NCBI GenBank assembly: GCA_965227835.1 | Contig: OZ245768.1 | Coordinates: forward strand, 420,001 to 452,000 | Direction of reading: 5' to 3' | Length of the DNA stretch: 32,000 nucleotides | From: Candidatus Saccharimonadota bacterium | Lineage (GTDB): Bacteria > Patescibacteriota > Gracilibacteria > BD1-5 > UBA6164 | In this document: piece by piece, positions 1 to 32,000 of the stretch | Position numbering within the stretch: position 1 is the first letter of the stretch | Layout: every line of letters begins with the position of its first letter | The notes under the pieces: generated by a model | Told to the model about the DNA's origin: nothing | Seen by the model: the letters and a program-made list of their open reading frames with translations, nothing else | The model's database searches: none | Program-made: the position numbers and the translations under genes

Positions 1-197
1 TCTCAAGAGTGTCTTATTTCTAATCATTTTGGGCTTCTAAGCTCTCCTATTATAGAATCACTTATTTGTTCTTTTAGTTCATCCATTTTTAAAGAAGATG
101 TTTGTTCTATCATCTCTTTTATAGCTTTTAGAGAGAGATTTTCCTCTCTTGCTTGTCTAAAGCTTTCAAAATGGATTTCTCAAAAATTTTCGCTCAT
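1..197 (-). CDS. hypothetical protein, N-terminal part (gene runs off the left edge)
   Basis: ATG at complement 195-197. Frame stays open to position 1 when TGA is sense (3 in-frame TGA). Begins MSENFGEIHFESFRQAREENLSLKAIKEM. No family recognised. Confidence 0.45.
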
Positions 198-362
198 AAT
201 TTTTTTATATTTTTAATTTTACACGTAAATTGTAACATATATTTTTTTGAGAGTCAAAAAACTGACTACAATGTTTTTTATATCTTACAAAATAAAAAGT
301 TGTTTTGACTTATATTTCGGCAAAACTATAATAATTTTAGTTTTTTATTTTAAAGTTATTTT

Positions 363-1280
363 ATGGTTAGAAATTTAAAAATATGATCACTTAATTGGAT
401 AGATTGAGTTTGAATAAAGGATGAAGAGATAAAAAATATTTTATCTAAACATAGTGTACATGAGCTTGATATAGAGGCTTGTTTGGAGTGAAATCAAAAA
501 GCAAGGATTGATAACTATCCATGATATTCTTTTTTGATACTTCATTTTCCTAAATACAACAGAATAAAAAAACTATATGAACTTAATCAGTTTAATATAT
601 TTATATCTAAAAATGATTTAATTACCTTTAGAAATGCTACTTGAAATCATATAAATAGAATATTTAATTATTATGGTAGTTTGAAATCATCAGTTAAAAA
701 AAGGGATATAAAAATTAGCACTTGATATATATTGTATGAAATTACACAAGCTATGCTTGAAAAAATGTTTAATGTTATAAAAAATATAACTCTTGATATA
801 AAAACGATAGAAACAAAGATTTTTGATTGAAAAGATAGTACAAGTCTTGTTAGAGATATAATGATAAAAAAAAGAAATATAATTACTTTGAAACATATGT
901 TTAAACCTCAAATAGCTGTGTTGAAACAATTAAAAAATTTGATAAATGATATATACAAATGAGAGATAGAGGTTTATTTTGAAGATTTGGAAGATAAACT
1001 TGACCAAATAGTTAATGATATAAATGTATTGCAAGAGTATATGGAAGGTGTTGAAAATTCTTTTAAGTCTATAGTTGATATAAAAACTAATTTTGTAATA
1101 AAAATACTTACAGCTTTTTCTGCTTTTATGCTTCCTCTTACCTTAGTTACTAGTTTTTACTGAATGAATATAGATTTGTCTCCTTATCAAAATATTAATA
1201 TACCTCTTTTTCTTTTTTCTATTGGTTTGTCTTTTATAGTTATTATTTATTTGTTTTTGAGAAGTGGTTGAAGGTTTTAG
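363..1280 (+). CDS. corA: magnesium/cobalt transporter CorA
   Basis: 306-codon frame open only with TGA as sense. C-terminus has two hydrophobic helices and the signature LVTSFYGMNIDL, in which the G of YGMN is the TGA at 1161-1163. Stop TAG at 1278-1280. Confidence 0.9.
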
Positions 1281-1334
1281 ATAAGAAAATTTTATTTTAT
1301 CTTGAAAATGATTTAAAGTTAATACTATAATTCT

Positions 1335-1450
1335 TCGAGCAGATATTATTTTGACTCAAATTAAATCTTATACTAATCACCCGAGCAGACTTCACCCCCC
1401 AATCCCTCTCCTTAGAGGAGAGGGGATAGAACAGGAGAGATAGAACAGAG
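1335..1450. repeat. GC-rich palindromic intergenic repeat, family A (copy 1)
   Basis: cgagcagacttcaccccccaatCCCTCTCCTTagAGGAGAGGGGatagaacagg, with a 10-bp G/C-rich stem. Related copies lie at 13725-13895, 15790-15862 (inverted) and 18025-18190. Confidence 0.8.
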
Positions 1451-1603
1451 AAATTATTTAGAACTCTTTAACTCTAAAAATTACAAAAGAGTATTAGATA
1501 TAAAAAAATAGTTATAATAATTTTTGTTTTTATAATTATAAAGGAATTTTTCAGTTTCTCCTTAATATTTAGCTTTGTTTTAAATTAATAATAAATTTTT
1601 TTA

Positions 1604-2977
1604 ATGACTCCAAGAATAACAATTATAGGTAGACCAAATGTTTGAAAATCAAGTTTTTTCAATTTATATACCTGACATAAAATAGCAATTATAGATAATA
1701 TTTCTGGAACAACTAGAGATATATCTGAATTTGAATTCTATGATTCTAAAAATGATATAAAATATATAATTGCTGATTCTTGATGACTTGATTTTTGATC
1801 AAAAACTGATGAGGTTTCTTTAGATATTATAGAAAAAACAAGAGAATCTATGAAATCTTCAGAACTTTTAGTGTGGGTTTTGGAATATGATAAATTTAGT
1901 AATCTAGATGAAAAAATATTAAAAGTTCTGAAAAAGCAAAATTTTAATAACTATATAATAGTTGCTAATAAAGCTGATAATGAATCATTTGTTATGGAGT
2001 CTTGGAATATATCTGGAAAGTGAGAGCTTGAATTCTTTCCAGTTTCTGTTTCCCATAATTCTTGAATAGATAGTATCAAAGATTTTATTTCTTCTTATTT
2101 AAAAAATAATTGATTATCTCAAATAGATAATAGGGAGGAAAAAGATTTTATAAAGTTATCAATTATAGGTAGACCAAATGTAGGGAAGAGTAGTATTATA
2201 AATACTATTTTAGGTAAAGACAGGCTTATGGTAAAAGATATGGCTTGAACAACTCGTGATAGTATTGATTCTAGATTCGTTTATAATGATAAAAACTTTA
2301 TTTTAATTGATACAGCCTGAATTAGAAGACTTAGTAAAGTTTGAGTTAGGAATGTAGAAAATTGGTCTGTGATGAGATCACAAAGATCTTTGAAAAGATC
2401 AGATATTGTTTGACTAGTTATTGATTGATTTGAATGAATAGTTTCCCAAGATTTATCTATAGTAAATATGGTCTTAGAAGAAAAAAAAGGGCTTGTTTTA
2501 ATTATTAATAAATGGGATAAAGTATTGAATAAACCTTGAATAAACAAATCTAGTATAATGAATAAGTATATAGAATATTTGCAAGAAAAAATAGAATTTA
2601 TCCCTTGGATTCCTATTGTTTTTACTTCAGCTCTTGATAAAAAAAGACTAGATGAGATCTTAAAAAGAGCTATAGAAATATCAAATGAGAGAGTAAAGAG
2701 AGTAAAAACAGGGGTATTAAATAACTTTTTAAAAAAACTTGTGTATAAGCACCCTCCTACTTGAACCAAAAAATCACATTCCCCTAAAATATACTATGTT
2801 ACTCAAGCAGATATTAATCCTCCAAAATTTGTTTTTTCTGTTTCAAATCCAGAACATTTTCATTTTTCTTATAAAAGATATATTGAAAATAGGATAAGGG
2901 ATAATTTTTGATTTAGTTGAACTCCTATTATTATAGAATATAGATGAAGATGAAAAAATAAATGAAAAATAAAATAA
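1604..2977 (+). CDS. der: ribosome-associated GTPase Der/EngA (two tandem GTPase domains plus KH-like C-terminus)
   Basis: Two P-loops [11 protein letters not shown]: the first uses TGA (1643-1645) for the Gly, the second uses GGG (2183-2185). DSGG, DTAGIRR, NKAD and NKWD motifs are present. I counted 21 in-frame TGA. Track ORF 2558..2764 is an in-frame fragment. Stop TAA at 2975-2977. Confidence 0.95.
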
Positions 2978-3067
2978 GGCTAAAACTTTCTTTTAGAAAA
3001 ACCTAAAGTAACATAATTTACAAATTATTTTATTACATACACGACTTAATAATAGGCAAAACTAAAA

Positions 3068-3100
3068 GTATCCTTGGTGTAAACCGAGGATACTTTTTTT
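3068..3100 (+). terminator. rho-independent terminator downstream of der
   Basis: Stem GTATCCTTGG / CCGAGGATAC (one G-T wobble) followed by a T7 run. Confidence 0.75.
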
Positions 3101-3124
3101 CAAAAAGATAAAATTTTTACAAGG

Positions 3125-3228
3125 ACAAATGGTAATCCTGTCTGAAACGAGCTAATTATCTTTATAATAACAATAAAACAGTGTTTCAGATAAGACTGAG
3201 CAAATGGCTAAAGCTATCTGTTAAAGAT
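3125..3228. repeat. intergenic structured repeat, family B (inverted copy)
   Basis: Inverted repeat CTGTCTGAAAC ... GTTTCAGATAAG plus a GGCTAAAGC module. The reverse complement gctcagtcttatctgaaac matches gctcagtcttgtcggaaac at 15921-15940. Confidence 0.6.
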
Positions 3229-3266
3229 TAGTTTTTCTGCAGAATTTTAATTTTGCATAAGTACCT

Positions 3267-3377
3267 TTAATAAATTTCTCCCAAGGTTTCTTTCATTTCT
3301 GCATATCTTAAATCTTTCCTAGATTGTATTTTTCTAAATTCTTTACCCTGATTTTTTACTTCTTTTTTAGTTGGCAT
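3267..3377 (-). CDS. possible small basic protein (36 aa)
   Basis: ATG at complement 3375-3377, stop TAA at 3267-3269. Translation MPTKKEVKNQGKEFRKIQSRKDLRYAEMKETLGEIY. No Shine-Dalgarno and no homology recognised. Confidence 0.25.
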   Translation of the reverse strand: MPTKKEVKNQGKEFRKIQSRKDLRYAEMKETLGEIY

Positions 3378-3398
3378 AAAATTTTGATTAAAATAATA

Positions 3399-3433
3399 AT
3401 ACAACTTAATTTTAACATAAGTTGTATTTTTTT
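3399..3433. terminator. bidirectional hairpin terminator downstream of the FemAB-like gene
   Basis: Perfect 10-bp stem ATACAACTTA / TAAGTTGTAT with T6 on the plus side and an A/T-rich tract on the minus side. Confidence 0.6.
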
Positions 3434-3494
3434 GTCAAAAATATGTTCTGTTTTGAGGAAGTAATTAATTCTAAAATCTTTCAACTTTCTTTAA

Positions 3495-4547
3495 TTATTC
3501 AGGTTTTTTGTAATAATATCATCTCTTCTTTCTTCTCATACTTTCTATAATCCAATTAAACCAATATTTACTGGATATAGGTAAATCTTGAGTATGGAGT
3601 AAACTATAATCATAACCTCAAAATTTTCTTTTGAATTTTGTAACTCAAGATAGAGGATGTTTTTTGTTATCATCAGGTGAAATTCACCAAAAATTATATA
3701 GTTTACAACCTCTTTCTTTTGCATCTTTTATAGCTTCCCATTGACACAAGTAATTCGGGGAAAATTTATGATTTATTATCTCACTTGTAGCTATATAATA
3801 AACACAAGTCTTTCAAAAAGATATAGTCATAAGTATTGACTCTGTTTTTCATTCAAAACTGGTTGATATAGTATTTATATTATCTCAAAATAAATCATAT
3901 AAATAGTTTATAAAATCACTTGAAAAGGGATGATAACCTACTTTTTTTGAATGTCTTATATGCATATTTGTAAGAATTTCTATTTGTTTTTTAGTGTTTC
4001 ATTTTACTATAGAAACTCACTGTTTTATAGCTCTGTTTATATAATATCTATCTTTTTTCTTTATATTTTTCATCAACTCATCTACACTTTTTGATAAATC
4101 AAGTAAGTGAGTATCTTCTGCATGTTCATGCATAGGAGCATTTATAAAACCTAAATTTTTGAATTTATTTTTATTTTCTACCAAGTTTTTCTCTGTAGAA
4201 TTAATCCTTATAAAATCAAATTTATTATTTCTAGCATAGTTTTTTAAATCTATTATAACTTCTTTTAAAACATCAAAGAAATCTCATTTTATAAGAGGTC
4301 AATGAGGGATAAATAAATAAGATCATCTTTTTGCTCTTATACATATTACCTGCATAACTCATATTAAGCTATTATTTCATTTTTTTGACTCTTTTTCATA
4401 TATTCAATATCTTATAATATCTTTTTTTAATTTTTTTTGAACCTCTCACCATTCCCAAGATTGAAGAAAACTATAAAATTCAAAATCAGATTTTATAATA
4501 AAACTGTTCCAAATATTTTTTTTTGTTATTTCTTTAAGCTTATACAT
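3495..4547 (-). CDS. FemAB-family peptidoglycan aminoacyl/peptidyl transferase (FemX-like)
   Basis: 351 codons open on the minus strand with TGA as sense. N-terminus FLQSWEWGEVQKK. C-terminus YYIATSEIINHKFSPNYLCQWEAIKDAKERGCKLYNFWGISPDDNKKHPLSGVTKFKRKFGG, typical of the FemAB family. Confidence 0.85.
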
Positions 4548-4555
4548 ATTTTTTG

Positions 4556-5830
4556 CTAAAAATTATTTATCAAATTTACAACCCTGTCCAAATCATTTTT
4601 ATTTATTAGTTTATGGCTAGGTAGTGTTAAAATTCTTTCACTTATATTTTCTGCTATTTTACACTTTCATTTTTTATAAAATGCTTTCTTTAAATCTATT
4701 CAGGAAGGAACAATGTTTTGTCCACTCCAGCTTGTTCAAAATATTATTTTATTTTTTCTTCATAATTCTATCAATCTATCTTTTTCTTTTTTTGATTTTA
4801 AAAGTATAGGAAATCTAAATCAGTTGTAGTTTTTTAAATCTTCAAAAACTATTTTCACTTTTGAGTTTTTGATGTTTTTCAAATAATATCATGCATTTTT
4901 TAGTCTTTTTTTAGTGTAGTATTCTAGTTTATCAAATTCTTTTATTCATAGATATGCCAAGGAGTTTGGCAGAGATAAATTAAAATTTGTATCCATAAAC
5001 TTTTTCTCATTTTCACTTAATATTTCTGTTATAATATTTAGTTTTCTTGATGTAAAAATAATTAGTTTTCATAAAGAAAAAAAGTCATAAAATTTATATG
5101 ATAAATATCAAATTATATTGTAAAATAAGTTTCTTATAATTAAAATCTTTGTAGGCATTTGTAGTGTATTTCTTATTCATTGTAGCTTGGAGAAATACTT
5201 TTTATTTTTCACTACAAGAAATCATCAACCAATACTTGATATTACTTTGTCTCTTCAGCTAGAAAAAACTAAGAAATCTCATTCTTGTTTTTCTTTTGAT
5301 AATACTAAACCATGTGCTAAGTCTTCTATAATTATTATTCCCCTTTTTTTAGCTTCTTTTATTATTTTTTCATAATCTCTATGTTTTTTTCAAAAGCTAT
5401 TTTGTAATATAATTACTTTTGTATTTTTATTTATATTTTTTATTAGTTTTTCTAAATCAAAACTTAGGCTGTCTCTTTCTATATCACTATAAACTATTTT
5501 TGCCCTAGATTTAATTACAGAATTACAAACAACACTACAAGTATAAGAATTTACTATAACTTCATCACTTTTTTCAATTCATATAATTTTTAAAGCATGG
5601 TATATAGCAGACCTAGCATTATAAAAACTTAAAATTTTCTTTTTTTTACTTTCTTTTTTATAAGAACTATCTATATTCAAAAGTCTTTTTTCAAGTTTTT
5701 TAATTTCTTCTCATTTTTCTATTTTTTTTATGTATATACTCAATAAAAACAAACTATCGAGCATTTGAGAAAAGCTTATTGTGGAGAAAAAATCAGATAT
5801 TATAGTTTTTTTTAATATAAATTTTGACAT
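4556..5830 (-). CDS. DegT/DnrJ/EryC1/StrS-family PLP-dependent aminotransferase-like protein
   Basis: 425 codons, stop TAG at 4556-4558, 8 nt upstream of the FemAB-like start. Motifs SFYNARSAIYHALK, VIVNSYTCSVV and FSSGRDKVISSIGGGFL (candidate PLP lysine). Confidence 0.75.
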
Positions 5831-5855
5831 TTGCATTATAATGATTATTATATGA

Positions 5856-5927
5856 TAGTTGATATTTCAACAAATAGTATAAGCTTATCTCTATAATTTG
5901 AAAAATTATTTTTTCTTTTTATATGGG
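5856..5927 (+). promoter_or_regulatory. conserved 72-nt upstream block with TATAAT (5892-5897), copy 1
   Basis: 100 percent identical to 6325-6396. The TATAAT lies 76 nt before the ATG. No clear -35 element. Confidence 0.4.
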
Positions 5928-5972
5928 GTTTAGTTTTATTTTAATAAATTCTATTAAACAAAGGAGAATGTT

Positions 5973-6179
5973 ATGGCTTATAGGTTAGAGAATAATGTAG
6001 AAGCTATTAAGATATTTCTATCTAAATTAAATGATAGCAATATTCATGAACTACAAGCGAAAGGACTTAAAAAGTTTTATGATGAACTTATAAATGCTGG
6101 TTTCGGTCATCATGATGCAATAAATATAGTTTCTCGTCAAAATCCAAATTTAACCACTATAGCTAAAGTAAATATTTAA
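5973..6179 (+). CDS. small hypothetical protein (68 aa), paralog 1
   Basis: AGGAG 8 nt upstream of the ATG. No TGA codons. C-terminal KKFYDELINAGFGHHDAINIV is shared with paralog 2. Followed by a terminator. Confidence 0.7.
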   Translation: MAYRLENNVEAIKIFLSKLNDSNIHELQAKGLKKFYDELINAGFGHHDAINIVSRQNPNLTTIAKVNI

Positions 6180-6188
6180 GCTAATTTT

Positions 6189-6224
6189 AAAACACCATTT
6201 GGGATTAATCCCAAATGGTGTTTT
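6189..6224 (+). terminator. rho-independent terminator of paralog 1
   Basis: AAAACACCATTTGGGA-TTAA-TCCCAAATGGTGTTTT, a perfect long stem with a T-run. Confidence 0.85.
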
Positions 6225-6324
6225 CTTAAGGAGATACTGAAAAATTAACATCTATGAAAAAATCAGATATTATAGTTTTTTTTAATATAAATTTTGACAT
6301 TTAATTTTTATTTATTATTGTAGA

Positions 6325-6396
6325 ATAGTTGATATTTCAACAAATAGTATAAGCTTATCTCTATAATTTGAAAAATTATTTTTTCTTTTTATATGG
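6325..6396 (+). promoter_or_regulatory. conserved 72-nt upstream block with TATAAT (6361-6366), copy 2
   Basis: Identical to 5856-5927. Confidence 0.4.
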
Positions 6397-6442
6397 GATT
6401 TTGACTTATTTTAGTAAATTATGTTAAACAAAGGAGAATTTT

Positions 6443-6661
6443 ATGTTAGAAGATTTTGAAAAATTAGATGCATTAACTACGGAGAAAATTTTATCTAATT
6501 TACCTCCTAGCAGTGTTCATCAAATACAGCGGGAAATAATCGAAAATAAGATATGGGTAATGGTACACAAAAAGTTCTTTGATGAACTTATAAAAGCTGG
6601 TTTTACTGAGAAACAAGCAATACAGATAGTTTGCAGTAAAGATACAAATTCTGACAAATAG
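6443..6661 (+). CDS. small hypothetical protein (72 aa), paralog 2
   Basis: AGGAG RBS. No TGA codons. C-terminal KKFFDELIKAGFTEKQAIQIV resembles paralog 1. Followed by a terminator. Confidence 0.7.
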   Translation: MLEDFEKLDALTTEKILSNLPPSSVHQIQREIIENKIWVMVHKKFFDELIKAGFTEKQAIQIVCSKDTNSDK

Positions 6662-6676
6662 CTTTAAGCTAACTTT

Positions 6677-6712
6677 AAAACATCATTTGGGATTAATCCC
6701 AAATGATGTTTT
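6677..6712 (+). terminator. rho-independent terminator of paralog 2
   Basis: AAAACATCATTTGGGA-TTAA-TCCCAAATGATGTTTT. It differs from copy 1 by a compensatory C-G to T-A pair. Confidence 0.85.
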
Positions 6713-6878
6713 CTTAATGAGATACTGCAAAATTAATTTCTATGAAAAAATAATCTTTTTTGCTAATTTTTATCAGGGAAATTTTTGGCTTAGAATAACT
6801 AAACAAAAAATTTTATTCATTAAAATTATCTAAAAAATCTTTATTTTTATCATTAAGAAGTAATTTTTCAGTATCTCC

Positions 6879-8522
6879 TTACTTTCTAAATTTATCAAAA
6901 TATATCCTTGATCATCTTCATTCAAAAAGTATTGTGGAATTTTTGATATTATCCATATTTTCCAATATATTATCTTCTTTAAATCAAGCTTCTAAAATTC
7001 AATCTAGAAAATATTTTCAATAATTCACCCCGCAATAAAATATTTGGTTTACTTCTTTTTTCTTTGCTATTTTTTGTCATAGTTCAAAGTGAATTTTTTT
7101 AGAGTATTTTCACAATTCTAATACATCATCCATAACTAAAACTTTATTTCATTTATATGTCCCAAGTATGTTTATTCAAGCTAAAAGTCATTCAATGGGT
7201 AGATTATAAGAATCATTTATTAAGATGTTACTTTTGTTTTTAAATACTCAAAGTCTATTTTCTGGAAGAGATATATTTTTCAAATATTTTTTAAGGTCAT
7301 TTTGTTTAATTCAAATATCCAAACAAAAAGCTATTACTCAAGTTAGGTTTAATATATTATGTTCTCACACTAAGCTACATTTAAAAGTGTAGTTTTTGTT
7401 TTTATAATGTATTTTAAATTCACTAAATCAGTCATTGGTACCCAATATTTCAGATTGTATATCAAGATTTTTGTCTTTCATTCAATATCTCACCAAATTT
7501 ATTTTTTTCTCATTTATTATAGATTCCTTTATGGCTTTTTTAATATTTTTATCATCTCCATTTACATATAGTGTTCATTTGTTTTTCATAACAGATTCAG
7601 ATATTTCACTTTTACCTTTTATTATATTTTGCTGTGTTCAAAAAATTCATATGTGTTGATTTCAAATAGCTGTCAGGAAACCATGTTTATGATTAACTAT
7701 TTTTCAAAGCAAACTTATTTCTCATATTTTATATGCTCATATTTCAGCTACAAAAAATTTGTATTTGTCGTTTAGTTTATTTATCACTATTTTTGATACT
7801 CATAATTCTGTATTTATGTTTTCGGGTGTTTTTAATGTTTTTGAGTCTTGTTCTAAAATACATGATAACATTTCTTTTATACTTGATTTTCAATAGCTTC
7901 AAGTTATTGCTACCTTTAAGGTATTTTTTGTATTTAGGGATTTTGAAATGGCTTTATTTATAATTTTGTTTTTACTATAATTCACCAAAGGCAAGCTTAT
8001 AAAGTTGTATAAAAATATTATAAGAGGAAGAGCTATAAATATAGTTAATATATATATGTATGTGTAGTTGAAAGAGTTTAAATAGTAAAACATATATAGG
8101 TCTATACCTTGAATTATTATAAATATTGATAAAAGAAAAGTTAATCTAGAACTAAAAACTGGTTTTAAAATGTTTTTCCTGATTATTTTTCATATAACAA
8201 ATATGTTTAGTATCACTAAATACCAAAAAAACATATTATAAAATGTCCCCCAAAATACTATATAGTATGGTGTTTTTGATAAGTATATTAAATATATAGA
8301 TATAGAGTAGAGTAAAAGTATTATATCAATTACAAAAAATACATTAAAAATAGCTTTTTTTCATTGTTTTGTCCATAAATATTCCCTAAATCTATCCCAC
8401 CTATATTCTTTTAATTGTATTGTATAAAGCCAAAAAAGGAGTTTGTAAGCCAAGGGTAAAAATGCTAATATAAAAATTATAGTGTAATCAAGAGGTGTTC
8501 AAATAATAAGTTCTTTTTCCAT
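6879..8522 (-). CDS. murF: UDP-MurNAc-tripeptide--D-Ala-D-Ala ligase (MurF-like) with a polytopic membrane N-terminal domain
   Basis: 548 codons. The first ~190 aa are hydrophobic (about 5 predicted helices). Then comes the Mur-ligase P-loop VAITGSYGKSS (both Gly are TGA, 7890-7892 and 7899-7901). Further motifs: TPENINTELGV, AEIGAYKIGEI, TAIGNQHIGIFG, DSYNLPIEG. Track ORF 7899..8093 is an in-frame fragment. Confidence 0.8.
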
Positions 8523-8612
8523 GCTTTTTTAATATTTAGATATAAAATTTCTTAAATGTTTTCCAAAATATATTTAATTTCTTTGTTTTTTCAAAATACA
8601 GCTTTTATTATC

Positions 8613-9422
8613 TTACATATTCAATAAAAAGTGTTTTACTAATACTTCTGGATCTTTTAGATGTATGGAGTGGGTTTTGTTTTTTAAAACTATAATTTTT
8701 GATTTTTTGATATTATCTTTCATAAAATATCAATCTCTTAGGGGAGTATATTTGTCTTTTTCTCACCATATAATCAAAGTCTCTATATTTATCTTTTTTA
8801 TTTCTTCTTTTAAATCACAAGCTATCATATTTAAATAAGTCTTTTTTAAGTTTGGATTATCAATTGCTTCTAAATAATCATAATTTCAAATTAATCTGTA
8901 AAATATTTTTTTTGTTTTTTCTAAAACAGATATTTTTCTGTTTTTTAAAAAGTTTATTTTATTAAAAGTTTTTGCCGTGATATTTAATATTTTTCTTTTC
9001 ATATTCCTTTTTATATCATTTCTAATTCAAGCAGAATTGTTTAAAACTAATTTATTTATTTTTATTTTTTTTCTGTTTGCTAATTTTATAGCAATAGCTC
9101 ATCAATTACTATGCCCCAATATAATTAATTTATTAAAATTTATATCTTTATAAATTCTTTTTAAGTTTTCTACAAATTCTTCAAATATGATAGCATATTC
9201 ATCTATGTTATATATTTTTTCACATTTTGTATTTTTTGAGGCTCCTGGTATATCAGGAATAAAGACATTATATCAAGATTTTTGTAATATTTTAGAAAAT
9301 TCATTCCAACTATCAGATGATCATCTCCAACCGTGAAGTATTAATATACTTTGATTTTTATTGCTTTTAAATATATTATAACTTATATCTTGTTTGTTTA
9401 TTTTTATTTCTTTTTTTTGCAT
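8613..9422 (-). CDS. alpha/beta-fold hydrolase
   Basis: 270 codons. LILHGWRGSSDSW and the nucleophile elbow LGHSNGGAIA (GG encoded by TGA TGA). C-terminal KTHSIHL fits a catalytic His. Confidence 0.8.
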
Positions 9423-9486
9423 AAGTTTTTAATCTATTTATTAATTTTTTGAATTATATCCATATTTATATCATTTCAATAAATAT

Positions 9487-10050
9487 ATGTGAGTTTATAT
9501 ACTACCTACAAATACTTGCTTTTGAATAGCTTGTCCAGCAAATGACTTGGAGAGTTATAAAAAAATATATGAAATAAAAAAAAGAAGCCTTGATAAGGCT
9601 CTTGCTTTTTTATGTCCCAGTTTTGATTATTTAAAAGATAATACATATTTAACTGATTCTCAAATAAATTTCCTGAATCAGTATAAAAGACCTTTTACTA
9701 TACTTATAGATATTGAAAGTATAAAAGATGAGAATTTGAAAAATATAGTTAAAAATTTACCAAACTATCATATTTATAGAAAACTAGGTTTTAGAGTATG
9801 TCATAATTTTATGCAAATTAGGCTTGTTCAAAAAAATTGAATACTTTTTTTGACTAGTGCAAACAAATCTTGAAAACCTGAAATTTTTAATACCAGGGAA
9901 ATAAGAAGAGAATTTAAAAAAGAAATAGATGATTATGAGATAAGTGTTTTTGCTCATCTGGATTATGAAATAAAATCATCTCAAAAATCAAGTGATGTAT
10001 TTCAATTTATTTGAAATAGTTTGGATTTTGAATTTTTGAGAAGGGTTTAA
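9487..10050 (+). CDS. tsaC: L-threonylcarbamoyladenylate synthase, YrdC/TsaC domain protein
   Basis: 188 codons. YILPTNTCFGIAC (PTDTxYG-like), KKRSLDKALAFLC and LTSANKSGKPE (SANxSG motif). Track ORF 9547..9840 is an in-frame fragment. The start is uncertain; ATG 9487 is the first in frame after the stop at 9442. Confidence 0.8.
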
Positions 10051-10146
10051 TTTTGAAAAAAATTAGACAATAAAAATTTATTTTATATAATCCTTTCAGT
10101 TTAGTTTTTTTCAAAGACAATAAATTTTGTTTGTATCATATTTCTG

Positions 10147-10175
10147 TTGTAAATATGAAACATTTTAATTATAGT
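10147..10175 (+). promoter_or_regulatory. sigma70-like promoter candidate (TTGTAA-N17-TATAGT)
   Basis: Hexamers at 10147-10152 and 10170-10175 with a 17-nt spacer, just upstream of the G/C-enriched segment. A second candidate, TAGACA-N16-TATAAT, lies at 10064-10091. Confidence 0.35.
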
Positions 10176-10182
10176 TTGTATT

Positions 10183-10538
10183 TGTTGCTATATTTAACGA
10201 CGCAAGATGAGTTTGTTTTTGGCTAAGCTAAATTGCATTGAGAGGCATGTCGTCTTCTCGTATAATGCTTGAAAGACACCTCAGCTTAAAAACAAGCTTG
10301 CTGAGACAAGGAGAATAGCTTGTTACTGTTGTTCTTTCAGAAAAAGGACTTCTTCTTTTGGAGATTTTGGGGTTATCATCTTTTGCAATTTTCAAGAATT
10401 ACAGCTTGAAACCCTGTACAATTTTTGAGAATAAGAATCTTAGATGAATCAAAAAACATTTAAGTTCTTCTAGTGCTTATGGTAGCTCCAAAATCCCAAA
10501 GTAGAATATTATAAAAGGCTTTAAAAAAGCCTTTTTTT
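10183..10538 (+). ncRNA. candidate structured non-coding RNA, class unknown
   Basis: Segment visibly richer in G/C than its surroundings, with its own promoter-like element and terminator. Local hairpins: CTCAGC 10280-85 / GCTGAG 10300-05, and ACAAG 10306-10 / CTTGT 10319-23. Long-range pairing: GAGATTTTGGGG 10361-72 with CTCCAAAATCCC 10486-97. No RNase P, tmRNA or SRP signature seen. Confidence 0.35.
10513..10538. terminator. bidirectional hairpin terminator between the candidate RNA and the convergent helicase gene
   Basis: AAAAGGCTTT-AAA-AAAGCCTTTT with T-runs on both strands. Confidence 0.7.
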
Positions 10539-10556
10539 GTTACTAGCTCATATAAT

Positions 10557-13500
10557 CTAAATTATATTCAACTCTCATTTCCAAAAATCAATATCGCTTA
10601 TTTTTGCCCGACTATCTTTAACTAATTTTTTAAAATCTTCAAAATCCTCATTTGAATAGGGAACAGAAATATATTTATATTCTCAATCTTTTCATTCTAC
10701 AAAATCTATTCCCAGCTCTCAAATATCATATCTAGATTTAAGTTCACTACAATTTTCAAACATAAGCTTATAAAACAAAAGCTGTTTATAATAATCTCAA
10801 CCTTCTTCTTTTTTGTTTCAATTTCTGTCTAATCATTTTATACTTCAAATAGTTTTTGTTTTTCAGGTCTTGTAATCAACTAAAGAAACCTTATTTTTAA
10901 ATAAAGCTTGTTGTCAAAGTGGAGATATTTCTTCAGAAGAAGAATTATCTAAAAAATCAGAAATTATCTCAATTTTATCAATTTTTCAACTCAAAGGTAC
11001 TCATTCAAATAAAACATTTTTTGGATAAAAACTATATTCTGTTTTTAATATTTCTCGTTTATTTTTTATAAATATATCGTAATATCACTCAAATCCCTTA
11101 TTTCATCTCTCTAAAAGTCTAGAGTATTCTTCAAAGTTAAGACTGTATTTATTTATTTCATCTAAAAATAGTTTTTTTATTTTTTCTATAGAGAAAATAT
11201 TTCAATCTTTTTTACCGTTTACAGATACTTCTAAAACTTTATGGTAAGCACTACCAAATATTAAGTTCTCATTATTCAAGAAAGGATATTTAAAAATAAC
11301 TTCTTTTAAAAAAACTTTTGGATCAGATAAAAATTTATTTAAATCTGTAGGGGAGAGCTTGTATGTGGATAAAAAATCTTTTATATATTTTAACTCATCT
11401 TTTTTAGTGCTTATCAAATCCTCTCTACCTATTATACAATCTTTTATCATATTTTTTAAATCTTCTTCTCATGCTTCTGTTTTGTACATTTGAGGAGATA
11501 TACCAGTTTCTACCATAAAAGCAGATTGTAAAAGTATTTTGTTGTCCTTACTTTCTGACATAGTAAAAATTACTGATTTTTTTGCTCTTGTTATAGCAAC
11601 GAAAAAAAGTCTTCTTTCTTCTTCGCTAGATATATTTTTTTCTAAACTTAAATATTCTTTCTCAGATAATCAAGAATATTGTATTCAACTTCAAATCAAT
11701 CATACAGGTAGCTTCAATTTATCTGCAATTTTCTTTTTATTCCAATTTCATTCATAAACCTGAGGGATAAATACATAATCATATTCAAGTCATTTAGAAC
11801 CATGGGCAGTTAATATTACTATATTTGATTCTATTGTTTTCACATTTTCTCTTGATATACTAACTAAGTGTTTTTTATGTAGATCAAATTTATTTATTAT
11901 GTTTTTTAAAGTTATTTCTTTATTATTTTCTATATATCTTTTAATTTTATTTACCAAAGTAAAGAAGTTTTGAATATCATTAAAGTTTCAGTTTTCTTCT
12001 ATGTATCAAAATATATTTAGTTTGTTTATTATATCTCTTATTAGCGAGTTTATTGATAGGTTTGGAGTATTTGATACTAGAGATAAAATCATTTCTCTAA
12101 AATTAACTATTTTTTCTATATTTTTACATGATTCTGTAAGAAAACTATCATTCTCTATATCTCTTATAATATCCCATACTCATAGCCTAAATTTCTTTTT
12201 AGAATAGTTTCTTTGATATAAAGTTCTTGTTATATGAATTACATCTATATTTTCCACATCAACTATATCACTTCTAAGTAAATCAATTAGATGAGAATCA
12301 TCAAAATAAGGGTTTTCTATAAGTTTTAAAAATTTTATAAAAAAGTCACAATATATATTTTTTAATATGTCTATACTGTTTTTTGAGTCTACAACTAAAC
12401 CTTTTCTTTGAAAAAAATCTGTCCATTCTTCTACCTGTTTATTTGTTTTCACTATTACTGCAAAACTTTCTTTATTTATATCTTTTTTTACTATTTGTTC
12501 ATAAACAAAGTTTTTCTCCAAAAATTCATTTTCTAGTATAAAAAATCAATTATTATCTAAACTTTTACTTTCTCATACAGCCTTTAAATCTTTTATTATA
12601 TTTTCATAATTGTTAGATATTCTTTGGCTATTTTTTCCTATTAATATTTGGGAAATATCAAGTATAGACTGGCTTGATCTATAATTTTGATCAAGGATTA
12701 CTGTATGTCTTTTTGGGTAAATTTTGCTGAAATTTAATATATTTTCTATATTTGCTCATTGGAAACGATATATAGATTGATCATCATCTCACACAACCAT
12801 TATATTTTGTTCTTCTGGAAAGTACGATAATATTAGGTTTATAATATTGTTTTGTGAGTTGTTTGTATCTTGAAATTCATCAACCATTATAAATTGAAAT
12901 TTTTCAGCATAATAAGCTAACATATCTGACTTTTTTTCAAATTTATCTGTTACAAAATTTATCATATCAGCATAATCGTATAATCATATATCTCTTATTT
13001 TTTCTTGGTACTTCTCATATATCAAAGCCAGTTCTTTGAGTTTATTTATATGTTTGTCATAAGTTTCCTTATCTTTTTTCATTCTTTTTCCCAAGTCTCT
13101 TATTCTTTTATTCTCATTTAAAGCTGAAATCTTCTCATCATATATTTCTTGCTGTTTTAGTATTATTTCTCTAAAATCTTTTGTAGATACTCATTCTGTT
13201 TTTAGTTTTCCAATTCTATCTTTTATATCTCTCAAATACATATATCTGTCTTGAGGACTGAAAAGTTCATTTATTTCTTCTTTTTTTATATATTCATCTA
13301 ATATATTGCTCAATATCTCATACGATTCTATTTCATCTATTATAGATTTTGCTTTTTCTTCTATAAAATTTTCAGGAAAATCACTAATTATTTCATCACA
13401 AAAAGAGTGAAAAGTTGTTATTTTCACTTTGTAAGCACTTGTTCATATAAAACTTACAAGTCTTTTTTTGATTGCTACTACTCAAGCTTCTGTGAATGTA

Positions 13501-13688
13501 GTTATCAAAATATTTTCAGGATTTATTCAGGTTTGAAGTATTATATTTGCTGTTCTTAGAGCTATTATTTGTGTTTTACCACTACCTGGTCAAGCAATAA
13601 CCATAACAGGTCAGTAAATAGAATCCACAGCTTTCTTTTGATTATCATTTAGTTTTTTATATTCGTCTTCAAAAAAGAATTTTTCCAT
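10557..13688 (-). CDS. UvrD/AddA-like ATP-dependent helicase fused to a C-terminal PD-(D/E)XK (RecB-type) nuclease
   Basis: 1044 codons in one frame; track ORFs 11202..11450, 12180..12521 and 13191..13427 are all in-frame fragments. Walker A VIAGPGSGKT (first G is TGA at 13590-13592). MVDEFQDTN, GDDDQSIYRFQGA, LDQNYRS. C-terminus GKIDKIEII, VDYKTGKTK, YYKQLLFY (nuclease motifs). Stop TAG at 10557-10559. Confidence 0.9.
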
Positions 13689-13724
13689 TGTGTTTTTTTA
13701 TTTTTTAAAATTTATTTAATATGA

Positions 13725-13895
13725 TAGCCCTCACTCTAACTATTTCCGAGCAGACCTCACCCTAGCTCAAGCCCTCACTCCCAGCCCCTCTCCTTTGGAG
13801 GAGAGGGGAGTATAACAGACTTCATCCTAACTCTAATACGAGTAAGACCTCACACTAACCTTATCCTTTTGGAAGTAGAGGGGATAGAACAGGAT
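13725..13895. repeat. family A GC-rich repeat, two tandem units
   Basis: cgagcagacctcaccctagc...CCCCTCTCCTttggAGGAGAGGGG...cgagtaagacctcacactaacc...gaggggatagaacagg. Confidence 0.8.
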
Positions 13896-13927
13896 TAAAT
13901 GATTTTTATATAATTTCTTAACTAAGA

Positions 13928-13947
13928 CAAGGGGTCTTGACCCCTTG
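13928..13947. repeat. conserved hairpin CAAGGGGTC-TTG-ACCCCTTG
   Basis: An identical 20-mer is found at 18249-18268. In both places it lies about 35-55 nt after a family A unit. Confidence 0.8.
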
Positions 13948-14135
13948 CAGTTGAATACTATATCTTCTTCTTCATTAATTGCACTTCATTTCTTACTTTG
14001 TGTTCCCTTGTAGTATTATAGTTGAACTCTTGCATTATTTTCCTACCTAAACTCTACATCGTAAGCTAACACATATTTAAAATCTCTTCAATTGTCTTCA
14101 TAAAACTTGAAGAAATAATATCAACTAAGATTATA

Positions 14136-15638
14136 TCATATTTGATTTATTAATTTTTCTATATCTGTGGAGCTTATATCATAAAACCTTAATTTTGATA
14201 TATATTTCTTGCTAGAATTTTTTGTAAAACTAAAATCTTTAACACTATAAATAGGTAATATTCTTGAAAAATTATCTAAAGTTATTTTTTCATTGTAATC
14301 TATTCTGTGCTCTTTTTTAAATTCTATTAATTTAAGTAGTTTATAGTTTTTGCCTTTGTACTTTCCCGACTTAACAATTTCATTTAGATTATATAAAATC
14401 ATTTCTTCTCTATTTTCCAAGCTCATATTTCTTACAGATTCTGGTAAATCTTCTTCATCATATCTATTTGTATAAGATAAATCTTTTGGTAGATTGAAAT
14501 ATTTATAATCTCTAAATTGCTTATCATCTATTGCTCAAACAGGATCATCAAAAGTAGGATCATAATATCTATCTCAAACTTTAACCCAAGCATGTCATAC
14601 TTCAGGGAAATCATCAGCATCTATTACATATCATCTAATTACTTCTACATCATTTATTCAAGCAAACATAAGCATATAAACCATCAATTTTGCATATCAT
14701 TCACATACTCAGTCTTTGTTTTTAAATGTTTCTATCCCAGAAAAAATTTTATAATTATCAAAATCAATAGCTTTAGAATAAGAGATGTTTTTAAGTATGT
14801 AGTTATATATATTTTGTATTTTTGATTTTGTACTTAGGTTATTTGTTATATTTTTTGTTTTTTTCTTTAATTTTTCAAAATAATAATCATAGGATGAAAC
14901 AGGAGAGTTTCTTATATCATCAAGAACTTCTTCCAAAAAATAATATTTATTTTCTAAATCTTTCACTAAATCATCTTTTATTAGCCTTATCTTTTTTGGA
15001 TTTTTTACAAATCATATTTCATCTTTTTTTGTAACAAAAAGTAAATCTGTTTCGAGGTTAACTCAATTATAATCTAAATCTCTTTTGCTTACATTTACTC
15101 CTTTTGGAAAAAAACTATAGCTTTTAAAACTATATGCTTTCCAAACTCCATCTTCTAAAAATATATGTTTTTTGGTATAACTTATATTTTTAAAATATTT
15201 AGAATAACTATAACTTTCAATTATTTTTTTTCTTCTTTCTTTTTCAAGAATATATTTTTGCTTGTATATTTCTGATTTTTCACTTTCTGCCAGTGTATCT
15301 TCCAATATATCTTCTTTTTCTTCACTGTTATAATCTATATTATCTTTTTTTATTTCTTCTTCTATTTGTTTTATCTTTTCTTTGCTTAGATAAGAAACTT
15401 GATTTAATACATCAAGAAATTTTTCATTATTTTTATATTTCTTGTTTGTTTTAAAAGATTCAAATTTTTTATTTAAATTTAAAAATATATTTTTCTGAGA
15501 CTCTAGATCATTTTCTTTTTGAATTTTTATCACTAAATTATCAAATAGTTTTTGTACTTTTGGACTTATATAAACTCAAAAACTACTATTTGAAAAAAGA
15601 AAAAATATTGAAATGAATAAGAAGATTTTTTTTATCAT
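14136..15638 (-). CDS. secreted transglutaminase-like cysteine protease-domain protein
   Basis: 501 codons; track ORFs 14136..14426, 14709..14966 and 15063..15533 are in-frame fragments. Signal peptide MIKKIFLFISIFFLFSNSSFG. Cys-His-Asp core GVCEGYAKLMVYML...EVGHAWVKVGDRYYDPTFDDP. Confidence 0.8.
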
Positions 15639-15789
15639 ATTTTAAAGTTTATTTTACAAATCGATTGCTATGTAGCTAATATTATAGTTGACTATTTTTG
15701 ATTATAGTATTCTCTGCCAAAATTTTAACTTTTCAAACTCTCTTTAATTTTCACCAAGAATTTTTGGCTTAAAATATATTCCTATATTC

Positions 15790-15862
15790 CTTTTCTATTC
15801 TCTCTGTTCTATTTCCTCTCCTCTAAGGAGAGGGTTAGAGTGAAGTGTAGCTGGAGAGTTAA
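15790..15862. repeat. family A GC-rich repeat (inverted orientation)
   Basis: The reverse complement reads cacttcactctaaCCCTCTCCTTagAGGAGAGGaaatagaacagagagaatagaa. Confidence 0.75.
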
Positions 15863-15910
15863 TAGAGCAGGTGTTTGTTCATAGAGTAGTGTGGGTTCTT
15901 ATTTTACTAC

Positions 15911-16046
15911 AAAAGGCTAAAGCTCAGTCTTGTCGGAAACCTTATTTTTAATTTATTGTACAGATGATTAGCCCATTTCGGACAATACTAGGCTAAAGCC
16001 TTCTTTGTTTAAAATGAAAGGCAAAGGGCTAAAGCCCTCTGTTGCA
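15911..16046. repeat. family B repeat cluster with three CTAAAG-loop hairpins
   Basis: GGCTAAAGCT at 15915-15924, AGGC-TAAA-GCCT at 15990-16001, AGGGC-TAAA-GCCCT at 16025-16038, plus inverted repeat TTGTCGGAAA / TTTCGGACAA. Confidence 0.7.
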
Positions 16047-16054
16047 GTTATATT

Positions 16055-17599
16055 TTACAAATCAATTGCTTTTTGAAGTTGTAAATCATCTTTTACTTCC
16101 ACTCAATAACTATCCATTTTTATTTCTATATCTGGTTTTATTCAAACTTCATCTATACCTATTTGATTTTTTCAAGTATACCATTTAGCAACTGTAAATT
16201 TCAAACTCGATCAATCAACATAATTTTTTATAGATTGTACAGAACCTTTACCATAGGATTTTTCTCATATCACAGTCAAACTAGGATAATAATCCTTCAA
16301 TGTTCAAATAAATATCTCAGAAGCCGAAGCTGTTCCTCAATTCTCCAAGGCTATTAATTTATACTTAGAAAAATCTATATCATTTGTTCCTTTGGAATAA
16401 TAATTTTGATAATCATTAAGGTATTTAACAACAGCTGTTTTCTCTCATTTTTCTATAAAATTTCATAATATTTCTGATACCTGATCCAAATATCCTCAAC
16501 CATTTCATCTCAAATCAAATATTATCTTTTTTATTTTTTTATCATCTTTTAATATATCCAAAGCTTCTCTAAATTCTTGTGAAATATTTGGTCAAAAAAA
16601 GTTCATTTTAATATAGTAAGTTTCATTATCCAATTTCTCTGCTTCAACTTCTCTCATATTTATTTTTGATCTTATTATATCTAAATCAAACTCTTTTTCT
16701 CATCTTTTTATAGTTAGAGTTACTTTAGTCCCTGCTTTTCATTTTATAAGAGAGATAATTTTTTCTATTGAATCCTTTTCAGTAATCTCTCTTTTATCTA
16801 CATGAGTTACTATGTCTCATCATTTCAATCATGATTTTTCTGCAGGAGAATTTGGCAAGGGAGATATTATTGTAAAAATTCCAGGCTTTTCCATATCTAC
16901 ATATGCCCCTATTCATTCATATTCTCAATTTAAAGATTCTATAAAATCTTTGTTCATAGTTGCAGGAAAATAAACTGTGTACTTATCTCAAATAGAATCA
17001 GCTAAAGCCTTTGTTGCATCTTCAATCATTTTTTTATTATCTAGATTTTTTCTTTCATAATGAGATGAAGAAATAGTCTCATATACATCAGAAAATATTG
17101 CTTTTTTCTTTGATATATCTTTGTTTCAATCTTTTAATTCAAATGTATTTATTTCTTTATCTATCTTTTTTTCTAGCTCTTCAAAATCTTTAAATTTTAC
17201 TTTTTTTGATTTAAGTTCAGCTTCTTTCCTAGAATCTATGAAATCAATTCAATAATTTTTTTCTGCAAATTTGTAAAAACTATAAGCACTTGGTTTAGAG
17301 TTTTTCCTCAAGTATGTATCCAGATTATCAAGTACATCTACATATATAAGTTTTTGTAAATTTTCGTATGTTTCAGATCATTTTTCTACTCATTTTATTT
17401 TTACTTCTATATATTTATAAGTTTCAGGTATTACATCTGTATAAGAATCTCCAAAAAAATTAATCATATCTTCTAAACTTATAGTGGAGTTTAGTTTTTC
17501 ATATGTTTCTTCAGATACTATTTTTATGGCATTTGTTTGGTAAAAAGGTAGTAAAATTAACACTAAAATTCATATAAATATTTTGGTTTTTTTAATCAT
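16055..17599 (-). CDS. S41-family C-terminal processing peptidase (Ctp/Prc-like) with PDZ domain
   Basis: 515 codons. N-terminal anchor or signal MIKKTKIFIGILVLILLPFYQTNA. PDZ-like GIGAYVDMEKPGIFTIISPLPNSPAEKSGLKGGDIVTHVD. DLRGNGGGYL. ENGGTASASEIF. SYGKGSVQS. Confidence 0.85.
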
Positions 17600-17738
17600 T
17601 TTAAAATTTTTTAAAGATATATTTTTGAGTAAGAATTATAATAAAAATATAGAAAATAAAACATTTTAACTATTGCTAAGTTAGCATTGAGTATTGATAG
17701 ATATTTTTTCATAATATTTCTGAATTTTATATGTTTTT

Positions 17739-17966
17739 TTATTTTCTATCAAATATAAAGTCTAAACCTCAAAAAGGGTATAGTACTCATACAAATATTA
17801 GAGCTAATCACATTAGCATAATAACAATATATGTTCATCAGTTTCATATATATTTTTCTGCCCACATAAAAGTTCATGTCCATGATCTTATTACTCTTCT
17901 ATATTTTAAAAGCAAAACTCATGATCAAACTAAAACTAAAGAATAAAGTATTTTTATAAAAATCAT
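17739..17966 (-). CDS. small Gly-rich membrane protein (75 aa)
   Basis: Readable only under code 25 (10 in-frame TGA). Translation MIFIKILYSLVLVGSGVLLLKYRRVIRSWTGTFMWAEKYIGNGGTYIVIMLMGLALIFVGVLYPFGGLDFIFDRK, with two hydrophobic helices. It is antisense to track ORF 17731..17946. Confidence 0.5.
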
Positions 17967-18024
17967 TTTTTGTGTTTTTAGAATTTAAAATATATATGTA
18001 AGGGCTATGTTATAATTATCTAAA

Positions 18025-18190
18025 CTCAGTAAGACCTTACCCTAAATATTTATGGTTAATATCCTATTATAGCCCAAGCAGATCTAGCCCTAGTATTCTC
18101 CATATATACCTAATCCTAACTCGAGTAGACCTCACCCTAACCCTCTCCTTAAAGGAGAGTAGGGAATAGAACAGGTAGGAATAGAACATA
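18025..18190. repeat. family A GC-rich repeat, 2-3 units
   Basis: cagtaagaccttaccctaa ... caagcagatctagcccta ... cgagtagacctcaccctaaCCCTCTCCTTaaAGGAGAGtagggaatagaacagg. Confidence 0.8.
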
Positions 18191-18248
18191 ATGGATAAAA
18201 TAGAAAGACAACAGAGTATTTAATATATAATTAGGATTAACATATAGA

Positions 18249-18268
18249 CAAGGGGTCTTGACCCCTTG
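18249..18268. repeat. conserved hairpin CAAGGGGTC-TTG-ACCCCTTG (second copy)
   Basis: Identical to 13928-13947. Followed by the near-tandem repeat cttgctcttggtcca x2 (18266-18280 and 18285-18299). Confidence 0.8.
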
Positions 18269-18325
18269 CTCTTGGTCCACCCTCTTGCTCTTGGTCCATT
18301 TTCTTGTTATTTCTTGTAAATATTC

Positions 18326-19771
18326 CTATTTAGCTTCTTTCCAATTTATTCAAACTCAAAAATCAGCTTTTAGTATTACTTCTTTATTATCCAAAATAGA
18401 CTCCATAATTTTGGGGATTTCTAGTTTCAATACTTCTTCTTCTCATGGGAATAAATCAAATACAAGTTCATCATGTACTTGCATTATCATAAGAGATTTT
18501 AAATTTCTTTCTTTTAAAAAACTAGAAACTCTTATCATAGCTATCTTTATTATATCAGCTGAAGTTCATTGCACAGGCATATTTATTGCCTCTCTATCAG
18601 CACTGTTTTTTATAATTTTATTAGAGTCATTTATTCATTTTATATACCTCTTTCTTCAAAAAAGAGTTTCTACATATGTATTTTTTTCACAAAATTCAAT
18701 AGTATCCTGCAAGTATTTCTTTACTTTTGGATAGCTTTCAAAAAATTTGTCTATGTAGTTTCTAGCATCAATTACAGATATATCAATCATTTTTGATAAT
18801 CAAAAAGCAGAAATCCCGTAAACAACTCCAAAATTCACTGCTTTTGCTATTTTTCTGTCTTCTACTCATATAAATTCAGCTGTTCTAGTGTGTATATCAA
18901 ATCATTTTTTAAAAGTATCTATTAAGTTTTCATCTCAACTCATCAAGGCAAGTATTCTAAGTTCTACTTGAGAATAATCAAAAGATATTATTTTTCATTT
19001 ATCAAATCTTGATATAAAAGCAGATCTTATTTCTCATGCTATTCATCAAGAAATGGGTATATTTTGTAGGTTTGGAGAGTTGCTTGATAGTCTTCAAGTT
19101 GAAGTAACGGTTTGATTGTAGTTTGTATGAAGAAAATCATTTTCATCAAGTAAATCTATAAGTCATTTTATGTATGTAGAATTAAGTTTTGAATAATGTC
19201 TGTATTTTATTATTTTTTCACAAACAGGATAATTCCTAGCTAGATTTTCTAATACTTCTGAGTTTACACTCCAACCTGTTTTTGTTTTTTTTCATTTTGG
19301 TAATCAGAGTTTTTCAAAAAGTATTTCTCAAACTTGTTTAGGAGAGCTTATATTAAATTCTTCTCATACTTCTTCAAATATAGAGCTACTTAGGATTATT
19401 ATTTCTTTTTCAAAAATTGTTCAAAGTTCTTTTAATCTATCTCTATCAATTTTTACCCCAGATATTTCCACATCTTTTATTACTTTTAAAAGAGGTATTT
19501 CTATATCGTTTAGAACTTTATCTGAAAATATTTTTTCTTCTTTTTGAGATTTTAGCAATAAATTTGTTATATAAACATCTTCTCATGAGTATTTAGAAGC
19601 TGTGTCCAAATCTATATCTATAAAATCTAAATGTTTTTTCTCTGTTATATCTTGATAGCTTATCATTTCATAATCAAATTTTCTATCTGCTATTTTATCA
19701 AGAGATAATCATCTTTCTCATGGATTTTTTATATACTGGGCAATTATCGTGTCATATATTTTTGCTTTCAT
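18326..19771 (-). CDS. polA: family A DNA polymerase, polymerase domain only (N-terminally truncated PolA)
   Basis: 482 codons. TNYNQTVTSTGRLSSNSPNLQNIP, DYSQVELRILA, KAVNFGVVYGISAFGL, REAINMPVQGTSADI, QVHDELVF. It starts at MKAKIYDTIIAQYIKNPGERG, which corresponds to the end of the 3'-5' exonuclease region. Confidence 0.9.
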
Positions 19772-19869
19772 AAATTTTTTATATATTTGCTTAGTAATAA
19801 TTTTTTGGCAGAAGATTTCAGTCTTTTGAACTCTTTGATATTTCAAATCTTACCTTTGATTTTAATATG

Positions 19870-19930
19870 CAAAGAGCTAAAGCTCTTTGTTGAAATACTA
19901 AGACAAAAAGCTAAAACCCTCTGCCCAAAG
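19870..19930. repeat. family B hairpin repeat
   Basis: Perfect hairpin CAAAGAGC-TAAA-GCTCTTTG at 19870-19889. aaaagctaaaaccctctgcc resembles aagggctaaagccctctgttgc at 16024-16045. Confidence 0.65.
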
Positions 19931-19956
19931 AAATATAGTAATTTTTCAGTCTCTCT

Positions 19957-19997
19957 AAAACTAAAAGATACTAACTTTGTTAGTATCTTTTAGTTTT
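19957..19997 (-). terminator. ndk terminator (bidirectional hairpin)
   Basis: Perfect 15-bp stem CTAAAAGATACTAAC / GTTAGTATCTTTTAG flanked by A4 and T4, directly after the ndk stop codon. Confidence 0.85.
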
Positions 19998-20441
19998 TTA
20001 TAAAACATCATCACTTATTTTTTCATATTCAAAAACTCATTCTCAACCAAAAAATCTTTCAATTTCTTCTTTAGCAGATTTTTCGCTATCACTAGCATGT
20101 ATTATATTACCATCAATTGTTAATCCAAAATCTCATCTAATAGAACCTGGAAGAGCTTCTTCTGGATTTGTAGCTCCACTAAGAGTTCTTACAGTACTTA
20201 TTGAATTCATACCAGATACAGCTATCGCTACCACTGGTGTTCTTTGCATGTATTTTAATATAGAAGGAAAAAAAGGTTTATCAGTAAGAAAATCATAATG
20301 TTCCTCTATTATTTCTTTGTTTAGTTTCATCATTTTCATACCTGAAATTTTTAATCATTTATTTTCAAGTCTAGTTATAATTTGACCTATTATACTTCTT
20401 TCAATAGTATCTGGTTTTAGTAAAACTAATGTGGTTTCCAT
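19998..20441 (-). CDS. ndk: nucleoside diphosphate kinase
   Basis: 148 codons. METTLVLLKPD, GSIRGDFG (G is TGA), NIIHASDS. Track ORF 20133..20339 is an in-frame fragment. Confidence 0.9.
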
Positions 20442-20693
20442 TTATTTTTTTGTTAATATATTAAAATCAAGGCAATTATATATATTACTTTTTAAATGCA
20501 AGAAAATAGGGCTTTATTTTCCTATTTTCTTTTCAAATATGTTGGATTCTAAGTATGTAATGAAAGTATGGAACATATAAATTTTAAATATAACTTTTTC
20601 ACAGGAAAAATGAAAAAAATTAAATTTTATGAAAAAGCAACTGTTTGAGTCCCAATCTTTGATTGGTCGAGTTTTGCGAAAGAATAAAATTTA

Positions 20694-20701
20694 TATTTTT
20701 T
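20694..20701. repeat. 8-bp target-site duplication TATTTTTT (left)
   Basis: The identical octamer directly abuts the other IS end at 21789-21796. Confidence 0.7.
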
Positions 20702-21788
20702 GGGCTAATACCAAAAATGTGTGCTATTTTTGCTTAAGATTTCTATTATAAATCCAAAGAGATATGAAAGAAATAATCCTATGTTTTTTTAATCATCTGT
20801 GAGAATAAATATGATTAGATAAAACTCCATTATATCATTCTAAATCATTAGAACTTCTTTTGATATTTTTATCTTTAATATAATGAAACATATATGGAAG
20901 AGCATTTTTTATGTGTTTTTTCGCCTGTCTGAGTCTTCGATGAGTATACCAAGTTCTTATTCAATTTGAACTTTTCTCTTTTAAAAAATCAAAGTATTTT
21001 CTCTCCCAACTCTGGAAATATTCAGTAAAAATTTTCTCATTTTCAAAGTTTTTAAAATTCATTATTTTCTGTAAATCTTTTCAACAATCACTTTGAGGTT
21101 TTTTAGATATATAATTTGTTATTTGTCTGTGAATATGTGTTAAACATCTCTGAAATTTTGCATTAGGATATATTTCTCCTATTGCTTTTTTTATTTGTTT
21201 GCTTCAATCTACAGTAAAACTCAAAATATTATATTTAAATTCATATTTAAGAATTCTTAAGTCTTCTAGTATATCCTCATATCTTTCTCAATTATAAAAA
21301 CCAAAACGAATAACTTTTTTTTGTATATATTCATAGTAAATTATAAGACATATATTTTTTGAAATCCATATCCCATCTATCATTACATAACTTATATTTT
21401 TAAACACAAGATCTATTTGAAATATTTTGTTTGAATCAAGATGACTTTGAATATTTTTAAGTATATCTTTTTTGTTTTTTAATTTCTGTTTTCAAAGTTG
21501 TCTACATGAATATCATTCTTCAATCCAATCTTGAAATATTTTTTCTCAATATATTCTTGGGGTTTTTCTTGTTGAGATAACGAAACAAAAATTACATTTT
21601 TTACATTTATATTTTTGTTTTCACTGACTATTCTTTCAGTTCTTTTTTATATAAATACAACGACATTTGGGACAGTTTTTTTTGCATAATAAAATTTTAT
21701 TTTTTAAACTACATAAATATATCTTATTTCTTCCTTATTTAATGCAAAAAATCTATACCTTTTTAGCACACATTTTTGGTATTAGCCC
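20702..21788 (-). mobile_element. insertion sequence (1087 bp) with perfect 25-bp terminal inverted repeats
   Basis: GGGCTAATACCAAAAATGTGTGCTA at 20702-20726 is the exact reverse complement of 21764-21788. Carries a single DDE transposase gene and is flanked by the 8-bp direct repeat TATTTTTT. Confidence 0.9.
20724..21687 (-). CDS. DDE transposase with N-terminal CxxC...CxxC zinc ribbon (IS256/Mutator-like core; family uncertain); start displaced by one frame at an A8 run
   Basis: 321-codon frame begins CKKNCPKCRCIYIKKNGKNSQGKQKYKCKKCNFCF. Candidate catalytic residues: YVMIDGIW, FTVDGSKQIKKAIGEIYPNAKFQRCLTHIHRQI, SSNDLEGYNG. Many in-frame TGA. Stop TAG lies inside the left IR. The only ATG (21685-21687) is one frame off, across the A8 run (T8 at 21676-21683). 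Confidence 0.65.
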
Positions 21789-21796
21789 TATTTTTT
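21789..21796. repeat. 8-bp target-site duplication TATTTTTT (right)
   Basis: Matches 20694-20701. Confidence 0.7.
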
Positions 21797-21846
21797 TCAT
21801 TTTTCTAATATATTGAAAGAAATTATATATCTAAATTTTAGTTAAA

Positions 21847-24800
21847 CTATTTTGTGAAAAGGGGAGGAGGTGATATCTGCACTTCAGGATTATATTTTAT
21901 TACTACAGGATATTGTGATTCTTCTTCACTAGATCCAAAATTATTTTCTTCAATTCATCTTCTTAAATAATTTAAATCATATTTTTGTGCCTCATCAAGA
22001 GTACAATCAAAACTATTTTCACTATATTTATAAAATGGACAAACAGGAGGATTTTTTCTAGATCATCATATCGTATTTTCAGAGAATAGTGATCAATGTA
22101 TATATAGTTGATTTTTTAGTACTTCATATGTTCAACCATTGCTTGGAGAAATTTCTCACCATATATCATTATAACTTATAGCTGATTTATCTGCATAAAG
22201 TGCTGCTCCTATTTTTCTCACTTCAGGATCTATATATATATTTCATCAATTATTATTATCGTCTTTTAATACTATAATTCATCAAATAGTTAAATTTCAG
22301 GTTATATATGCATTTGCTCATAGTATTACTATAGTTTTTTCTCAACAGTTACTACAAGAATTTATTGTATGAATTTTTGAATTTGCATTTCTATAATCAT
22401 AATATATTACTTTTCAATTAATCAAACTTGTTCATGTAGGGCTTCAAGATACATTTTTTATTACTTCAAAAGCATTTTTTCTTATATTTCATCTTAGTTC
22501 TCACTTATCTATATCTCAAGCTATATTTTTTATATCTTGTTCTTGATTTTCTACCAAATCTTTTTGCTTTGATTCATCTATATTAGTAAGACCATATATT
22601 TTTATAGTATTTGAATTTTGTCCTTGATTTCATCATATTGTTCAAGCTTTATAGATTACAGTTTTATTTGTATCTATTACATATTCTAAATAAGCATTTA
22701 CAACTATATCTTTTGCTTGATCTATAAATCAATCTTTATCTGGATCTAAAGTGAAAAGGGTATCAAAATTCATCTCAGATGTTTTAAATTCAGAGGAATT
22801 ATTATAAAAGACTTTTTTTCATCATTTATTAAATGTGTATTCTGTTCAACTATCTATACTTCAAGTTCAATTAAAGTTTTCATAGTTAGTATCTGTTCAA
22901 GTTTGTTCTAAAGATATTTTATTAATACTGGTTGTTTTACTAGTTGTTTTTATAACTTGTACACTTCAAGTTTGGGTTACTCATTCTATAAATCAGTTAT
23001 CTTTTTGATTTCATCTAAATTCTATTTCATATGCAGGAGAAAAATTAAATTTTATGGGGTTCTCTATTAAAGGTTTATTATATATATCTCATATATTTCA
23101 ATTTACATCTAAAAATATTTGATTTATTGTGAAATTATTTCAATTTATAGTTGGAGCATAAACTTTGAAGTTTAAAGGATATTGTCAGTCTGATGATTCA
23201 AAATTGTTAAATTCTTTGTCTTTATTATCTCATAAGCTAAATAAATTACTATAGATATTAGAACTTCAAGTATTTGCAAGAATAGCATTACCTAAATTAT
23301 TATATTGATTTAAATAGAGAGAATTAGATGTATTAAACTTTAAATCAATAGTTCTTGATATTCAGGAAGCAGTTACTATTTGGTTTCAATAATTATCTTC
23401 TAAAGATGTTCATAACTCATAAGGAATTCAATCTGCTATTTTTCATACAGTTAAAATATTTGATGTTATTGTGCTTGCTATATTTTCTGTATTTGCATAA
23501 ACATTATAATTGTATGTTGCTACATTGTTTCAACTACTACAATTTCAGGCTTCATCACAGATTTTATCTATGGTTAGGGTGTATTGCCTAGAACCGTCTG
23601 TTTCTCTGTCTCTATCTACATCTTGCATATTTAAGTCTTCACTAAAACTCCAAGAATTTACTGTTCCTGTGCTTGAAGAGTTTTTATCATTATAATTTTC
23701 AAAACTATAATCTATTGATACAATAGGAGATCATCAGTTTATTCAAACTTCAAAACTTACATTTTCACTACTATTTGCTAAAATATTTGAATCATCAGTA
23801 TGAGATAAATTTTTTATGTCATCTATCGTTGGAGCTGTAGTATCAATATTGGTTATCACATAAGAAACACTTGTCTCATTTCAGGCATTATCTTTTACGG
23901 TTATACTTGAACTAGTATTTTCTGTAAAAGTTTTAGAGTATGTATTTCAACTTATAGACCATCAACTGATATTATACATATCGCATCAACTTCATCATTC
24001 ATCACTACAAGTTATACTTACAGTTACTCATGAATTAGTCCAAATATCTGGAGAATAAGAAACATCTCATGAAGGTAATATTTTATCAATATTATCTACA
24101 TCATAAGTGGCAGTCGTTTCATTTCAAACATTGTCTATTAAAGTTATTGTTCAAGTAGTATTTTCTGTAAAAGTTTTAGAGTATATATTTCCACTTATAG
24201 TCCATCAAGTATTAGTATATGTCATATCACATCAACTTCATCAAGTATCACTACAAGTTATATTTACCGTTACTCATGAATTAGTCCAAATATCTGGAGA
24301 ATAAGAAGTAGACCATGTGGGACCTGTGATATCAATATTGGCTACACTATAGCTAGCAGTTCAAATATTTCAGGCAACATCTTCTACAGTTATACTTGAA
24401 ATAGTATTTTCTGTAAAAGTTTTAGAGTATATATTTCCACTTATAGTCCATCAAGTATTAGTATATGTCATATCACATCAACTTCATCAAGTATCACTAC
24501 AAGTTATATTTACCGTTACTCATGAATTAGTCCAAATATCTGGAGAATAAGAAGTAGATCATGAAGGATTTTCTCAATCCCAATATAAACAATACATGGT
24601 TCAGCTTTCAGCTACATCATCTTCATTATCTCAATGGGCTTCTGTTGTACTAGAATCATTGTTTTTTGCCACAGCACCTTTTGTTGCATCATCTCAATCT
24701 CAATCACCATCTCATGGACATATAGTTCATTTGTTTGGTCAAGTAGGACTTTCTCCTTGATTGCTTAATTCAGCTCCTCCAGGATTAGAATACGAAACTG

Positions 24801-24888
24801 CATGATTACCATACCAATTTCAAAAAGTTTGATTTGATGAAAACCAAATAAAAATTGATAAAATTATGAAAAATATTTGTTTTCTCAT
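21847..24888 (-). CDS. large secreted/surface protein with three tandem ~82-aa Ig-like repeats
   Basis: 1014 codons (length divisible by 3; N-terminus checked codon by codon). Signal peptide MRKQIFFIILSIFIWFSSNQTFG. Acidic GDGDGDGDD linker. Repeats SYSPDIWTNSGVTVNITCSDTGGSGCDMTYTNTGWTISGNIYSKTFTENT. C-terminal region rich in Asn/Gly/Thr. Stop TAG at 21847-21849. Confidence 0.8.
23815..24557. repeat. three tandem 246-bp coding repeats inside the surface-protein gene
   Basis: 24158-24311 and 24404-24557 are identical by eye over ~154 nt. The third unit (about 23815-24065) is clearly more diverged. Confidence 0.85.
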
Positions 24889-24916
24889 TTTTGTTTTTGT
24901 TTTTGTTTTTGTTTTT
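24888..24916. repeat. hexanucleotide microsatellite (TTTTTG)4-5 abutting the surface-protein start codon
   Basis: G at 24893, 24899, 24905 and 24911. On the coding strand this reads AAAAAC x4 and then AAAAATG. Confidence 0.9.
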
Positions 24917-24950
24917 ATATAAAATACATATATATTTTCTCATAATTTAC

Positions 24951-24990
24951 AAAAAAAAGCAAAATATTTACTCTTTATTTTGCTTTTTTT
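24951..24990. terminator. bidirectional terminator between the 631-aa gene and the surface-protein promoter
   Basis: A8-GCAAAATA-loop-TATTTTGC-T7. The T-run overlaps the stop codon of the upstream gene. Confidence 0.75.
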
Positions 24991-26884
24991 AGAGTTTCCA
25001 GTTCATTCAGATAGAAATACTATCATTTTGATTTATTCAGTTATCTGTCCTTTCAATTCAAGCACTTACAGAAAGTGTATCAAATATATTTCATGTCATT
25101 CCTATTTCCCTTGTTATTTCATTTAATAAAAAAGGATTATCTGAATTATCCAAATTTTCATATGAAAACGATATCTGTCCTTTTTGATTTCATAAATTAG
25201 CTTCAAATCAGGTTTTTTCGTATCATAATCATTTTTCACCACTTATGTTACTAGAAGCTCTCATGTTTCAATCATCATATGTCAAACCTAAATCAATAGA
25301 TTTTTTTTCAAATTCTCTTGTTCAACCATCATACCCAACTCTAATATTTTTTCGTGAAATATCAGCTCAATATCATAGATTTATATTTCAAACTAGATTT
25401 TGTGAAATAGATTGTTCCAAATTTAATGAGGCTCCATAATTTAAAGTATGGTCATTTGAATTATTATTTTTTTCAGATTCAGTTCGTTGAAATTGATGTA
25501 CTGCTCATAATCATATATTTGTATTTCAATTATCAAATAGTTGATTATAATATTTAAAATCAAATCAAATATTATTAAATTCTCTTGTTTTTCAATTTTC
25601 CCACTCAAAATAATTTTTTGAAAGTTTTAATCAAACTCAGTAAGTTCAAAATGTATCATTACTAACCGTTTTTTCTAAATATGTTCAATAAGAATCATAA
25701 TTTGCATAGTCTAAACTATTTGTTCTATTAAAAAAAACTCATGTTTTCATTCCACTATTTGCATAACTTAAATCAATACTTTTTGAGCTTTTTGTATCAA
25801 GTTCTCAATCTATGTTAAATCAATGCTTATATTCTAATCATTCTCTGCTTAGTTCCCTAGAATATTCTAGACTATCTCCTGTATTAATTGAAGATGTAGT
25901 TGATTCAAATAACTCTTCTAAATCAGTCTGAATAAAACCCAATAATTTTCATCTAGCATCTCAAACTTCTTCTCTAATTTTAATTGATCATTTTTCTGCT
26001 AGATATCTAGCTTTTAATTCTTTGGGATCACTTGATTCGTAATAGTTTCAATAATCTATAAAAAAAAATTTACCATCCTGATTTCTTCACCGAGTTATTG
26101 AATGATTTCCTCAAGAAGTTGTACTTATAATTCAAGTATTAAATCAAACAGATTCCAAAAACTTAGCTACTTCGCTATGATGATGTCTACATACTCCTGC
26201 TACTCAAAAGTTTATATATGCGTCCCACATATCTTGCGATGAAACATCTCAAGAGTTACCCATTTGATCACTATCATATCAAACATTACCCATATATATA
26301 CTCATAAACATAGCTAGTTCTATTTTATTTTGTTCTGATTGATTTTCATAATTTTCTCTTAATATTTCAAGTGGACTTCTATCTGTTTGCCCAGCTTCAA
26401 ATAAAGAATTTAGAAAATTTAGTTGTTCATCAAAGAATCTGTTATTTTCAGATAATTTTTCCTGCCCTCCTTCTACACCACATATAAAATCTAAACTATC
26501 AGTTGTTCTTTCAATATAACAAGTTCTATTTGATTGAGAATTTTCATCATATAATTTATAAAAAACTCTAATAGCATCTTGTATACTTCAATCTCACTCT
26601 GAAGAATTATCATATCTATCTATTAAAACATCTTCTTTTTGGGCAGTTGAGCTTCTATTTACTAGATTTATATTAATGTATATATCATTTCTTGTATTTT
26701 CTACTAAATTATTAACATCTCTATATGTTTCTAAATTTAAAGACTCCAAATCTCATTTTGTATTCTCTACCAATTCTTGAGAATCTTCTGATTCAATATA
26801 TTCTTCTATTCCATTTGTATTAAATCATTGTGTTTCATTTGTATTTTGATTTATATTTTCTGTTATATTATTTTCTCTTTCCAT
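24989..26884 (-). CDS. transglutaminase-like Cys-His-Asp domain protein with beta-strand-rich C-terminal half
   Basis: 632 codons. No signal peptide (MERENNITENINQNTNE). Core GVAGVCRHHHSEVAKFLESVGFNTGIISTTSGGNHSITRGRNQDGKFFFIDYG. C-terminus shows alternating-hydrophobic segments (IRVGYDG, LGLTYDD, ISFSYEN, LSVSAGIE, ISIGMNWKL). Confidence 0.7.
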
Positions 26885-26889
26885 AATCT

Positions 26890-27243
26890 TTATATGTTAT
26901 TAATGATATTTTCTAATTGTTCCTCTGATTGTTTATTTTCTAAGTCTTCTATTTCTCTTATATTTTTAATACCTTTAAATATTTCTCCTGTTTTTTTAAT
27001 ATTCATATCCTCTATACCTTTTGTTAATCCACTTTTAAACCTATATCATATTTTTCATAATCATTTTTTGTAATTATATTTTATAATACCTAAATTTTTT
27101 TGTTCTTCTTCAAATATTTCTATCATTTTATTTATACCTTTTTTCTCATTTTTTATTATATTAAAAAGACTTATCTTTTCTTCAGGATTCAAAGATAAGC
27201 TTTTATCTATAAGTGTTGATAAATAATAAATGTTACTAAACAT
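26890..27243 (-). CDS. hypothetical protein (117 aa)
   Basis: Track ORF 27061..27243 continues through TGA codons to the TAA at 26890-26892, 5 nt before the next gene start. Lys/Glu/Ile-rich. No family recognised. Confidence 0.6.
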
Positions 27244-27274
27244 TTTTTAAAATAATTAAAATAAAAATTGATTT

Positions 27275-30208
27275 TTATAATCTAGGAAGCTCTTTTATTG
27301 CCTTCCTCAATAATCTATTATCTCATTTTTTTACAGTTGCCTGTGAAACACTAAATTTTTTTCTTCTTATTGTTATTTCATCTTCATTTGTAAAATCTAA
27401 AATAATATCATTTTTACTACTCCATGATTTTGAATCATCTATTACATATGTTCAATCATCTTCTACTTCTATATCATCCCAATCTATACCTTCTAATCAT
27501 TTTGTAGCTTCTCTTATATTGTGAATATCTTCTTTTTGTTGAATTTCTTTTTCTATTTGCAGTATAATCTCATCTTGCATATCATCACTTTTATTTTTAA
27601 GAGCTCTTCTCAAAATAGCTTCTTTTTCCACTAAATTTTCTATACTTAATGTAGTATTCAAACTATCTATAACAGGATTTACTATTCCACCAAATTTATT
27701 TATTTTTCTTTCCCAAACCATTTGTTCAGTTCTACTTCATCATCTATCATAATCTTTTGCATCTTTAAGTTCATTCTCCATTATACCTAGTCTATTTTGA
27801 GATTCTTCTAATCTTTCAAGTAAACTATCTATTCTTACTAAATAATAACTTAAAGGTTTAATTTTTTCAGGATCTGTTTCTATTGCTACATTTATTATTC
27901 ATTTTTCATCTCTTATAGTTGTTAAGTCTTTATCTATTATTATATCATTTGTATCCCATGATCTATCAATTATATAATTACCCTGCTCATCTCTTTCTAA
28001 ATCTTCAGCATCTATTCATAATCAATCAAGTGGTATGCTTCTTAGTGTCATATCTCTATTTTCTTCCTGTGTTCTTATTTCTTCTCTAACTTCTTCCTCA
28101 CCTTTTTTTTCTAAAAGAACTTTTAACTGAAATATATAATTTTCTATTTTTCAAATATCTGTATTTAATTTTATTTCTTCAAGTTTTCCTTGAATTTGGC
28201 TATTTTCTTTTTTATGTTCAGCTTTAGCTACAAGATCTAAAAGTGTATCAAGTTTTTGTACTGCTGACGATAGATTTTCTTTTGTTACAGTTAATTTTCA
28301 GATTTTTCATTCTTCATCTTGGATTGTATAATTATTTCCTGAAGTATCTAATACTAAATCATTGTTTGGTCATTGTCTGTCTATTAGATATTTTCAATTT
28401 CATAAATCTTCTATATCTCTATCTATTCAGTCTATATAAAATATATTTGAAGATATATCCTCAGAGTTTGTCGGTTCTAAATCAACTGTTATTACTTCTT
28501 GTATAGGTAAAAATTTCATTGAAGATGCCATTACAACCTCTCTTTCTATTTCTCATATCGTAGTTTGTTCTACGATTTCTCTAATTTCTGCAATTTCTAA
28601 AACTGGTGTTTCTGGTAAATCTTCTTGAGGTTCTGTTTCTTCTTGAGGTTCTGTTTCTCTAATCAATTGTGATAAATTTAGTTTTGGTAGTAAAATATTG
28701 TCTCATACCCATAGGTTATCTCACATTATACCATCTTGTCATTCTCAACCTGCTTTTTTAGTGTCTTTCAAAAGCCTTGTTTTCATTGCTCCTTCTTCTT
28801 GATGATTTATAACTTGGTTTATAGCTCTTGCTATTTCTCTTTTTCATTTATTGGTATTATCATCTATACCATATTGTTTTTTTACTATTTTCCATAGACT
28901 ATCACCTGATTTTACTATATATGAACTATCTATTGGTTCTATTTCAGAGTATTGTGTATCTGGTTCAATGGAGTTTGTTACTGAATCAACTCTAGCTCTA
29001 TTTGCTGCTTCTAGATTAGCTTGTGTATTAGCATCTGTAATAGCATTTTTATAAGCCTTTAGAGCAGTTTGAAAATTTGTCATAGCAGTTTCAATTTGAG
29101 TTTTCAAACCATTTACTTCATTTATTGCAGTTAGTGAATCTATATTTGTATCTAATAAACTTTGTAGAGCTGTTTTTGAATTTTCATAATTTTGTAACTC
29201 TTGACTATCTTCATCTAAAGAAGCTCAATCTACAAGTGACATTACATTTTCAGTATCTATTAAATCTTTCCCTCCTTGTATTTTTGAAGTTAGCTCTGTT
29301 TTTGCTTGTTCTAAAGCTCTTTCTTGTTTTTCTGTATATTCTTGATTAGCTTTTGTAATGGCTTTATTATAGGCTATTAAAGTTGAATTTAATTTTTCAG
29401 CAAATTTTCTTAGTGTTTGAAAGTTTTCAGGATTTTTTTCGGTGGTTGAAATTATAAAATTATTATAAGTTTGTAAAGCATTTTCATAAGCAGTTTTTTC
29501 TGCTTCTGGTTCTATGGCTCAATCTGTAATAGTTTCGGTTACTGGGAATTGACTAACTTGATCTACAACTTTATTCCAAGCTTTCTCGCTATAATTTTCT
29601 TCTAAATTTTCTGTTATTTTTCATATATTAGAACCATCTTCAACTTTATTTCAAATTCTATGATTTGTTATTCATACTAAATTATCTAGCTTTTCATTTG
29701 CTTCATCATCATCTAGTTTTTGCTCTACATTTTCCACCATTCATGGTCAAACAGGGATTGAAATTTCATCTTCTAATTTTAAAGCACTATCCATTTCAGT
29801 TCTCATTTTTTCTAATAAATCTACAACTCACTCTTCAATAGTATCTCTATCATTATCAAAACTATTCATAGTATCTACAAGTTCTTCTATTTGAAAATCT
29901 ATTAATCATTGGTCTTCAAAATTTTGTAACTGTTCATCACTTCAATCTATTTCAACATCTTTTCACAGCCATTTTTTTATTATCTCTTTTTTACTTGTTC
30001 ACCATTCAAGTCAGGAATCATCTTCTATTCTTTCATCTAAAAGAGTTTTTATTTCTTTTAATTTTTCCTTTATTTCAGTATTTGCTTCCAGATTTCAAAT
30101 TTCTATATTGTCTGATTCTCAAGAATTATTGAGTCACCCTGGATTTTCTAAGCTATTTTTTAATAGACTTTTAAAGACATTAATCTCTGTTTTTATTAAA
30201 TTAAACAT
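27275..30208 (-). CDS. large acidic coiled-coil protein with a LysM-like peptidoglycan-binding segment
   Basis: 978 codons; track ORFs 27497..27721 and 28844..29107 are in frame with the ATG at 30206-30208. No signal peptide or TM helix. YIVKSGDSLWKIVKKQYGIDDN ... GDNLWVGDNILLP resembles a LysM domain with an insertion. Long Glu/Lys/Asn-rich helical stretches. Confidence 0.75.
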
Positions 30209-30361
30209 AATTTTTATTTTAAAATATTATTATTTTTATAATTTTAACATAAATGTATGTAATAAGTCAAAAATTTACTTAGATTTTTTTGATGTTCTCC
30301 AAATCTTGCTTTTTAGAAAAAATTAATATGATTTTATAAAATATAAAAAATTCATATTTTA

Positions 30362-32000
30362 ATGACTAATTTGGAAAAAATATTACAAGAAAACTTTTGA
30401 CTGGAAAGTTTTAGAGAATGACAAAAAGAAATTTGTGAGAGTGTTATTTCTGGGAAAGACACTCTTGTTTTTATGCCTACTTGATGATGAAAATCTCTTA
30501 CTTATCAGCTTCCATGACTTGTACTTGATTGACTGGTTGTAGTAATCTCTCCTCTTATATCACTTATGAAAGATCAAGTTGATAGCCTTACAGAAATATG
30601 AATAAAAGCAAAACTTATAAACTCAACAATAGACTCAAATGACATATCCCTTATTTTATCTGAACTTGAAAACTCTACTTCAAATCCAATAAAATTTTTA
30701 TACATAGCTCCCGAAAGACTTAACTCACCTAAATTTTTAAATGTAATAAACAGATTAAAAGTAGCTTTGGTTGCAATAGATGAAGCTCATTGTATAAGCC
30801 AATGGGGTCATGATTTTAGACCAAGCTATATGAAAATACTTGGTTTTTTAAATAGCTTGAAAACTAAAGATAATTTCCCAACAATAGCTCTCACTGCTAC
30901 TGCTACTAAAAAAGTGAGAAATGACATAATAGAAAGACTTGATATATCATGAGCAAATATCTTTACCAAATGATTTGATAGAAAAAATATAACCATAATT
31001 GTCAGAGAAATATCAGAAAAACAAAAGAAATTTTGAAAGGTTTTAGAAATATTGGATAAAACAAAATGATCAGGGATAATTTATTGTTCTAGTAGAAAAT
31101 CAGTGGATGAGGTATATGAACTTATGCAAGATTATCGTGTAAAAGCTGGAAAATATACATGAGCTATGACCCCAGAACTTAGAGAAGAAATGCAGAATAA
31201 ATTTATGAATTGAGAATACAAAGCGATAATAGCAACTAATGCTTTTTGAATGTGAATTGATAAAAAAGATATAAGGTTTGTAATCCATTTTAATCTTCCT
31301 GGGAGTATAGAAAATTATTATCAAGAAATAGGTAGGTCTTGAAGAGATTGAGAAAATAGTTTTGCTGTAGCTTTAGCTAGTTATTGAGACACAAAAATAC
31401 AAGAGTTTTTTATAGAAAATACTTACCCTTCCAAAGAAGAAGTACTTAAATTATATGATTATTTATATAGAGATTTCAAAATATGACAGTGAACAAATCA
31501 TAGTATATCTATGACTTTACACCAGCTAGCTAGTCATAGCTGAATACAAAATGATATGAGAGTTTGAAATATTATAAAGATACTTGATAAATACAATATA
31601 CTATCTAGATGAGTTAGTGATAGTGATAGGGAAGAGGGATTTAGATGAAAATGACTTGTTTTATTGCAAGAAAAAAGAAATCATAGCCATATACTTATTG
31701 ATTGGAAAAAACAAGATTTATTGAAGGATGAAGCTTATTTTAAACTTGAACAAATAAAAAGATTACTTTTTTATCCAAGTTGTAGAAAAAGATTTATTTT
31801 AGAATATTTTTGAGATGAAGAAGACCTTCAAAGTCTTCCAGAGAATTGTGGAGCATGTGATTTTTGTATTGATAGAAAGAAATTTGAAAAATCTCCTTCA
31901 AAAGAATTAATACCTGTCTCTACATTTGTTTTAATTTTGGAAACCGTAAAAAAATATGATGAAAGGTTTTGACAGGTACTTATTAGAAAAACTCTTGAAT
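30362..32000 (+). CDS. recQ: ATP-dependent DNA helicase RecQ (C-terminus beyond right edge)
   Basis: FREGQKEI. FMPTGGGKS with three consecutive TGA at 30482-30490. [67 protein letters not shown]. Zinc-binding [12 protein letters not shown]...CGACDFC. Track ORF 30767..30952 is an in-frame fragment. Confidence 0.95.

Follow-up and report, generated by a model that had tools for sequence, protein, structure and literature searches.

Glycine UGA codons and probable tryptophan CGG codons in chromosomal DNA of a low-GC Gracilibacterium

Introduction

In translation table 25, the SR1/Gracilibacteria code (Campbell et al. 2013 and Rinke et al. 2013, as cited in PMC8629427), UGA specifies glycine, and proteomics has confirmed this reading in BD1-5 bacteria (PMC4032931). 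Computational inference with Codetta assigned UGA to glycine and both CGA and CGG to tryptophan in Absconditabacteria (PMC8629427). The same approach predicted that CGG is read as tryptophan in some Gracilibacteria (Shulgina and Eddy 2021, PMC8629427) and as arginine in others (Shulgina and Eddy, PMC8629427). The glycine meaning of UGA has been established since 2013-2014, and a report of this code as such is therefore no discovery. The other familiar code with a sense UGA is table 4, in which the codon stands for tryptophan, as in Mycoplasma, Spiroplasma, and some (insect) endosymbionts.

Here, we analyze a stretch of 32,000 nt (the window, meaning the whole stretch of DNA under study) in which TGA abounds within long open frames. 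We conclude that UGA is almost certainly a sense codon for glycine in ordinary chromosomal DNA of a low-GC member of the Gracilibacteria (BD1-5), within the Candidate Phyla Radiation (CPR), and that CGG probably specifies tryptophan.

Results

Gene structure of the window

The window has a GC content of 24.9%. When TGA is treated as a stop (code 11), it contains 41 open reading frames (ORFs) of at least 60 aa, 14 of which reach at least 100 aa, the longest measuring about 162-170 aa. Antisense frames account for 23 of these ORFs and in-frame fragments of real genes for 14, the latter recovering 13.5% of the coding bases. With TAA and TAG as the only stops, the window instead resolves into 19 long genes at a coding density of 83.6% (Table 1), plus two extra ORFs of ~70 aa each in the gap at 5.8-6.8 kb. 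The 19 genes comprise 8,914 codons, among which TGA occurs in frame 416 times, i.e., once per 21 codons, and TAA or TAG never. Since TAA/TAG would be expected at 6-8% of random codons here, an open frame of 1,061 codons has a chance probability of ~5e-38. Of the 18 complete genes, 11 terminate with TAA and 7 with TAG. Pfam families were matched over nearly the full profile length with TGA masked as X. Read as glycine, TGA makes up 73.5% of all glycine codons.

The original prediction for this DNA had described the standard-code ORF track as fragmentary and partly antisense and had named TAA and TAG as the sole terminators, and both descriptions hold. Its figures of about 60 standard-code ORFs and about 22 long genes were too high, the counts being the 41 and the 19 (plus two short ORFs) given above.

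Table 1. Genes of the window and codon sites discussed in the text (TGA, number of in-frame TGA codons)
Feature	Coordinates	Strand	TGA	Description and evidence
g01	363..1280	+	11	CorA Mg/Co transporter; Pfam CorA, E 4.8e-47, profile 3-290 of 292 with TGA masked
g01 motif	1161-1163	+		FY-X-MN (YGMN) glycine is TGA
g02	1604..2977	+	21	Der/EngA double GTPase, 8 GGN codons; Pfam MMR_HSR1 (two) and KH_dom-like
g02 first P-loop	1643-1645	+		GRPNV-X-KS glycine is TGA
g02 second P-loop	2183-2185	+		Glycine is GGG
g02 NKWD				Tryptophan codon is TGG
g03	3495..4547	-	16	FemAB-family peptidyltransferase; Pfam FemAB, E 1.5e-21
g04	4556..5836	-	17	DegT/DnrJ/EryC1-type aminotransferase; Pfam PF01041, E 9.5e-30
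g05	6879..8522	-	29	MurF-like Mur ligase with hydrophobic N-terminal extension; Pfam Mur_ligase_M, E. coli MurF alignment
g05 P-loop	7899-7901, 7890-7892	-		IT-G-SY-G-KSS, both glycines are TGA
g06	8613..9422	-		Alpha/beta hydrolase; Pfam Abhydrolase_1 / Hydrolase_4
g06 nucleophile elbow	9099-9104	-		GHSN-GG, glycines are TGA TGA
g07	9487..10050	+	5	YrdC/Sua5-family protein; Pfam PF01300, E 1.5e-20
g08	10557..13688	-	36	UvrD/PcrA-like helicase, 1043 aa; Pfam UvrD-helicase, UvrD_C
g08 Walker A	13590-13592	-		IA-X-PGSGKT glycine is TGA
g08 CGG	10608..10610	-		Residue 1027, tryptophan column
g09	14043..15638	-	13	Transglutaminase-like protein; Pfam Transglut_core; orthologues in L006-L008
g10	16055..17599	-	25	S41 C-terminal processing peptidase with PDZ domain; Pfam Peptidase_S41, PDZ
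g10 motif	16505-16507, 16496-16498 (TGA)	-		R-G-N-G-G-G encoded as R-TGA-N-GGT-TGA-GGA
g11	17739..17966	-	9	Small membrane protein, 75 aa; orthologues in L005-L008, E 1e-18 to 6e-21
g12	18326..19846	-	24	DNA polymerase I (PolA), polymerase domain only, 506 aa, TTG start; Pfam DNA_pol_A, E 1.7e-126
g13	19998..20441	-	4	Nucleoside diphosphate kinase; Pfam NDK, E 4.9e-48
g14	20724..21734	-		Mutator/IS66-like transposase ORF; Pfam Transposase_mut, E 5.9e-11
g15	21847..25026	-	83	Large secreted repeat protein, no known family
g16	24989..26884	-	41	Lineage-specific protein, 631 aa
g16 CGG	26090..26092	-		Residue 265, followed by TGA; tryptophan column
g17	26890..27243	-	3	117-aa protein, no Pfam match
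g18	27275..30208	-	37	977-aa acidic, seemingly coiled-coil protein, no Pfam match
g19	30362..31999	+	28	RecQ helicase, runs past the window end; Pfam DEAD, Helicase_C, RecQ_Zn_bind
g19 motif	30482-30490	+		PT-GGG-KS, glycines are TGA TGA TGA

Some genes deserve brief comment. In the transposase ORF g14, the first ATG/GTG/TTG lies at 21407, and the 108 codons upstream of it include a zinc ribbon. The true start of g15 is likely that of the signal peptide at 24888, and this gene carries three tandem repeats of 246 nt each (23828-24567). A separate search, with a hairpin pattern, found 3 copies of that pattern. Only four homologues of g16, all distant, were found, in addition to an exact copy in a public protein collection; g08 likewise has an exact copy there, with TGA as Trp, and syntenic orthologues in two related loci (L006 and L008).

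TGA on glycine positions of standard-code orthologues

The top homologues of the window proteins come from closely related organisms whose translations had been made under table 4 or 25, and they were therefore dropped as independent evidence. Independent references were E. coli K-12 orthologues, the PDB Der sequence, and 76 standard-code PolA sequences, with TGA always masked as X. In seven genes aligned to their E. coli orthologues, glycine stands opposite 48 of the 96 aligned TGA codons against a background of 6.9% (P ~5e-30), whereas neither tryptophan nor cysteine is found opposite any of them. Glycine is also the best-scoring amino acid for TGA in these alignments (mean BLOSUM 2.32; the next, serine, 0.21). 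About half of the TGA codons face other residues in such distant proteins, but the rate is similar for GGN codons (25/40 opposite glycine), as expected from ordinary divergence. Against B. subtilis Der (PDB 2hjg), the proportion rises to 14 of 18 aligned TGA codons, and in the 76 PolA sequences glycine is the majority residue at 10 of 24 TGA columns, two of which are invariant, and tryptophan at none. TGG lies opposite tryptophan or aromatic residues in the E. coli orthologues. In a small survey of the other sampled codons in the same alignments, none gave convincing signs of a nonstandard meaning; the best-score mismatches were near-ties only, namely TCA (alanine, 0.78, versus serine, 0.70), GAC, and TGT.

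Conservation among relatives and lineage placement

Compared with four syntenic loci from Gracilibacteria metagenome-assembled genomes (MAGs), window TGA is opposite TGA in 195, GGN in 51, and TGG in one of 343 codon pairs; window TGG meets TGG in 28 of 33 cases and TGA in none. TGA sites are kept as TGA or GGN in relatives with 42-61% protein identity, and in relatives TGA contributes 51-92% of the glycine codons. Among the matches listed, RecQ, UvrD, and PolA have their best named homologues in Candidatus Gracilibacteria bacterium, and the g08-g13 gene order is common to the window and Gracilibacteria MAGs. The relatives listed by a scan of genome contigs reach at most 61% identity. Judged by named homologues and gene order, the organism appears to be a member of the Gracilibacteria/Absconditabacteria (GTDB class JAEDAM01).

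This agrees with the original prediction, which had placed the DNA in the same lineage, had read TGA as the preferred glycine codon lying on invariant glycines, and had kept TGG as tryptophan on the strength of the Der NKWD motif. The TGA coordinates that it gave for the Der, CorA, UvrD, RecQ, MurF, and hydrolase motifs were right wherever checked, and a recount of der reproduced its tally of 21 TGA versus 8 GGN. In the S41 peptidase, the proposed glycine motif is present, but TGA occupies two of its four glycines rather than a run of three.

CGG codons on tryptophan columns

The window contains two CGG codons (0.2 per 1,000 codons), which amount to 0.7% of its arginine codons, with AGA at 83%; both lie on tryptophan columns. 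The column of UvrD residue 1027 holds W in 83, R in 35, and F in 1 of 119 relatives, with no K or Q. In all five "R" relatives whose DNA was examined, down to 42% protein identity, the codon is CGG and never AGA; it is the sole CGG of each gene, the other arginines being encoded by AGA. In L006 and L008, which show W at this column, the codon is TGG. At the second site, CGG-TGA in g16, the aligned codons are TGG and then TGA in relatives P0247 (L087) and P0249 (L088/L089). Across 12 related loci, CGG is opposite CGG 30 times, TGG 20 times, GCA once, and AGA, AGG, or CGT never, whereas across the lineage CGT is opposite AGA 41 times and AGG opposite AGA 191 times. Overall, 12 of 13 CGG sites in the lineage occupy a tryptophan column, GCA being opposite the remaining one. 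CGA sites behave differently, with arginine columns at 3/10 and tryptophan/TGG columns at 0/10; at g08 residue 878, for example, the column of a CGA codon contains R 78, E 17, and K 10.

These patterns have to be weighed against plain table 25, in which UGA is glycine but CGG is still arginine and the mixed W/R columns reflect true Trp/Arg polymorphism through T-to-C changes. TGG and CGG are indeed one base apart, the window CGG codons number just two, CGG is arginine in some Gracilibacteria (PMC8629427), and R is absent from three other conserved tryptophan columns of UvrD in all of the 119 relatives, which implies that CGG use is sparse. However, true arginine in DNA that mostly uses AGA would hardly be written as CGG at the UvrD column both here and in every relative examined. 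Nor would it be expected to share that column with W and F to the exclusion of K and Q, to avoid pairing with any arginine codon across the lineage, or to recur opposite TGG at the second window site. We thus regard plain table 25 as an unlikely account. Instead, the codon comparisons suggest that CGG is probably read as tryptophan in this organism, in which case the table-25 rule that the other 61 codons are standard would fail, although two window codons make a small sample. With both of these codons on tryptophan columns, plain table 25 probably falls short of the organism's full code.

Other readings of UGA

Table 4, with UGA as tryptophan, is how the public collection has translated this genome: the window proteins are present there only with W at every TGA, as exemplified by RecQ entry P0001, which matches g19 at every one of the 546 window-encoded residues other than the 28 TGA positions, each of which is W, and 97 of 119 RecQ relatives are translated in the same style. 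A GC content of 25% would also fit. The alignments nonetheless refute this code, since TGA never faces tryptophan in the E. coli orthologues, lies on invariant P-loop and elbow glycines, and in the MAG loci meets TGG once as against 51 GGN. Read in this way, TGA would raise tryptophan to 5.4% of residues, whereas the glycine reading yields a glycine content of 6.35%. Moreover, "W" at TGA positions of the W-translated RecQ relatives alternates with G (31-41%), but at genuine TGG columns W is found in 100%. The tryptophan reading of UGA was therefore rejected as highly improbable.

The standard code, with the TGAs as stops in degenerated pseudogenes, artefacts of sequencing or assembly, programmed readthrough, or selenocysteine codons, can be dismissed as practically impossible: the lack of any table-11 ORF above 170 aa would suit a heavily pseudogenized region, but ORF statistics (416 TGA with zero TAA/TAG, frames of up to 1,061 codons, and no frameshifts seen), domain matches over nearly whole profiles, and the conservation of TGA sites as TGA/GGN in relatives refute it, while a frequency of one TGA in 21 codons cannot be reconciled with selenocysteine, for which the cysteine count of 0/96 and an Rfam search of the window (no SECIS element and no other RNA family) likewise offer no support.

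Discussion

Our analysis supports both the assignment of this window to translation table 25, as far as UGA is concerned, and its placement in the Gracilibacteria lineage, both of which are already known biology. Most likely, the organism combines UGA as glycine with CGG as tryptophan. It is moderately probable that this Gracilibacterium and its close relatives share a code in which UGA is glycine, CGG tryptophan, and CGA arginine, a combination listed in none of the NCBI tables.

Earlier studies of the lineage suggest how UGA would be decoded. A tRNA-Gly devoted to this codon would carry a UCA anticodon and the glycyl-tRNA synthetase identity set G1:C72, C2:G71, G3:C70, and U73. Loss of release factor 2 would have freed UGA from termination, and AT mutation pressure may then have favored TGA over the GC-rich GGN codons. 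The release factor 2 gene, prfB, is absent in all BD1-5 genomes examined (PMC6851277). Within the 32,000-nt window, a tRNA gene scan found no tRNA and a Pfam search no release-factor gene, while a scan of the 12 relatives' loci retrieved tRNAs for Lys, Thr, Tyr, and Leu alone, each of them in one locus (L090). A metagenome scan returned 51 loci with a tRNA(UCA) of acceptor GCGGGGG...CCCCCGC-U-CCA on low-GC, TGA-sense contigs; its glycine identity elements were preset by the search pattern, so these loci are no independent evidence. The decoder of CGG may be a tRNA(CCG) with tryptophan identity; no tRNA(ccg) appeared in 80 metagenomic loci.

The separation of CGA from CGG bears on the arginine tRNAs. 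CPR bacteria are reported to be without the inosine-type tRNA-Arg(ACG) (Shulgina and Eddy, PMC8629427). CGA would consequently need a tRNA(UCG). Such a tRNA normally reads CGG too. A clean CGA/CGG split would thus imply either a tRNA(UCG) with restricted wobble or ambiguous decoding of CGG.

These readings have practical consequences for sequence databases. Table-11 gene calls on this contig are useless, as they capture 13.5% of the coding bases and yield mostly antisense ORFs, and table-4 calls place tryptophan at 416 glycine positions, catalytic P-loops included. Public proteins mistranslated with W make it harder to find homologues, predict structures, and build families across the clade. 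If CGG is indeed tryptophan, public proteomes of this clade contain errors at CGG even under table 25, and at TGA too where table 4 was used. The CGG result provides codon-level, independent support for a reassignment for which the support so far is computational only.

Among known codes, the one used here resembles table 25 in its glycine UGA, its UAA and UAG stops, its tryptophan UGG, and its occurrence in low-GC CPR bacteria, and it shares with its relatives the use of TGA as the majority glycine codon (73.5% here, 51-92% there). It probably departs from table 25, in which CGG is arginine, because 12 of the 13 CGG sites from the related loci, like both CGG codons of the window, fall on tryptophan columns. 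In this respect, it resembles the Absconditabacteria code and that of the Gracilibacteria with tryptophan CGG, which likewise combine glycine UGA and CGG on tryptophan columns with very rare CGG and very low GC. Unlike in the Absconditabacteria code, CGA here stays apart from CGG, with some arginine and no tryptophan columns, which matches the Gracilibacteria variant. The basis of the assignment also differs, the published inference relying on profile columns and ours on codon-by-codon substitution among orthologues. With table 4, finally, the code has in common a sense UGA in a genome that is small and AT-rich, and the ORF boundaries recovered by gene callers are equal under both; the amino acid is nevertheless glycine, and table-4 proteins from this DNA carry ~5% spurious tryptophan.

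The original prediction that TGA specifies glycine throughout the window is right in both observation and interpretation; the code it describes is the established genetic code of Gracilibacteria (table 25), and as stated it holds no novelty. Codon alignments with relatives suggest that a second reassignment is very likely superimposed on UGA = Gly, i.e., CGG = Trp with CGA kept as Arg.

CGG codons on tryptophan columns

Rare CGN codons were examined because CGA and CGG had been predicted to encode Trp in Absconditabacteria, and CGG in some Gracilibacteria (Shulgina and Eddy, PMC8629427). The window counts for the arginine box are CGT 4, CGC 0, CGA 4 and CGG 2 versus AGA 249 and AGG 41. One CGG specifies residue 1027 of the UvrD-like helicase g08, where TGG stands opposite in two related loci (L006 and L008); across 119 UvrD relatives, this column holds W (83), R (35), or F (1) and no other residue. 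In all five "R" relatives for which DNA was taken (42-58% identity; L085, L086, L090, L091, L092), the residue is encoded by CGG, the sole CGG of a gene whose 31 to 39 Arg codons are chiefly AGA. The second CGG, at residue 265 of g16 (a lineage-specific protein), is followed by TGA, and two relatives (L087 and L088) carry TGG and then TGA at this position.

That only two CGG codons occur in the window, and that three other conserved UvrD Trp columns show no R at all, speaks for plain table 25 with CGG = Arg, which the wider codon pairings make unlikely. In orthologous ORF pairs pooled from 12 loci, CGG faced CGG 30 times, TGG 20 times, and GCA once, but never AGA, AGG or CGT; in contrast, CGT was opposite AGA 41 times and AGG opposite AGA 191 times. 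Twelve of 13 distinct CGG sites in these loci fall on TGG/CGG-only columns, and CGA sites lie on Arg columns in 3 of 10 cases and never opposite TGG. CGG thus probably reads as Trp in the source organism, whose window holds just these two codons.

TGA as the major glycine codon

With TGA as a stop, the window (24.9% GC) contains 14 ORFs of at least 100 aa (maximum, 170 aa). At a 60-aa cutoff there are 41 (maximum, 162 aa), 23 of them antisense to real genes, 14 in-frame fragments, and 4 other, and the in-frame fragments together cover 13.5% of the real coding bases. The fragmentary, partly antisense standard-code track had been described correctly, with a count of 41 rather than about 60. With TAA (11) and TAG (7) as the sole stops, 19 long genes emerge at a coding density of 83.6%; two small ORFs come in addition, against the 22 or so genes of the original prediction. 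At this composition, 6-8% of random codons would be TAA or TAG, which gives the longest frame (1061 codons) a chance probability of ~5e-38.

To avoid circularity, Pfam was searched with every TGA masked as X. Matches were nevertheless retrieved for CorA, Der/EngA, FemAB, a DegT-type aminotransferase, a Mur ligase, an alpha/beta hydrolase, YrdC, a UvrD-like helicase, a transglutaminase-like protein, an S41 peptidase, the PolA polymerase domain, Ndk, a Mutator-type transposase, and RecQ; CorA, Ndk, the PolA domain, and S41 cover nearly the complete profile. Alignment of the masked proteins to seven E. coli K-12 orthologues (uvrD, corA, recQ, polA, der, ndk, murF) placed Gly opposite 48 of 96 TGA codons, followed by Ala (10), Asp (6), and Ser (6), against a background of 6.9% Gly among all aligned E. 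coli residues (binomial P, 5e-30). GGN met Gly at a close rate (25/40), and TGG (n = 11) faced W 4 times and F/Y 5 times. When every amino acid was scored by mean BLOSUM62, Gly was the clear best at TGA (2.32; runner-up Ser, 0.21), and no convincing shift of meaning was apparent for any other codon, mismatches being confined to near-ties (TCA, GAC, TGT). B. subtilis Der (PDB 2hjg) has Gly opposite 14 of 18 aligned TGA codons, including the G1 and G3 motif glycines. In a comparison with 76 standard-code bacterial PolA sequences, Gly is the majority residue at 10 of the 24 TGA columns (invariant at two), and Trp at none.

The individual motifs cited in the original prediction lie where they were placed: TGA in the Der P-loop (1643-1645; GGG in the second, 2183-2185), CorA (1161-1163), the UvrD-like helicase (13590-13592, minus strand), and RecQ (30482-30490), together with the examples from MurF, the hydrolase, and the Der NKWD motif. 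The Der count of 21 TGA and 8 GGN was reproduced exactly. A minor correction concerns the S41 motif, whose order is R-TGA-N-GGT-TGA-GGA, with TGA at two of its four glycines.

Table 4, in which UGA encodes Trp, is rejected: none of the 96 E. coli-aligned TGA codons is opposite Trp, and the four Candidatus Gracilibacteria MAG loci that share gene order g08-g13 (UvrD-like to Ndk; L005-L008) align window TGA with TGA 195 times, GGN 51, TGG 1, and other codons 96. There, window GGN faces TGA 49 times, and window TGG, claimed to remain Trp, faces TGG in 28 of 33 cases and TGA in none. Public translations treat TGA as Trp in 97 of 119 RecQ relatives, whose content is 5.0% W and 2.7% G. In these, columns with TGA in the window hold W in 54% and G in 32%, those with GGN hold W in 46% and G in 41%, and true TGG columns hold W in 100%. 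Codon pairings and RecQ column composition together indicate that TGA and GGN are synonymous in this clade and that TGA and TGG are not. Pseudogene stops or sequencing errors are dismissed by the improbable 1061-codon frame and the recovered Pfam domains, and selenocysteine by the lack of Cys opposite the 96 aligned TGA codons and of any Rfam match.

At 416 occurrences (46.7 per 1000 codons), TGA outnumbers GGN (150; GGT 75, GGA 53, GGG 21, GGC 1) and accounts for 73.5% of the codons for glycine, in line with the proposed preference. Glycine content is then a normal 6.35% of residues; read as Trp, TGA would raise Trp to 5.4%. Since TGA makes up 51-92% of Gly codons in relatives, such a majority is usual among low-GC Gracilibacteria and not peculiar to the source genome.

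Repeats and unusual genes

Coordinates of features in the window
Feature	Position	Strand	Remark
CGG, g08 residue 1027	10608-10610	minus	
CGG, g16 residue 265	26090-26092	minus	
MurF-like ligase	6879-8522	minus	~200 hydrophobic, seemingly membrane-spanning residues replace usual N-terminal domain
PolA, 506 aa	18326-19846	minus	polymerase domain only, no exonuclease domains; TTG start
Mutator/IS66-like transposase ORF	20724-21734	minus	first 108 codons without ATG, GTG, TTG
g15, 1059 aa	21847-25026	minus	no known family; 83 TGA
g15 tandem repeats	23828-24567		three x 246 nt
"Gene-less" gap	5786-6772		~1 kb
36-nt palindromes	6189-6224, 6677-6712		near-perfect
Dispersed GC-rich repeat	1340-1450, 13700-14042, 15740-15900, 18080-18240		intergenic, downstream of genes
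Hairpin copies	1405-1423, 15815-15833, 18142-18160		exact or near-exact

The "gene-less" gap consists of two tandem copies (76-91% identical) of a roughly 480-bp unit, each with a plus-strand ORF of roughly 70 aa (TKEN[VF]M...DELI[NK]AGF...) and one palindrome, AAAACACCATTTGGGATTAATCCCAAATGGTGTTTT. The dispersed repeat is built around a hairpin, CCCTCTCC-TTAGA-GGAGAGGG, with GATAGAACAG-type motifs on its flanks; no copies are expected by chance, and degenerate ones occur in the 13.7-14.0 kb gap. Repeat-bearing gaps have 32-37% GC versus 25% overall. The repeat has no Rfam match; it could be a terminator, or else an element of the REP/MITE type.

The start-less stretch of the transposase ORF nonetheless encodes a CPKC...CKKC zinc ribbon; either the ORF is truncated or its start codon is unusual. 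PolA orthologues in relatives have 487-490 aa. A block of genes for large lineage-specific proteins runs from g15 to g18; the g15 repeats encode a Cys-containing domain of ~82 aa (YSPDIWTNSGVTVNITCSDTGGSGCD...). As called, g15 begins with a 38-nt overlap into g16, and a start at the signal-peptide Met (24888) is likelier.

Decoding, lineage, and known codes

The evidence in hand is the coding pattern, and the decoding machinery is drawn from the literature: UGA would be decoded by a tRNA-Gly(UCA) with the GlyRS identity set, and RF2 would have been lost. prfB is reportedly absent in all BD1-5 genomes examined (PMC6851277), and proteomics confirmed UGA = Gly with 97 Gly-specific versus 3 Trp-specific peptides (PMC4032931). 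Scans of the window found no tRNA genes and no Rfam families. A lineage-level check searched metagenome contigs with a tRNA-like pattern that required a UCA anticodon and the acceptor GCG...CGC-U. ARAGORN validated a 79-nt tRNA(UCA) ending in CCA in 51 of the 80 loci returned (L093-L172), where the pattern itself imposed the Gly identity elements and the evidence is the cloverleaf and genomic context only. These contigs are mostly low-GC, and TGA as sense raises their long-ORF coverage several-fold. Conservation among the genes is high (the 51 loci share 26 distinct sequences, all 79 nt with CCA encoded), and ARAGORN gives them a 6-bp anticodon stem and a D-arm of unusual form; tRNA-Arg(GCG) or tRNA-Gly(GCC) often adjoins them in TGA-recoded low-GC contigs. 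CGG would be expected to have a tRNA(CCG) of Trp identity as its decoder, and none was seen in the window, the 12 related loci or the 80 metagenome loci.

Public copies of RecQ (g19), Der (g02), Ndk (g13), UvrD-like (g08), and g16 (P0001, P0121, P0123, P0126, and P0246), all from one 1,489,121-bp NCBI/ENA contig, match the window proteins exactly except for W at every TGA. The collection has them in this form only, and the RecQ P-loop reads PTWWWKS. The next-best homologues are about 60% (UvrD) to 75% (RecQ) identical, and all source-named ones are Candidatus Gracilibacteria bacterium or, in two cases, "uncultured bacterium (gcode 4)," with no Absconditabacteria among those of RecQ and UvrD. 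These names support the predicted lineage, specifically on the BD1-5/Gracilibacteria side. Even P0209 (GCA_041659565.1), a Gly translation, shows R at the CGG/Trp column.

The public protein collection has this genome and the majority of its relatives mistranslated, each glycine-TGA being rendered as Trp. Beyond the known UGA = Gly, the putative combination of CGG = Trp and CGA = Arg corresponds to no NCBI table and has hitherto been predicted by computation only.

Follow-up and report, generated by a model that had tools for sequence, protein, structure and literature searches.

Autonomous promoter–gene–terminator units inserted between genes have been defined within phage genomes, where they are known as morons. 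Paralogs that lie in tandem or at dispersed sites can be homogenized by ectopic gene conversion, for example the duplicated tuf genes of enterobacteria. Bacterial chromosomes also carry MITEs and long palindromic intergenic repeats such as the Correia elements, ERIC/RU-1 and RUP, the subject of two reviews (PMC10969869, PMC3184786). The locus presented here, which lies in a window of 32,000 nt (the whole stretch of DNA that was analyzed) from a genome with 25.5% G+C, can be compared with each of these systems. It is a tidy but ordinary gene duplication with probable local homogenization.

Two units stand head to tail between a degT gene and a gene for a MurF-like Mur ligase, with their ORFs on the strand opposite to both neighbors (Table 1). 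Each unit consists of a promoter-like site, an AGGAG ribosome-binding site, an ORF of 68 or 72 aa and a perfect 16-bp terminator-like hairpin. The tandem duplication of such an autonomous promoter–ORF–terminator unit, which the first-pass annotation had read from the sequence, is genuine, and the 47-nt block, the AGGAG sites, the two ORFs and the perfect palindromes that it listed are all present. The pair also occurs in an independent metagenome assembly (L028) and is therefore no assembly artefact.

Table 1. Positions of the features of the duplicated locus and its neighbors within the window.
Feature	Position	Strand	Remarks
degT (DegT/DnrJ/EryC1-type aminotransferase gene)	4556–5836	−	Pfam PF01041, E=1.4e-35
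Unit 1	5786–6255		470 nt; head-to-tail with unit 2
8-nt microhomology GAAAAAAT, first copy	5786–5793	+	Unit similarity starts exactly here
47-nt block	5786–5832	+	47/47 identical to 6256–6302; minus strand corresponds to degT codons 2–17
22-nt diverged island	5833–5854	+	13/22 identical to 6303–6324
73-nt block	5855–5927	+	73/73 identical to 6325–6397; TATAAT at 5892–5897
AGGAG Shine–Dalgarno site, unit 1	5962–5966	+	6 nt 5' of the ORF1 ATG
ORF1	5973–6179	+	68 aa; phrog_26408, E=2.7e-3
Perfect 36-nt palindrome, unit 1	6189–6224		16-bp stem, UUAA loop, flanking A-run and U-run; dG −23.1 kcal/mol, z −7.9
Truncated left element end	6227–6263	+	37 nt; 33/37 identical to 6715–6751; ends at the duplication junction
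Unit 2	6256–6743		488 nt; head-to-tail with unit 1
Start of unit 2	6256–6302	+	GAAAAAAT at 6256–6263 and non-functional relic of degT codons 2–17
Unit-2 copy of the 73-nt block	6325–6397	+
AGGAG site, unit 2	6432–6436
ORF2	6443–6661	+	72 aa; phrog_26408, E=4.2e-6; C-terminal motif KKFFDELIKAGFTEKQAIQIV
Perfect palindrome, unit 2	6677–6712		16-bp stem; dG −21.1 kcal/mol, z −8.3
Full-length ~167-bp inverted-repeat element	6715–6881		21-nt terminal inverted repeats TAATGAGATACTGCAAAATTA ... TAATTTTTCAGTATCTCCTTA
MurF-like Mur ligase gene with N-terminal membrane domain	6879–8522	−	Pfam PF08245, E=4.6e-34

The left end of unit 1 overlaps the first 17 codons of degT, and the relic of the degT 5' end that had been noticed at the start of unit 2 is real: the degT N-terminus, MSKFILKKTIISDFF, is conserved in two congeners (G001 and G002), where it aligns with MLKKTIIGEFF and MKKIIISEFF. 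By synteny, the murF-like gene of the same two congeners directly precedes degT on the same strand and the cassette is absent; its insertion is thus specific to the lineage and interrupts a conserved murF–degT cell-wall operon. No remnant was found in this genome of the 115-aa membrane-protein gene that lies between murF and degT in G001. Searches of 60 relatives with ORF1, ORF2 and the unit DNA gave chance-level matches only, as did the small-protein family profile in 400 genomes of the class, none of which contained a member. In the same genome, no further copies of the unit were detected except for the repeat ends, and no phage genes other than the cassette ORFs lie nearby on the chromosome. 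Across the whole window, the Rfam scan returned no match at the gathering score and the tRNA scan none.

The per-segment alignment that had been suggested as a check shows strongly non-uniform divergence between the units. When the mismatches were permuted, runs of 73 or 47 identical nucleotides were reached in 0 of 20,000 trials, the longest run being 40. As originally claimed, conservation is far higher in the non-coding flanks than in the coding cores: the ORFs are 58–70% identical (54/93 nt in the N-terminal half, 63/90 in the C-terminal half) against 47/47 and 73/73 in the two 5' blocks and 77/84 in the 3' flank, with 37/45 in the remainder of the 5' untranslated region. The longer of the blocks was indeed perfectly identical, but it measures 73 nt rather than the 72 first reported, with the unit-2 coordinates shifted by one. 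The boundaries of high divergence very nearly match the start and stop codons, setting in at codon 2 and ending at the stop.

A −35-like hexamer, TTGACA, lies at 5824–5829 inside the 47-nt block of unit 1. The diverged island that follows includes the degT start codon (5834–5836, minus strand) and a −10-like TATTAT (5846–5851); in unit 2 the start codon is gone and TATTGT stands in place of TATTAT. The 73-nt block is probably the 5' untranslated region of ORF1, within a divergent degT/ORF1 control region. A structured-RNA leader or riboswitch is unsupported, with no Rfam match and a non-significant fold stability of the leader in both units (z −1.9 and −1.0). Both units contain an open upstream short ORF (ATG at 5923 and 6393) that overlaps the start codon; its openness is at chance level for ~20 codons, and it has no ribosome-binding site.

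Both palindromes are probably bidirectional intrinsic terminators. Each is a stable, G+C-containing hairpin followed by a U-run, which reads UUUUCUU 3' of the stems if the outer A:U pairs open, and a compensatory change links the two stems, the C6195–G6218 pair of unit 1 being replaced by U6683–A6706 in unit 2. A consensus terminator scan did not list either hairpin, probably owing to the pairing of the A- and U-runs, which lengthens the stem.

The 21-nt motif behind the terminators had been taken as part of the cassette; it is instead the end of a dispersed ~167-bp element. In this genome, 43 nhmmer matches were obtained, 18 of them of at least 140 nt, and two other genera gave 22 matches each, the distribution among genera being patchy. 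The element has the terminal inverted repeats, small size, lack of an ORF and many dispersed copies by which MITEs are recognized. Its 21-nt terminal repeats are 88–100% complementary, it folds as one long hairpin, and it adjoins gene 3' ends; the last three bases of the full-length copy are the stop codon of the murF-like gene. The flanking TA/TAA is itself palindromic, so that a target-site duplication is indistinguishable from the repeat. Among the copies, the terminal stems co-vary, a pattern that would not be expected of ends bound by a transposase. At the duplication junction, the element and degT codons 15–17 share an 8-nt microhomology, GAAAAAAT, and a third copy of this octamer is located at 6744–6751, inside the full-length element. 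Neither the MITE-like repeat end nor the microhomology junction had figured in the first-pass annotation, nor had the lineage-specific insertion or the phage-associated family to which the ORFs are assigned.

By motif and profile similarity, ORF1 and ORF2 are members of an unnamed family of ~57-aa proteins with the motif KKxYDALVKAGFTEEQAxxIV, represented by phrog_26408, with weaker matches to phrog_28466 and phrog_8955. Small proteins with the same motif were recovered when 1.84 billion proteins were searched with a profile. A family HMM built from 51 other members, with both ORFs left out, gave 40.7 bits on ORF1 (HMM positions 12–60) and 50.8 bits on ORF2 (positions 32–61 only). ORF1 keeps the full-length architecture of the family, with the near-invariant T-E-E-Q replaced by G-H-H-D and A-G-F, A and I retained. 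ORF2 has the canonical C-terminal motif with all invariant or near-invariant residues (A52, G53, F54, T55, E56, Q58, A59 and I62); its N-terminal half, into which 9 aa have been inserted, has lost its match to the family profile. The core residues K-K, D, A-G-F, A and I are kept by both. The N-terminal halves had been called completely different; they in fact share L-S-x-L-x-x-S-x-(I/V)-H-x-(L/I)-Q. In the family tree, the two ORFs are sisters (support 73/67) on branches of 2.05 (ORF1) and 0.86 (ORF2), against a median of 0.2.

Relatives occur in early or replication modules of Paenibacillus phage phiERICV, Bacillus phage PHBA67-T, a Clostridium estertheticum prophage and uncultured viruses, as well as in scattered CPR and archaeal genomes. 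A diverged tandem pair was present at 0 of the 10 other family loci scanned, and exact-pattern scans of metagenome and genome contigs for the leader and terminator core returned no match. With Pfam, NCBIfam and PADLOC, nothing reached threshold in the ORFs and 53 family members, and no family recurred. AF2 single-sequence models consist of three helices, with confidence no more than moderate (pLDDT 71 and 63); Foldseek against the PDB found no fold match at E<1 (best E 1.4), a profile search of PDB sequences gave spurious coiled-coil matches only, and a literature search for the motif or for such cassettes in Gracilibacteria found nothing. The UBA-like fold seen by eye in the first reading was not recovered: Pfam gave neither ORF a UBA match at E≤1, let alone at threshold, and UBA was absent from the Foldseek results. 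UBA-type and CCDC90-like models produced marginal matches (E about 0.1) in a few family members, in 2–3 relatives for the UBA-type. Each ORF would encode a small all-helical protein of this phage-associated, uncharacterized family. With low confidence, the protein may stem from a phage and act as a small adaptor that binds other proteins, or as a regulator.

Between ORF1 and ORF2, dS is about 0.48 (NG86; about 40 silent sites, with an uncertain N-terminal alignment) and dN about 0.50, against about 0.09 in the flanks, so that divergence at silent sites is about five times that of the flanks. Among the 23 identical residues, 6 codons differ over ~14.6 silent sites, compared with 24 differences in 271 flank nucleotides. 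Omega is about 1.0–1.5 in every ORF segment, values that give no hint of purifying selection. Although it codes for nothing in unit 2, the 47-nt degT relic is perfectly identical to its counterpart. The 3' flank and the repeat fragment differ by 8–11% between the units, and the 5' blocks would therefore have been homogenized more recently than the duplication. In strain L028, ORF1 is identical and ORF2 differs at 3 of 219 nt (two synonymous changes, one replacement), compared with 4–6% between the strains elsewhere, and at 5 of the 7 sites where non-coding unit 2 differs, L028 carries the base found in unit 1. Mosaicism is evident between the strains: difference-free tracts (5243–6324, 4470–4979 and 7601–7880) lie beside segments of 4–8%. 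The absence of TGA from both ORFs, noted early on, is real in a genome in which 67.5% of glycine codons are TGA, on the count of only four glycine codons (P about 0.01–0.03). The 90 substitutions between the units span all classes: unit 1 has A at 30 of these sites and unit 2 at 28, and there is thus no adenine-specific bias. A diversity-generating retroelement target (TR/VR pair) was considered and rejected, as the mismatches are not confined to the adenines of one repeat.

On balance, we lean slightly toward the following history. In the ancestor of this Gracilibacteria species, a monocistronic, self-contained gene would have been placed between the murF-like and degT-like genes, on the strand opposite to theirs. 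This unit would have comprised a sigma-70-like promoter, a leader of ~115 nt, an AGGAG site, an ORF of ~60–70 aa and a bidirectional hairpin terminator, with a copy of the dispersed ~167-bp MITE-like repeat adjoining it downstream. The tandem copy may then have arisen by replication slippage or illegitimate recombination involving two GAAAAAAT octamers, one in degT codons 15–17 and the other 30 nt inside the repeat; a duplication between these octamers would account for both the half-repeat and the relic of degT that mark the junction. The paralogs would be old (silent-site divergence about 0.5) and, with omega about 1, only loosely constrained overall. The 5' control blocks (47 + 73 nt) would stay identical through ectopic gene conversion between the two units, the coding cores now being too diverged, or too functionally distinct, for conversion.

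Several observations sit uneasily with conversion. Only two strains are compared, and the 5:1 polarity of their differences could equally reflect extra mutations in unit 2 of the present strain; the 22-nt island, with its 9 differences between perfect blocks, is awkward for simple tracts; and the edges of divergence at the start and stop codons hint at a coding-specific cause. Such edges also speak for the capture of alleles, whereby long-separated versions of the cassette from different strains or phages came to lie in tandem through unequal recombination at conserved flanks, or a diverged allele took over the core of one recent duplicate by recombination in the leader and the terminator. The recombination tracts of the mosaic strains, the phage-borne family and the TGA-free ORFs in a genome that uses TGA for most glycines point in the same direction. 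Nevertheless, a search of 5.8 billion proteins and the contig scans turned up neither a third allele nor a single-copy strain, the half-repeat and degT relic at the 8-nt microhomology are the signature of a simple in-situ duplication, and the ORFs share lineage-specific N-terminal residues in addition to grouping as sisters. Allele capture is thus considered unlikely.

The first-pass annotation had offered gene conversion or diversifying selection for the contrast between flanks and cores, and of these conversion is the best fit. A recent duplication followed by positive selection on the proteins, with the flanks recording the true young age, would agree with the omega values, the long ORF branches and the loss by each copy of a different conserved part of the family pattern. 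Diversifying selection is insufficient alone, because divergence at silent sites matches that at replacement sites and is about fivefold that of the flanks; the few changes in ORF2 between strains argue against ongoing rapid diversification, and the adenine bias that would indicate a diversity-generating retroelement is lacking. This reading appears quite improbable. Still less credence is given to decaying, non-functional ORFs within a module kept for its divergent degT promoters and for bidirectional terminators that insulate degT–femAB from murF. Omega about 1, the loss of three near-invariant family residues from ORF1 and the two strong hairpins by which the insertion parts degT from murF are in its favor; given these hairpins, degT must use a promoter inside the conserved region 5837–5972. 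Against decay, the frames are open for 68 and 72 codons at 25.5% G+C (for a stretch of 70 codons free of TAA and TAG, P is about 0.006 per frame), the AGGAG sites are strong and ideally spaced in both units, the invariant G-F...A core of the family is kept, and ORF1 is identical and ORF2 nearly so in the second strain. At the more speculative end, and in our view distinctly doubtful, the paralogs might be a functional pair kept distinct by selection, either as a heterodimer or as specificity variants of a phage-derived adaptor that acts in phage exclusion or in episymbiont–host dealings. Their identical promoters and leaders would then imply co-regulation in equal amounts, the TGA-free coding a recent origin from a standard-code phage, and the family a widespread, unrecognized early-gene module of phages, CPR bacteria and DPANN or methanogenic archaea.

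The locus challenges no current view and opens no long-standing question. Its value lies in offering a clean and completely resolved example of a small foreign gene settling in a reduced CPR genome, in which insertion into an operon, duplication by microhomology at a MITE-like repeat, concerted evolution of the control region and divergence of the proteins would have followed one another. It also delineates a previously unnamed small-protein family common to phages, CPR bacteria and some archaea. Since neither ORF contains TGA, both can be expressed directly in standard-code hosts.

Compared with phage morons, the likeness consists of a single small gene with its own promoter-like site and strong terminator between genes that are adjacent in relatives, whereas the recipient here is a cell-wall operon of the chromosome, on whose opposite strand the unit sits. 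The phrog_26408 proteins share the length class (55–70 aa), the three predicted helices and the C-terminal motif; the cassette differs from these relatives in being chromosomal and monocistronic, with its own predicted promoter and terminator, and in forming a diverged tandem pair. In its short helix-turn-helix hairpin, the turn of which has a conserved G-F, the family recalls both the UBA domain and the N-terminal CCDC90-like/DUF1640 'AGFTxxQA' hairpin, although no family member reaches any Pfam threshold and neither UBA nor any other structure is matched at E<1. Like the Correia, ERIC/RU-1 and RUP repeats, the ~167-bp element is palindromic, without an ORF and dispersed in dozens of copies; it differs from bacterial MITEs in that its terminal stems co-vary and no single transposase-binding sequence is kept. 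Finally, the perfectly identical blocks in old paralogs and the strain polymorphisms that toggle between paralog states resemble concerted evolution of the tuf type, but the classic cases homogenize coding regions, while in this locus only the non-coding 5' blocks would be affected.

The first-pass annotation had described a tandemly duplicated small-protein cassette, and the repeat finder, pairwise alignment and whole-genome BLAST agree on two head-to-tail units with the same layout. No third copy was found in the genome. The same tandem pair is present in an independent metagenome contig from a second strain (L028; ENA ERZ25074195) and is therefore not an assembly artefact. The palindromes fold with -23.1 and -21.1 kcal/mol (z about -8), and the hairpin of unit 1 differs from that of unit 2 by a true compensatory pair (C6195-G6218 versus U6683-A6706). 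The leader gave no Rfam family and no significant fold.

Features of the cassette locus, in window positions (G000:C1:420001-452000) except where genome coordinates are indicated
Feature	Coordinates	Strand	Details
FemAB-type transferase	3495-4547	minus	
DegT-type aminotransferase (degT)	4556-5836	minus	
Unit 1	5786-6255	plus	
Promoter-like site, unit 1		plus	TTGACA-16-TATTAT, 11/12 matches
ORF1	5973-6179	plus	68 aa
Unit 2	6256-6743	plus	
Promoter-like site, unit 2		plus	TTGACA-16-TATTGT
ORF2	6443-6661	plus	72 aa
AGGAG site, each unit		plus	6 nt 5' of ATG
Palindrome, each unit			36 nt, perfect
Repeat element, full copy	6715-6881		directly after unit 2
MurF-like ligase (murF)	6879-8522	minus	
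Alpha/beta hydrolase	8613-9422	minus	
Other element copies (genome coordinates)	209578-209743; 459687-459852; 728634-728799; 826180-826346; 1137257-1137426; 15262-15430		

Two congeneric genomes, G001 and G002, carry the murF-like and degT-like genes on the same strand. In G002 the two are immediate neighbours, in G001 a 115-aa membrane-protein gene lies between them, and the plus-strand cassette is found in neither. Searches with ORF1, ORF2, the unit DNA and the family profile, covering 60 relatives and 400 genomes of the class, gave no credible match. Judged from these comparisons, the cassette is a lineage-specific insertion. Since two strong bidirectional hairpins now part degT-femAB from murF, transcription of degT must presumably start in the 136-nt divergent region between it and ORF1. 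The MurF-like ligase carries a hydrophobic N-terminal extension of ~190 aa ahead of its Mur_ligase_M domain (residues 206-399), an architecture kept in G001 (61% identity) and G002 (53% identity). In the genome (1.49 Mb, one contig, 25.5% G+C) TGA must be read as glycine: the Mur-ligase P-loop becomes GSYGKSS under table 25 only, and TGA makes up 67.5% of all Gly codons (13,178/19,533 in the 577 ORFs of at least 300 codons, whole genome), far above GGT (16.7%) and GGA (11.6%).

Unit 1 ends in only the first 37 nt of a dispersed repeat element (6227-6263), followed directly by CAGATATT..., the start of a unit. Three copies of the octamer GAAAAAAT are present: at 5786-5793, at this junction (6256-6263) and within the complete element (6744-6751). 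The first and third show no similarity on their outer sides. This arrangement is what a single unequal exchange or slippage at 8-nt microhomology leaves behind, with one endpoint in the repeat element and the other in the degT coding sequence. The 47-nt block opening each unit is real degT coding sequence (codons 2-17), given that the DegT N-terminus, (MQ)MSKFILKKTIISDFF, can be aligned with MLKKTIIGEFF in G001 and MKKIIISEFF in G002; the degT 5'-end relic suspected in unit 2 is thus confirmed as a copy at 6256-6302. There, the first degT ATG is destroyed (GCAT to AATT).

The post-terminator motif TAAGGAGATACTGAAAAATTA, originally counted as a cassette part, recurs across the genome and is the end of the dispersed element. 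At several genome sites two copies of the motif point towards each other at a distance of about 165 bp, and full copies of the element align over ~167 bp. The element folds as a single long hairpin (-37 kcal/mol, z -6.4) and yields 43 nhmmer hits in the genome, 18 of them of at least 140 nt. Its dispersed copies, conserved interior and terminal inverted repeats mark it as a MITE-like repeat that is separate from the cassette. Neither congener yielded a copy; certain other genera of the same family (g3, g5) have it in multiple copies, with 22 matches each in genomes G004 and G006. The outer stem of some copies has another sequence but stays complementary, an unusual feature for MITE ends bound by a transposase. 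Often the terminal TAA doubles as the stop codon of the upstream gene, e.g., the murF-like gene.

The uniform divergence between units that would have counted against the first-pass description is clearly not seen. Positions 5786-5832 and 5855-5927 are identical to their unit-2 counterparts (47/47 and 73/73), the remaining leader matches at 37/45 and the 3' flank at 77/84 positions; when mismatch positions were permuted 20,000 times, a run of 73 or 47 was never reached, the longest being 40. The divergent zone starts at codon 2 and stops at the stop codon, with ORF identity of 58% in the N-terminal and 70% in the C-terminal half. Between the two perfect blocks lies a 22-nt island (5833-5854 versus 6303-6324; 13/22 identical, 9 differences), a sharply local patch of divergence that takes in the -10-like hexamer of the ORF promoter as well as the start codon of degT. 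Over 61 aligned codons, Nei-Gojobori estimates are dN 0.50 and dS 0.48, with omega 1.0-1.5 in all ORF sub-segments; at 6 of the 23 identical residues the codons differ, over about 14.6 silent sites. In the flanks, 24 of 271 nt differ, so that ORF silent sites are ~5x as diverged as non-coding DNA. Even among non-coding parts the 5' blocks appear 'younger', as the degT relic, which has no coding role in unit 2, shows 0 differences, versus 11% in the junction's repeat fragment, which is presumably neutral, and 8% in the 3' flank.

The second strain is 94-96% identical overall, but mosaic. Across the compared region (window 3266-8596 versus L028 3521-8901), zero-difference tracts at 5243-6324, which covers the whole of unit 1, 4470-4979 and 7601-7880 are interspersed with stretches that are 4-8% divergent, a pattern that indicates frequent homologous recombination in this Gracilibacteria species. 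At five of the seven non-coding positions of unit 2 that differ, L028 has the base of unit 1, a hint of added support for conversion. Between its murF-like and hydrolase genes, L028 carries an extra segment of ~780 nt (8902-9680; window equivalent 8597-8613) that is missing from the window genome and encodes a 215-aa ORF without a Pfam match.

Most simply, the duplication would be old, with 5' blocks made alike afterwards by ectopic gene conversion that spared the coding cores; this reading is favoured by the silent-site excess and by the identical, youngest 5' blocks. The gene conversion first proposed for the flanks therefore probably holds, but the codon-2-to-stop limits and the 22-nt island are awkward for simple conversion tracts. 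These same features leave room for an unlikely alternative, in which recombination at conserved flanks would have brought in a diverged allele. Pure diversifying selection on the proteins, the other original suggestion, is less likely still: with silent sites ~5x as diverged as the flanks and dS close to dN, positive selection on amino acids is insufficient alone, and ORF2 differs between strains at 3/219 nt only (two synonymous, W38R), thus giving no sign of ongoing rapid diversification. Decaying ORFs between functional flanks seem the most improbable of these readings. A DGR-type mechanism was ruled out, since adenine bias is missing.

Pfam and NCBIfam gave no match for either ORF. A two-ORF profile searched against 1.84 billion representatives retrieved small proteins with the same C-terminal motif, and a second search with seven sequences extended these to about 100 members; most are 50-70 aa long, and all are annotated 'hypothetical' and have no Pfam domain. 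Their consensus is roughly MLEQLKEMLKEVVADDELFDLMAQGLKKAYDALVKAGFTEEQATQIVAGQG, in which G-F and one Ala are invariant and A, T, E, Q and I near-invariant. An HMM built without the window ORFs scores ORF2 at 50.8 and ORF1 at 40.7 bits; phrog_26408 matches both (E=4.2e-6 and 2.7e-3, respectively). AF2 models contain three helices with moderate confidence (pLDDT 71 for ORF1, 63 for ORF2). Neither Foldseek nor a PDB profile search found structural relatives, and the 'UBA-like' reading is unsupported.

Members occur either in phage early or replication modules or as solitary chromosomal genes. One lies between a PD-(D/E)XK/AAA_24 protein and a DUF669 protein, adjoining DNA polymerase B and a D5-type primase; others are found in a Clostridium estertheticum prophage, a ThiF/helicase context, Paenibacillus phage phiERICV and Bacillus phage PHBA67-T. 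Solitary members come from a Magasanikbacteria genome and other metagenome contigs. From the recurring phage early-region context, one might guess at a small protein-binding regulator or adaptor. Both ORFs lack TGA, as had been noticed (0/4 Gly codons, P about 0.01-0.03), which is weakly compatible with recent descent from a phage that uses the standard code. The family tree pairs ORF1 with ORF2 as sisters at modest support (73/67), both on long branches (2.05 and 0.86, versus a median of 0.2). The N-terminal pattern LSxLxxSx[IV]Hx[LI]Q is shared by the two and absent from other members, and their losses differ: ORF1 is without TEEQ, ORF2 without the canonical N-terminal half and with nine additional residues. 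An ENA contig protein (P0006, 143 aa) likewise holds two in-frame tandem copies of the ~60-aa module, so module duplication has occurred at least twice independently. Arrays of 'GxTxEQAxxIV'-like helix hairpins were seen in P0003 (1407 aa) and P0004 (525 aa, with a TAL-effector-repeat match).

Of the first-pass picture, the relic, the cassette layout and, probably, gene conversion have stood, while the UBA assignment and diversifying selection as sole cause have not. With its insertion, its tandem duplication mediated by microhomology and its partial concerted evolution, the locus is a well-resolved case, though an ordinary one, and the small-protein family involved is phage-associated and unnamed.

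What the first reader, a model, noticed from the sequence alone, without database searches (positions are those of the whole stretch)
20694..21796. Apparently recent IS insertion whose transposase is written in code 25 and needs frame correction at an A8 run
The element has perfect 25-bp terminal inverted repeats (20702-20726 / 21764-21788) and a perfect 8-bp target duplication TATTTTTT, which argue for recent transposition. The transposase frame contains many TGA codons at plausible Gly positions (TVD-G-SK, NDLE-G-YN), so the element is adapted to the recoded host and could not be expressed in a standard-code bacterium. The only ATG (21685-21687) is out of frame by one nucleotide with the 321-codon zinc-ribbon/DDE frame. 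The two frames are separated by an A8 homopolymer (T8 at 21676-21683). Loss of one A by transcriptional slippage, or a +1 ribosomal shift, would give MQK(K)NCPKC or MQKKCPKC. This could be programmed control of transposase level, a very recent inactivating indel, or a homopolymer sequencing error.
Basis: partly seen in the sequence, partly recalled or inferred. Interest (0 to 1): 0.6.

Follow-up and report, generated by a model that had tools for sequence, protein, structure and literature searches.

The report
IS256-type element with slippery start
This is a recently inserted 1,087-bp jumping gene of the IS256 family in a bacterium that reads TGA as glycine, and the one-base frame break at a run of eight A's just after its start codon is kept in about 30 diverged relatives, so it is most likely a built-in brake on transposase production and not an error.

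Summary
The element spans window 20702-21788 and has perfect 25-bp inverted repeats and a perfect 8-bp target duplication. Its transposase frame on the minus strand holds 11 in-frame TGA codons, and its ATG sits one base out of frame across an A8 run.

The element belongs to the IS256/Mutator family, nearest the IS1249 and "Zn-binding variant" groups. It is not IS1 or IS1595.

The frame break is neither an assembly error nor fresh decay:
- A second copy in the same genome, differing at 3 bases, also has A8.
- Of 33 distinct relatives that keep an A-run beside an ATG (21-73% protein identity; Gracilibacteria, Peregrinibacteria, Elusimicrobiota, Bacteroidota), 29 place the ATG exactly 13 nt before the first zinc-ribbon Cys codon.
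- Four relatives need the opposite shift, and none is in frame.
- In several relatives an in-frame stop lies two codons before that Cys, so no in-frame start is possible.

My best reading is programmed recoding just after the start. The likeliest route is loss of one A by RNA-polymerase slippage, and a +1 ribosomal shift is the main rival.

The scan has already noted this same layout six times on other DNA. A 2016 review lists frameshift use only for IS1, IS3, IS5 and IS630.

The parts
20694..20701 (.). Target-site duplication, copy 1 (TATTTTTT on +; AAAAAATA in transposase sense)
20702..20726 (-). Right terminal inverted repeat at the transposase 3' end, 25 bp, outer end GGG. The TAG stop of the transposase (20724-20726) lies inside it.
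20727..21674 (-). Transposase frame from the first zinc-ribbon Cys to the last codon (316 codons, 11 TGA=Gly). Zn ribbon CxxC...CxxC at 21594-21674. Candidate catalytic D 21375-21377, D 21207-21209, E 20976-20978. CxxH motif 21135-21146.
21676..21683 (-). A8 slippery run (T8 on +) between the ATG and the Zn-ribbon frame. Loss of one A in the RNA, or a +1 shift, gives MQKNCPKC...
21685..21687 (-). Start codon ATG, 13 nt upstream of the first Cys codon and out of frame by +1. It sits where the family profiles begin (profile position 1-2).
21628..21687 (-). Dead-end zero-frame ORF read without a shift (MQKKLSQMSLYLYKKELKE*). Its length is not conserved in relatives (6-31 codons).
21716..21721 (-). 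Possible -10 box TATATT, at the position where close relatives have TGnTATAAT about 30-35 nt before the ATG. Inferred only.
   Evidence: the consensus promoter scan was uninformative
21764..21788 (-). Left terminal inverted repeat at the transposase 5' end, 25 bp
21789..21796 (.). Target-site duplication, copy 2 (TATTTTTT)
21405..21407 (-). First in-frame canonical start (GTG) inside the transposase frame. It would give only a 227-aa product without the Zn ribbon.

Best explanation
This is a 1,087-bp insertion sequence of the IS256 (Mutator-type DDE) family, nearest the IS1249 and 'Zn-binding variant' groups. It inserted recently into the intergenic region between a large surface-protein gene and ndk, in a code-25 (TGA=Gly) Gracilibacteria-type genome. 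Translation starts at the ATG at 21685-21687. As encoded, that frame dies after 19 codons. The transposase (N-terminal zinc ribbon plus DDE core) is made only from the minority of messages in which RNA polymerase has slipped on the A8 tract and left out one A (or added two). That puts the ATG in frame and gives MQKNCPKC... (or MQKKKNCPKC...). The tract therefore works as a conserved throttle that keeps transposase, and so transposition, low. Shown here: the anatomy, the family, the code-25 adaptation, and the deep conservation of the out-of-frame layout. Inferred: that the shift occurs during transcription rather than on the ribosome, and that its purpose is down-regulation.
For: - Anatomy.
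- Family: Pfam Transposase_mut scores 41.6 bits against a cut-off of 21. NCBIfam IS1249 gives 7.9e-44 and IS256_Zn_var gives 2.9e-38, both over the full length, and both profiles begin exactly at the position of the out-of-frame ATG.
- Second copy: G000 636235-637321 differs at 3 sites (1 non-synonymous, 2 synonymous) and also has A8.
- Conservation: 29 of 33 distinct relatives with an A-run beside an ATG have ATG-to-Cys = 13 nt, 4 need the other shift, and 0 are in frame. Most have intact ORFs of 298-331 codons.
- The 13-nt spacing is kept through at least 12 different spellings: ATG-C-A8-C, ATG-AT-A8, ATG-AG-A8, ATG-AC-A8, ATG-GC-A8, ATG-GT-A8, ATG-TC-A8, ATG-C-A9, ATG-G-A9, ATG-A10, ATG-NNN-A7. 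So the frame offset is what is conserved, and not the phase of the run. That fits a phase-independent mechanism.
- In L046, L055, L079 and L080 an in-frame stop lies two codons before the first Cys, so no in-frame start exists.
- On a maximum-likelihood tree the 13-nt state lies on both sides of the deepest split. In-frame and other states are scattered exceptions nested inside it.
- A finished isolate record, an Emticicia oligotrophica DSM 17448 plasmid, shows ATG...A8...TGC with 22 nt (mod 3 = 1).
- Public gene calls never start M-x-K-(K/N)-C.
- A-runs longer than 7 are a recognised motif of programmed transcriptional realignment (PMC3711429; PMC5009743).
- The host genome has 912 A/T8 runs, 110 A/T9 runs and only 5 of 10 or more. 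A8 is thus the longest run commonly tolerated, which fits low-level slippage at that length.
- The host does not use Shine-Dalgarno sites, so an ATG without one is normal here.
Against: - The transcript heterogeneity that defines slippage is therefore unobserved.
- A7-A8 is shorter than the 9-nt runs where slippage is efficient in E. coli and Thermus.
- 602 A8 runs lie in the sense strand of long ORFs of this host, so slippage at A8 cannot be frequent.
- Every run of 7 or more A's also contains a zero-frame AAA followed by A, so a +1 tRNA-Lys slip is sterically possible in all variants and sequence alone cannot exclude it.
- Relatives that need the opposite shift carry A_AAA_AAG or A_AAA_AAT in phase (L048, L052, L056). 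These look like ribosomal -1 sites, which shows the family can use ribosomal shifting.
- No upstream stimulatory hairpin is consistently present.
Confidence: 0.6

Rival explanations
1. The recoding is programmed but happens on the ribosome. Peptidyl-tRNA-Lys slips +1 on AAA-A, or the ribosome slides on the poly-A, at codons 3-4 during very early elongation. The product would be the same, MQKNCPKC...
For: All 13-nt variants contain a zero-frame AAA followed by A. Sister lineages carry in-phase A_AAA_AAG or A_AAA_AAT heptamers typical of ribosomal -1 shifting, so ribosomal recoding at this position occurs in the family. A7 runs, as in the Bacteroidota members, are short for polymerase slippage.
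Against: No slow or stop codon follows in the zero frame: the next codon is CTG or ATG. No conserved downstream or upstream stimulator was found. The phase of the run relative to the ATG varies freely (offsets 3, 4, 5, 6), whereas ribosomal sites usually keep phase. Selection appears to favour long runs (mode A8, up to A10).
Confidence: 0.22
2. A DNA-level phase switch: replication slippage toggles A8 (off) and A7 (on) in a subpopulation, and only 'on' copies express transposase.
For: Homopolymers of this length are mutable at replication (PMC3711429). Occasional run-length variants occur among close relatives, such as A9C in L043 and L065 and A9 in the decayed L038.
Against: None of 33 distinct relatives, and neither copy in this genome, is in the 'on' frame. 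Different spellings preserve the off-frame spacing across deep branches. A reversible switch should leave some 'on' alleles in assemblies.
Confidence: 0.08
3. No recoding occurs. The protein starts at a non-canonical in-frame codon (ATT or ATA upstream), or at the internal GTG, which would give a truncated protein. Or the copy is simply dead, or the A8 is an assembly error.
For: In-frame ATA and ATT codons exist upstream in this copy. GTG at 21405-21407 opens a 227-aa ORF. A few relatives (L047/L072, L102) do have in-frame ATG or GTG starts upstream.
Against: In-frame upstream codons are not conserved and are impossible in L046, L055, L079 and L080. The out-of-frame ATG is conserved instead. 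The family profiles start at that ATG position. The ORFs downstream stay intact across 21-73% identity. Two copies and dozens of independent assemblies agree on the frame. A GTG-started product would lack the Zn ribbon.
Confidence: 0.07

Closest known systems
IS256 family, IS1249 group / NCBIfam 'IS256 family transposase, variant Zn-binding type' (NF048019)
   Same: Mutator-type DDE transposase with a CxxH motif, an N-terminal four-Cys zinc ribbon, about 25-bp inverted repeats ending in GG, an 8-bp target duplication and a single gene.
   Different: It scores below both curated cut-offs (150 against 300 bits; 132 against 150 bits). At 1,087 bp it is shorter than the usual 1.2-1.5 kb (my knowledge of ISfinder ranges). 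It is written in code 25. It has a start-proximal slippery run that I did not find described for IS256.
Programmed transcriptional realignment in IS630 and IS5 transposases, Thermus dnaX and Roseiflexus IS630 (PMC5009743, PMC3711429)
   Same: A homopolymer of 8 or more A's, conserved among diverged homologues, is needed to reach the functional frame, and the effect is limited transposase output.
   Different: In those cases the shift joins two substantial ORFs (a DNA-binding domain plus a catalytic domain), and the unshifted product is often a regulator. Here the tract lies at codons 2-4, the unshifted product is a non-conserved 6-31-aa peptide, and the whole protein, including its first Cys, depends on the shift.
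IS1 (A6C) and IS3 (A6G) -1 ribosomal frameshifting
   Same: An A-rich slippery site controls the transposase level. A zinc-ribbon N-terminus like InsA gives a weak Pfam and NCBIfam hit. Some relatives (L048, L052, L056) carry A_AAA_AAG or A_AAA_AAT in phase.
   Different: This element needs the opposite correction (+1, or loss of one nt). There is no InsA-type upstream ORF. The IS1 profile scores 30 bits against a cut-off of 100.
ISMich2 group of prokaryotic Mutator-like transposases (PMC3942029)
   Same: It is in the Mutator/IS256 superfamily, with a frameshift conserved across the group and read as programmed.
   Different: ISMich2 has two ORFs joined by a -1 frameshift. Here there is one ORF with a start-proximal +1 or slippage requirement.

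Membership tests
IS256 family (Mutator-type DDE IS) | Transposase matches Pfam Transposase_mut (PF00872) above the gathering score | tested here: met
   41.6 bits against a cut-off of 21, E=1e-10
IS256 family (Mutator-type DDE IS) | DDE triad with a C/DxxH motif after the second D | tested here: met
   D156, E233, C177 and H180 are invariant in the 6-sequence alignment. The first D (position 100) is present in 5 of 6 sequences. Catalysis itself was not tested.
IS256 family (Mutator-type DDE IS) | Terminal inverted repeats of about 20-30 bp ending in GG, and 8-9 bp target duplication | tested here: met
   25-bp perfect inverted repeats, outer end GGG, 8-bp duplication
IS256 family (Mutator-type DDE IS) | Length 1.2-1.5 kb (ISfinder range, from memory) | tested here: not met
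   1,087 bp; relatives assemble as contigs of about 1.05-1.3 kb
IS1249 group (NCBIfam NF033544) | Score at or above the curated cut-off of 300 bits | tested here: not met
   150.3 bits, full-length alignment 19-331
IS256 Zn-binding variant (NCBIfam NF048019) | Score at or above the curated cut-off of 150 bits | tested here: not met
   131.8 bits; 108.8 bits in the genome search, where TGA is read through. A different element in the same genome at 386.9 kb does pass, with 236.8 bits.
Programmed transcriptional realignment | Homopolymer of 8 or more A/T at the frame transition | tested here: met
   A8 here; A7-A10 in relatives; criterion from PMC3711429
Programmed transcriptional realignment | The frame break and motif are conserved among diverged, otherwise intact homologues | tested here: met
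   29 of 33 relatives have the 13-nt spacing and 0 are in frame; the state lies on both sides of the deepest split
Programmed transcriptional realignment | Heterogeneous mRNA (A7/A9/A10) from an A8 template | not testable with these tools
IS1 family | IS1 transposase profile above the cut-off; insA/insB joined by a -1 shift at A6C | tested here: not met
   NF033558 scores 30.2 bits against 100, N-terminal part only. The shift needed here is +1 and there is no insA ORF.
IS1595 family | DDE_Tnp_IS1595 catalytic domain | tested here: not met
   Only the shared N-terminal Zn domain NF050000 matches (29.8 bits); no IS1595 DDE hit

The most novel reading that the evidence does not exclude
The shift is made by the ribosome and not by the polymerase. 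It would be a +1 slip or slide on a lysine poly-A tract within the first four codons, needing no hungry codon or RNA stimulator and exploiting the instability of the very early elongation complex. That would be a start-proximal class of programmed frameshifting shared by an IS lineage across at least four phyla. Its sister lineages would have switched to in-phase A_AAA_AAG -1 sites at the same position.
Probability: 0.2. Interest if true: 0.75.

Novelty: new variant of a known kind. Interest (0 to 1): 0.5.

Why it matters
Recoding by frameshifting or polymerase slippage is a classic brake on transposition. The 2016 review I read lists it only for IS1, IS3, IS5 and IS630. In those families it joins two sizeable ORFs.

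Here a whole IS256/IS1249-like lineage, spread over Patescibacteria, Elusimicrobiota and Bacteroidota, places the slippery tract at codons 2-4. The entire protein depends on the shift, and the 'upstream ORF' is too short for frameshift-finding programs or annotation pipelines to see.

The practical consequence is systematic mis-annotation. Public gene calls start at spurious upstream or downstream codons or are truncated. These elements would be counted as pseudogenes or as Zn-ribbon-less transposases.

For this genome it also shows an active mobile element fully adapted to code 25, since 11 of its 15 Gly codons are TGA. That confines it to hosts with this code.

The layout offers a compact natural test bed for telling polymerase slippage from early-elongation frameshifting.

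Tried and rejected
- **Empty-site allele.** The two same-genus genomes keep ndk (80% and 69% identity), but synteny ends just upstream of it. In G001 a different 286-aa gene precedes ndk, so no empty site could be shown.
- **IS1 and IS1595 assignment.** Only the shared N-terminal Zn-ribbon matches; both are rejected.
- **Consensus promoter and terminator scan of the element.** It found fewer promoter-like sites than shuffles and no terminator, so it was uninformative.
- **Stimulatory hairpin directly upstream of the A-run.** A clear AU hairpin abutting the run occurs only in a subclade (L044, L064 and L083 with z about -2 to -2.8; L045 weaker, z = -1.0). It is weak or absent here (z = +0.4) and in most others, so it is not a conserved feature.
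- **In-frame alternative start.** Rejected because it is not conserved and is impossible in several relatives.
- **Literature.** Searches for IS1249, and for IS256 plus frameshift or slippage, found no description of this layout. The library does not hold subscription-only papers or ISfinder/TnPedia pages, so prior description cannot be excluded.

Full report
**1. The observation**

The window is G000:C1:420001-452000 of a single-contig genome of 1.49 Mb and 25.5% GC.

- **Ends and duplication.** At 20702-20726 and 21764-21788 lie perfect 25-nt inverted repeats, GGGCTAATACCAAAAATGTGTGCTA. They are flanked by TATTTTTT at 20694-20701 and 21789-21796.
- **Reading frame.** On the minus strand one frame is open for 336 codons under code 25, with 11 TGA codons. 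Its TAG stop (20724-20726) lies inside the right repeat.
- **Frame break.** The ATG at 21685-21687 is followed by C, A8 (21676-21683), C and then TGT, the first Cys of a CxxC...CxxC zinc ribbon. ATG to TGT is 13 nt, one base out of frame.
- **Unshifted product.** Without a shift the ATG frame reads MQKKLSQMSLYLYKKELKE and stops.
- **One correction.** A second ATG, followed at once by TAG, lies at 21709-21714.

**2. Genetic code**

Neighbouring genes need TGA as a sense codon: ndk has 4, and a 1,059-aa ORF has 83. In an alignment with relatives, 5 of the 11 transposase TGA codons sit in invariant Gly columns. Those columns read GGN in relatives that have no TGA (L040, L041). Eleven of the 15 Gly codons in this copy are TGA. 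The element is therefore adapted to code 25 and would be truncated in a standard-code host.

**3. Family**

- Pfam Transposase_mut is hit above its gathering score, 41.6 against 21 bits.
- NCBIfam aligns IS1249 (E=7.9e-44, 150 bits, cut-off 300) and IS256_Zn_var (E=2.9e-38, 132 bits, cut-off 150) over the full length.
- IS1 and IS1595 models match only the N-terminal zinc ribbon.
- Both full-length profiles begin at residues 19-23 of the open frame. That is the position where the out-of-frame ATG lies.
- The DDE residues and the CxxH motif are conserved.

This is a divergent member of the IS256/Mutator family near the IS1249 and Zn-variant groups. At 1,087 bp it is shorter than usual for the family.

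**4. Copies in this genome**

- A second full copy lies at G000 636235-637321. It differs at three sites (L60F plus two synonymous changes) and has the same A8.
- That copy has no target duplication: its flanks are TAATAAAT and CAAAAAAT.
- A 98-bp 5' remnant lies at 1304383-1304480.
- Three solo repeat-like sites lie at 758053, 971139 and 1223849.

Together these show recent activity plus older decay.

**5. The insertion site**

With the element removed, about 310 bp of AT-rich spacer remains between the 3' end of the 1,059-aa gene and ndk. All are on the minus strand, as is the transposase. No real gene appears to be interrupted. No empty-site allele could be found, because synteny in the two same-genus genomes ends just upstream of ndk.

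**6. The frame break is conserved**

I collected relatives from four sources: whole-genome searches, GTDB genome contigs, metagenome contigs and contigs encoding database proteins.

- **Counts.** Of 33 distinct sequences with an A-run of at least 6 beside an ATG, 29 have exactly 13 nt from ATG to the first Cys codon. Four have 11 or 14 nt and need the opposite shift. None is in frame.
- **Many spellings, one spacing.** The 13 nt are written as ATG-C-A8-C, ATG-AT/AG/AC/GC/GT/TC-A8, ATG-C/G-A9, ATG-A10 and ATG-ACC/AAT/GTT/CTT-A7. The offset is conserved while the letters and the phase of the run change.
- **Intact ORFs.** Downstream ORFs are mostly intact at 298-331 codons.
- **No in-frame start possible.** In L046, L055, L079 and L080 an in-frame stop lies two codons (AAA AAA) before the Cys.
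- **Breadth.** The relatives are 21-73% identical to the window protein. They come from Gracilibacteria, Peregrinibacteria/Peribacteria, Elusimicrobiaceae and Bacteroidota, namely Draconibacterium, Alistipes, Bacteroidales and Prevotella.
- **Tree.** On a maximum-likelihood tree the 13-nt state is on both sides of the deepest split. The exceptions are nested inside it: L051 in frame, L043 with A9C, and L102 with A6GA plus an in-frame GTG.
- **A finished isolate record.** An Emticicia oligotrophica DSM 17448 plasmid has ATG...A8...TGC at 22 nt (mod 3 = 1). RefSeq starts its CDS downstream at a TTG and so loses the first half of the zinc ribbon.
- **Public gene calls.** Gene calls for close relatives start at assorted upstream or downstream codons, never at M-x-K-(K/N)-C.

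This pattern rules out an assembly error or a recent inactivating indel. It also argues against a reversible DNA switch, which should leave some in-frame alleles.

**7. Mechanism**

There are two ways to restore the frame:
- RNA polymerase slips on the A8/T8 tract and yields messages with one A fewer, or two more.
- tRNA-Lys makes a +1 slip on AAA-A.

I favour polymerase slippage, at about 0.6, for four reasons:
- Runs longer than 7 A's are the recognised motif for programmed transcriptional realignment (PMC3711429; PMC5009743).
- The phase of the run relative to the ATG is free.
- The zero-frame codon after the run (CTG or ATG) is not a slow or stop codon.
- No conserved RNA stimulator was seen.

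The host genome's homopolymer spectrum falls sharply: 912 runs of 8, 110 of 9, and 5 of 10 or more. A8 is thus the longest commonly tolerated run. With 602 A8 runs in the sense strand of long ORFs, slippage at A8 must be infrequent. That is what a throttle needs.

Against certainty:
- No transcripts could be inspected.
- A7-A8 is short for efficient slippage.
- Sister lineages that need the opposite shift carry in-phase A_AAA_AAG (L048) or A_AAA_AAT (L052, L056) heptamers, which look ribosomal.

The ATG lacks a Shine-Dalgarno site. So do the host's genes: SD-like 4-mers occur in 5% of starts against 8% in the background.

**8. Comparison with known systems**

Programmed frameshifting or realignment in IS transposases is well known. 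The 2016 review names IS1, IS3, IS5 and IS630. A survey of prokaryotic Mutator-like transposases reports a conserved -1 frameshift only in the two-ORF ISMich2 group.

I found no description of a start-proximal slippery tract in IS256/IS1249-type elements. The library lacks ISfinder/TnPedia and subscription journals.

What differs here is the position. The tract is at codons 2-4, there is no functional upstream ORF, and the whole protein depends on the shift. That is also why frameshift finders and annotation pipelines miss it.

**9. Earlier notes of this scan**

Six earlier notes on other genomes describe the same layout and reach the same reading. I re-derived the conservation independently here. 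The present window adds three things:
- a code-25 host with heavy TGA=Gly use in the element;
- two near-identical copies that share A8;
- the host homopolymer spectrum.

**10. Verdict**

The element is a new variant of a known kind of control and not a new category. Interest is moderate, because the scan has seen it repeatedly and the mechanism is not yet shown experimentally.

Noticed in passing
G000:C1:636235-637321 (outside the window): The second full copy of the element has no target-site duplication (flanks TAATAAAT and CAAAAAAT). This suggests a later rearrangement or adjacent deletion, or recombination with a lost copy.
   Followed up: partly
G000:C1:1304383-1304480; 758053-758077; 971139-971163; 1223849-1223873: A 98-bp 5' remnant of the element, cut exactly before the G of the ATG, and three solo inverted-repeat-like sites with 3 mismatches each. 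These are traces of older copies.
   Followed up: partly
G000:C1:386914-388997: A different IS256 Zn-variant element that passes the NF048019 cut-off (236.8 bits). It has an in-frame ATG (MGNKTYTKNCNKC) and no A-run. It carries an internal TAA and is split by about 1.2 kb that encodes a 366-aa integrase-like (IS3/IS481-like) ORF on the opposite strand, so this is a nested insertion.
   Followed up: partly
G000:C1:316733-316840 and 324031-324138: Two nearly identical short loci that encode only the zinc-ribbon N-terminus of such a transposase, with identical upstream sequence. They may be truncated elements or a repeated module.
   Followed up: no
whole genome G000: A/T homopolymer counts drop abruptly: 3,085 of length 7, 912 of 8, 110 of 9, 3 of 10 and 2 of 11. 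This suggests strong selection against runs of 9 or more in this 25% GC genome.
   Followed up: partly
whole genome G000: No Shine-Dalgarno signal is seen upstream of the first ATG of 726 long ORFs (5% with an SD-like 4-mer against 8% background). Start regions are A-rich and G-poor on both sides of the ATG.
   Followed up: partly
window 21847-25026 (minus strand): A 1,059-aa ORF with 83 TGA=Gly codons and three tandem copies of a domain of roughly 85 aa that begins SYSPDIWTNSGVTV.ITCSD.GGSGCDM. It is probably a secreted or surface protein. The element lies just downstream of it in the same orientation, so read-through transcription into the element is possible.
   Followed up: no
L042, L045, L064 (relatives); window 21716-21723: Close relatives carry an extended -10-like TGnTATAAT about 30-35 nt before the ATG. 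The window copy has AGaTATATT there. In a subclade (L044, L064, L083; more weakly L045) an AU hairpin ends directly at the A-run, reminiscent of hairpin-stimulated slippage, but it is not conserved.
   Followed up: partly
L115 (Klebsiella pneumoniae plasmid NZ_CP071820.1, 118102-119040): A distant relative (25% identity) annotated as a hypothetical protein also has an ATG 13 nt before the first Cys codon, but only A5. It has an in-frame TTG start just upstream, so this may be a lineage that lost the slippery start.
   Followed up: no
L114 (Emticicia oligotrophica plasmid NC_018742.1, 19122-19985): The RefSeq 'transposase' CDS starts at a TTG inside the zinc ribbon. The ATG-A8 layout upstream is unannotated, which is an example of the systematic mis-annotation of this IS group.
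   Followed up: partly

Follow-up and report, generated by a model that had tools for sequence, protein, structure and literature searches.

The window (the whole 32,000-nucleotide stretch of DNA analysed here) carries four co-oriented genes, A to D, on its minus strand (Table 1). Under translation table 11 the longest open reading frame overlapping positions 20000-32000 is 87 aa; with TAA and TAG as the only stops, frames of at least 150 codons cover 30.2 kb of the window as against 1.5 kb before. Because UGA occupies invariant P-loop glycines (GRPNVgKS in EngA, PTgggKS in RecQ), we assign code 25, in which UGA is read as glycine. All four reading frames are real, but they exist solely if UGA codes for an amino acid. 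The initial annotation, made from the sequence alone, had placed the DNA in a recoded Gracilibacteria/SR1 context, which is borne out, and its gene boundaries, sizes and intergenic gaps (31 nt between A and B, 5 nt between B and C) are exactly as we find them. In-frame stops exclude N-terminal extensions of A, B and C, and none of these three proteins contains a segment of transmembrane-helix or signal-peptide grade (maximum KD19 ≤1.04), in agreement with the earlier statement that the 977-aa and 631-aa proteins lack a signal peptide.

The best sigma-70-like promoter match lies upstream of A, with 10/12 consensus positions and an extended -10 TG, in AT-rich DNA whose total of promoter-like sites is not above that of shuffled sequences. 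The terminator proposed after C was recovered as a hairpin (dG -12 kcal/mol, z = -2.8) that a simple terminator scan missed and that the nearest relative, L005 (87-95% nucleotide identity), keeps despite a deletion of B-C. With short gaps between the genes, the best promoter-like site ahead of A and a terminator behind C, A-B-C is probably co-transcribed in this strain, an arrangement that is local only.

Table 1. Positions of genes and features in the window
Feature	Position	Strand	Description
Gene A	27275-30208	minus	977 aa, ORF under code 25
Gene B	26890-27243	minus	117 aa
Gene C	24989-26884	minus	631 aa
Gene D	21847-24888	minus	1013 aa, secreted protein
Best sigma-70-like promoter match	30241-30270	minus	TTGACT-18-TAAAAT with TG, upstream of A; consensus match only
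LysM-like segment of A, aa 430-508	28685-28921	minus	divergent; sub-threshold profile matches
Three ~60-aa beta-rich repeats in A	27338-28462	minus	motif search
C aa 1-165	26390-26884	minus	variable acidic/Asn-rich, partly helical N-terminal region; alignment, models
C aa 166-345	25850-26389	minus	conserved alpha+beta domain, candidate papain/transglutaminase-like core; invariant columns
C aa 346-631	24992-25849	minus	predicted 16-stranded OMP-type beta-barrel domain; homologue model, Foldseek
Intrinsic-terminator-like hairpin	24952-24990	minus	after C; A-run, 15-bp A/U-rich stem, U-run
(AAAAAC)n tract in 5' leader of D	24888-24916	minus	immediately before ATG; 4 copies in window, 2 in L005

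Three proposed units at one locus

Gene A encodes an acidic (D+E = 21%), largely helical protein without a hydrophobic segment. The LysM-like segment reported earlier is present in divergent form, with YIVKSGDSLWKI at one end, LWVGDNILLP at the other and ~35 aa inserted. Four libraries each give a partial match below threshold at one and the same place, aa 420-454: Pfam (13.5 bits, where 20.9 is the cut-off), PRK11198 of NCBIfam, an endolysin family of PHROGs and, in the PDB, the LytE LysM. Three repeats (aa 583-643, 721-781 and 897-957), with helical spacers in between, share the motif G[IL]D..D[IL]E...G.Y.ID....ND...D, which has no library match. The only homologue of A among 5.8 billion proteins is the L005 copy, with a dN/dS of 0.79, and A is a strain-lineage orphan that evolves fast and almost neutrally. 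Gene B encodes a charged protein, likewise without a hydrophobic segment, with the N-terminal motif MFSdLYYLSKLIDkSLSF..EK and no family match in the libraries searched; its homologues include those at loci L008 (E 1.4e-17) and L013 (E 2.3e-10), and no B-C fusion was found among the homologues.

Gene D differs in having a hydrophobic signal-like segment, MRKQIFFIILSIFIWFSSNQTFG followed directly by NWYG, and the resulting signal peptide (aa 1-23) and the Ig-like repeats are as first annotated. Three repeats of ~82 aa (aa 113-358; at the DNA level a 246-nt unit in 2.8 copies) align with DUF7743/Big_3_2 modules and precede a beta-rich C-terminal region of ~650 aa that is conserved in Gracilibacteria. 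D is a surface protein that is secreted through Sec and carries Ig-like repeats, and its family (161 homologues, among them full-length sequences from Gracilibacteria MAGs) occurs across the Gracilibacteria. The number of repeats in D and the repeat in its 5' leader differ between strains, and with a dN/dS of 0.44 against L005 D evolves fast, as A does, compared with neighbouring genes (0.04-0.16).

Comparison of loci, of which only ~9 have usable context, separates the block. In L005, A (81% aa identity) directly adjoins D (75%); all that persists of B is its first ~45 nt, and of C a decayed end ~50 nt long, so that L005 has lost exactly B-C by deletion, both genes together. The common ancestor of the window strain and L005 had the order A-B-C-D. 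Homologues of D in other Gracilibacteria (L006 and L007) are neighboured by a prepilin-peptidase-like gene and rpoD, with none of A, B and C close by, and A next to B-C was not seen outside this narrow lineage. Homologues of B lie 2-18 nt upstream of homologues of C at five further loci (L001, L002, L003, L008 and L013), so that with the window the pair occurs at six, among unrelated neighbours that elsewhere include a T2SSF gene, peptidase U32, a likely endonuclease III, PPK2/patatin and a tRNA methyltransferase. At L013 alone, the pair closely follows genes for small multi-TM proteins, one of which faintly matches T4SS_pilin in Pfam. B-C is an autonomous, conserved and rare two-gene cassette and the only conserved unit of the block; it is not essential, as the nearest relative does without it.

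These observations bear on the initial interpretation that the four genes form a single module for the cell surface or for host interaction, in which an adhesin is joined to peptidoglycan binding and to cross-linking or proteolysis. The adjacency and common orientation of the genes, the tight A-B-C spacing between one promoter-like site and one terminator, the ancestral gene order and the fast, surface-protein-like evolution of both A and D speak for such a module. However, co-occurrence of A to D is not conserved beyond this narrow lineage, A and D remain intact in L005 after the loss of B-C, and D follows the terminator with its own leader, which together make a single module improbable. It is plausible, if somewhat short of probable, that the block consists of three independent units (A; B-C; D) that are juxtaposed. 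What stands of the earlier account is the gene boundaries, the domains and the lack of a named system: searches of Pfam, NCBIfam, PHROGs, PADLOC and PDB sequences were all negative or sub-threshold.

Domain architecture of protein C

The C family is small: a search of 1.84e9 proteins found 38 representatives at E≤1e-3. Most entries are Trp-rich, reflecting UGA mistranslated as Trp from recoded genomes, and the named members are Gracilibacteria hypotheticals. The family has no name in any library, and the family motif tested was absent from 185,579 GTDB species representatives. C is conserved along its whole length, and no family member has a hydrophobic N-terminus or Sec signal peptide.

The initial annotation described a Cys-His-Asp transglutaminase/protease core followed by a beta-rich tail, and the core and tail are indeed there. 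C232, H261 and D277 do not vary among close homologues, and across 27 members of the family their conservation is at least 90%. In a homologue model mapped onto the window protein, a helix starts at the Cys, and the strands that follow it carry the His and the Asp. The transglutaminase assignment itself is only plausible: the match to Transglut_core is sub-threshold, and hhalign places the triad in register, but with an E of 0.009 and a probability of 4%. The domain appears papain/transglutaminase-like in layout, a statistically weak assignment, and is a candidate catalytic core.

The structure of the tail was predicted with AF2 from P0141, a correctly translated homologue ~25% identical to the window protein (35 sequences; pLDDT 82.8, pTM 0.77). 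The model contains an alpha+beta domain followed by 16 consecutive, long, antiparallel next-neighbour strands with pLDDT >90, all of which map onto the window protein; the model of the window protein itself, made from a mistranslated sequence (Gly to Trp), has a pLDDT of 48.5 and ~15 strands. A Foldseek search of the P0141 model against the PDB gave 160 matches at E≤1e-3, mostly outer-membrane barrels and, among the top 50, exclusively so; the BamA barrel matched with a probability of 1.00 and a TMt of up to 0.39, TM-scores to real barrels being modest (≤0.39). In the viral library, too, the matches were only porin- or autotransporter-like barrels. The faces of the strands alternate (72% versus 33% membrane-compatible), with a moderate mean KD of 0.6 on the hydrophobic face and weak amphipathicity in the first six strands, and the composition, rich in Gly, Asn, Ser and Tyr, is typical of OMPs. 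No match to OMP sequence families was above threshold, and the weak Pfam matches are to the OMP-like families DUF3996 and Phage_OMP. Nearly all complete family members end in ...Y-K/R-F, and most in Φ-x-F like the OMP β-signal; the window protein ends in ...MNWKL, with Leu instead of Phe. The tail of C is thus predicted to be a 16-stranded outer-membrane-type barrel, the most interesting feature of the block. The outer-membrane-type nature of the tail had been overlooked in the initial annotation.

Possible roles of the B-C cassette

We tentatively propose that C, with B as its chaperone, is exported by a route other than Sec and works as an effector or anchor, its barrel entering a foreign (host) outer membrane; we regard this mechanism as possible. 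C would be made in the cytoplasm, where the small partner B, as a dedicated chaperone or adaptor, would keep it insertion-competent, and C would then exit the cell without using Sec. The barrel would insert into a bilayer outside the producer, most plausibly the outer membrane of a Gram-negative host, since the relatives in culture have a single membrane and live as epibionts on diderm prey. The Cys-His-Asp domain might then cleave or cross-link envelope proteins or peptidoglycan peptides. The role proposed for B likens the pair to VirE1/VirE2 and to type III chaperone-effector pairs, and the overall layout of C resembles that of an autotransporter.

A tightly linked small and large gene with a patchy distribution and strain-level presence or absence would also suit a toxin/immunity or bacteriocin-like pair, with C a pore-forming or proteolytic antibacterial toxin released by lysis or a dedicated exporter and B its inhibitor or immunity protein. 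A Cys-His-Asp domain is typical of many toxin domains, and C has no signal peptide. We nevertheless consider this quite unlikely, given that neither PADLOC nor the Pfam toxin and immunity families gave a match, that C is conserved at full length instead of joining a conserved delivery region to a variable toxin tip, and that B precedes C. Immunity genes of polymorphic toxin systems usually come after the toxin gene, and we know of no bacteriocin built as a single-chain 16-stranded barrel. Alternatively, C could be a soluble intracellular or secreted enzyme whose beta domain forms a sandwich or barrel that does not enter a membrane and may, for instance, bind substrate, the likeness to OMPs being a modelling artefact. 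The missing signal peptide, the modest TM-scores, the weakly amphipathic first strands, the only moderately hydrophobic outer face of the domain and the sub-threshold OMP family matches are all consistent with this. Against it stand the Foldseek matches, the long high-confidence strands, the conserved aromatic C-terminal motif and the OMP-typical composition, and we give the idea little credence.

C might also belong to the producer's own envelope, serving as a porin, a tether or an anchor in a lipid layer, whether outer-membrane-like or of another kind, with B an assembly factor and A a wall-binding partner. The barrel fold, the β-signal-like C-terminus and the LysM-like segment just upstream in A point this way, as do the OmpM/SlpA-type proteins of other deep lineages, which join a barrel to a coiled coil and a wall-binding domain. 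Relatives also have elaborate, fibrous cell surfaces (PMC8080830). However, transmission electron microscopy of Vampirococcus, a related code-25 lineage that preys on the Gram-negative Halochromatium, shows a single membrane (PMC8080830), and an outer membrane has been proposed to be absent from Patescibacteria (PMC12102498). No C family member has a signal peptide, A does not accompany B-C elsewhere, and a family so rare, with a motif missing from the GTDB representatives and deleted in L005, would be unexpected for a structural envelope component. We therefore regard a role in the producer's envelope as rather unlikely; if it were true, some Gracilibacteria envelopes would be more complex than assumed. 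Whether C acts there or, as we tentatively prefer, as an exported effector or anchor in a host outer membrane, it appears to pair a Cys-His-Asp domain with a Gram-negative outer-membrane-type barrel, without a signal peptide, in a lineage thought to be single-membraned.

Gene layout under genetic code 25

Under the standard bacterial code the longest open reading frame (ORF) of this region is 87 aa, and tools that use translation table 11 see almost no genes in the window, whose GC content is about 24%. When TAA and TAG are taken as the sole stops, the part of the 32-kb window that lies in ORFs of 150 codons or more grows from 1.5 kb to 30.2 kb. UGA also falls on invariant glycines of well-defined motifs, GRPNVgKS in EngA and PTgggKS in RecQ, and we therefore read the whole window (1-32000) in genetic code 25 (UGA = Gly), which is a mark of Gracilibacteria and Absconditabacteria. 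Under this code the four adjoining genes A, B, C and D have the boundaries that the initial annotation had given them, with gaps of 31 nt between A and B and of 5 nt between B and C. The hairpin at the end of C has a calculated dG of -12 kcal/mol and a z-score of -2.8. The best promoter-like site lies directly upstream of A, the frequency of such sites being no higher than in shuffled sequence. D begins with a signal-peptide-like segment, while A, B and C contain no hydrophobic segments and their ORFs cannot be extended upstream; hydrophobicity and ORF limits thus agree with the earlier view that D carries a signal peptide and that A and C do not. Searches of A to D against Pfam, NCBIfam, PHROGs and PADLOC returned nothing above threshold, and small B matched no family in any of these libraries.

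Features of the window and of the comparison loci, with their positions
Sequence	Feature	Position	Strand	Length	Remark
window	A	27275-30208	minus	977 aa	code-25 ORF
window	B	26890-27243	minus	117 aa	code-25 ORF
window	C	24989-26884	minus	631 aa	code-25 ORF
window	D	21847-24888	minus	1013 aa	code-25 ORF
window	terminator hairpin	24952-24990			15-bp stem, then U-run
window	repeats of D	23815-24568			three in tandem, each ~82 aa (246 nt)
window	motif at predicted mature N-terminus of D	24820-24888
window	(AAAAAC) tract	24888-24916			4 copies
window	Transglut_core protein	14043-15638		531 aa	signal peptide
window	insertion sequence	20702-21788		1,087 bp	between D and NDK-like gene
L005	repeat region of D	about 9100-9616		 	D of 944 aa
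L005	(AAAAAC) tract	8755-8775			2 copies
L006	retroelement-like region	1612-6359
L011	large protein sharing the core of C	733-6249		1,838 aa	65.5% GC genome
L012 (GCA_024449895.1, contig JAANSX011060688.1)	P0152, relative of C	8001-10622		873 aa	standard code
L013	two multi-TM proteins	7599-9982		128 aa, 292 aa	same strand as B-C, upstream

The surroundings are ordinary chromosomal genes (CorA, EngA, FemAB, DegT, Mur ligase, UvrD, a secreted Transglut_core protein, S41 protease, PolA and RecQ). The Transglut_core protein is unrelated to the four genes and a genuine member of its family (Pfam E 2e-10). It is kept in L005, the closest relative of the window that we found (an ENA metagenome contig with 87-95% nucleotide identity), at 93% amino acid identity and a dN/dS of 0.16, and together with the adjoining S41/PDZ protease it may form a wall- or surface-modifying pair. 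The transposase beside D was rejected as a member of the block. It belongs to a discrete insertion sequence with perfect 25-bp terminal inverted repeats (GGGCTAATACCAAAAATGTGTGCTA) and an 8-bp target duplication (AAAAAATA), and it is of the Mutator/IS256 type (Pfam Transposase_mut, E 1e-10) with no start codon in the first ~109 codons of its ORF. The insertion is recent, since the empty site is intact in L005.

Separate histories of A, B-C and D

The initial annotation read A to D as one candidate surface or host-interaction module, and named lack of conserved co-occurrence in related genomes as what would speak against it. L005 shares its gene order with the window over the stretch between UvrD and D, and there A (81% amino acid identity) directly adjoins D (75%) with no B-C between them. 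Alignment of the junction shows remnants of both genes in L005: the ~45 nt at the start of B, and ~50 nt in decay from the end of C, after which the terminator is the one seen in the window. The order A-B-C-D was therefore ancestral to both strains, and B-C was lost from L005 by an internal deletion that left A and D intact; these remnants also led us to reject the idea that B-C is an inserted mobile cassette. Beyond this pair of strains the genes are found apart. A has a single homologue among 5.8 billion proteins, the L005 copy. D has 161 homologues. Those of full length, in the Gracilibacteria MAGs L006 and L007, adjoin rpoD, dnaG and a prepilin-peptidase-like gene, with no A-, B- or C-like genes found near them, and five further loci (L001-L003, L008 and L013) bear B-C without A or D. 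Since co-occurrence is absent across the related genomes, the four-gene module is not borne out. This comparison covers about nine loci, most of them on short contigs, and we hold with high confidence both that the four genes are not one module and that C has the architecture set out in the next section.

D was proposed to be a signal-peptide protein with Ig-like repeats, and its signal-peptide-like N-terminus and its three repeats are in keeping with this view. The repeats align at 27-37% identity with modules of P0058, P0034 and P0028 that Pfam assigns to DUF7743 or Big_3_2; D itself has no Pfam match. Many of the proteins with such modules carry a prepilin N-terminus, whereas D has a Sec-type signal and a C-terminal region of ~650 aa that is specific to Gracilibacteria. 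Repeat number varies between strains, the L005 protein being about one repeat shorter. Directly after the predicted cleavage site, D of the window and its orthologues P0008, P0010 and P0012 share an NWYGNH mature N-terminus with the motif (N/A)WYGNH(A/G)(V/I)S, which may be a sorting or anchoring signal. The (AAAAAC) tract just upstream of the D ATG also differs in copy number between the window and L005, and such length variation could alter D expression in a manner resembling phase variation. Some 4-8 kb upstream of the D homologue of L006, and near the prepilin-peptidase-like gene, is a region like a diversity-generating retroelement, with an RVT_1 reverse transcriptase, bAvd and a prepilin-type/Fib_succ_major protein as candidate target.

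A is an acidic protein with no cysteine and with three ~60-aa beta-rich repeats of unknown kind. The LysM-like segment that had been claimed for it recurs at the same position in four libraries as a partial match, but does not reach the threshold of a full unit: in Pfam it scores 13.5 bits (cut-off 20.9) and covers positions 1-16 of PF01476 only. A beta2-like motif follows ~50 aa downstream, and from the partial match and this insertion we regard A as containing, at best, a divergent LysM with an insertion. Its best NCBIfam match is PRK11198, the YgaU/Kbp family of cytoplasmic proteins, so that a LysM-like segment is by itself no proof that A is extracellular. Comparison of the window with L005 gives dN/dS values of 0.79 (A) and 0.44 (D), as against 0.04-0.16 for five flanking housekeeping genes, and these sequence-based values fit surface-exposed or weakly constrained proteins.

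The C family and its predicted fold

Among 1.84 billion representative proteins, an exhaustive HMM search gave only 38 relatives of C at E<=1e-3. Most of them are rich in Trp, UGA having been read as tryptophan by the databases, and the few that are named are called "hypothetical protein [Candidatus Gracilibacteria bacterium]". The majority of the family comes from recoded (code-25) genomes and it belongs mainly to Gracilibacteria. No Pfam family was matched by its members at E<=0.01, the family profile found no match among PDB sequences, and PDB sequence searches with a core-only profile, with D and with A gave nothing meaningful. An N-terminal PG_binding_1 domain, suspected by eye in P0135, P0136 and P0158, was dropped when Pfam did not confirm it at E<=0.01. 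Two relatives stand apart. P0152 of L012 is the most divergent member and the sole one with a segment of TM-helix grade; its neighbours look archaeal (Topo VI A/B, a KRR1/PNO1-type KH protein and GCD14), and the family may reach episymbiotic archaea or P0152 may be a transfer. The large L011 protein has only the Cys-His-Asp core region in common with the family (E 1e-6). No B-like partner accompanies it, and a phage-integrase fragment and a gene for a LytR_C protein are among its neighbours.

The database copy of window C carries the Gly-to-Trp mistranslation, and its predicted structure was poor (pLDDT 48.5), although its C-terminal half nonetheless contained ~15 long strands in antiparallel order; fold matches of this low-confidence model included the EstA autotransporter, the NalP translocator domain and the intimin inverse-autotransporter beta-domain. 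P0141, a homologue only ~25% identical to window C that NCBI translates correctly, was modelled with an alignment of 35 family sequences and reached pLDDT 82.8 and pTM 0.77, with pLDDT >90 over most of residues 150-606, a difference that shows how far mistranslation degrades the prediction. The P0141 model begins with an N-terminal part made up of disorder and helices. Next comes an alpha+beta domain whose conserved Cys stands at the start of a helix, with His and Asp on the strands after it, and then two short helices that lead into an unbroken series of 16 beta-strands. The strands are predicted to form an antiparallel beta-meander, all-next-neighbour and even-numbered, and all 16 map onto aa 355-631 of window C.

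The middle domain (aa 166-345 of window C) had been proposed to hold a Cys-His-Asp transglutaminase or protease core. The three residues, C232, H261 and D277 in the window, are invariant or nearly so across the family, and their order and setting, in which the Cys begins a helix and the other two residues sit on the strands that come next, are those of Transglut_core (PF01841) and of papain-like proteases of the BTLCP type. On this evidence, in part from models, the triad and its helix and strand context stand, but the family match stays below threshold. In hhalign the triad falls in register with genuine Transglut_core domains at E 0.009, though at a probability of 4%, and Transglut_core appears sub-threshold in three of five close members (best family E 0.03). 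At E<=0.01, Transglut_core was found in none of 27 members, window C itself having no match. C further differs from Transglut_core in that its Cys signature is AGVCRHHHSEVA where the canonical one is G-x-C-x-x-[FY]-[AS], and in that it passes no Pfam threshold and matches no PDB sequence; the window's own Transglut_core protein is clearly of another family. A fold search for the core domain with full-length P0141 was swamped by barrel matches. A transglutaminase/papain-like layout, and with it a candidate enzyme, is plausible for the modelled domain but unproven.

For the C-terminal domain (aa 346-631) the model points to an outer-membrane barrel. Foldseek gave 160 PDB matches at E<=1e-3 with the P0141 model, and the best 50 of these 160 are all outer-membrane barrels (BamA, TonB-dependent transporters, OccK, MtrB and LptD), led by the 16-stranded barrels of BamA at E about 8e-6 and TMt 0.34-0.39. 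A viral structure library gave weak matches, to porin- and autotransporter-like barrels only. The domain could instead, though with low probability, be a soluble barrel that enters no membrane, and the weak face difference of the first six strands would be in keeping with this; over the strands as a whole the two faces differ in the way that a membrane barrel would lead one to expect, with 72% against 33% membrane-compatible residues and mean KD values of 0.62 against -1.52. Nearly all complete members also end in Φ-x-F (INYKF, ITYRF, KMNF, KVRF). Window C ends in MNWKL, its motif therefore being degenerate. The beta-signal at the C-terminus of outer-membrane proteins is read by BAM, and the terminal Phe motif of the family may be likened to it. 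Taken together, these features suggest that the C-terminal domain is a 16-stranded barrel of the outer-membrane protein (OMP) type.

Compared with known OMPs, C agrees in strand count and topology, in alternation of faces and in the C-terminal aromatic motif, but has no Sec signal peptide; none of the family members has a hydrophobic N-terminus. With Omp85/BamA and the 16-stranded porins it shares strand number and meander topology, whereas the TM-scores are moderate, sequence similarity is absent, and C is fused to an enzyme-like domain and has neither POTRA nor signal peptide. Type V autotransporters, especially the Vd patatin-like PlpD with its 16-stranded barrel, have the same layout of enzyme domain, short helices, C-terminal barrel and terminal aromatic residue. 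Of the features of type V (a signal peptide, a passenger and a linker helix inside the pore, together with a 12-stranded Va barrel or with POTRA and a 16-stranded Vd barrel), C has the order of passenger then barrel and the 16 strands; it differs in having no Sec signal peptide, POTRA or Pfam autotransporter match, in coming from a lineage described as single-membraned, and in the small partner gene upstream of it. A literature search on beta-barrel or transglutaminase proteins in CPR epibionts found no description of a C-like protein. Its closest functional analogues are the type V autotransporters and the 16-stranded Omp85 or porin barrels, from which it departs in signal peptide, in POTRA and sequence signatures and in the presumed envelope of its producer. 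As no such description was found, we rate C as an OMP-type barrel fusion that is rare, unannotated and placed in a cell type and a genetic setting where it would not be expected.

The B-C pair and its possible role

B is small and charged, and it has a motif at the N-terminus that is conserved. A B homologue lies directly upstream of the C homologue, on the same strand and with gaps of 2-18 nt, in L001, L002, L003, L008 and L013, and significant B homology beside C is seen in six independent loci in all, always on the same strand. L009, which uses the standard code, has a weak B-like ORF and L011 and L012 have none, and no fusion of B to C or into longer family members was found. The neighbours of the pair differ from locus to locus (a T2SSF gene, peptidase U32, a likely endonuclease III, PPK2/patatin, a tRNA methyltransferase). 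B-C is thus a genuine conserved pair. PHROGs returned nothing for B, C or D, and C had no tblastn match among 50,697 phage and 72,556 plasmid records. A glycine-free DNA motif for CRHH.SEVA had 0 matches in genome, metagenome and viral collections, a weak negative as the hand-made pattern is strict. On the PHROGs, tblastn and viral-contig results a phage or plasmid origin of B-C was rejected.

A small charged protein encoded upstream of a large protein that has no signal peptide is the well-known arrangement of VirE1-VirE2 of the Agrobacterium type IV secretion system (T4SS) and of type III chaperone-effector pairs, from which we draw the analogy to B-C. The likeness extends to B and C being conserved and lost together, and to L013, where the pair adjoins T4SS-pilin-like genes; it does not extend to sequence, as B resembles no known chaperone, nor to most other B-C loci, which have no linked secretion system. 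The two multi-TM proteins of L013, of which the 292-aa one has a faint T4SS_pilin Pfam match, lie upstream of a divergent B-C, and these sequences, from a single locus and with a faint match, are the only hint of a possible export system beside the pair. With lower probability, the pair could be read as a toxin and its immunity protein.

Relatives that have been cultured are single-membraned cells with Gram-negative bacteria as their prey. Electron micrographs (TEM) of the code-25 epibiont Vampirococcus show a single membrane, and its prey Halochromatium has the double membrane of Gram-negative cells (PMC8080830); absence of an outer membrane has been proposed for the whole phylum (PMC12102498). 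The barrel could nevertheless, though this is unlikely, serve as a porin or tether in the producer's own envelope, a reading that the OMP-type fold invites and that the single membrane described for these bacteria and the absence of a Sec signal peptide speak against. In the mechanism that we regard as likeliest, C would leave the cell by a non-Sec route with B, by analogy, as its dedicated chaperone or adaptor. The barrel would then insert into a membrane bilayer that is not part of the producing cell, the outer membrane of a host being the most plausible one, where it would carry or anchor the enzyme domain in the manner of an autotransporter. Taken whole, this mechanism is a tentative reading that we place on the doubtful side. 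A more specific version, which we think unlikely, makes C an inter-bacterial "trans-autotransporter": the barrel, which has no signal peptide, would be made by a single-membrane epibiont, kept unfolded by B and delivered by contact (through a T4SS or otherwise) to a Gram-negative host, whose BAM would read the Phe beta-signal and assemble the barrel, giving a pore or anchor and a Cys-His-Asp enzyme on the host envelope. Assembly by host BAM would have a parallel in the mitochondrial import of beta-barrels made in the cytosol.

Public databases carry the proteins of the window and most of their relatives with Trp for Gly at UGA positions, which lowers the sensitivity of searches, hides this family from profile searches and degrades structure prediction (pLDDT 48 versus 83). 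C bears on how the ultra-small epibionts of the CPR/Patescibacteria breach the envelope of their hosts and draw nutrients from them, and the facts of the family, a putative cysteine enzyme joined to a barrel, no signal peptide, a small partner and a distribution mainly in Gracilibacteria, make that question testable. If the barrel sits in the producer's own envelope, doubt would fall on the view that an outer-membrane-like layer is missing from these bacteria, and their envelope would be of unexpected complexity.
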